This document shows, piece after piece, positions 1-29,106 of a DNA stretch of 29,106 nucleotides. A program made the translations under genes and the position numbers. Source of the stretch: an uncultured Gammaproteobacteria bacterium (lineage in GTDB: Bacteria > Patescibacteriota > Patescibacteriia > UBA9934 > UBA11717). The number at the start of each line of letters is the position of its first letter. Within the stretch, counting starts at the first letter, position 1. The notes under the pieces are model-generated. The model was not told the origin of the DNA. It was given only the letters and a program-made list of their open reading frames with translations, and ran no database searches. The DNA lies in NCBI GenBank assembly GCA_964636795.1, contig CAZWSS010000001.1:1-29106 (forward strand), in the 5' to 3' direction.

Positions 1-51
1 GGCAGGGGAGATTGTGTCCGCCCCCTTATTAATGGGTGTGCATGAATATGA

Positions 52-83
52 ACGCCGCCCGGGGAGAAGCCCGCGGGCGGCGT
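52..83 (-). terminator. Putative intrinsic terminator of orphan gene 100-507
   Basis: Perfect 9-bp stem ACGCCGCCC/GGGCGGCGT, followed on the minus strand by TTCATATT, just downstream of the stop at 100. Confidence 0.5.
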
Positions 84-99
84 GGTGGAAGGTGAATGA

Positions 100-507
100 T
101 CAGGGACGGGAGTGGTGCTTCCAGACCGCGTGCGGCCAACCGCACTGCCAGTCCTTGAGCGCGAGCGCCTGCTCGCGCCGGGGCAGTTGGCTCACCTGCT
201 CTGCGGAGATCCGCAGCTGCCGGCGCAGCTCGTCGCGCCGCTCCAGGCGCACCGCGATGGCGGCGTTGCGTCCCGACGGCGCAGTGCAGGCCGCTCCCAT
301 GTTCTCCAACACCCGTTGGATCTCTTCGAAGACGGCCTTGTTGACTATCTGTGCCTCGGTGGGCACCGTCATGACGACGGTGCCGTTGGACGTCGCCCGT
401 GCGATGGCCTCGGCCCTGTCGTCGCACGAGCTGGTCACCACCAGCCCGCACAGGACCACCCAGAGGATCGTACCGACGACCCACTCAAACAGATCTCGAA
501 CTATCAT
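100..507 (-). CDS. Orphan membrane-anchored/lipoprotein-like protein (135 aa, MIVRDLFEW...)
   Basis: Start re-picked at ATG 507 with GGAGG 4 nt upstream. Hydrophobic N-terminal stretch ends in TSSC. GC-rich third positions. No recognisable family. Confidence 0.7.
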   Translation of the reverse strand: MIVRDLFEWVVGTILWVVLCGLVVTSSCDDRAEAIARATSNGTVVMTVPTEAQIVNKAVFEEIQRVLENMGAACTAPSGRNAAIAVRLERRDELRRQLRISAEQVSQLPRREQALALKDWQCGWPHAVWKHHSRP

Positions 508-557
508 ATCCCCTCCGGGGGTGGACTGGATGGATTCCAGTCCGAAAAGACAAGGAC

Positions 558-587
558 TGCATATCAAAAAAACGACGCGCCTGTCAA
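558..587 (-). promoter_or_regulatory. sigma70-type promoter of orphan 100-507
   Basis: Minus strand TTGACA-ggcgcgtcgtttttttga(18)-TATGCA; the -10 is imperfect. Confidence 0.5.
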
Positions 588-606
588 CCGCAACACGCGC
601 TGCATG

Positions 607-615
607 TGGTAGAAT
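607..615 (+). promoter_or_regulatory. Extended -10 promoter, leaderless geometry
   Basis: TGgTAGAAT, 6 nt before ATG 622; no SD. Confidence 0.6.
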
Positions 616-621
616 AGCGCC

Positions 622-981
622 ATGAAACGTAGCGAAGGCGAGCCAAAAGGAGAGCATTCAGCACCACTCGCGCAAGAGGTTGAAAGACCTTTCGTGGAGG
701 CGGAATTGTTTGCCGTTGAACATGGGGCGGACACCGTGGAGGTGGATCTGCACGGGATGGACTCATGGGATGCGCGGCAGGAATGTGAGCGGGCGATTGA
801 CGCGGCGTTTTACGCGGGAGATCGCGGTGTTCGCATTGTGCACGGCATTGGGAGCGGTGCCTTGCGCACGTTGGTTCGAAAACAGATTCTGCGTAGTCAT
901 CCGCTCGTTGAATCCTGGCGCCCGGCGGACTTCCCTCATGCCGCCAGCACGGTGATTGTGCTCATCCGGCATCGTACGTAG
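622..981 (+). CDS. Stand-alone Smr/MutS2 C-terminal domain protein
   Basis: VDLHGM and VRIVHGIGSGALR motifs typical of Smr domains. Confidence 0.9.
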   Translation: MKRSEGEPKGEHSAPLAQEVERPFVEAELFAVEHGADTVEVDLHGMDSWDARQECERAIDAAFYAGDRGVRIVHGIGSGALRTLVRKQILRSHPLVESWRPADFPHAASTVIVLIRHRT

Positions 982-1075
982 GGACATGCGCCCGGATGAT
1001 ACCGGCCAACAAGATGCCCGATGGCACTGCGATGTTTTCTCGGCGGTGAGGAACAAGCGTATTTGAAAATAATGC

Positions 1076-1102
1076 GCCGCCCATCCCACGAGGAAGGGCG
1101 GC
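1076..1102 (-). terminator. Putative intrinsic terminator of orphan 1119-1328
   Basis: Stem GCCGCCC/GGGCGGC followed by GCATTATTTTC on the minus strand; same stem sequence as the 52-83 hairpin. Confidence 0.5.
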
Positions 1103-1118
1103 AGGTTGAAGGGGCTGA

Positions 1119-1328
1119 CTAGGTGGGCGAGAAGGTCTGGACGCCGTCATCTTCGACGGCATAGTCCTCACCCACCATGGCGACGCGCACATGGCGTCGC
1201 CCACTCGACAGCGCCTCAGCGATCGTGCGGAGCGCGTGCATTGGGGACATCCCCATTGTCCCCGTGAGGAGCTCGTATGCTGCGTCGAAGCGCAGCACCA
1301 TCAATCTCTCTCGCAGCATGGGTTCCAT
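1119..1328 (-). CDS. Small orphan protein (69 aa, MEPMLRERL...)
   Basis: GGAGG 5 nt before ATG 1328. Fills the gap between smr and the LCP gene and has its own promoter and terminator-like elements. Confidence 0.6.
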   Translation of the reverse strand: MEPMLRERLMVLRFDAAYELLTGTMGMSPMHALRTIAEALSSGRRHVRVAMVGEDYAVEDDGVQTFSPT

Positions 1329-1369
1329 GGCTCCCTCCATCGGATCGCAACGGCGATCCTTTGCAATCG

Positions 1370-1398
1370 CTCTTATCATACGGGAGCATCTATGTCAA
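1370..1398 (-). promoter_or_regulatory. Promoter of orphan 1119-1328
   Basis: Minus strand TTGACA-tagatgctcccgtatga(17)-TAAGAG. Confidence 0.45.
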
Positions 1399-1423
1399 CG
1401 CAACGCCATGCTACAATACGGCC

Positions 1424-2827
1424 ATGAAGGCGGTGCGCTATTTTTATCGGGTTTCGGTTCTTGCCGCTGCCACAGCCCTTTTGGTGGTGGCGGTTTTTTC
1501 GCGTGCATGCACGGAGGCGGGATGCGTAGAACCTGGTGCGTGGCGGCTGCCCTCGGCGCTTGACCGTATCAACGCGGCCACGAAGCCGGTGGTGCTGCCT
1601 GACAAGGTGACAATCTTGGTGGCGGGAGTGGATGCGCGCAGCGGCAGCAAAACCATGCATTGTGATGCCATCCATGTGGTCAATCTCAACATTGCCGATG
1701 ATCGCGTAGAGTTTGTCAACATTCCCCGCGGCACCTACACCTACATTCCCATGCCCGACGGCTGGCAGCCCCGCGAGGAGCTTGTTGCGGCTGTAACAGC
1801 ACAACATCAGGCGCCTCCGCCACCGATTGATCCAAACGCATCTCCTGCGGAACTATTGACGGCCCCCGCGCCCGAATCCCCGATTGACCCCGCACCCCCG
1901 ACGCCACCAGCTCCCCTTACGCCCCAAGAAATCACCGCTCGCGCGTGGAGCATGGAGCAGTACCTCTCCAATGTTTGTGATTATGTCGGGTTCAACATGT
2001 TCGTGGATCGCGTGGAGGATATCGCGCGTGTACAGGTGGACTACACGGTGCGTGTGGGGTTCTCCCAGGCCGAAGGAATGTTGCGTGCGTTGCAGTTTGA
2101 TCCGACTGTCACATTGCAATTCTTGCGCCACAGGAAAACCTATGGCCTTGGCGATGTGCAGCGCAGCTATAATCAGTCGCTGTTCTTGGAGGATCTTTTG
2201 CGCAATCAAGCCGACCGCGTCGCTGGACTTCCCGTGACGGCGCAGGCGGCGCTCTACCACCTGATGGATACCGACATTCCTTACGGCACCGCGCGGGCGC
2301 TGCTTGATTGGGTGGTAGCAAGCCCGGCGCGCACGAAAGAGGGGAGGGTTACACATCGTACGGCGCCGTCTTGGACGCCCCGCGCGCAAGAAATGCGATT
2401 TGATGCCGAACATCCTGGAGAGCAGGTAGAGGCGCTTTACGCTCGGCTCAAGCACTATGACCCGTCGTTCACTCCCAAAGATGTCCAGCCTACCCTCCGA
2501 CGTTACATGGATGAGCAGCTGACGGCGGTATACGCCGCGTTGATCGCGGGCAATCTTGCCAGTGCACGAGAAGCCATTGGCCCTGTGGTAGATCAACAAC
2601 TGTGGCATCAAATTGAGGATGCCGAGGTGCGCGAAGAGATGATGGTGGCGGTGGCAATCTTGGAGAGTACGCTCACGTGGTTTGAGTTACACGACATGCA
2701 AATGGCGCTCACGGGAGCCACGTCAATGATATGGAATCTTGAGCTTTCGGAAGGGTCGCCTGAGGCCATGCATACGATCCAAGAGCACTTGGAGCAACTC
2801 CTTCGCCCACGCGCGGCCCTGCGTTGA
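1424..2827 (+). CDS. LytR-CpsA-Psr (LCP) family protein, divergent, with Pro-rich insertion (467 aa)
   Basis: N-terminal TM/signal; ILVAGVDAR, DAIHVV, FVNIPRGT, FLRHRK and GDVQR resemble LCP motifs. Start re-picked at 1424 (TGcTACAAT-6 nt-ATG). Confidence 0.75.
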   Translation: MKAVRYFYRVSVLAAATALLVVAVFSRACTEAGCVEPGAWRLPSALDRINAATKPVVLPDKVTILVAGVDARSGSKTMHCDAIHVVNLNIADDRVEFVNIPRGTYTYIPMPDGWQPREELVAAVTAQHQAPPPPIDPNASPAELLTAPAPESPIDPAPPTPPAPLTPQEITARAWSMEQYLSNVCDYVGFNMFVDRVEDIARVQVDYTVRVGFSQAEGMLRALQFDPTVTLQFLRHRKTYGLGDVQRSYNQSLFLEDLLRNQADRVAGLPVTAQAALYHLMDTDIPYGTARALLDWVVASPARTKEGRVTHRTAPSWTPRAQEMRFDAEHPGEQVEALYARLKHYDPSFTPKDVQPTLRRYMDEQLTAVYAALIAGNLASAREAIGPVVDQQLWHQIEDAEVREEMMVAVAILESTLTWFELHDMQMALTGATSMIWNLELSEGSPEAMHTIQEHLEQLLRPRAALR

Positions 2828-2859
2828 GCTTGACGGTACTCTGCGCCCGTGTATCTGCA

Positions 2860-2868
2860 TGTGGATAA
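2860..2868 (-). promoter_or_regulatory. Perfect DnaA box
   Basis: TGTGGATAA (reverse complement of TTATCCACA), intergenic, upstream of hup. Confidence 0.55.
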
Positions 2869-2927
2869 ACACTGGCGTTTTTCTGGGGCTGTGCCATACT
2901 TTCCTCGAAATTCGTAATGTAACCATT

Positions 2928-3212
2928 ATGGCAAAGGGACTTTCCAAGTCACAGTTTGTCGCGGCCTTGAGTGAAGCTCTCGGTGTCTCTAAGAAGGACG
3001 CCAGCTCGATGTACGACAAGTTTGTCGGCCTCGTGTACAAGGAAGTGAAGGCCAAGGGAGAGTTGATGCTTCCAGGGCTTGGCAAGTTGGTCAAGCAAAA
3101 CAGAGCGGCTCGCATGGGTCGCAATCCGGCCACCGGTGCGCAGATCCAAATTGCCGCCAAGACCGTGGTGAAGTTCCGCGTCAACAAGGCCGCCAAGGAA
3201 GCGATCTTGTAA
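2928..3212 (+). CDS. hup: HU family DNA-binding protein (94 aa)
   Basis: MAKGLSKSQFVAAL...LPGLGKLVKQNRAARMGRNPATG...KTVVKFRV is the HU/IHF signature. Start re-picked at 2928. Confidence 0.95.
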   Translation: MAKGLSKSQFVAALSEALGVSKKDASSMYDKFVGLVYKEVKAKGELMLPGLGKLVKQNRAARMGRNPATGAQIQIAAKTVVKFRVNKAAKEAIL

Positions 3213-3220
3213 GCAAGCTT

Positions 3221-3248
3221 CAAAACCTCGCTTCATGGCGAGGTTTTG
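3221..3248 (+). terminator. Intrinsic terminator after hup
   Basis: CAAAACCTCGC-ttcatg-GCGAGGTTTTG, 11-bp stem followed by GTTTGT. Confidence 0.85.
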
Positions 3249-3252
3249 GTTT

Positions 3253-3341
3253 GTATTCTAGTATTCGCGTATGTATGTATCGCGTATCGGATCTCGCGGG
3301 CTCCATACTCGAATACGCGATACGAGAATACTTGAATACTC
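3253..3341. repeat. Inverted array of 7-8 nt GTAT/ATAC units
   Basis: Left arm gtattcta gtattcgc gtat gtat gtatcgc gtatcgg; right arm catactc gaatacgc gatacga gaatactt gaatactc. Confidence 0.75.
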
Positions 3342-3359
3342 CTCTGGTATACTCCTGGA

Positions 3360-3689
3360 ATGAAGATCCACTTTGCCAAACCCTTGCCACTCATTCCCGA
3401 GCAGTTGTTACGCCGGGCGAGTTATGCGCCTCACTATGATCGTGTCACAGGGAATACTAGCTACACGCATAAAGTGACGTATGCCTTTTATCCGCGCTAC
3501 CACTGTTATGTGAGTGAGACCGACAAGGTGGTGACGTTTGACTTTCACTTGGATCAAAAGGAAGCCAGCTACGCCGGCTCGCATATGCACTCGGGAGAGT
3601 ATGAGGGGCCAACGATTGAGCGCGAAGTGGCGCGAGTCAAGGAGGAGTTTCGATCGGCCGCCCGATCGGCTGCCTCCCCGGACAGTTGA
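3360..3689 (+). CDS. Conserved hypothetical protein (109 aa)
   Basis: Clean ORF with TGgTATACT-6 nt-ATG. FYPRYHCYV...FHLDQK...HSGEYEG resembles a CPR hypothetical family (from recall). Confidence 0.85.
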   Translation: MKIHFAKPLPLIPEQLLRRASYAPHYDRVTGNTSYTHKVTYAFYPRYHCYVSETDKVVTFDFHLDQKEASYAGSHMHSGEYEGPTIEREVARVKEEFRSAARSAASPDS

Positions 3690-3714
3690 CGCGGCCACAG
3701 ATTTCATATAGATT
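3686..3714 (+). promoter_or_regulatory. sigma70 promoter of the small basic ORF
   Basis: TTGACG(3686-3691)-17 nt-TAGATT(3709-3714). Confidence 0.7.
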
Positions 3715-3771
3715 ATGCCCATTCTCGGCACCCACAATACTTTCTCCTTTCACCCTTTCCATTTCTCTCTT

Positions 3772-3882
3772 ATGTCCCGCAAGCGCAAAAACCCATCCAC
3801 GGGTCTCAAGTTGCCAAAGCTCAAGCGCGTCACGCACAAGATGAAGCGCAGTACCATTCGCACCGGCAAGCATCGCGTATAA
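3772..3882 (+). CDS. Unannotated 36-aa highly basic protein MSRKRKNPSTGLKLPKLKRVTHKMKRSTIRTGKHRV
   Basis: Translated by hand (below the ORF-track cutoff). 14 K/R, no D/E. Lies between a consensus promoter and an intrinsic terminator. Confidence 0.75.
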   Translation: MSRKRKNPSTGLKLPKLKRVTHKMKRSTIRTGKHRV

Positions 3883-3900
3883 ACCGCCTCGGCGGTTTTT
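3881..3900 (+). terminator. Intrinsic terminator after the small basic ORF
   Basis: AAACCGC-ctcg-GCGGTTT followed by TTACTTTT. Confidence 0.8.
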
Positions 3901-3931
3901 ACTTTTGGTGGGATGACGTATACTGCTCGGT

Positions 3932-5656
3932 ATGCTAAGACGACTGTATCCCGTTTTGTTCAGCGTGGCGATGGTCGCTTTCATGTTAGCGCCTCTGTTG
4001 ACGGTGCAGGCGCAAGGTTGGTTGGATCAATCTGTAGCGACCATAGAAACACTACGATCGATACGGATGTTTGATGGGATACACGGGATGGTTGTGGGCG
4101 ACAACGGCATCACGTACTACACCACGAACGGGCAGATGTGGACACTCGGTGCTACGGCTACCGGTAAGGATCTGCATGCACTGTCTTTTGGATCGAGCGC
4201 AACCGTGGCCTTTGCGGTGGGCGATAGTGGCACGATCCGCAAGACCACGAACGGTGGCATTTCGTGGAGTTTGCTTTCGGCCCCGGTCAGTGGCGATATT
4301 TTTGGTGTAGACATGGTTTCCGATACTCTCGGATGGGTGGTCGGTTCTCTCGGCCATGTTTTTAAAACGACGGATGGACTTGCATGGAGTTCACAAACCT
4401 CCGGTGTGGGAAAGAAGCTTTACGATGTAGAAGCGATCAGTGCGCAGATGGCGTGGTTTGTGGGGGATTTTGGGCTGGTGTCCAAGACCATTGATGGAGG
4501 CGCCACCTGGGTTGCGCAGACCTCTGGCGTAACGGATGCGTTGCTTGCGGTCGAGTTTGTCAATGCACAGGTAGGGTATATTGCAGGTGAGAATCGAACG
4601 TTTTTACGCACAACGAACAGTGGGGCGACATGGACGCCCGTGGTCATCAACGCCATCGTTGCCGGAACGTCCATCACCGATATGACGTTTTTTTCCCAGG
4701 CAGAGGGGGTCATGGTGGAAGCCAATGGGCAGGTACTGGAGACAAGTGACAGCGGGCTTACATGGAGCGTCGTGTCAGATACGCCGATGGGCATCTATGC
4801 GAGTGTGGACGCTGTCGGCGCCGATGCCGCGGTGGCTGGCGGCAACGGGCGACTTTCACGATTAGATGCCACGGCGCCGTCACGGCCGGGAGGGCTCACA
4901 TGGGCGACATCGAGCTCGGATACAACCCCAACATTTACGTGGACAGCCGCGACGGACACCATCAGCGAGATGGATCGGTACGAGGTTTCGTTTGACGCGG
5001 GCGCAACGCTCATCCATGTAGGGACGGCGTTGAGTTACACATCCATTGCTCTTGCGGATGGCGACTACACAGTATGGGTGCGCGCGATAGATGCGGCGGA
5101 GAATGCGAGTGCATTTGCGTTGAAGAATTTTACGATTGACGCTGTGCCGGAACCTGAACCTGAACCGGAACCTCCGTCCAGTCTCGCGCCCGGAACACGT
5201 ATCAAAACTGCCTGTCCGGGTGGGGAAGGTGTGAACCATCCTTGTCGAGCCGTGTACTACTACAGCGCCGCGGGGACGCGTCATGCCTTTTCCAATGCCA
5301 AGGTGTATTTTTCGTGGTATGAGAATTTTGATGACGTGATGATTGTCAATGAAGCGACGATGGCTTCGTTTGCGATCGGGCGCAACATTACGTATCGCCC
5401 CGGCATCAAGATGGTGAAGTTTCAAACGCTAGCGACGGTTTATGTGGTGGAACGTGGTGGAGTATTGCGGCCGGTGAATTCCGAGGCCACGGCGGCCGCG
5501 TTGTATGGTCACAACTGGAACCAGCAAATTGACGATATCTCGGATGCATTTTTCACCAATTATAGTTTTGGCGATCCGGTATCCGGGTTGAGTGATTACA
5601 ATCCTGCCGCTGCCGCTTTCTTGACCCCCACCATTTCTGTCGATCTTGCCGGTTGA
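3932..5656 (+). CDS. Secreted/surface protein: BNR/YCF48-like beta-propeller repeats, Ig/Fn3-like module, PE linker, C-terminal domain
   Basis: Signal peptide; repeated KTTNGG.SW / KTIDGGATW / RTTNSGATW Asp-boxes; PTFTW...YTVWVRAIDAAEN; PEPEPEPEP linker. TATACT-7 nt-ATG. Confidence 0.85.
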   Translation: MLRRLYPVLFSVAMVAFMLAPLLTVQAQGWLDQSVATIETLRSIRMFDGIHGMVVGDNGITYYTTNGQMWTLGATATGKDLHALSFGSSATVAFAVGDSGTIRKTTNGGISWSLLSAPVSGDIFGVDMVSDTLGWVVGSLGHVFKTTDGLAWSSQTSGVGKKLYDVEAISAQMAWFVGDFGLVSKTIDGGATWVAQTSGVTDALLAVEFVNAQVGYIAGENRTFLRTTNSGATWTPVVINAIVAGTSITDMTFFSQAEGVMVEANGQVLETSDSGLTWSVVSDTPMGIYASVDAVGADAAVAGGNGRLSRLDATAPSRPGGLTWATSSSDTTPTFTWTAATDTISEMDRYEVSFDAGATLIHVGTALSYTSIALADGDYTVWVRAIDAAENASAFALKNFTIDAVPEPEPEPEPPSSLAPGTRIKTACPGGEGVNHPCRAVYYYSAAGTRHAFSNAKVYFSWYENFDDVMIVNEATMASFAIGRNITYRPGIKMVKFQTLATVYVVERGGVLRPVNSEATAAALYGHNWNQQIDDISDAFFTNYSFGDPVSGLSDYNPAAAAFLTPTISVDLAG

Positions 5657-5679
5657 TGGCAAGGGGGACTAGGTTTGGT

Positions 5680-5688
5680 TGTGGATAA
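5680..5688 (-). promoter_or_regulatory. Perfect DnaA box
   Basis: TGTGGATAA, intergenic. Confidence 0.5.
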
Positions 5689-5694
5689 ATGCAA

Positions 5695-5719
5695 ACGCCA
5701 CCTGGGAGCCAGGTGGCGT
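5695..5719 (-). terminator. Putative terminator of orphan 5750-6310
   Basis: Perfect 11-bp stem ACGCCACCTGG/CCAGGTGGCGT, followed on the minus strand by TTGCATTT. Confidence 0.65.
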
Positions 5720-5749
5720 CGTGCGTGTTTGGGTTCCCGCGTCTGACCG

Positions 5750-6310
5750 CTACGCGGGGGAGGGGGCGCCCTTGTCGGCGGCCTCGACCGCGGCGATCCG
5801 CTCGAGGATCCGGGGGAAGTCACGGAGGACATACTCCTCGTGACTCACTGCGGAGTCGATCTTGAGCGTACACCCTCCGGTCGCGACCGATTCGCAGATC
5901 GAGCGGATCCCGCGCTTCCACGGAATCAGCTTTCGGATCTGGTCGTCGGTGAGGCTGGAGCGCCCGACGTAGTCGGCCAACTCCGGCAGCTCCCCCGATC
6001 GCATGAGCAGGAAGATGTGCAGTCCCTGCACCGCATCGGCCCAGGCGCGCGCCGTGCCGCCCGGCACAGAGCCTCGCTCGGCGTCCATGCAGGACCAGAG
6101 CGTGCCGACGGAGCGCCTCAGGTCCATGAGCAGCCGCTTGCGGCTGTTGGCGCTCGACATCTGGTTGCTCGAGATCTGCTTGAGCAGCCGCTTCTGCTGC
6201 TCGTAGCGCTTCTGCTGCAGCCCCCAGATCACCATCATCACCACTGTCAAGATGACCGTGGTGATGGTGACGAAGAAGTTCATGGCCAGCAACACGCTGT
6301 TCGTTTCCAT
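5750..6310 (-). CDS. Orphan single-pass membrane protein (186 aa, METNSVLL...)
   Basis: AAAGG 6 nt before ATG 6310. N-terminal TM helix. GC-rich codon usage. No recognisable family. Confidence 0.75.
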   Translation of the reverse strand: METNSVLLAMNFFVTITTVILTVVMMVIWGLQQKRYEQQKRLLKQISSNQMSSANSRKRLLMDLRRSVGTLWSCMDAERGSVPGGTARAWADAVQGLHIFLLMRSGELPELADYVGRSSLTDDQIRKLIPWKRGIRSICESVATGGCTLKIDSAVSHEEYVLRDFPRILERIAAVEAADKGAPSPA

Positions 6311-6321
6311 GACTAACCTTT

Positions 6322-6358
6322 CTTGGGGACGCACCCCAAGTGGGAGGACGCACCTCCC
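6322..6358 (-). promoter_or_regulatory. Twin hairpins with identical 5-nt loops in the 5' leader
   Basis: Plus strand CTTGGGG-acgca-CCCCAAG and GGGAGG-acgca-CCTCCC, 1 nt apart. Confidence 0.5.
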
Positions 6359-6406
6359 GCGGTTGTTCAGTGCAAACGGCTATTTCCGTAGCACCAAAGC
6401 TCCTTT

Positions 6407-6435
6407 CTTATATCAAAAAAATGGCCTTTTGTCAA
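6407..6435 (-). promoter_or_regulatory. sigma70 promoter of orphan 5750-6310
   Basis: Minus strand TTGACA-aaaggccatttttttga(17)-TATAAG. Confidence 0.75.
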
Positions 6436-6471
6436 GGCATTTGTAACCCAATGGACATTGGATGTTGATCC

Positions 6472-7866
6472 TTAGGGCGTTAGCCCTCTCGCCGCCTTCC
6501 TAAACCGATTTCCCTTGTCCTTGAAGTCCGTAAACAAATCGTAGCTTGGTGCGGCCGTGGAGAGAAGGCAGGTGTGATGCGTGGGAGTGTGGGCGGCGCA
6601 GAGGGTGACGGCCTGCTCCATGGTATCGGCTTCATGCACAGTTCCATGATAGCCCGCCCGCAAAAGTGACGTCTTGATCTTGTCTCGGCCTCCGGGGAAG
6701 AGGATGACGTGGGGAATCGTGCGCGTGGTGATCAATGTCGTTAGAGCGTCATAGTCGTAGCCACGGTCCAGACCGCCGAGAATCATCGAACCTACGGGTG
6801 GCAGTACCCCCTCTCGAATATCCCCCTCAATCCCCCCTTGGAAAGAGGGGAGGGACTCGCTGCACGACCTGATGGCCGCCATAGTGGACTCGGGGGTGGT
6901 GGAGATGGCATCGTCCACATAGGTCACATCGTTGATTGTTGTCACGGTCTCCAGCCGATGCTCAAGCGGCTGAAAGGATGCAAACGCCTTGCCAACAATC
7001 TCGTAAGGAATTTCTAGCGACTTGGCGACCGCGAGCGCCATCAAAGCATTGTCGCGATTATGCGCCCCGGGTAACTTCAATGTGGCCGTTGGCAGAATCT
7101 CCTCGCGATCGTCGTAAAACCACTCGCCATCCCAGTGCAGCCCCTTCATGACTTTGACTGGAAGTCGAAACGCCTTGGTGTGCTTGGCGATCAAAATGAG
7201 GTCGTTGTAGAGGGCATGAAAGATGAACAGGTCATCCTTGCTTTGCCGCGCAGCGATGTTGGCCTTGGTGTTGATGTAGTTGGTGTAGTCGCCATGCCAA
7301 TCCAGATGATCGGGGAACGCGGAAACCATTACGGCAATATCGGGCCATCCGCTAAAGTCCTCGAGCATGTAGCTGGACATCTCGTAAACGATCCAGGTGT
7401 CGTTGGTAACCTCTCCCAGATGATCCCACTCTTGCACATCAATGTTGCCGATCAGAACGCTTGATCGACCGGCGGTTGCAAGCATGTGCGCGATCAGCGA
7501 TGCCGTGGTGGATTTCCCCTTGGTGCCGGTGACGGCAATGATTTTTGCGCGGGTGGTTGAACGGACTTCTTCAAAAAAAAGATTGGTGGACGTGGTGACA
7601 CGTGGTCGAAGAGTCTCTAGCTCGGGCCAGTAGCGGACGCCCGGAGAGCGAATGATGACATCAAACGCGTCCAGGTTATTCAGATAGTCGTCGCCCAAGC
7701 GTGAGGTTACGTGCGCGTCGTTTGGAATCTTGGTTGCCGTGCGCGCGTCTCGGATTTCGATCGGCAGGATGGGAAAGCGGCGGCGCAGCTCGGCAAATAA
7801 GGCTCGATTGGTTGCTTCAAACCCCACCATGGCTACGGATTTGCTTTGGAGATCGTTGAGAGTCAT
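6472..7866 (-). CDS. murD: UDP-MurNAc-L-Ala--glutamate ligase, MurD2-type (464 aa)
   Basis: IIRSPGV, VTGTKGKSTT P-loop, YEMSSY, PDHLDWHG, HRLE, DDAISTTPES and LGGLDRG motifs; immediately downstream of murL. Confidence 0.93.
   Translation of the reverse strand: MTLNDLQSKSVAMVGFEATNRALFAELRRRFPILPIEIRDARTATKIPNDAHVTSRLGDDYLNNLDAFDVIIRSPGVRYWPELETLRPRVTTSTNLFFEEVRSTTRAKIIAVTGTKGKSTTASLIAHMLATAGRSSVLIGNIDVQEWDHLGEVTNDTWIVYEMSSYMLEDFSGWPDIAVMVSAFPDHLDWHGDYTNYINTKANIAARQSKDDLFIFHALYNDLILIAKHTKAFRLPVKVMKGLHWDGEWFYDDREEILPTATLKLPGAHNRDNALMALAVAKSLEIPYEIVGKAFASFQPLEHRLETVTTINDVTYVDDAISTTPESTMAAIRSCSESLPSFQGGIEGDIREGVLPPVGSMILGGLDRGYDYDALTTLITTRTIPHVILFPGGRDKIKTSLLRAGYHGTVHEADTMEQAVTLCAAHTPTHHTCLLSTAAPSYDLFTDFKDKGNRFRKAARGLTP
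6821..6856. repeat. C/G-rich palindromic element inside murD, in frame
   Basis: tccccctcaatccccccttggaaagaggggagggac; encodes part of an atypical SESLPSFQGGIEGDIREGVL segment. Confidence 0.6.
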
Positions 7867-7870
7867 AAGG

Positions 7871-9226
7871 CTAGGCGGCGAGGTCAAGCCGATCCAAGAT
7901 CTCCTTGGGAATCATGTGCTCATCCGACGGCGTGAGCAGTCGCTCGATGACCTCATCATGATCGGCAATACCATCACGTACCTCGCCCACGTAAAGTTGC
8001 ATGGCAGGTGACGTGAGCACCTCTCCGCGACGGAAAGTGAGCTCAAAGGCGGCCGCTACCTCCTCGGTGGTTCCCACACATTCAAATGGTTTGTTCCCCA
8101 CGATCCCCAAGAGTTCACGATAAAGATCGAGGAGAACCTCCTGCTGATAAAGATCCTGGCCAAAGATGGCCACAACATCCTTGTGAGGCAGCCATGCGCA
8201 CAGTTGATTGAAGATGAATGTGCACTTGGGGCACTCCCCACACCAAAAGGCTTCTTTGCCGGCCGTGACGTTTGAGATGGTGAAGTTGCGATTGCAGCTG
8301 GAGAAAGCGTCAAAGAACTGTGGCATGGATGCAAACCGTTTCACGATCGCGAATTCGGAAAGGGGACGCACGAGACTCCACACACGCACGCGCTTGGTGA
8401 CGAACGCATCGAGATAGAGTTGCAACGACCGCTCAAAGGCGAGTGACTTACTCCACTGATGGTTGACCTCCATGCCTAGGAAATCAACATTTCTCTCGTT
8501 GGCGGTACGCTCCCAAGAGAACACGACATCACTCATATTGTGTATGAGGCCGACGACTACGGAGAGAAAACTCCACACGGCGCTGATAGGCACATGGCCG
8601 TTGAATATGTCGGGATGTGCTTTGGCGATCATGTCGAGAGCATCAAGGTCAATGTCGCGTTGGATAGTCAAAGCGGGAAGCTTGAGCGCTTGCAGGGAGC
8701 GCGCGATCGGTGATGCCTGTCCGTTGACCACGAAGGCCGTTAGGGGGACGTTGAGCACCTTGAGCATCTCCGCGGTCACGATCGAATCCTTGCCCCCGCC
8801 GATGGGAACCATGATGTGCTCCGTGCGCCGATTCGCCCCCTTCACGGTCGCCGCCTTGTCGTTGCCATAAGGGAAATGCACTTGGTCGCGGAAGTCAATA
8901 TCGTTGCGGTAGTAAAATTCGCCAAGCCCGTTGGTGTAGACGGTGTTCCAAAAATGCGCTTGGGTGCGGGAGAGGGTGCCACTTTTGATTTCGATGGTCT
9001 TGGAGCACAGAGTTTTCCAGTAGCTGATTCCGACCATCAAATGCAGGGCAAACAAGGCGCGATCGAGGTCTTGGCGCGGGAGAGGCTTGGTGGCGCCGTC
9101 GACGGGAACGACGATCCGCTCGGTGCAGGCGATGCCGTCAATCAAGTATCGCAACACAATGGCACCCATCTCGGCGTCAAAGTCATACGAATCAAAGACG
9201 AATGTGGTGTTGGAAAATGTGTTCAT
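7871..9226 (-). CDS. murL: UDP-MurNAc-L-Ala-L-Glu epimerase MurL (451 aa)
   Basis: GISYWK, GLGEFYYRN, VPIGGGKDS, NGHVP, NHQWSKS, FSSCNRNF and WCGECPKC motifs; coupled to murD. Start re-picked at 9226. Confidence 0.88.
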   Translation of the reverse strand: MNTFSNTTFVFDSYDFDAEMGAIVLRYLIDGIACTERIVVPVDGATKPLPRQDLDRALFALHLMVGISYWKTLCSKTIEIKSGTLSRTQAHFWNTVYTNGLGEFYYRNDIDFRDQVHFPYGNDKAATVKGANRRTEHIMVPIGGGKDSIVTAEMLKVLNVPLTAFVVNGQASPIARSLQALKLPALTIQRDIDLDALDMIAKAHPDIFNGHVPISAVWSFLSVVVGLIHNMSDVVFSWERTANERNVDFLGMEVNHQWSKSLAFERSLQLYLDAFVTKRVRVWSLVRPLSEFAIVKRFASMPQFFDAFSSCNRNFTISNVTAGKEAFWCGECPKCTFIFNQLCAWLPHKDVVAIFGQDLYQQEVLLDLYRELLGIVGNKPFECVGTTEEVAAAFELTFRRGEVLTSPAMQLYVGEVRDGIADHDEVIERLLTPSDEHMIPKEILDRLDLAA

Positions 9227-9232
9227 AGACGA

Positions 9233-9264
9233 TCCCCCTCCTGCCAGGAAGGGGTGAGGGGAGG
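9233..9264. repeat. C/G-rich palindromic element upstream of murL
   Basis: tccccctcctgccaggaaggggtgaggggagg; same hairpin+TGAGGGG architecture as the element within murD, in opposite orientation. Confidence 0.5.
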
Positions 9265-9298
9265 TCATCTAGCATGGTATCATGCTCGCAAAGACACT

Positions 9299-9706
9299 AT
9301 GAAATACTTTTCTTTATTGATCGCGATGCTTATTTTGGTGGGGGTGGGATGCCAAGCGGCGCCGACGATTCCGGAGGCAACGGCACCCGTGGTGCCACTT
9401 GATAGCCCGTTTCGCGGTGTGGATGGTTCGTTATCAAAAAATGCGTTTGATCGCGCGGCGGATGGGTTTATGACGTGGGCGGGTGCGCGTGAGCTCAATC
9501 CCGAAACGATTGACGCTCTGGTCGCAGTATGGCGTGAGGCAACGGGGGAAACGTACCCCGCCACTGATAGCTTCCAAGAGCCCATCATCTTCCGTCTTCC
9601 TACATGGCCCGAACGGGTGCTGCAACTGCGCTCGGCCGGCCAAGACGCGCGCTTGGACACCGAGGATGATTTTGTTCGACACTATCCGTTCCGCGAACAA
9701 GAGTAG
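9299..9706 (+). CDS. Putative lipoprotein (135 aa)
   Basis: MKYFSLLIAMLILVGVGC lipoprotein signal; TGgTATCAT extended -10 15 nt upstream. Confidence 0.8.
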   Translation: MKYFSLLIAMLILVGVGCQAAPTIPEATAPVVPLDSPFRGVDGSLSKNAFDRAADGFMTWAGARELNPETIDALVAVWREATGETYPATDSFQEPIIFRLPTWPERVLQLRSAGQDARLDTEDDFVRHYPFREQE

Positions 9707-9708
9707 GG

Positions 9709-9717
9709 TTATCCACA
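9709..9717 (+). promoter_or_regulatory. Perfect DnaA box
   Basis: TTATCCACA, intergenic. Confidence 0.5.
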
Positions 9718-9769
9718 ATCAGGACCCTTTGACGCCGTTTGGGCGATGTGCTTGAGTGCTCCAATCCCC

Positions 9770-10441
9770 ATGCTTACCAACGCCCAAGAAAAACTCATCC
9801 GATCGCTTCACACCAAGAAAGGCCGCTCCAAGAGCGGTCAGTGTTTGGTCGAAGGGCCGCGTGCGGTTGAAGCGGCCGGCGATGCGATTGAATGGACGTT
9901 CACGCGCGAGGATATTGGATCGTTCAGTGACTTGGTGACCACCGAGACGCCGCAAGAGATTGCGGCCGTGGCGCGAATCCCACAGTGGACACGAGACGAT
10001 GTGGCCACGCGACCAACGATTGTTGTCCTTGATGGCGTGCAAGATCCCGGCAACGTGGGCGCGATCCTTCGATTGTGTCAGGGGTTCAATGCATCGGCTC
10101 TGCTCGTTGAGTCCGCCGATGTCACAAGCCCAAAGGTGGTGCGCTCGTCTGCTGGAGCTCTCTTCTCGGTGCCATGGATAGACGTTGCACGCGGCGATGC
10201 ATCGGCGGTGATCAAAACATTTGATCGCGGCGTGTACCGCTTGGAACGGAAAGACGATGCGAAAGCCATCACCACGATCTCGATCGAGGATCCCATTGTC
10301 CTCATCGTGGGATCGGAGGGGCAGGGCATTCACCTTGATGTGGACGGCACGTCTGTGATGATCGCCCACGACCCGGCGCTCGAATCTCTCAACGTCGGCC
10401 ACGCGCTTGCTATCGCTCTGTTTCTCCGCAGCCGTTTTTGA
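9770..10441 (+). CDS. SpoU/TrmH-family SPOUT RNA methyltransferase
   Basis: LVEG, VLDGVQDPGNVGAILR, IVGSEGQGI and ESLNVGHA motifs. Start re-picked at 9770. Confidence 0.9.
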   Translation: MLTNAQEKLIRSLHTKKGRSKSGQCLVEGPRAVEAAGDAIEWTFTREDIGSFSDLVTTETPQEIAAVARIPQWTRDDVATRPTIVVLDGVQDPGNVGAILRLCQGFNASALLVESADVTSPKVVRSSAGALFSVPWIDVARGDASAVIKTFDRGVYRLERKDDAKAITTISIEDPIVLIVGSEGQGIHLDVDGTSVMIAHDPALESLNVGHALAIALFLRSRF

Positions 10442-10455
10442 TACACTGCCCCATT

Positions 10456-12024
10456 ATGCAATCACTTGAGCGACTTGTGGGAGCCGTTGGGGCCGATTTT
10501 TCGTGGGGCGAAAGTGCAGAGGTGATTACGGTGAGCAAGACCAGCCGCACGGCGGGCGCTGCCTATGAGCGCATCCGCAACGCCGTGGACTATGAGGAGG
10601 AGCACCTGTTGCGTCGCAATGCCGTCCGTCGGATTGTGATGCGCCGCGTGCAGGCCATGGACAAGCATCACACTACGCGCGGGGAGGCGTTGCTGACCGA
10701 GCTCATCTGGGCCAAGTACCTTCCCAACAAGAAAGTGCCACTAGGCACCATCGGTGCTATCGACACCGTCTTGGATCGCTATGACCGGCTGTTTGAGGCG
10801 ATTCCCAAGGGCGACGACCGCGCGAGTTACGAGGAATGGTTATTTGATGTCTTGTCGACCGAGATCGAATACATGCTGGAGCCGCCGCGAGCCGACGAGG
10901 CGCTGGCAGGGTTTATGTTTGAGCGCGTCAAGCGCGAGTTGGTTTGGGAGGCGGAAAAGTTGGAGACCTCGGAGCGAGATATGTTGCTTTACGCCGCTAT
11001 CTACCGCGCGTTGCTCAAATCCAACCCGGCCACGCTGCGCTACCGCATGCTCACGCTGTACTTCCCGCATTGGACGAAGGCCACCAAGGAACAGGTGGAG
11101 GAAGTCACAGGGCGATTGCCGGCACTCGTGCGAGCGATCGAATCCCACATTCAACACCCGTTGGCCGATCAACTCTACCGTCGCCTGCGCCGTTATGTGC
11201 TGGTGTTTTGGACCATCAAGGACATCATCAAGGAGCATCCCGAAGATGCGGCGGCGATCTTGAAAGACGAAGACAAACGCTCCAAGATGGTCAAACGCGT
11301 TGCCGAGGCACGTTACGAGCGCTTCCGCACCCGCCGCACCCGCACCGTGGCGCACGCGGTGCTGTTCCTCTTCCTCACCAAGATGCTTTTGGCACTGATC
11401 ATCGAAGTGCCCTACGAATACTTCTTCCTTGATCACATCGCGCTCGTAGCATTGACGATCAACATCTTGTTTCACCCAGTGTTCTTGTCAGTGATTGGCA
11501 TGACGGTCACCATCCCTGCTAAGCGCAACACGGACATGCTCATCAAACTGGTGGGCAATGTGATTGTAGACAAGGATCCCGCGCTCAACATCGTCTTTAA
11601 GGTCAGGAAGCCGTGGACGCAGGGATTCCTTGGGCAGTTTTTCACCGTGATCTACACGCTCACCTATCTCTTTAGCTACGGCGTGATTGCGTGGTTTCTG
11701 GCCTCGGTGCTCTCCTTCAATGTGGTCTCCGTGGCCCTGTTCTTGTTCTTCTTCTCGCTGGTGACGTTCTTTGGCATCAAGATTCGTCAGTCGGTGCAGG
11801 AACTTCTCGTAGTGGAGCGGCAGGGAAGTGTGATTGGGACGCTCTTTGATTTCTTTCTGTTGCCGATTGTGCGTGCTGGCCGTTGGATTTCGTTGCGCGC
11901 TCGTAAGCTCAACGTGTTCGTGTTCTTCTTGGACTACATCGCCGAGGCGCCCATCAAGCTCGGGATTGAGATGGTGGAGAGCTGGACGGCTTTCGTGAAG
12001 GCGCAGAAGGAGGAGCTGGAGTAG
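10456..12024 (+). CDS. Conserved hypothetical polytopic membrane protein (522 aa)
   Basis: Soluble helical N-terminal two-thirds with ERIRNAVDYEEEHLLRRNA, then several TM helices. TGaTACACT-8 nt-ATG. Confidence 0.8.
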   Translation: MQSLERLVGAVGADFSWGESAEVITVSKTSRTAGAAYERIRNAVDYEEEHLLRRNAVRRIVMRRVQAMDKHHTTRGEALLTELIWAKYLPNKKVPLGTIGAIDTVLDRYDRLFEAIPKGDDRASYEEWLFDVLSTEIEYMLEPPRADEALAGFMFERVKRELVWEAEKLETSERDMLLYAAIYRALLKSNPATLRYRMLTLYFPHWTKATKEQVEEVTGRLPALVRAIESHIQHPLADQLYRRLRRYVLVFWTIKDIIKEHPEDAAAILKDEDKRSKMVKRVAEARYERFRTRRTRTVAHAVLFLFLTKMLLALIIEVPYEYFFLDHIALVALTINILFHPVFLSVIGMTVTIPAKRNTDMLIKLVGNVIVDKDPALNIVFKVRKPWTQGFLGQFFTVIYTLTYLFSYGVIAWFLASVLSFNVVSVALFLFFFSLVTFFGIKIRQSVQELLVVERQGSVIGTLFDFFLLPIVRAGRWISLRARKLNVFVFFLDYIAEAPIKLGIEMVESWTAFVKAQKEELE

Positions 12025-12044
12025 GGACGTAGCACGCTACGCCC
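12021..12044 (+). repeat. GTAG-type REP-like palindrome
   Basis: GTAG-GGACGTAGC-ac-GCTACGCCC; a second copy lies at 27973-27996. Confidence 0.6.
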
Positions 12045-12071
12045 ACTTCACGCGGCTCATTATTGAATACA

Positions 12072-13085
12072 ATGAAGAGGAGAAATAAAAACAAACGGTC
12101 GCGATGGTGGTGGGGGAAGCGGGTCATCATGCTCGTCGTTGTTGGTGTGATCGCGCACCTGGTCTTGTCGCTTGCGATTCCTAAGACGACGGCGCCGGAG
12201 GAGATGCAATACGGTGTGACGTTTTCCCCGATGTACGCAGAGGAGCTTGGGTTGGATCCGATGGAGGCATTTGATGCCACGCTCGATCTTGGTGTACGGC
12301 TGTTTCGCATTCCGGTGTATTGGAATCGCGTGGAGCCTGAACAGGATCATTGGCAATGGGAAGAGACGGATGTGATCGTGGATCGTGCCGAGGCGAGTGG
12401 GGCCGAGATTGTTTTGGCGATCGGGCGGCGGGTACCGCGATGGCCGGAATGTTTTACGCCCGGGTGGGCATTGGTGTTGTCGGATGTTGATCGTGAGGCG
12501 GAGCAGTTTGCCTATGTGCGCGCCGTGGTAGATCGATACAAGAGTCGCGCTGTGGTAGTGCGATGGCAAATTGAAAACGAACCCTATTTTGAAATCTTCG
12601 GGCATTGCGCTGATCGTCCCATGGACGGCATGCTCGAGCGTGAGGTGGCACTGGTGCATGAGATCGATCAGACGCGCGAGATACAGACGACGGTGCCCGG
12701 TGAGCTTGGACTTTGGTACAAGGCCGCGCGGAGTGCCAACGTGATCGGTACCTCGGTCTATCGCACCACCTACACGCCCTTCCTCGGCCATAATACTTAC
12801 CCCATTCCCACGTGGTGGTATCGCCTCAAGGCGCGATGGGTGGTGCCAAGGCGTGTCGTCATTTCAGAACTACAAGCCGAGCCGTGGTTCAACGGTCGCG
12901 CTGCCGACTACACGATCGAGGAGCAGCTCGCATTGTTCGATGCACGCGATCTCGAGCGTCACATCCGCTACGCGCAGGCGATCGGATTTGATGAAGTCAT
13001 GCTCTGGGGTGTGGAGTGGTGGTATTATTTGTCCAAGAACGGCGAGTCGTCGCTGTGGAATGCGGCACGCGAGATCGTCTGGTAA
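12072..13085 (+). CDS. Membrane-anchored clan GH-A glycoside hydrolase (GH5/GH42-like)
   Basis: N-terminal TM; RIPVYWNRVEP, WQIENEP (acid/base) and ISELQAEPW (nucleophile) motifs. Confidence 0.8.
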   Translation: MKRRNKNKRSRWWWGKRVIMLVVVGVIAHLVLSLAIPKTTAPEEMQYGVTFSPMYAEELGLDPMEAFDATLDLGVRLFRIPVYWNRVEPEQDHWQWEETDVIVDRAEASGAEIVLAIGRRVPRWPECFTPGWALVLSDVDREAEQFAYVRAVVDRYKSRAVVVRWQIENEPYFEIFGHCADRPMDGMLEREVALVHEIDQTREIQTTVPGELGLWYKAARSANVIGTSVYRTTYTPFLGHNTYPIPTWWYRLKARWVVPRRVVISELQAEPWFNGRAADYTIEEQLALFDARDLERHIRYAQAIGFDEVMLWGVEWWYYLSKNGESSLWNAAREIVW

Positions 13086-13210
13086 CGGCTCACTCGCTTT
13101 GGCTGTTCGCTCCGACACATTCCTTTCGACGTGCGCTCCGTAGAACTTCGCGGTTCGAAAGAAACGTGTCGTCACGGCTTGCCTTTGCTCATTCGCTGCC
13201 CACTGGCCAC

Positions 13211-14563
13211 ATGCCTTCTGTGAATCACACGACCCACGACCCTCACTACGACCCTCGGCGGTTTCCGGAGGGGTTTTTGTGGGGGACGGCCACGAGTGCT
13301 TACCAGGTGGAGGGCGGCAATGTGCATGCGGATTGGTATGCGTGGGAGCGGCAGCCGGGCAAGATTGCTGATGGCACCACTTCCGGGCGCGCGGTGGATC
13401 ACTGGAACTTGTACAAGGGGGATTTTGTCATCGCCAACGAGACACTTCACAACAACGCGTATCGTTTTTCGGTGGAGTGGAGTCGGCTGGAGCCGCGAGA
13501 AGGCGAATGGGACGAGGAGGCGTTTGTGCATTACCGCGACATGCTGCGCGAGCTCAAGCGCCGCGGCATGACGGTGATGCTCACGGTGCATCACTTCACC
13601 AACCCACAGTGGTTGGCACGGCACGATGGCTGGGAGCGCGGGCGGGTGGTGCGGCGGTTTGATCGCTTGGTACGCAAGCTGTGTGAAGAGCTTGGAGAGT
13701 ACGTGGACCTTTGGTGCACCATCAACGAGCCGCTCGTCTACATTTTACAAGGGTATATTTTCTTGGAATGGCCGCCGCAGAAGAAGAGTTATGTGCGCGC
13801 CGCACGCGTGTTGCTCCATCAAGTGCAAGCTCATCGTCGTGCCTACCGATCGATTCACACATGGGCGCAGGAGCATCGCCGCCCGGTGCAAGTGGGGATG
13901 GCTCACAACGTCTCATCGCTTCACATTGATCGCAAGCACAGCTTCTTGGATCACATCGCGGTGGCGCTCATTGACCGTTTCTCCAATCATCTCTTTTACA
14001 CCCTCTCGGGTAAGCGCACCCACGACTACCTTGGCCTCAACTACTACTTTCACTTTCGGCTGCGCAGTGTCTGGGACTTTTTTCGCAAAGCGGGACCGCC
14101 TGAGCGCATGCGCACCATCAGCTTTGAATCATCGGACGTGGGCTGGGAGCTGTTCCCGCACGGCATCTTTGATGTGTGCGTGGACTTGGCCTCTTACAAA
14201 AAACCGATCTACATTACCGAGAACGGACTGGCGACCACCAACGACGACAAACGACTTCGCACTATCGTGAGCTACTTGTTGCAGGTATACTACGCCATTG
14301 AAGCGGGCGCCGACGTGCGCGGCTACTTCCATTGGTCGCTGTTGGATAACTTCGAGTGGGCCAAGGGCTTTGCGCCGACGTTCGGGCTTGTAGATGTTGA
14401 CCGAGCCACCATGCGCCGCGCGCCGCGACCGAGTGCGGAGGTGTATGGGATGATCGCCAAGGAGAATGCTATCCGCCACGACTTTTTGCGCTTCTTGGGA
14501 CATGGCACCAGCGACATTTTGCGTGCGTGGAAGAAGGAACATTTACCGACCGAGGAGGTATGA
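13211..14563 (+). CDS. Glycoside hydrolase family 1 (beta-glucosidase-like)
   Basis: FPEGFLWGTATSAYQVEG, YRFSVEWSR, TINEP, ITENG and WSLLDNFEW motifs. Start re-picked at 13211. Confidence 0.95.
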   Translation: MPSVNHTTHDPHYDPRRFPEGFLWGTATSAYQVEGGNVHADWYAWERQPGKIADGTTSGRAVDHWNLYKGDFVIANETLHNNAYRFSVEWSRLEPREGEWDEEAFVHYRDMLRELKRRGMTVMLTVHHFTNPQWLARHDGWERGRVVRRFDRLVRKLCEELGEYVDLWCTINEPLVYILQGYIFLEWPPQKKSYVRAARVLLHQVQAHRRAYRSIHTWAQEHRRPVQVGMAHNVSSLHIDRKHSFLDHIAVALIDRFSNHLFYTLSGKRTHDYLGLNYYFHFRLRSVWDFFRKAGPPERMRTISFESSDVGWELFPHGIFDVCVDLASYKKPIYITENGLATTNDDKRLRTIVSYLLQVYYAIEAGADVRGYFHWSLLDNFEWAKGFAPTFGLVDVDRATMRRAPRPSAEVYGMIAKENAIRHDFLRFLGHGTSDILRAWKKEHLPTEEV

Positions 14564-15936
14564 CTTACGAATACGACTTGCTGGTGATTGGCTCGGGCTC
14601 AGCCGGATTTTCGGCGGCGCAGGCGGCCAAGGGTGCCGGGCGGAAAATTGGCATCATTGAATCCGATCGATTGGGCGGCGAGTGCCCCAACTGGGCCTGC
14701 GTGCCTACCAAGGTGCTTTTGAAGAGCGCACGGTTGTTTCGTGAGATTGAGCGAGCAGAAGAGTATGGGATTTCTTTGGAGCGACCGCGATTGGATTTTC
14801 GGTCCGTCATGCGGCGGCGCAGTGACATTGTGGGCGGACTGGGAGGAGAGCGCATCGAAAGGATCGCCGACGCGTTGGGGCTTCACTTGCTGCGCGGCGC
14901 GGCGACGTTTTTAGACGAGCATACGGTGCAGGTAAGCGATCGGCAATACACGGCGCAAGCGTTTGTGATTGCCACTGGTGCCGGGACGTTCGTGCCAGCC
15001 ATTCCCGGACTCGATGCCGTGCCGTGGATGGGATTCAAAGATGCGGTGATGTTGAGCGAAGCGCCCGAGTCCCTGTTGATTGTGGGTGGTGGGCCGGTGG
15101 GTTGTGAATTTGCCACGTTCTTCTCGGCGGTTGGGACGAAGGTAACGATGGTGCAGGGAGCCGATCGACTGTTGTCGCGCGAAGAGCCGGAAGCATCAGA
15201 ATCAGTGACAGAGGCGTTGCGATCATTCGGGGTAGAGGTGATGACCGATGCCGAGATGGTGCGCGTTGATCATCAAGATAGTGTGGTGAAGGCCAAGGTG
15301 CGCGTGGGGAAGGAGATGCGATTGTTTGAGGCGTTGTCTCTTTTGTTGGCAACCGGTAAGCAGGCCAACACGGCCGGGCTGGGCTGCCAAGCAGCGGGCG
15401 TGAAGCTCTCGCCCAATGGCGAAGTGGTCACCAACCTTGAGCTGCGCACCACGGCCAAGAACATCTGGGCGGCCGGAGACGTGAACGGCGGACTTCAATT
15501 TACCCACACGGCGCATTATGAAGGGGCGATTGCGGGACACAATGTGTTTGCGGCTAAGGCACCGCGACAGGTGGATGAGCGCGTGGTGCCACGTGTGACG
15601 TTTACGGATCCCGAATGCGCGAGCGTGGGGATGACAGAGGTGGAGGTGCGAGAGAAGTACGGCAAGGCGAGCGTGGGGGTATTTGATCTGCGCGGGCTTG
15701 GACGGGCCTACATCGACGGGGTCTCGACGGGGTTTGTAAAAGTCGTTGGAGACCCCAAGACGGGGCGATTGCTCGGAGGGCACGTGGTGGGGGTGCGGGC
15801 GGGGGAGGTGATTCACGAAATGGCGATTGCGCTTCAGTTGAAAGCGCACGTGGCGGACTTGGCACAGACCATCCACGCCTACCCAACCTACTCGGAGGCC
15901 GTGGCCGCGGCTGCGTCGGTGGCCGAGGTGCGTTAG
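14560..15936 (+). CDS. Class I pyridine nucleotide-disulfide oxidoreductase (dihydrolipoamide dehydrogenase/MerA-like)
   Basis: GSGSAG FAD motif, GGECPNWACVPTK redox disulfide, GGGPVGCE NAD motif, HAYPTYSE. ATGA overlap with the GH1 stop; GAGGAGG upstream. Confidence 0.92.
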   Translation: MTYEYDLLVIGSGSAGFSAAQAAKGAGRKIGIIESDRLGGECPNWACVPTKVLLKSARLFREIERAEEYGISLERPRLDFRSVMRRRSDIVGGLGGERIERIADALGLHLLRGAATFLDEHTVQVSDRQYTAQAFVIATGAGTFVPAIPGLDAVPWMGFKDAVMLSEAPESLLIVGGGPVGCEFATFFSAVGTKVTMVQGADRLLSREEPEASESVTEALRSFGVEVMTDAEMVRVDHQDSVVKAKVRVGKEMRLFEALSLLLATGKQANTAGLGCQAAGVKLSPNGEVVTNLELRTTAKNIWAAGDVNGGLQFTHTAHYEGAIAGHNVFAAKAPRQVDERVVPRVTFTDPECASVGMTEVEVREKYGKASVGVFDLRGLGRAYIDGVSTGFVKVVGDPKTGRLLGGHVVGVRAGEVIHEMAIALQLKAHVADLAQTIHAYPTYSEAVAAAASVAEVR

Positions 15937-15937
15937 T

Positions 15938-16471
15938 ATGAGTATCGCGATGGGGTTTCTCATCGCGTTTTTGATCGTGTTATTGTTGGCAACGACGGTA
16001 ATGGTAGTCTTGGCGGCCACGATGTTTTCCGGCGCGCCGTGGGTGCCTACGCAGCGGTCGGTGGCCCGCGAGATGTGCAAGATGGCGGGACTCAAGTCGG
16101 GGAGCCACGTGCTGGATCTTGGTTGCGGCGATGGAGCGATCTTGCTCGTGGCCGCAAAAGAGTTCGGCGCTACCGGGGTTGGGATCGAGCTCAATCCGCT
16201 GTTGGTCGCCTGGGCTCGACTGCGTGCTCGCATGCAGGGTGTATCCGATCGGGTGCAGATCATACGCGGAAACATGTTCACGACTGCGTTGCCCGATGTG
16301 GACACTGTGATGCTCTACCTCCTCCCGCGCGCGATGCGGCGCATCGAGAGGCGCCTGAAGGAGCGTTACCCATCTTTGTGCGTGGTCTCAAATGGATTTG
16401 TGTTTGATACCCTTCAGCCAGCAGCCACTCTCGACATCGGAGAGGCGAACCTTCGACTGTATCGGTGGTGA
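15938..16471 (+). CDS. Class I SAM-dependent methyltransferase with N-terminal TM helix
   Basis: GAPWVPT, VLDLGCGDG and GIELNP motifs. Confidence 0.88.
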   Translation: MSIAMGFLIAFLIVLLLATTVMVVLAATMFSGAPWVPTQRSVAREMCKMAGLKSGSHVLDLGCGDGAILLVAAKEFGATGVGIELNPLLVAWARLRARMQGVSDRVQIIRGNMFTTALPDVDTVMLYLLPRAMRRIERRLKERYPSLCVVSNGFVFDTLQPAATLDIGEANLRLYRW

Positions 16472-16649
16472 TGGGGGATAGTGGCGGGCGGACAGGAAAA
16501 ACGCCAATGGGATTGATGGGTGTGTCGAGGGTAGGAAAAAGTGATGGGCTCGTGAAGTAAGGGGGATTGTTGATCGCCAAGATGTTTCCTGAATGGCCCC
16601 CATCAAGCTCGCTTTGCAACATTTGCCCAATCTGGGAGGAGAATTGCCC

Positions 16650-16658
16650 TGTGGATAA
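16650..16658 (-). promoter_or_regulatory. Perfect DnaA box
   Basis: TGTGGATAA, intergenic. Confidence 0.5.
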
Positions 16659-16660
16659 TC

Positions 16661-16688
16661 ACAGTAACTCGTACGTGCGAGTTATTGT
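16661..16688. repeat. Palindrome overlapping the stop of the PaaX/Cas2-like gene
   Basis: ACAGTAACTCG-tacgtg-CGAGTTATTGT (10 of 11 bp complementary). Confidence 0.6.
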
Positions 16689-17260
16689 GACAGTTCTTGA
16701 GTAACAAAAACAGTAACGGCTCTTTCCAGGTGGCACTGTGTGATGAGCTGGCGTAGCGCTCCAGCCACATCTTTCCGACTCCGCCAGAGGCTATAGTGAA
16801 CAAGGGTAAAGCCGACTGCTTTCAGAAAGGAACGCAGGGCATCCCGCTGCGCATTGCCGTGTACGGGGATATCAAAAGAGACGTAACAGTAAAACCCTTC
16901 CTCGAGCTCGCGTTCTTCGCGCAGGATTTGTTGACGCATGGCTTCCACCTTCCCGGCCTCGGTGAGCATATAGTGGACGCCATCGCTCGTGGCGATCGCC
17001 TCCACCAACCGCCGACGTTTCAGTCGAAGGATCGCCTGCTGCTCCTGCCGCACATACTCACGCAGTTGATCATGCCAGGCGCGGTCTTGCTCGCGCGATA
17101 CGGTGGTAAACGGCCAGCCGCGCACTCCGCGGTAGGTTGCCACGCCTACCGCCAACAACTCCAACAACACGTCTGCCGACACAGTGATTGAGGCAAGACG
17201 GCGCGTAGCTCGCTGCTTGGCGCGCGAACGCTCGTGTTTTGTGAGATGAACTTCCACCAT
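16682..17260 (-). CDS. PaaX-like winged-helix regulator with C-terminal Cas2-like domain (192 aa)
   Basis: wHTH-like AILRLKRRRLV...YMLTEAGK; C-terminal YVSFDIP...RDALRSFLKAVGF...SLW. Start 17260 with TGgTACCAT-6 nt-ATG. Confidence 0.8.
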   Translation of the reverse strand: MVEVHLTKHERSRAKQRATRRLASITVSADVLLELLAVGVATYRGVRGWPFTTVSREQDRAWHDQLREYVRQEQQAILRLKRRRLVEAIATSDGVHYMLTEAGKVEAMRQQILREERELEEGFYCYVSFDIPVHGNAQRDALRSFLKAVGFTLVHYSLWRSRKDVAGALRQLITQCHLERAVTVFVTQELSQ

Positions 17261-17359
17261 GTTCCCATGGTACCAAACGAGACCATTTGGCTGCGTTCTG
17301 TCAAGCCCACACCCGCACTTGTCAACACGCCATCCCCACATGGGAGGCCAAAACGGCTG

Positions 17360-17368
17360 TGCTATAAT
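17360..17368 (+). promoter_or_regulatory. Consensus extended -10 promoter
   Basis: TGcTATAAT, 13 nt before ATG 17382. Confidence 0.7.
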
Positions 17369-17381
17369 CCTCCCATTCGCC

Positions 17382-17972
17382 ATGCCAACCTCCTCCAAAG
17401 AAATCGTCTTGGACATTGAGACCCAAAACACCTTCGAGGAGGTTGGTGGGTGGTTCCATGACCGCCTCCGCATCTCGCTGGTGGGGGCCTATTTTTATGA
17501 GACCGACGAGTATGCCACCTACTTGGAGCCGGATCTTCCCAAGCTCTGGCCGCGCTTGGAGCGCGCCGACCGAATCATCGGCTACAACCAAAAAAGCTTC
17601 GACAACCCGGTCATGAACAACTACTATGCGGGTGATCTCAACCGTCTTCCGCAGCTGGACTTGCTGGAGCAGATCCAGCTCTCGCTGGGCTATCGCGTCA
17701 AACTTGACGACGTGGCGCACGCAACCCTTGGCATGGGCAAGACGGGGCATGGCCTGCAGGCGGTGGAGTTTTGGAAGGAGGGCAAGATCAAAGAATTGGC
17801 GGACTACTGTCTCCAAGATGTTCGGATCACCAAGGAGGTCTATGAGTTTGCGCGGGCAAACGGGCTCGTTCGCTTTCGCGATCGCATGGGAGCCATCCAC
17901 GATGTCCCGCTGGCGATCGAGGGCCCGTCGCGGCAAGCGGTTTCGTCCATCAATCTCACGATGCCGTTCTAG
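17382..17972 (+). CDS. DEDD/RNase H-like 3'-5' exonuclease (YprB-like, 196 aa)
   Basis: VLDIETQ (ExoI), IGYNQKSFD (ExoII) and YCLQDV (ExoIII) motifs. Confidence 0.88.
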   Translation: MPTSSKEIVLDIETQNTFEEVGGWFHDRLRISLVGAYFYETDEYATYLEPDLPKLWPRLERADRIIGYNQKSFDNPVMNNYYAGDLNRLPQLDLLEQIQLSLGYRVKLDDVAHATLGMGKTGHGLQAVEFWKEGKIKELADYCLQDVRITKEVYEFARANGLVRFRDRMGAIHDVPLAIEGPSRQAVSSINLTMPF

Positions 17973-18071
17973 TGGATGGGGGTGCGCGTGGGTGGCGAGA
18001 GCGCTCGCCCTCCGCGCGTGCCGTACTTATCCCCAGTTTGCGGGTTGTGCGACACAACCAGTCACTCCCAA

Positions 18072-18119
18072 ACCCTACATCTTGTGGTATCCTCAAAATT
18101 GGAGCACAAGATATGGGAC
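18072..18119 (+). promoter_or_regulatory. Tandem NrdR boxes overlapping the nrdJ extended -10
   Basis: accCtAcATcTtGtgg (18072-18087) and gcaCaAgATaTgGgac (18104-18119), 32 bp start-to-start; TGgTATCCT at 18085-18093. Confidence 0.8.
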
Positions 18120-18147
18120 TCCTCATAACTTTGCGACTCCTCTCTGT

Positions 18148-18281
18148 GGTCCCCGCTCGCGGGGAAAAGGGACGAACAGTCGCGCCGCTGAATTGAATTT
18201 CGGCAGAGCTCTGATGCGGGATAGGGCTTTGGTGAATTTCAAAGGTTCAAACGGCGAGAGCTGTTTTGTTCCCCTCGGGGA
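18148..18281 (+). ncRNA. Candidate structured cis-regulatory RNA in the nrdJ leader
   Basis: Hand-folded multibranch structure: 18169-18179 pairs with 18261-18272, 18183-18187 with 18252-18256, two inner hairpins each containing TGAATTTC, and flanking CTCG-loop hairpins. Confidence 0.45.
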
Positions 18282-18307
18282 GCCGTAACACATAAACAGA
18301 ACCCTCT

Positions 18308-21300
18308 ATGTCCACCACCTCTCAACGCACACAGGACTTGGCCGCCGGTTCGGCGGATGCGGTCTGGGCTTATATGACCAGTGTGAAGTCCGTCAAAAAA
18401 GCCAAGGGTCATGAGGAGCCATTTTCCAAAGAGAAGTTGTACAGGTCCATCCAGGCCGCCGTGCAAGAGTCGGGGCTCAAGGATGGCTCGGCTCTGCGCT
18501 ACAGTGAGCGCATGACCGGGCAGGTCATGACGCGGCTGAACGTAGTCTACGATGGGGTGGTGGTACCCACCACAGGTGACATGCGTGAGGTGGTCTCCAT
18601 GACCATGATTGACAACAATCTATCGTTTGTGGCGCGTAAGTACATGGGCTACAAGCAAAAGTTGCTCCCCATCCACCGCGATCAGCCCCACTATGGCCAC
18701 GGCATCTCCGTGAGGCGCTATTACACTGCCGTCGGTGTGCATCCTTATAGTCAGATTGAGTGGGGTCGGCGCACGGCGTGGATCAAGGACGAGAAGGGGC
18801 GCGCGATTTTTGAACAGCATGACGTGGAAGTCCCTGCGTTTTGGTCGCAGACAGCTACCAACATTGTGGTCTCCAAGTATTTCAAGGGGAAGGTCGGCGA
18901 TCCCAACCGAGAGACCAGTGCGCGCCAGTTGATTGACCGTGTCGCTCAAACCATCGCCAGCTTTGGTCGCCACGATGGTTACTTCCAGTCGGTCGAGGAC
19001 GCCGATGTCTTTGAAGCCGAGCTCACCCACATCCTCATCAACCAAATGGCGGCCTTCAACAGCCCTGTGTGGTTCAACGTGGGCGTCAACCCGCATCCGC
19101 AGTGCTCGGCCTGCTTCATCAACTCGGTGCAAGACGACATGCGCTCCATCATGAACCTTGCCACCACCGAGTCCATGCTTTTTAAGTACGGCTCGGGCAC
19201 AGGTTCCAATCTCTCCAACCTTCGTGGTTCCTGCGAATACTTGGCCAACTCCAACGGCAAGTCCTCGGGCGTGGTGAGTTTCATGAAGGGTTGGGATAGC
19301 TTTGCGGGTATTGTCAAATCCGGCGGCAAGACGCGCCGTGCAGCCAAGATGGTGATTTTGAATGTGGACCACCCGGATGTGATGGAGTTTATCGAGTGCA
19401 AGATGAAGGAAGAGAAAAAGGCATGGGCGCTCATTGAAGCGGGCTACGATGGGTCGTTCACCGGCGAGGCCTACGGATCGATCTTCTTCCAAAACGCCAA
19501 CAACAGCGTGCGCGTCACGGATGCTTTTATGCGCACGGTAGAGGCAGACGGGGAGTTTTCAACGATCGAACGGCTCACGGGGAAGGTGGCAGAGACCCAT
19601 AAGGCACGCGAGCTCATGCGGCGCATGGCCGAGTGCGCGTGGTGGTGCGGCGACCCGGGGGTGCAGTACCACGATACCGCCAACCGGTGGCATACCTGCA
19701 AGGCCACCGACGAGATCCACGCCTCCAACCCATGCGCCGAGTACATGTTTTTAGACGACACGGCCTGCAACCTCTCCTCCATCAACCTGCTGCGCTTCCG
19801 CACGGGGGAGAACGGCGAACGCTTTGATGTGGAAAGCTTCAAGCAAACCTGTGAGGTGATGATCACGGCCATGGAAATCTTGGTGGGCAACTGCAGCTAT
19901 CCCACGCCCTCGATCGAGCAAAACACCTATGACTACCGCCCGCTCGGGATCGGCTATGCCAACTTGGGCGCACTGCTGATGAGCCGCGGATTGCCATACG
20001 ACTCGGATGCCGGACGAAATTTGGCGGCGGCTATCACATCCTTAATGAGTGGTCACACGTACTACCAAAGCGCCAAGATTGCCGAGAAGATGGGTCCGTT
20101 CGCGGGCTACGAGCGCAACCGTGAGTCATGTTTGGGCGTGATGCGTATGCACCGCGAGGCGTCGTATCAGATTCCCGGGGAAGGGGTGCCGCAAGACCTC
20201 ATGACCGCTGCGCGAGAGAGTTGGGATCACACGGTGGAGCACGGTTCGCGCCATGGACTGCGCAACGCACAGATCAGTGTGCTGGCACCCACGGGCACCA
20301 TCTCGTTTTTGATGGACTGCGCAACAACCGGCGTTGAGCCCGACATTGCGCTCGTCAAGTACAAATGGATGGTGGACGGGGGCATGGAGAAGATGGTCAA
20401 CGGCACGGTGCCCGATGCTCTGCGATTTCTTGGGTATACACAGGGACAGGTTGATGCGATCGTGGCCTCTATCGCTGAACACGATACCATCGAGGGCGCG
20501 CCCGATCTTAAGGCCGAGCATCTCTCTGTGTTTGACTGCGCCTTCAAGGCGGCTAAGGGTACGCGATCCATCCACTACATGGGCCATGTGCGCATGATGG
20601 CGGCGGTGCAGCCGTTCCTCTCGGGAGCCATCTCCAAGACGGTCAACATGCCCGAGAACGCTACGGTGGAGGACATTGAGGAAGTGTTTTTGAAGGGATG
20701 GCACATGGGGTTGAAGGCGATCGCGATTTATCGCGACGGTTCCAAGCGACAGCAACCTGTCACCACCTCGATTGCCCAAAAGGAAAAAGGAGCCAAGGCT
20801 GTGGGGACAGGACTCGACGCTAAAGACGAGCCGGCGGCGGAGGCGATCAAGGAACGGGTGATCATAAAGGAGGTTGCGGCGCCACGACGACGACGCCTCC
20901 CCGACGAGCGACGATCGATCACACATAAGTTCTCGATTGGTGGCCATAAGGGCTACCTCACCGTGGGGCTCTATGACGATGGTACGCCAGGAGAGGTCTT
21001 TGTGATGATGAACAAGGAAGGATCGGTGATTTCCGGGTTGGTCAACGCGCTTGCAGCAACCACCTCCATCGCTTTGCAGTATGGAGTGCCCTTGCAGGCG
21101 TTGGTTAACAAGTTTGCGCACATGCGCTTTGAACCCTCGGGATTTACCAACAACCCTAACATCAAAATTGCCAAGTCCATTGTGGACTATATTTTCCGCT
21201 GGATGGCGCTCAAGTTCTTGGATCCTGTTGCGCAAAAGCAACTTGGTGTTAACCTGGATACGCCCGATCACTTGGCTGAGATCAACGAACGTTCCAAGGA

Positions 21301-21535
21301 AGAGATGGTACTCGATCGCGATCTGCCCGATGCGCCGCAGCCGACGATCTTTGATCAGCCCAAGGTCGCTGCAACAACCGCGGGGTCGTTACCCACACCC
21401 GCCAAAGCGTCCTTGACCTCGACCTTCGACAATCAATCCGACGCGCCCGCTTGCGGCACTTGCGGCTCGATCATGGTTCGCAACGCCGCTTGCTACAAGT
21501 GTTTGAACTGCGGCAGCACGAGCGGGTGTAGTTAG
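18308..21535 (+). CDS. nrdJ: Class II (AdoCbl-dependent) ribonucleotide reductase with N-terminal ATP-cone and C-terminal TSCPD/Zn-ribbon
   Basis: FNSPVWFN, QCSACFI, NPCAEY, APTGTISF, GAISKTVN, YRDGSK and terminal CxxC...CxxC motifs. Confidence 0.95.
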   Translation: MSTTSQRTQDLAAGSADAVWAYMTSVKSVKKAKGHEEPFSKEKLYRSIQAAVQESGLKDGSALRYSERMTGQVMTRLNVVYDGVVVPTTGDMREVVSMTMIDNNLSFVARKYMGYKQKLLPIHRDQPHYGHGISVRRYYTAVGVHPYSQIEWGRRTAWIKDEKGRAIFEQHDVEVPAFWSQTATNIVVSKYFKGKVGDPNRETSARQLIDRVAQTIASFGRHDGYFQSVEDADVFEAELTHILINQMAAFNSPVWFNVGVNPHPQCSACFINSVQDDMRSIMNLATTESMLFKYGSGTGSNLSNLRGSCEYLANSNGKSSGVVSFMKGWDSFAGIVKSGGKTRRAAKMVILNVDHPDVMEFIECKMKEEKKAWALIEAGYDGSFTGEAYGSIFFQNANNSVRVTDAFMRTVEADGEFSTIERLTGKVAETHKARELMRRMAECAWWCGDPGVQYHDTANRWHTCKATDEIHASNPCAEYMFLDDTACNLSSINLLRFRTGENGERFDVESFKQTCEVMITAMEILVGNCSYPTPSIEQNTYDYRPLGIGYANLGALLMSRGLPYDSDAGRNLAAAITSLMSGHTYYQSAKIAEKMGPFAGYERNRESCLGVMRMHREASYQIPGEGVPQDLMTAARESWDHTVEHGSRHGLRNAQISVLAPTGTISFLMDCATTGVEPDIALVKYKWMVDGGMEKMVNGTVPDALRFLGYTQGQVDAIVASIAEHDTIEGAPDLKAEHLSVFDCAFKAAKGTRSIHYMGHVRMMAAVQPFLSGAISKTVNMPENATVEDIEEVFLKGWHMGLKAIAIYRDGSKRQQPVTTSIAQKEKGAKAVGTGLDAKDEPAAEAIKERVIIKEVAAPRRRRLPDERRSITHKFSIGGHKGYLTVGLYDDGTPGEVFVMMNKEGSVISGLVNALAATTSIALQYGVPLQALVNKFAHMRFEPSGFTNNPNIKIAKSIVDYIFRWMALKFLDPVAQKQLGVNLDTPDHLAEINERSKEEMVLDRDLPDAPQPTIFDQPKVAATTAGSLPTPAKASLTSTFDNQSDAPACGTCGSIMVRNAACYKCLNCGSTSGCS

Positions 21536-22326
21536 GATTGGGGAGACCGCGCCGTGTGAACCATGGAGCGGTCAAAGTACGACGGTTCGTCCGGAGCGGC
21601 AAAGAAAACGATCGCCCACCGTGCGGCATCCGGGCGGAACGCGTCCTCGGTTCTTTGCACAACGTCGTGCCACGAGGCGGGAAAATCGCCATGGGTCTTT
21701 TGCTCCATGAACAGAGCAGGGAAAAAGATGGCTTTGCCAGGGGTGTGTGTTACCTCGCGGACGTCTTCCGGTTGGTGGCCGATACGCAGCCCCGGTCCGC
21801 TTTCCGCAATGGCAAGCGAGCACCCGCCTCGATCATAGTGACCTTTTGCAAGGAATTGCCCCACTGGCGCTCGGTCGTACTTCAAAAAGCGCAGGACGCT
21901 TCGGGAAGAAAAAAGGTTTGCAATGGCGGGGTAGACCGGCTCAAGGACGTTCAAGACGTTGACCGCGGCTTGGCAAGCGGCGTGGTAAATGGGTTGGGCT
22001 GCGTCAAGCAATGCCTTGAGTTCCGGTGGAGCTTCCGGGTGGTTCCGGAAACGACTGAGGAGCTCTGCGTTGTAATGAAAGAATTCTTTGTCATCGTAGC
22101 CGAAGCCGGTAACGGATTGCCGTTGCCAGTAGCCAATCTCCGTTCCGCGCTCCGTCTCGTTGACCTTCAAGTGAAGCGCCCACTTCAACTTTTTGCCTTC
22201 AGGAAGGGCGAGAAAGTCAAAGTACGCCTCTGCAGCCCGCTTGATCTGTGTGAGCGGGACATCAAACGGAACCTCGTGATATCCTTTTTCCGCGATGTTT
22301 TCCTGAAGCTGTCTGACAGTGATCAT
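21532..22326 (-). CDS. 2OG-Fe(II) oxygenase (IPNS-like fold, 264 aa)
   Basis: LRFLKY, HYD (HxD), WH and RWAIVFF motifs. Start re-picked at 22326 (TGcTATCGT-7 nt-ATG). Confidence 0.8.
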   Translation of the reverse strand: MITVRQLQENIAEKGYHEVPFDVPLTQIKRAAEAYFDFLALPEGKKLKWALHLKVNETERGTEIGYWQRQSVTGFGYDDKEFFHYNAELLSRFRNHPEAPPELKALLDAAQPIYHAACQAAVNVLNVLEPVYPAIANLFSSRSVLRFLKYDRAPVGQFLAKGHYDRGGCSLAIAESGPGLRIGHQPEDVREVTHTPGKAIFFPALFMEQKTHGDFPASWHDVVQRTEDAFRPDAARWAIVFFAAPDEPSYFDRSMVHTARSPQS

Positions 22327-22419
22327 GCTCGCTACGATAGCAAAGTGGCTCGAATCTGACGAACGCCCACTCTTACCAATCACAAGAACGTGTACGTACG
22401 TCATTTGTGTGATCGCTCT

Positions 22420-23016
22420 ATGCCCACCCCATTCATTGATCGTCCCACAACGCCCGAGCTGGATGTACGCATCAAGGGGCGGCAGGGGTTGGGATTGGTG
22501 CAGTTGTTTGAAGGGCATGGGAAGGGCAAGACCACGGCGGCCATTGGTTCGATCGTTCGAATGGTGGGGGCGGGGAAGCGCGCGGCGATGATCTATTTTG
22601 ACAAGGGCGGAGATCACTACAGCGAGCGTGCCGTGTTTGATCGTCTTGGCGGGGACTGGTTTGCTTTCGGACGCGATCGGATTGATCCCATCACAGGACG
22701 CTTTGATTTCTCCGTGACGGAAGAAGACCGAGAGCTTGGAGCGCGCGCCATCGAGAAAATGCATGAGCTGTTCCTCTTGGACCTCTACGACCTCTTGGTC
22801 TTAGATGAAGTTAACTCCAGCTGTGCACTTGGGTTTGTGAGCGAGGCGGCGGTTCTTGAGCTGCTCGACTGTAAGCCTGACCGTCTTGAGCTGATTTTGA
22901 CAGGACGCAATGCGCCGGAGTTCTTTAGACAGCGCGCCCACTTGGTGACCGAGATGCAATTGGTGAAGCACTATTTTTACTCGGGGGTGAAAGCGCGTGC
23001 TGGCGTGGATTTCTAG
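22420..23016 (+). CDS. btuR: Cob(I)alamin adenosyltransferase, CobA/BtuR/CobO type
   Basis: GHGKGKTTAAIG P-loop, YDLLVLDEV, ELILTGR and VTEMQLVKH motifs. Confidence 0.92.
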   Translation: MPTPFIDRPTTPELDVRIKGRQGLGLVQLFEGHGKGKTTAAIGSIVRMVGAGKRAAMIYFDKGGDHYSERAVFDRLGGDWFAFGRDRIDPITGRFDFSVTEEDRELGARAIEKMHELFLLDLYDLLVLDEVNSSCALGFVSEAAVLELLDCKPDRLELILTGRNAPEFFRQRAHLVTEMQLVKHYFYSGVKARAGVDF

Positions 23017-23018
23017 CC

Positions 23019-23088
23019 GTCATTGCGAGGAGTGTAGCGACGAAGTAATCTTCACTCGCATAGATTGCTTCGCTTTGCTCGCAATGAC
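23019..23088. repeat. 70-bp palindromic element GTCATTGCGAG...CTCGCAATGAC
   Basis: Perfect 11-bp terminal inverted repeats plus inner gaagtaatc/gattgcttc arms; resembles a widespread non-autonomous REP/MITE-like element (from recall). Confidence 0.75.
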
Positions 23089-23119
23089 TTTTTCGGAGGA
23101 GTCCTGCTATACTTCCGGC

Positions 23120-23389
23120 ATGCCCAAACAAAAACTCACCTACGCTGAGCTCGACCATGACGTGCAGGCGCTCCAAACGACGCTCCAACGTATGCGCCGC
23201 GTGGGCGGCTTCACGGTGATCCAACGCCCGGGGCGATTCCTGTGGTTTCAGTTTCTCACGGGCATCATCCGCGGACTCGGGTCTGCCGTGGGAGCCGGAG
23301 TGATCTTGGCCGTGCTGCTCTACGTGGTGCACAAGTTGCCGTTTGTTCAACGCATCATTGACCTCATCAATAATCTGCCAACGCTTTAG
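23120..23389 (+). CDS. Small membrane protein, DUF5665-like (89 aa)
   Basis: FLWFQFLTGIIRGLGSAVGAGVIL hydrophobic motif; TGcTATACT-6 nt-ATG. Confidence 0.75.
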   Translation: MPKQKLTYAELDHDVQALQTTLQRMRRVGGFTVIQRPGRFLWFQFLTGIIRGLGSAVGAGVILAVLLYVVHKLPFVQRIIDLINNLPTL

Positions 23390-23416
23390 GGATAACAATC
23401 GCGGTCACGGAGTAGC

Positions 23417-23485
23417 TATTGGCTTCTGGCGATTGGCTATTTGCTTGACCGCCCTTCAAAAAGCTAAAAGCTAATCGCTAAAAGC
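23417..23485. repeat. Inverted heptamer array (nnTTGGC / nAAAAGC type)
   Basis: tattggc ttctggc gattggc tatttgc ... aaaaagc taaaagc taatcgc taaaagc. Confidence 0.75.
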
Positions 23486-23490
23486 GCCCC

Positions 23491-23523
23491 AAAACAAACA
23501 CCCCCGCCGGAAGCCGGAGGGGG
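23491..23523 (-). terminator. Intrinsic terminator of orphan 23603-25756
   Basis: Minus strand CCCCCtCCGG-ctt-CCGGcGGGGG followed by TGTTTGTTTT. Confidence 0.7.
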
Positions 23524-23602
23524 CGCATTCGTTTTTGGGTGAGAGGAGCTTGTGCCCGGCCTGGCGTGCATTGCGCGCGCCATGGCTTGTGGCCGGGTTG
23601 GC

Positions 23603-25756
23603 TCACTCTCCTTCGGACTCCTGGGAGTCCGGTGCCGGGGGAGCGGCGACTTCCCCCGTCTCCACCACGACCAGTTGCTTTCGCAACCAGTCGGGCTGGG
23701 CGGCGAGCCGGGTCTGGGCCTCGGCGAGGATGGCGGGGCCGAAGACCCGCTTCCACACCACGGCCAGGATCCGCTCCGCGAGCTCGGTGGTCAGCTCCTG
23801 TGGCTTTCCATCGAGCATCATCTGCCGCCCCATAGAGAGGAACACCGAGGCGACCACCTGCAGGATGCCCCACAGGGAGTTGCTCTCGATCTTCGTCGGG
23901 GGGGAGGCGCGGTGGTGCAGGGACCGCGCCATCAGGTTGACGGCCTTCCCGTCGGCGATGTGGAGGTACCACACGCCGTCGGCCGCCTTGCCACCGTGCA
24001 TCAGGTCGGTGGGGTCCTCGGGCACCCTCCGTTCCTGGTGCATGTACTCGAGGGCTCGCGCGAAGGCCGCGAACCACCTGTACATCAGGTCCGTCCGCAC
24101 GCCGCCGAGGCGGCGCTGGTCGGTCCCGAAGTAGCAGGCCCCGATGGCGTTGGTGGTGATGCAGCAGGCCCCGATGGCCTGGCTCCGCACCACGGGGGCG
24201 AGTTGTGGATTGCAGCTGTCGGCCATGAAGACCGACGGCTTGCCCTTCTCGTCCCCGTCCACTCCCCAGGTCACCGCGATCTTCTCGCGGCGCCCGGCCT
24301 GCACCTCCACCGTGACGGCCAAGTCACGGAGGTCCTCCATCCCCCACCATGCCCGCAGAGCCATGCGAGCGTACTCCCGAGCGGTCCCTTCGGGCAGCTT
24401 CAGGAGCAGCCCGCGCCGGTCATCGGCCCCGTTCACCACCGTCTGCTCACGCACCAGTAGGGCACGCAGCGTGTTGTGGATCCCGTAGGGGGAGCGAGGG
24501 GACCGCTCGTCCAGCCACTCGCGCCCCTTGAGGACGGCGCGCGTGTCCTTTTCGCCCTCGAGGCGGCTCTTGAACCGGCCATTGCCGGTGTTCAAGAACT
24601 CTCCCAGGCCGGCGATGGCCTGGTCGACCGCCTTCACCTCGTCGGCCTCCTCGAGCACCGTCTTCCGGTGCTCCTTCAGCCGCTCCAGGTAGGCCGGGAG
24701 CGGCTCGCCGACGTTCATCTTCAGCGGCCGCTTGGTGCCCTTGCGGGCGAACCAGCGCTCCGCCGCCCAGCGGGCCGCTTCGGCCCAGGGAACGGGGTTC
24801 CCCATGTCGATGAGGTGCTGGTGGAGGGTCTCGACCTTCTTCACCAGCCGGGAGGGGTAGCCCGGCTCCTTGCCATTTTTCTCCCCCTTTTCCCACGCCG
24901 CCACCATCTTGGCGTACTCCGCCTCGATGTGGTCCAGGATGTCCTGGAAGCTCCGGGCCCCCGCGGGCTTCCAGAGCCGGCTCACCACGTTGTCCGGGGC
25001 GGACAACAGCCACTCCACCATCACCTGCTCCACCTTCTTGTCCACGCCCTGGGGCGGGGAGAAGGGGAGGAAGGTGTAGGTGGTCAACAGCACCTGCGTC
25101 CAGAACAAATCCTTTCGGACCGCGTCCTGGCCATAGGGCATCTCCACGATGCGGTCGTCCACTCGCTGGTAGACCGCCGCCCGCCCCGTCTGCTTGACCA
25201 CCCAGCTCCACCCCATCTGCATCGCCGTGGGGGTGGAGTCCTTGACGTCGATGTAGGTAAGGGCGTTGACCAGCCCCTGGTACAGGTGGGCGTGCTGCTT
25301 CTCCGGCACCCCGACGCTCGTGAAGAGCGCCCGCAGGCGCCCCACGAACTCGTCGTGGGAGAGGCCGGCCTTGGCCGCCGCCATGGTGGCGGACGTGGTG
25401 CCGTTGCCGCCCTCCTCTCCGTCTCGCTCCCCGTGCTCGTCGTACGGGTTCCAGGTTCCGTCCCCGGGGGTCCACCCCAGGAACAGCCACTTGGCACCCC
25501 CGATTTCGGGGTCGCCTTCCTCGAACAGTCTCCGCGCCAGCCCGGCGTTGCCGGACTTGCGGAAGATGTCGTTGTTTCCGCAGACCGTAACGGTATGCGG
25601 GTTGAAGACCACCAGACGCAGGAGCAGCAGCAAAATTGCTGCCACCAGCTCATCCGGGTGCGGGCGGGCGCCCGACTCCTCGCCCCCTCCGTGGAAGGAG
25701 AGGACCCCCACGTTGATGGGAGCGGGGGCGGCGGACCCGGTGTTGTTGTCGTTCAC
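23603..25756 (-). CDS. Large GC-rich orphan (717 aa), possibly a divergent MYG1/DHH-like phosphoesterase
   Basis: GTG start with GAGGT 5 nt upstream. N-terminal HPDELVAAILL, LFLG...YDEH, SAT and YIDVKD segments echo the MYG1/DHH motif order. GC 45/60 in sample line 23701-23760 versus 35/60 in host sample 4081-4140. Confidence 0.8.
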   Translation of the reverse strand: MNDNNTGSAAPAPINVGVLSFHGGGEESGARPHPDELVAAILLLLLRLVVFNPHTVTVCGNNDIFRKSGNAGLARRLFEEGDPEIGGAKWLFLGWTPGDGTWNPYDEHGERDGEEGGNGTTSATMAAAKAGLSHDEFVGRLRALFTSVGVPEKQHAHLYQGLVNALTYIDVKDSTPTAMQMGWSWVVKQTGRAAVYQRVDDRIVEMPYGQDAVRKDLFWTQVLLTTYTFLPFSPPQGVDKKVEQVMVEWLLSAPDNVVSRLWKPAGARSFQDILDHIEAEYAKMVAAWEKGEKNGKEPGYPSRLVKKVETLHQHLIDMGNPVPWAEAARWAAERWFARKGTKRPLKMNVGEPLPAYLERLKEHRKTVLEEADEVKAVDQAIAGLGEFLNTGNGRFKSRLEGEKDTRAVLKGREWLDERSPRSPYGIHNTLRALLVREQTVVNGADDRRGLLLKLPEGTAREYARMALRAWWGMEDLRDLAVTVEVQAGRREKIAVTWGVDGDEKGKPSVFMADSCNPQLAPVVRSQAIGACCITTNAIGACYFGTDQRRLGGVRTDLMYRWFAAFARALEYMHQERRVPEDPTDLMHGGKAADGVWYLHIADGKAVNLMARSLHHRASPPTKIESNSLWGILQVVASVFLSMGRQMMLDGKPQELTTELAERILAVVWKRVFGPAILAEAQTRLAAQPDWLRKQLVVVETGEVAAPPAPDSQESEGE

Positions 25757-25826
25757 GATGAACCTCGATTCTGTGTTTGTCGCCCGAGGGGAATCCTTGG
25801 GCGTGGGTTGTAAGGGGCCTGTTCGC

Positions 25827-25899
25827 TTTTGGCAAATGGCTCATGGCTATTGGCTCGGATCCGCAAGAAGCGAAAAGCCAACAGCGAAAAGCAAAAAGC
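25827..25899. repeat. Inverted heptamer array (nnnTGGC / nAAAAGC type)
   Basis: ttttggc aaatggc tcatggc tattggc ... gaaaagc caacagc gaaaagc aaaaagc. Confidence 0.75.
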
Positions 25900-25937
25900 C
25901 ATAAATGTCGGTGGTTTTCAGGCACACCGAACGGCGC

Positions 25938-25966
25938 AAGATAACAAGAAAACGGCCGTTTGTCAA
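25938..25966 (-). promoter_or_regulatory. sigma70 promoter of orphan 23603-25756
   Basis: Minus strand TTGACA-aacggccgttttcttgt(17)-TATCTT. Confidence 0.7.
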
Positions 25967-25973
25967 ACGGGAT

Positions 25974-26067
25974 GGGGTATCAAGTATGGAGTATCGAAGT
26001 ATGTGGCACGCTCCTCCAAGGAGCCGCAAGGATCGTGCTCATACTCCATACTTCGATACTCGATACC
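25974..26067. repeat. Inverted array of 7-8 nt AGTAT/ATACT units
   Basis: ggggtat caagtat ggagtat cgaagtat g ... c atactcc atacttcg atactcg ataccc. Confidence 0.8.
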
Positions 26068-26087
26068 CTGCTTGCTATACTTTCCCC

Positions 26088-27968
26088 ATGCCCGCCCACC
26101 CGAAACCTCGCCGGAAGGACTATCGCGATCGGCGCTCTGTGCCCGAATCGCCGCGGATTCGGTTGCTGTCTTGGGCGGTTGTTGCTGTTGCTGTCCTCTT
26201 TGTGGCACGCCTCGGCCACCTTCAAATTCTCCAACGCAGCGTGTACGAAGCGCTGGCGAGCGGGCAGCGGGAGCTCTATCGCGAGCTATTTCCCGAGCGT
26301 GGGGACATCATTGTCATTGATCGCGATGGAACCGAGGTGCCGTTGGCTACCAATCAATTTTTGAATCTTGTCTGGGCCGAGCCTCGTCGAATTGATGACC
26401 CCATTCGTACCGCACAGGTGTTGTCGGAGATTTTGGAGAGGGAAGACGTCGAGCAAGCGAGTGCCTCCTTCCCTAACGTAGGGGAAGTGTCCGAGTCCGA
26501 CGAGGACGGAGGGGACGCACCTGGCGATGCCGAAGCCACTGGCAACTCGCCACTCGCTACAAGCTCCTATGCCGACATCCTCGCCAAACTCCAAAAGCCC
26601 GACGACCCCTACGAACCCATCCGCCGGCGTGTAAGCGACGAGACCTCGGCAGAAGTTGAGCGTGCCAACCTGCCGGGCATCCACTTGCTGCGCGAGGAGT
26701 TCCGCTTCTACCCCGAGCAAGACATCGCGGCGCATATCACCGGGTTTGTCAGTGAAGACGACGAGGGCGCCATGAGCGGCAAGTACGGCGTGGAGGGACA
26801 CTACGATGATGTGCTGCGCGGCACTCCCGGCTTCGTTTTTTCCGAACTCGATGCCAAGGGGCGGTGGATCTCGGTTGGGATACGTCGGCGTAACCCGGTG
26901 GAAGATGGGGCCGCCGTGGTGCTGACGATTGATCGCACCATCCAACATGTGGCATGCAAGGCGCTCGAGGAGGCGGTGGAGGTGCATCAGGCCGATGCCG
27001 GGTCGCTTGTGATCCTCAACCCAAAAACCGGCGCCATCATGGCCATGTGCGGCGCTCCGAGCTTCAACCCCAACGCCTACGGCAACGTGGAATCGCTCGC
27101 GGTCTACAACAACCAGCCCACCTTCAACGCCTACGAGCCGGGCTCGGTGGTAAAGCCCCTCGTGATGGCGGGCGCCTTGGATGCGGGAGCCGTGACTCCC
27201 AACACCACCTACAACGATACGGCGGAGGTGCAAATTGATCGCTTCACCATTCGCAACTCGGACAAGCAAGGCCACGGCATCCAGACCATGACGCAGGTGT
27301 TGGAGCGCTCGCTCAACATCGGGATGATCTTTGTGATGCGCCAAATGGGTGGGGAGAAGCTCACGGAGTACATCCATCGGTTTGGGTTCGGGGAGGCCAC
27401 GGGGGTGGAGGTGGCCTTGGAGGCGGCGGGAGACGTGTCGTCCCTCGAGAACGGCCATGAGGTGTACTGGGCCACCGCATCGTACGGACAGGGTGTGACC
27501 ATGACGTTGATGCAGCTTGCCGCTGCGTACGGAGCGTTGGCCAACAACGGGGCAATGATGAAGCCGCATGTGGTGCAAGAGGTTCGGTTTGCCAATGGGA
27601 CGATGGATGTGACCGAACCCGAAACCGTGCGCCAAGTGGTGTCGTCGCATACGGCGCAGTTGACGACGGCGATGCTCGTCTCGGTTGTGGAGCATGGCCA
27701 TGCCAAGGGCGCACAGGTTCCCGGATACTACATGGCGGGCAAAACCGGCACCGCCCAGGTAGCCAACGATGAGGGGCAAGGATACAAGCAAGACGAGACG
27801 CGTGTGACGTTTGCCGGTTACGGGCCGGCGCGTGATCCCCAATTTGTGGTCGCCATCCGCATGGATCACCCGCGCACAACCCCCTGGGCCGAGGGAACCG
27901 TGGTGCCGATGTTTGGAACGATTGCCGATTTCTTGGTGGATTATCTGGCGATCCCGCCGGAACGCTAG
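26088..27968 (+). CDS. ftsI: Class B penicillin-binding protein (FtsI/PBP2 family transpeptidase, 626 aa)
   Basis: PERGDI dimerisation region, YEPGSVVK (SxxK), SLN (SxN) and KTGTAQ motifs; adjacent to murF. TGcTATACT-6 nt-ATG. Confidence 0.9.
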   Translation: MPAHPKPRRKDYRDRRSVPESPRIRLLSWAVVAVAVLFVARLGHLQILQRSVYEALASGQRELYRELFPERGDIIVIDRDGTEVPLATNQFLNLVWAEPRRIDDPIRTAQVLSEILEREDVEQASASFPNVGEVSESDEDGGDAPGDAEATGNSPLATSSYADILAKLQKPDDPYEPIRRRVSDETSAEVERANLPGIHLLREEFRFYPEQDIAAHITGFVSEDDEGAMSGKYGVEGHYDDVLRGTPGFVFSELDAKGRWISVGIRRRNPVEDGAAVVLTIDRTIQHVACKALEEAVEVHQADAGSLVILNPKTGAIMAMCGAPSFNPNAYGNVESLAVYNNQPTFNAYEPGSVVKPLVMAGALDAGAVTPNTTYNDTAEVQIDRFTIRNSDKQGHGIQTMTQVLERSLNIGMIFVMRQMGGEKLTEYIHRFGFGEATGVEVALEAAGDVSSLENGHEVYWATASYGQGVTMTLMQLAAAYGALANNGAMMKPHVVQEVRFANGTMDVTEPETVRQVVSSHTAQLTTAMLVSVVEHGHAKGAQVPGYYMAGKTGTAQVANDEGQGYKQDETRVTFAGYGPARDPQFVVAIRMDHPRTTPWAEGTVVPMFGTIADFLVDYLAIPPER

Positions 27969-27972
27969 CAGT

Positions 27973-27996
27973 GGACGTAACACGTTACGTCCCTAC
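27973..27996 (-). repeat. GTAG-type REP-like palindrome, second copy
   Basis: Minus strand GTAG-GGACGTAAC-gt-GTTACGTCC. Confidence 0.6.
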
Positions 27997-28034
27997 GTCT
28001 CGCGCTCCAGATTGAGAATTGATATCATGCCCCC

Positions 28035-29106
28035 ATGAAATCACTCGTGTTACGTTTGCTCAAAAGCCTTGCCATCCGCACCGTCGGTACCTATCGCCCC
28101 AAGGTGGTGGCGATTACGGGCTCGGTGGGCAAGACCTCCACGCGCCATGCTATCACTACGGCGATCGGCTCCGCGCGACGGGTGCGCTCGACCGATGGCA
28201 ATTACAACAATGAGTTTGGCGTGCCGTTGACGATTTTTGGTGAACGATCTCCCGGGTCATCGTTTTTCGGCTGGCTCGGGGTGCTGTGGCGCGGTTGGTG
28301 GGTGTCTATGGGGTTTGAAAAAAACTATCCCGAGGTGTTGGTCATGGAGTATGGCGCGGACAAGAAGGGCGATATTTTGTATCTGACGCAGATCGCACGA
28401 CCATCGGTTGCCGTTGTAACCACCGTTGGCGTGGCACACGCGGAGTTCATTGGCACCATCGAAGACATCCAAGAGGAGAAGGGCACGTTGGTGCGCGCGG
28501 TGGCTCAAGACGGCGTGGTGGTGTTGAACGCGGACGATGAGCGCGTGCGCGGCATGCGGCACATGAGCAAGGCGCCGGTGGTCACCTATGGGCTTGGCAC
28601 CGCCGATGTGTCGCCGCGGGCGGTGAAGGTGGAGACGATGCATGACGGCGACGTGGGAACGACGGAGGTCATTGCGCGCGTGATGTTTGAGCTCGAGATT
28701 GACAGTGACGTGGCGTCGGTGACCCTCACCAACGTGCTTGGTGATGCGCATCTTCGCGCGATTGTGGCCGGTGCCACGGCGGCGGCTCAACTCGGGATCC
28801 CCTTGCAGACGATCGCGCAAAATCTTTCGGGTTACACTCCCATGCCCGGCCGCCTCAAACTGATCCCTGGCATCAAGCACTCCCTTTTGATTGACGATAG
28901 TTACAACGCATCACCTGAGGCGGTGCATGCGGCGCTCGAGGTGCTTTCAAGCATCTCTCTTTCGGGCGGCGGCAAGCACATCGCCGTACTGGGGGATATG
29001 CGCGAACTGGGGCGCTACAGTGAGCGAGGGCATGTGGATGTGGGGGCGCATGTGGCCAATCTCCCCGTTGATCTCTTGGTGACGGTGGGGGAACAGGCGC
29101 GGGATA
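28035..29106 (+). CDS. murF: UDP-MurNAc-tripeptide--D-Ala-D-Ala ligase, partial (runs off the window)
   Basis: Hand translation: MKSLVLRLL...VAITGSVGKTST...NYNNEFGVPLT...MEYGAD...LNADD...PGRL...IDDSYNASP...VLGDMRELG. TGaTATCAT-6 nt-ATG. Confidence 0.93.
   Translation, partial: MKSLVLRLLKSLAIRTVGTYRPKVVAITGSVGKTSTRHAITTAIGSARRVRSTDGNYNNEFGVPLTIFGERSPGSSFFGWLGVLWRGWWVSMGFEKNYPEVLVMEYGADKKGDILYLTQIARPSVAVVTTVGVAHAEFIGTIEDIQEEKGTLVRAVAQDGVVVLNADDERVRGMRHMSKAPVVTYGLGTADVSPRAVKVETMHDGDVGTTEVIARVMFELEIDSDVASVTLTNVLGDAHLRAIVAGATAAAQLGIPLQTIAQNLSGYTPMPGRLKLIPGIKHSLLIDDSYNASPEAVHAALEVLSSISLSGGGKHIAVLGDMRELGRYSERGHVDVGAHVANLPVDLLVTVGEQARD

Follow-up and report, generated by a model that had tools for sequence, protein, structure and literature searches.

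A candidate class of self-contained, GC3-rich one-gene transcription units in a groundwater Uhrbacteria-like genome

Introduction

Four open reading frames (ORFs) inserted singly between housekeeping genes, all on the minus strand, occur in a 29,106-nt stretch of DNA, here called the window, from a 0.74-Mb groundwater Uhrbacteria-like genome (G000). Each has its own predicted promoter, 5′ leader, Shine-Dalgarno (SD)-like site and terminator. This raises the question of what such genes have in common and how they came to be arranged in this way. The original prediction regarded them as four orphans with a promoter design of their own, forming either a regulon or the product of a capture system which delivers unrelated ORFs with a standard module. 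Here we describe the four units (A to D), compare them with the remainder of the genome and with related genomes, in particular a sister genome of the same genus (G001) and a further relative (G002), and weigh the explanations which have been or might be proposed for them.

Results

Four self-contained units

The units and their parts are listed in Table 1. Their neighbours are cell-wall, RNR, HU and methylase genes with a third-position GC content (GC3) of 0.60–0.75; the four ORFs have values of 0.79–0.92 versus a genome median of 0.71. By codon log-likelihood (0.14–0.35 per codon), all four frames look coding and every alternative frame scores lower (≤0.06). The promoters, leader hairpins, SD-like sites and terminator hairpins are all located where they had been predicted and the hairpins do fold, with energy z scores versus shuffled sequences of −2.1, −2.0, −3.5 and −3.3 (leaders of A, B, C and D) and −5.2, −2.7, −2.9 and −2.0 (terminators, same order). 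The GCCGCCC...GGGCGGC stem, correctly noted as common to the terminators of A and B, has only these two copies in the whole genome.

Table 1. Features of the four units and of one native neighbouring gene
Unit	Feature	Positions	Strand	Characteristics
A	unit	52–587	−	−35 TTGACA 587–582; 18-nt spacer ending TTTTTTTGA; −10 TATGCA 563–558
A	leader and CDS	523–543 (hairpin); 100–507 (CDS)	−	8-bp hairpin; GGAGG SD; 135 aa, N-terminal membrane helix; GC3 0.86
A	terminator hairpin	52–83	−	
B	unit	1076–1398	−	−35 1398–1393; 17-nt spacer; −10 TAAGAG 1375–1370
B	leader and CDS	1342–1359 (hairpin); 1119–1328 (CDS)	−	7-bp hairpin; GGAGG SD; 69 aa; GC3 0.79
B	terminator	1076–1102	−	GCCGCCC stem as in A
C	unit	5691–6435	−	−35 6435–6430; spacer AAAGGCCATTTTTTTGA; −10 TATAAG 6412–6407
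C	leader	6322–6358 (twin hairpins)	−	90 nt, structured; both loops UGCGU; weak SD
C	CDS	5750–6310	−	186 aa, membrane helix then coiled coil; GC3 0.91
C	terminator	5691–5724	−	
D	unit	23500–25966	−	−35 25966–25961; spacer AACGGCCGTTTTCTTGT; −10 TATCTT 25943–25938
D	leader	25827–25899 (heptad-repeat array)	−	~175 nt; GAGGT SD
D	CDS	23603–25756	−	717 aa; GC3 0.92; DHH-like fold with helical insert
D	terminator	23500–23524	−	
	Smr gene, native layout	607–624	+	extended −10 TGgTAGAAT 607–615, 6 nt before ATG 622; leaderless, no SD, no −35; back to back with the unit A promoter

Orphan status stands for three of the genes, the ORFs of A, B and C having no homologue in 12 relatives, but not for the unit D ORF, homologues of which were found in 5 of 8 other family genomes searched. 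Both G001 and G002 carry a TTGACA-N17-TA promoter at the place of unit B, divergent from LytR, and in G001 an unrelated small ORF lies downstream of it. Unit C is absent from both genomes, where the gap between hyp109 and MurD measures 655 and ~300 nt, respectively.

The promoter is of general use

All four units have a perfect TTGACA (6/6), followed by spacers of 18, 17, 17 and 17 nt (A to D) ending in TGA, TGA, TGA and TGT, so that TG is present in each. The −10 hexamers all begin with TA, and only that of unit D has the final T. A sigma-70 consensus scan called none of the three window promoter sites within its range. The 13/17 identity claimed between two of the spacers is real and rare, with values of at least 13 in only 4 of 1653 spacer pairs from perfect-TTGACA sites (random expectation ~1e-5 per pair), and the tail TTTTTTTGA is indeed common to the promoters at 582 and 6430.

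Contrary to what had been supposed, the design is not particular to these cassettes. TTGACA is not over-represented in the genome (315 observed versus 316 expected). Among its 104 intergenic occurrences, TA is found at +23/+24 in 59, T at +28 in 51 and G at +21 in 48, a signal which is absent from coding occurrences. TTGACA-N17-TAnnnT is found upstream of seven tRNA genes and of infB (IF-2), relA, typA (BipA), lysS, rpsL (S12), rpsF (S6), rpoB and gdh, and spacers of the type found in the units also precede tRNA-Arg, tRNA-Cys, rpsL and SpoIID. In 49 species, both natural and strong sigma-70 promoters are reported to have a spacer composed of A/T-tract, GC, A/T-tract and G-rich regions, a pattern which by itself raises promoter strength (PMC12641261). 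The present promoters resemble these in their TTGACA, 17-bp spacer, TG two bases before the −10, TAnnnT and four-region spacer composition. They differ from the general case in that the full predicted design is concentrated here on a small accessory class together with tRNA and ribosomal-protein genes. Their likeness probably reflects convergence on a strong-promoter optimum, also used by tRNA, ribosomal-protein and rpoB genes, and, in some cases, the copying of whole units from one another.

According to a genome-wide census, many other genes use a leaderless layout with a −10 alone. The contrast drawn with leaderless host genes was borne out in the window, where TGnTAnnnT occurs 5–8 nt before the ATG of eight neighbours: Smr, LytR (codon 50), hyp109, BNR, hyp465, hyp528, PBP (codon 62) and the second Mur ligase.

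A genome-wide class

Genes were called with a home-made ORF and codon scorer and the counts given here are approximate. Across G000, 14 promoters combine a perfect −35 with a T-rich spacer, and 10 of them lie upstream of genes with GC3 ≥ 0.84 (2 × 2 table 10, 14; 4, 613; Fisher odds ratio 109, p = 6e-13; with paralogues collapsed 8, 12; 4, 613, p = 9e-11). In G001, the corresponding table for GC3 ≥ 0.70 and a perfect promoter is 20, 14; 44, 668 (odds ratio 22, p = 1e-14), and the association holds across thresholds and after collapsing paralogues. Class genes also differ in their other signals: an SD signature is found in 18 of 21 versus 36% of the remaining genes (p = 7e-6), a leaderless signature in 2 of 21 versus 32%, and a terminator in 12 of 21 versus 34%. 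A perfect promoter went undetected in 11 of 24. The class is restricted in distribution, since only 29% of its genes have a G001 homologue versus 76–92% of ordinary genes, and only 18% of the G001 class genes (GC3 ≥ 0.70) have one in G000.

On balance, we consider it probable that the four window ORFs belong to a genome-wide class of autonomous one-gene transcription units, ~20–25 in G000 and ~34 in the sister species, whose shared promoter is the organism's general strong promoter and not a dedicated delivery module, and which are gained, lost and exchanged in the manner of phage morons. Each unit would combine a near-optimal housekeeping-sigma promoter (perfect TTGACA, a 17-bp spacer made of A-tract, GC core, T-tract and TG, and TAnnnT) with a structured 5′ leader including an SD site, a coding region of GC3 ~0.8–0.95 and an intrinsic terminator. 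The promoters are predicted to fire and to be strong, and the units are probably highly expressed. Among the members are several envelope or cell-wall-lytic proteins, an observation that would at least fit a role in host interaction.

Turnover from promoter to terminator

Comparison of sequences indicates that the entity which evolves is the unit from promoter to terminator, which is gained, lost, duplicated, moved and exchanged as such. Homology between class paralogues is confined to the stretch between −35 and terminator, and one member is chimeric. Empty syntenic sites, which the original prediction had proposed to look for in relatives, were seen in G001 (64 versus 906 nt and 411 versus 718 nt), where the SLT unit lies at a different locus. 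Unit D is 90–97% identical between the species of G001 and G002 (93% for the unit) from the −35 to ~130 nt past the stop codon versus 69–85% in the flanks, with a proportion of synonymous differences (pS) of 0.14 versus 0.71–0.78. Such excess identity is evident in unit D and slight in one other unit (87%), and it is absent from two further class genes. The units probably represent the flexible, fast-turnover fraction of the genome; a few of them, unit D for instance, keep a fixed position.

No ORF in the window has an integrase or recombinase domain, the junction repeats which it had been proposed to look for were not seen at the two insertions inspected, and no attachment sites were found, the aligned paralogue units sharing nothing beyond the −35 and the terminator. 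The viral contigs searched contained no relatives.

Unit D and its product

Unit D occupies the same locus beside ftsI, together with its promoter, in seven genomes, in which its GC3 is 0.82–0.92 and that of neighbouring genes 0.44–0.72. Vertical conservation at the same loci, there with unrelated upstream sequences, had been named in the original prediction as evidence against it; for this gene, inheritance at one fixed locus with its promoter does count against the prediction. Among 1.84 billion proteins only 13 clusters are related to the ORF; three of these were followed on six contigs, all of which show the same ftsI-flanked locus.

The protein has no match among Pfam and PDB sequences. 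Its structural model (pLDDT 83, pTM 0.83) points to a two-lobed DHH + DHHA1 fold. DHH-family proteins account for 16 of its 17 top structural matches, with moderate Z scores of 4.6–8.5 over 222–299 aligned residues spanning positions 10–640; these include PggH (Z 8.5, 269 residues aligned), PAP phosphatase (Z 8.0) and RecJ (Z 6.8). Like the DHH/DHHA1 phosphoesterases (NrnA/PggH, PAP phosphatase, RecJ, Cdc45, GdpP), the protein has the predicted fold. Invariant or near-invariant His and Asp residues lie close to its N-terminus, with a DEH triplet at 106–108. H22, H33, D35 and D173 are invariant and D106-E107-H108 nearly so, but the canonical DHH triplet is absent and, unlike these enzymes, the protein carries a helical insert of ~350 residues between its two lobes.

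Discussion

The observations could be read as gene capture or horizontal import, in which genes of foreign origin, drawn from a GC-rich donor or a mobile pool and equipped with their own promoter, SD and terminator, were inserted between housekeeping genes. The empty sites and relocation in the sister genome, the apparent exchange of unit D between the G001 and G002 lineages, the restricted distribution of the class, expression signals unlike those of leaderless native genes and a codon usage identical in hosts of 57% and 49% GC are all consistent with this. We nevertheless consider it unlikely. Protein identity of unit D, at its one locus in seven genomes, falls to 22–33% in more distant family members while its GC3 is still 0.82–0.92, which argues that this composition is maintained and is not the fading signature of an import. 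The lack of recombination functions in the window, of junction repeats at the two insertions and of relatives on viral contigs, together with the few, ftsI-flanked relatives of unit D among known proteins, also speaks against import, as do the T-tract promoters which, from their sequence, would also drive native tRNA and rpsL genes.

Slightly less likely still is a dedicated regulon, whose regulator or alternative sigma factor would recognize the spacer (AAAGGCC-N-TTTTTTTGA) or palindromes centred on the −35 and co-activate the class. Similarity between spacers greatly exceeds chance and is clustered in ~15 promoters, the spacer style is kept at orthologous promoters in six other genomes, and several units have their −35 in the loop of a short hairpin (GCCTT-GACAA-AAGGC, CCGTTT-GAC-AAACGG and a 9-bp stem at C45 4507, for example). 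The four-part spacer pattern, however, has been described for sigma-70 promoters at large and raises strength by itself, spacers of the class type also precede tRNA-Arg, tRNA-Cys, rpsL and SpoIID, and the −35 hairpins are not more stable than those at other promoters (mean −5.5 versus −4.4 kcal/mol). Moreover, no candidate regulator is common to G000 and G001, a sigma-r4/alpha-CTD fusion of G001 having no full-length G000 homologue. That nothing special is involved, and that four unrelated small genes have ordinary promoters, leaders and terminators by coincidence and base composition, would fit the expected frequency of TTGACA, the generic motif upstream of many core genes and the fact that a promoter, SD and terminator are textbook traits of any monocistronic gene. 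It is already disfavoured, and quite improbable, given that the GC3 outliers are tied to promoter type, SD leaders and restricted distribution, reproducibly in a second genome, and that the spacer identity and the unique common terminator stem exceed chance. What is supported of the original idea of a regulon or delivery system is a non-random, compositionally distinct, mostly species-restricted class whose units are exchanged; a class-specific promoter and a capture machinery are not supported.

The class of autonomous one-gene units favoured here has partial parallels elsewhere. Integron cassettes have no promoters, carry attC and require the IntI integrase and an attI site. The present units resemble them as unrelated single ORFs behaving as movable intergenic units, but each has its own promoter, no common recombination site was seen and no integrase lies nearby. 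Phage morons lie in prophage genomes as transcription units of their own (Cumby, Davidson and Maxwell 2012, PMC3594210). Like morons, the units are single genes with their own predicted promoter and terminator between conserved genes, differ in GC from their neighbours, are present or absent between related genomes and spread as a unit, although this does not apply to every member. Unlike morons, they reside in a cellular chromosome without phage context or viral relatives. Their GC excess is constant from host to host, and at least one of them has been fixed by vertical inheritance throughout a bacterial family.

The units retain their GC3 anomaly irrespective of the composition of the host genome. 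Class genes of G000 and G001 have the same codon use, with third positions of C 0.42–0.46, G 0.43–0.44 and A+T 0.09–0.15. High expression was considered as its cause and rejected, the G001 genes for S10, S2, S12, SecY, YidC and RpoB having a GC3 of 0.43–0.55, equal to the genome median. Our leading guess is that GC3 may be held high by GC-biased repair at recombination-prone loci or by selection on mRNA, and not by tRNA-matched codon adaptation. Bacterial GC-biased gene conversion leads to GC3 enrichment associated with recombination (Lassalle et al. 2015, PMC4450053). As in that study, GC enrichment at third positions here accompanies signs of recombination, and C- and G-ending codons both increase regardless of the tRNA set. 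In contrast to it, the effect is large (GC3 0.87 versus a genome median of 0.50) and confined to a few dozen stand-alone units.

A more far-reaching proposal, which we regard as rather unlikely, is that the units constitute a pool, shared across the genus, of expression modules which are exchangeable and self-sufficient and have a codon dialect of their own (GC3 ~0.9 in any host) and universally readable signals (a consensus sigma-70 promoter, SD and hairpin terminator), in a lineage with mostly leaderless genes. If true, something other than ordinary mutation bias would have to preserve both the dialect and the readable signals. This might be intense GC-biased repair, driven by recombination within the flexible genome, or, more boldly, selection for expression, either under a separate translation regime or inside the bacterium that serves as host to this presumed episymbiont.

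Four stand-alone units among leaderless genes

The window is the entire contig C1 of a 744-kb genome (G000; 92 contigs, 97% complete, 57% GC). The nearest proteins of its class II ribonucleotide reductase (RNR) belong to Candidatus Uhrbacteria and other Patescibacteria MAGs, and the stretch was found in 15 DNA sequencing runs from groundwater or soil and in no RNA run. CPR/Patescibacteria have tiny genomes in which a large share of the genes has no assigned function. The window carries many ORFs without a family, together with genes for cell wall proteins (LytR, MurD, a Mur ligase, a PBP), HU, SpoU, two glycosidases and the RNR. Genes of G000 and of its sister G001, from the same genus, were called with our own ORF and codon-score procedure; the full analysis is limited to these two genomes, and related genomes are non-independent samples.

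Four minus-strand single-gene units, A to D, had been described as sharing one layout, and their sequence features hold. The predicted promoters have a perfect TTGACA, spacers of 18, 17, 17 and 17 nt ending in TG(A/T) and a -10 starting with TA; leader hairpins and terminators fold (energy z against shuffles -2.0 to -5.2). The 13/17 identity reported for two spacers is one of only four pairs reaching at least 13 among 1653, and the only two copies of the GCCGCCC...GGGCGGC hairpin in the genome are the unit A and unit B terminators. The -10 hexamers of three of the four promoters lack the final T, and a consensus promoter scanner run on 1-20000 called none of the three sites in that range.

All four reading frames are the coding-like ones. 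A Pfam search with the four ORFs gave no match, ESM Atlas look-alikes of the 717-aa and 186-aa proteins provided no usable lead, and no homologues of the 135-, 69- and 186-aa ORFs were found among 12 relatives. The unit A and B proteins show no similarity to each other, nor does the unit B protein to its positional analogue in G001. The unit C leader (z -3.5 over its full 90 nt) includes two adjacent hairpins, with stems GGGAGG/CCTCCC and CTTGGGG/CCCCAAG and an identical UGCGU loop, directly upstream of a weak Shine-Dalgarno (SD) site.

The contrast drawn with leaderless neighbours also stands: many window genes carry TGnTAnnnT 5-8 nt before the ATG. Genome-wide, TAnnnT precedes an early start by 4-9 nt in 196 of 612 genes, compared with 2.1% of internal start codons; about one third of G000 genes have this layout. 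It moves several true starts downstream of the longest-ORF start, to codon 50 in LytR, 62 in PBP, 7 in hyp528 and approximately 64 in HU. Two expression architectures, leaderless with a -10 only and leadered with a full promoter, thus occur in one small genome.

Location of the features described
Feature	Location	Remark
Unit A	window 52-587	CDS 100-507, 135 aa
Unit B	window 1076-1398	CDS 1119-1328, 69 aa
Unit C	window 5691-6435	CDS 5750-6310, 186 aa
Unit D	window 23500-25966	CDS 23603-25756, 717 aa
Twin leader hairpins of unit C	window 6322-6358	
Rearranged region with the BNR/Ig-like gene and unit C	window 3932-6310	
Leaderless housekeeping layout	window 607-624, 1408-1426, 3346-3362, 3918-3934, 26074-26090, 28021-28037	and others
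Paralogous GC3-rich family	G000 C45 4507-5150, C61 2920-3603, C90 1095-1695, C7 ~8050-8850, C42 4478-5600	four to five members
Palindromic heptad elements	window 23411-23490, 25820-25900	~70-90 nt
Palindromic heptad elements	G000 C52 ~2170-2235, C55 293-358, C62 1238-1307, C65 3464-3552, C88 1247-1300, C71 180-210, C3 9908-9935	
Three GC-rich hairpins	G000 C36 5030-5170	after the terminator of an inserted unit
Sigma-70 region 4/alpha-CTD gene	G001 C10 260-1663	467 aa
Extra short unit	80% relative, L142 1310-1560	between ftsI and the unit D promoter

A general promoter and a GC3-rich class

The promoter design is not specific to the four units. TTGACA shows no overall excess in G000 (315 observed, 316 expected), and one third of its copies fall in non-coding DNA, which makes up about 15% of the genome. 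Because the non-coding copies, unlike those in coding DNA, are followed by G at +21, TA at +23/+24 and T at +28, TTGACA-N17-(TG)n-TAnnnT is, judged by its sequence, the housekeeping promoter of this organism. Perfect copies precede seven tRNA genes and the genes for IF-2, RelA/SpoT, BipA, S12, S6, RpoB, glutamate dehydrogenase and a class II aminoacyl-tRNA synthetase.

A first verdict that the units were entirely ordinary was nevertheless dropped once third-position GC (GC3) was considered. The median GC3 of G000 genes is 0.71 and only 24 of 641 reach 0.84; the ORFs of units A, B, C and D have values of 0.86, 0.79, 0.91 and 0.92. A promoter subclass with a spacer of roughly AAAGGCC-N-TTTTTTTG(A/G) coincides with this upper tail. 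Among genes behind a perfect -35 and a T-rich spacer, 10 of 14 have a GC3 of at least 0.84 (OR 109, p 6e-13), an association that survives both the collapsing of one paralogous family and other thresholds. Genes of this class have an SD signature in 18 of 21 cases, compared with 36% of other genes; relative to these, the leaderless signature is seldom found and a terminator is commoner. Only 29% have a homologue in G001, a complete genome, against 76-92% of ordinary genes. The SLT transglycosylase is the only Pfam family among those scanned, and about ten members, with N-termini judged by eye, have signal peptides, lipoboxes or membrane helices.

The same class appears in G001 (896 kb as rebuilt, median GC3 0.50). 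A perfect TTGACA-N16-18-TA promoter precedes 59% of its 34 genes with a GC3 of at least 0.70, compared with 4-6% of ordinary genes, and only 18% of the 34 have a G000 homologue. A Pfam scan of the seven highest-GC3 genes found no family for six of them; SLT, an M23 peptidase and two Ser/Thr kinases occur lower on the list. In one GC3-rich protein of G001 (locus L151), a sigma-70 region 4 is joined to an RNA polymerase alpha C-terminal domain; domains of these two kinds read -35 boxes and A/T-rich UP elements. A full-length homologue was not found in G000.

Duplication and turnover of whole units

Within G000, a family of GC3-rich paralogues, 155-229 aa long, 56-78% identical and without a Pfam family, shows what is duplicated. 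The members each have a separate promoter; their leader (cgtccgccaaggcaag...) is conserved and their terminators are almost identical. Five related units (on C45, C61, C90, C7 and C42) can be aligned only from the -35 through the terminator, their flanks being unrelated. The gene at C7 8093 is a chimera: its promoter and N-terminus are those of the C42 gene, its domain is of the C45 type. Empty sites exist in G001 for the units on C36 and C61, where the flanks are next to each other (64 nt in place of 906, and 411 nt in place of 718). In G001 the SLT unit is found at another locus, and different GC3-elevated genes occupy some of the slots. Unit C and a relocated BNR/Ig-like gene are missing between hyp109 and MurD in both G001 and a second sister, G002. 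In these sisters (loci L011 and L012) the BNR/Ig-like gene lies beyond the MurD-hyp465 pair, and unit C accompanies it in G000 only. The terminator of the inserted C36 unit is followed by three short hairpins that are built alike (CTCCCCC-taacgta-GGGGGAG and CCCGCCC-ttta-GGCGGG are two of them) and that the 64-nt empty site lacks.

Unit D: a shared locus and a probable recent exchange

Relatives of the unit D protein occur in five of the eight other family genomes searched, and in only 13 clusters among 1.84 billion representatives. A word-indexed protein search returned a single relative, at 80%; scans of genome contigs with the protein and of viral contigs with the family alignment gave no match. 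In every genome examined (G000, the contig with 80% identity, G001, G002 and three from more remote family members) the unit is divergent beside ftsI-murF, ahead of a DUF5665, CobA, NUDIX and RNR block, with a promoter in one common style, TTGACA-N17-TA(n)nTT, and a GC3 of 0.82-0.92, its neighbours having 0.44-0.72. This constancy rules out recent capture of unit D. Its synonymous sites must be saturated, since protein identity falls to 22-33% within the family; the high GC3 is hence under active maintenance.

Between G001 and G002 the unit is far more alike than its flanks: identity is 90-97% over a stretch that runs from the -35 to some 130 nt past the stop (pS 0.14), against 69-85% (pS 0.71-0.78) for the flanking genes. 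A recent exchange between the two lineages, involving the entire unit, is the likely cause. Between G000 and the 80% relative, divergence of unit and flanks is about equal. Exchange between G001 and G002 does not extend to the class as a whole; one other class gene shows a weak sign of it, a mild excess of identity.

A model of the protein built from a 12-sequence alignment is confident (pLDDT 83), and phosphoesterases of the DHH family account for 16 of the 17 structures that match it best (PggH, Z 8.5; PAP phosphatase, 8.0; then RecJ, Cdc45 and GdpP). His/Asp residues near the N-terminus are conserved in the alignment, which also shows a DEH triplet. A PDB-sequence profile search and Pfam on the 12 members found nothing significant at the sequence level, and Foldseek against the PDB alone was not significant.

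Heptad arrays (three to five GCTATTA/GCGATTA/GCTTTTA, a GC-rich spacer, then three to five GCCAATA/GCTAAAA) flank unit D, and several such elements directly adjoin -35 boxes. Both flanking arrays are kept in the 80% relative and absent from the G001 and G002 units; with this absence and their dispersal over at least nine sites, they were rejected as the ends of unit D. The 80% relative has an extra short unit with a separate TTGACA promoter, a 3' half that resembles a tRNA (GGTTCGATTCC...CCACCA) and a terminator T-run abutting the next -35. In the window, the long minus-strand ORFs of 21532-23398 (410 and 157 aa) score below the plus-strand ORFs 22390-23016 and 22997-23389; the latter matches the small G001 gene that in relatives adjoins the DUF5665 gene, on the downstream side of unit D. 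Of the two readings, that on the plus strand is probably correct.

Discussion

A dedicated regulon behind the shared promoters is possible but unlikely, since the data can be explained without one. In 49 species, natural and strong sigma-70 promoters have a four-region spacer (A/T-tract, GC, A/T-tract, G-rich with TG), and the spacer alone can shift promoter strength by hundreds of fold (PMC12641261). The likeness of the units' promoters stems from convergence on, or retention of, such a strong-promoter optimum and, where units are duplicates, from common descent. A T-tract and -35 hairpin acting as a built-in upstream terminator would suit some units, such as that with a 9-bp stem at C45 4507, but was rejected: mean stability does not differ from that at other promoters. 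Nor was an integron-like capture system adopted as the origin of the units, since no direct repeats were seen at two inspected insertion junctions and there is no recombinase among the window ORFs. We instead read the units as moron-like accessory units of the flexible genome that are probably highly expressed. Phage morons carry a promoter and a terminator of their own, deviate in GC content and spread as units (PMC3594210); the units described here share these properties but are part of a cell's chromosome and show no link to phages.

Codon adaptation to high expression was rejected as the cause of the high GC3, the ribosomal-protein, SecY, YidC and rpoB genes of G001 being at the genome median. 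In the class, C-ending and G-ending codons are raised alike for all amino acids, a bias that is not tRNA-specific. A gene-specific level of GC3 is constant across hosts of 48-59% GC, for which neither fading signatures of import nor expression-linked codon bias accounts; recombination-associated GC-biased repair and selection on mRNA properties are candidates for keeping it at about 0.9. It offers a case from uncultivated bacteria in which GC-biased gene conversion and selection on synonymous sites might be weighed against each other.

The combination of outlying GC3, consensus -35, T-tract spacer, SD leader and terminator marks flexible, lineage-specific genes in at least two species. This set includes wall-lytic enzymes (SLT, M23), secreted or membrane proteins and a family-specific DHH-like enzyme, and its genes would be the first candidates for a part in host or phage interactions.

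Follow-up and report, generated by a model that had tools for sequence, protein, structure and literature searches.

The window, the whole stretch of 29,106 nucleotides analysed here, is contig C1 of the 744-kb (0.74-Mb) assembly, 97% complete, of a small uncultured Uhrbacteria bacterium. The nrdJ gene in the window (Table 1) encodes the sole ribonucleotide reductase (RNR) detected in this assembly. PF02867 gave one match, and PF13597, used in the search for further RNRs, gave zero matches across the assembly. The B12 cofactor of NrdJ is expected to be scavenged, not made, by so small a genome. Three related NrdJ proteins (P0037, P0076, and P0087) have 150-350 extra aa with intein or LAGLIDADG Pfam domains (PF14528 and PF14890), indicating that inteins are present in nrdJ of some Patescibacteria.

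The intergenic region ahead of nrdJ spans 17973-18307. Its upstream neighbour, an RNase H-like or PolB-exonuclease-like gene on the same strand as nrdJ, is syntenic at most Uhrbacteria loci, and its C-terminal end is conserved among them. A G+C-rich hairpin at 17974-18032 immediately follows the stop codon of this gene. It has no U-tract, and it gave a miRNA-like Rfam match by chance (E 0.61). It may be a transcript-end or insulating hairpin.

The -10 element of nrdJ lies between two palindrome-like NrdR boxes spaced about 31 bp from each other. In relatives, the -10 position reads TGGTATAAT, TGGTAGAAT or TGGTACAAT. The NrdR box region is the only intergenic part recovered by BLAST in relatives, and it precedes nrdJ at every relative locus checked against NrdJ. 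Box 2 was detected in 29 of 36 distinct related nrdJ upstream regions. The genome also has an nrdR gene (TIGR00244, 177.7 bits, contig C86). Both features of an NrdR-operated RNR promoter, tandem palindromic boxes at an nrd promoter and the nrdR gene, are thus found here, and the arrangement is like that of known NrdR operators, in which tandem 16-bp boxes lie over RNR promoters. The sequence suggests an NrdR-operated extended -10 promoter, whose spacing would place the transcription start near 18101-18103. Given this predicted start, 18103-18307 would be the 5' untranslated leader of the nrdJ mRNA, about 205 nt long. The operators constitute a DNA-level layer upstream of the RNA structure described below, although box 2 itself would be transcribed into the leader.

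Other sequences of the upstream DNA are also shared among relatives. The DnaA-box-like sequence TTATCCCCA is located at 18027-18035, ~50 bp upstream of the -10 element, and a perfect TTATCCACA or its complement occurs at the equivalent place in most relatives. Elsewhere in the window, there are four perfect copies of TTATCCACA, at 2860-2868 (-), 5680-5688 (-), 9709-9717 (+), and 16650-16658 (-). DnaA-like sites with one mismatch at most number 7 in the 29-kb window, against 3.2 expected. The nrd promoters of E. coli are under DnaA control. Between the DnaA-like box and NrdR box 1, at 18041-18058, lies the motif TT-K-Y-GCGACAC, which is conserved in many related nrdJ upstream regions. Its distance from the -10 element is too great for a -35 element, and it may be a site for another regulator. 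In one Uhrbacteria subgroup (L038, L039, L051, L081, and L091), no NrdR box was matched by a simple box-2 pattern. This subgroup shows a promoter of the TTGACA ... TAAAAT type and retains the leader with hairpin and U-tract.

Table 1. Genes and sequence features at the nrdJ locus, in window coordinates; the helices are those of the predicted folds.
Feature	Position	Strand	Description
RNase H-like exonuclease gene	17259-17972	+	Upstream neighbour of nrdJ
NrdR box 1	18073-18088		16-bp palindrome-like operator, read from the sequence; unique within the window
Extended -10 element	18085-18093	+	TG-n-TATCCT; between the two NrdR boxes
NrdR box 2	18104-18119		16-bp palindrome-like; predicted to be transcribed as the 5' end of the leader
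Strand S1	18133-18146	+	Pyrimidine-rich; 18140-46 pairs with 18276-82 (outer helix P0)
Hairpin 1	18151-55/18160-64	+	5 bp, CUCG loop
Closing stem	18169-79/18261-72	+	Terminator-like; 11 bp, one bulged U; purine-rich 5' arm
Helix P2	18183-87/18252-56	+	5 bp; in folds
Helix P3	18189-94/18244-49	+	In folds
Apical hairpin	18195-18241	+	Pb 18195-201/18234-40; Pc 18205-12/18223-30; loop 18213-22 with GCGGGA
C run/G run	18271-18282	+	Small competitor hairpin (18272-80), or end of the long hairpin and 3' half of P0 (18276-82)
Translation start region	18283-18307	+	A/C-rich, no Shine-Dalgarno sequence; predicted open in the closed state
nrdJ	18308-21535	+	1075 aa class II RNR; ATP-cone, class II RNR, and TSCPD domains

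The segment 18133-18282 on the plus strand folds into a single long closed irregular hairpin of -68.5 kcal/mol (z -3.56), and none of 200 shuffled sequences was as stable. The shorter segment 18148-18281, which had been flagged in an earlier reading from the sequence only, gives -59.0 kcal/mol (z -3.64), and the longer segment 18120-18310 gives z -3.18. The reverse complement of 18133-18282 reaches -50.2 kcal/mol (z -2.07), so that the plus strand is 18 kcal/mol more stable. Since the minus strand folds less well, the structure belongs to the sense RNA. The outer helix P0, which is found both in the RNAalifold consensus of the window with its relative L069 and in the minimum free energy (MFE) folds, closes the whole domain and extends it beyond the flagged segment. 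The 3' arm of the closing stem contains a U run at 18264-67 (UUUU-G-UU), and its motif GCUGUUUU recurs in relatives. Positions 18294-99, in the translation start region, are complementary to this 3' arm. In folds of shorter transcripts, 18133-45 pairs alternatively with the 5' arm and its surroundings (18168-83).

Several of these helices had been proposed in the sequence-only reading. Its CCCCG-CUCG-CGGGG hairpin, its 11-bp closing stem, apart from one bulged U, and its 5-bp stem are present in the folds as hairpin 1, the closing stem, and P2. The CCC-CUCG-GGG hairpin is also present, and rivals the closing stem for the same C run as had been suggested. The same reading had drawn two inner hairpins, each with a copy of UGAAUUUC. 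This part has to be redrawn, as the copy at 18195-201 and the copy at 18234-40 are the two strands of Pb. This pairing occurs in every MFE and centroid fold and in the comparative model, and it encloses the single hairpin Pc with its 10-nt loop. The pairing of GCUCU (18208-12) with AGAGC (18257-61), also raised there, is possible in the window. As alternative helices, this pairing and CUUUG:CAAAG were rejected: each is present in the window, and each is weakened by a mismatch in L069.

The leaders of related nrdJ genes have no BLAST-detectable similarity to the leader of the window. By eye, the same apical hairpin was recognised in seven of them. A covariance model of the apical hairpin, R1, was built from an alignment (A2). 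On the 8 distinct copies, R1 gives 47-62 bits for the plus strand versus 20-31 bits for the minus strand. The 47-nt copy in the window (18195-18241) scores 49.1 bits (E 2.5e-10), and its minus strand 20.4 bits. There is one plus-strand match per genome in each of the five hairpin-bearing genomes, and every strong copy sits in an nrdJ leader. Convincing matches were found in five of the nine genomes of the family f1, in the genera g1 and g3. There was no convincing match in 142 other genomes of the order, nor outside g1 in a class-wide sample of 151 genomes. Among the genomes searched, the apical hairpin is therefore limited to two genera of a single Uhrbacteria family; a few metagenome contigs have it as well. 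None of the weaker R1 matches outside the hairpin family lies beside nrdJ, and the best non-nrdJ match is an ordinary A-tract/U-tract terminator hairpin.

In the model-guided alignment, 89.8% of the paired cells can pair, compared with 30-50% for slid partners. Double compensatory changes are observed in 7 of the 16 pairs of Pb and Pc across the 8 copies, and none of 500 shuffles reached the covariation score; this alignment of 8 related sequences was fitted to R1. The covariation evidence for the apical hairpin, coming from eight related sequences, is good but not overwhelming. Covariation among homologous leaders, which had been set as the test in the sequence-only reading, is seen for this hairpin. 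The junction of Pb and Pc is one mismatch, and thus the apical element is a near-continuous 18-bp hairpin; as a two-part stem in R1 it counts 16 bp. A K-turn or loop-E at this junction was considered and rejected on the same ground, a single mismatch between pairs. The conserved apical loop is 10-13 nt long and reads G-n-(U/A)-GCGGGA-(G/A)-U.

The RNAalifold consensus of the window with its closest relative, L069, whose NrdJ N-terminus is 88% identical, contains P0, hairpin 1, the purine/pyrimidine closing stem including the U run, Pb, and Pc. The MFE fold of L069 has a 4-bp and a 5-bp helix of different sequence at the positions of P2 and P3, and at the position of hairpin 1 a hairpin of other sequence occurs both in L069 and in the leaders of g3. 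Because most pairs are identical between the window and L069, the lower helices, which rest on this one close relative, show conservation and not covariation. The comparison with g3 separates the parts of the structure. In L033, a terminator stem of 14 bp, unrelated in sequence and with a U-tract behind it, surrounds the apical hairpin. In L050, L089, and L071, a local terminator hairpin comes immediately after the apical hairpin. All four retain the 3' arm and the U-tract. Thus, the stem and U-tract are always kept, and the apical hairpin acts like a module of its own.

A total of 36 distinct Uhrbacteria nrdJ upstream regions were collected, and 29 leaders were folded. In 28 of the 29, a stem is directly followed by 4-7 U; the exception is L043, whose leader is 25 nt long. 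Purines predominate in the 5' flank, as a G run with an A/G run after it, and a C-rich segment lies past the U-tract. These flanks pair in the MFE folds, so that the hairpin runs through and beyond the U-tract. At least 4 bp link the segment after the U-tract to far upstream sequence in 25 of the 29 leaders. This is different from ordinary terminators, which need no pairing past the U run. The 20 nt that directly precede the AUG are rich in A and C, have no Shine-Dalgarno sequence, and are predicted to be open (mean probability of being unpaired 0.67, versus 0.38 for the rest), more so than the remainder of the leader in 27 of the 29.

Most Uhrbacteria nrdJ leaders lack the apical hairpin, and their length goes down to 85-100 nt. 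Seven short leaders have kept all of the runs (G run, UCCC, G run, U-tract, and UCCC), which allow either one long hairpin or two small hairpins. RNAalifold on their alignment gives the two-hairpin state and single-sequence MFE prediction gives the long hairpin; their helices were not aligned column-wise by MAFFT. The leader of the window is a lineage-specific enlarged form of this uncatalogued set of Uhrbacteria nrdJ leaders, in which the Pb/Pc module and two short helices are inserted within the common stem. With its predicted fold, its strand, its conservation and covariation, and its fixed position before nrdJ all shown by the analysis, the folded region is a real, evolutionarily maintained, uncatalogued structured RNA of narrow distribution.

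The searches against known families were negative. At the gathering score, no Rfam 15 family matches the flagged RNA in the window, and no riboswitch family, the cobalamin and purine models included, matches 17950-18350 at E<=10. The 20 related nrdJ loci gave nothing in Rfam at E<=0.1, and the 7 leaders of the same type gave at E<=10 only chance matches on the NrdR palindromes. A literature search gave no account of a leader RNA before nrdJ in Patescibacteria. Of the suggestions of the sequence-only reading, that of a novel motif agrees with the lack of a match in Rfam 15 and with a core hairpin conserved with compensatory changes.

Its suggestion of a variant cobalamin riboswitch is not supported. 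It had two attractions: nrdJ requires adenosylcobalamin, and short strings in the leader (GGU-hairpin-AAAAGGGA, and GGUGAAUUUC) resemble parts of the cobalamin core. However, RF00174, RF01482, and RF01689 do not give even a weak match; there is none in the leader at E<=10, none in the 20 related loci at E<=0.1, and none in the 7 leaders of the same type at E<=10. RF00174 found nothing in the whole assembly, whereas it was positive in 7 control genomes. No B12 box is apparent in the leader by eye or by models. The strings themselves have another explanation or are not kept. GGUGAAUUUC is the 3' strand of Pb. Relatives have GAUUAUGUG, GAUGAAGUG or GGUGAGUUG at its position, in covariation with the 5' partner. 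AAAAGGGA is not kept in L069 or g3, and other purine runs take its place even in L069, the closest relative. Since no model matches and the look-alike strings either covary as a helix or are not conserved, membership in the cobalamin family fails on the features tested. The leader resembles the cobalamin riboswitches of these three families as a long leader of an RNR gene in a B12-dependent context, but it has no conserved cobalamin core. The known cobalamin riboswitches on RNR operons, such as that of nrdABS in Streptomyces (PMC12528414), switch off B12-independent RNRs, and none is known to act on nrdJ. A divergent cobalamin riboswitch is hardly credible here, and this reading is close to refuted.

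The RNA of the window was also folded from the predicted start to increasing lengths. When the transcript ends at 18263, the alternative fold (-64.7 kcal/mol) and the closing-stem fold (-64.5 kcal/mol) are about equal. When it ends at 18268, the alternative fold stays at -64.7 kcal/mol, versus -67.0 kcal/mol for the closing-stem fold. At full length, the two are near-isoenergetic (-78.3 kcal/mol for the alternative and -79.6 kcal/mol for the closed fold). In the full-length alternative fold, the 3' arm pairs with 18294-18307 beside the AUG, and the small CCCC/GGGG hairpin forms.

With moderate confidence, we propose that the leader is a cis-acting attenuator or conformational switch before the sole RNR gene, whose apical loop would be read by a factor. 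During synthesis, 18133-45 would sequester the 5' arm (18168-83) as long as the 3' arm has yet to be transcribed. Emergence of the 3' arm and the U run would then favour the closing stem, and the polymerase could stop or slow. In full-length RNA, the closed fold, consisting of P0 and the long hairpin, would free the A-rich start region, and the alternative fold would occupy it with the 3' arm. The conserved apical loop would be the likely contact of the factor that sets the balance, and a protein or another RNA is a likelier factor than a small ligand, because it is the terminal loop that is conserved and the position of the hairpin is movable. A constitutive stop is implausible, since no RNR other than nrdJ was found. 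In this proposal we infer the transcription start, the termination, the switching, and the trigger. The predicted layout resembles that of terminator/antiterminator leaders, classical attenuators and riboswitch expression platforms alike: the element lies after the promoter and ahead of the start codon, a U run comes directly after a stem, and upstream and downstream segments could pair in mutually exclusive ways. It differs from them in having no conserved leader peptide, known aptamer, or T-box features, and in base pairing beyond the U run.

Several observations count against the proposal. In the window, the stem has an insert of 75 nt and only a short U run (UUUU-G-UU), compared with 4-7 U after a strong stem in relatives, and a consensus terminator scan gave no site at the closing stem of the window. 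An automated check, which is noisy, recovered no consistent equivalent of the antiterminator-like pairing in relatives. Pairing beyond the U-tract is weak against shuffles (mean z -0.96; 6 of 22 at p<0.05). The family of the apical hairpin is also small, with 8 sequences from two genera and metagenome contigs. Because of the inconsistent recovery of the antiterminator and the weak shuffle test, the switch is put forward here as a hypothesis. Two other mechanisms were considered and rejected. For a leader-peptide attenuator, the ORF is not conserved: it runs across the U-tract in part of the short leaders, is reduced to 2 codons or missing in others, and the window has no start codon where L069 has one. 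For CsrA binding at the many GGA motifs, csrA is absent (PF02599, 97% complete assembly).

The leader might instead act passively after transcription, as a stable 5' domain that shields the mRNA from 5'-end-dependent decay or offers a site for a double-strand RNase, and that separates the folded RNA from the A-rich start region, which has no Shine-Dalgarno sequence; no sensing would be involved. We consider this possible but doubtful; it is the chief alternative to the proposal. The closing helix uses nucleotides past the U-tract, so that the full fold would exist only in read-through RNA, the start region is predicted to be open in 27 of 29 leaders, and the leaders are quickly rebuilt between genera with the general shape retained. 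Among published systems, the closest in function is the long 5' UTR of nrdAB in P. aeruginosa, likewise the long leader of an NrdR-controlled RNR operon, which makes the transcript less abundant and less stable and does not respond to B12 (PMC12528414); it belongs to another RNR class and phylum, and the likeness is one of function. Stability alone, however, does not need a conserved terminal loop of 10-13 nt, the U-tract straight after the stem in nearly all leaders resembles a terminator, and the window has two near-isoenergetic folds. The rapid rebuilding between sister genera would also suit a functionless, fast-evolving spacer with accumulated hairpins, derived from duplicated terminators or a small palindromic insertion and kept by descent in two genera. 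Such an origin is in line with the resemblance of Pc, and of the best non-nrdJ R1 match, to ordinary A-tract/U-tract terminator hairpins, and shared ancestry in a small family would inflate the apparent conservation. We regard a spacer as very unlikely, as 7 of 16 pairs are doubly compensated, the loop is kept across two genera with otherwise unalignable flanks, the same overall architecture is found order-wide, and the single copy per genome does not fit a repeat family.

A new class of small-molecule riboswitch, for a nucleotide (as the sequence-only reading had also suggested), a deoxynucleotide, or a corrinoid for example, with Pb/Pc and its surroundings as the aptamer, would fit a long, covarying, structured leader that precedes a gene for a metabolic enzyme and ends in a terminator-like expression platform. 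Such control of RNR genes has precedents. A 2'-deoxyguanosine riboswitch precedes RNR genes in Mesoplasma florum, and riboswitches of this kind (purine/2'-deoxyguanosine, RF00167 clan) are comparable to the proposal in that RNA controls RNR by a product-related signal. The nrdJ leader differs from them in having no purine-model match and no three-way junction. In Streptomyces, a B12 riboswitch controls nrdABS, according to a passage of PMC12528414 that cites it. The nrdJ leader, however, is conserved in a terminal loop on a near-continuous 18-bp stem and not in a multi-helix junction or an internal pocket, and its hairpin lies within the terminator stem in some species and ahead of it in others. 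The distribution of the hairpin is narrow, with most Uhrbacteria nrdJ leaders lacking it, and rapid rebuilding of the leader between sister genera argues against a small-molecule pocket. A new riboswitch class is therefore quite unlikely. Another idea is that the two-state leader and the conserved apical loop make up a sensor of a new kind, be it a riboswitch or an attenuator that depends on a protein, which as a second layer above NrdR would tie the only RNR to a nucleotide- or cofactor-related signal. We think it unlikely as well. If it were true, the only RNR of host-dependent, B12-scavenging ultra-small bacteria would be coupled to such a signal.

Taken with the predicted folds, these comparisons suggest that the nrdJ leader is most likely a switchable transcription-stop or shielding element. 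It is an uncatalogued cis-regulatory RNA of predicted attenuator type, not a cobalamin riboswitch, and its present value is that of a well-delimited candidate from a small family, not of a solved mechanism. RNR is the single entry to DNA precursors, and nrdJ is the only one found in this 0.74-Mb genome. A conserved RNA layer behind the NrdR operator, if true, would mean two-level control of dNTP supply in minimal bacteria. The order-wide design, consisting of the stem, the U-tract, the flanking complementary runs, and the open A-rich start, would be a tractable case of RNA-based control without Shine-Dalgarno-led initiation at nrdJ.

A (G)ACUCU/ACUCC motif occurs at 18116-18123 and 18135-18140 in the window, and also in L050, L089, L033, L071, and L069. 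It is located ~10-20 nt past NrdR box 2 and is recurrent in leaders with the apical hairpin. A pseudoknot of the GCGGGA loop with this motif, with the CGC/CCC after the U-tract, or with hairpin 1 was rejected, because each fits some sequences and fails others; the loop change from U to C in L071 is uncompensated. In g3, the (G)ACUCU/ACUCC motif is able to pair with a G-rich segment ~40 nt ahead of the AUG.
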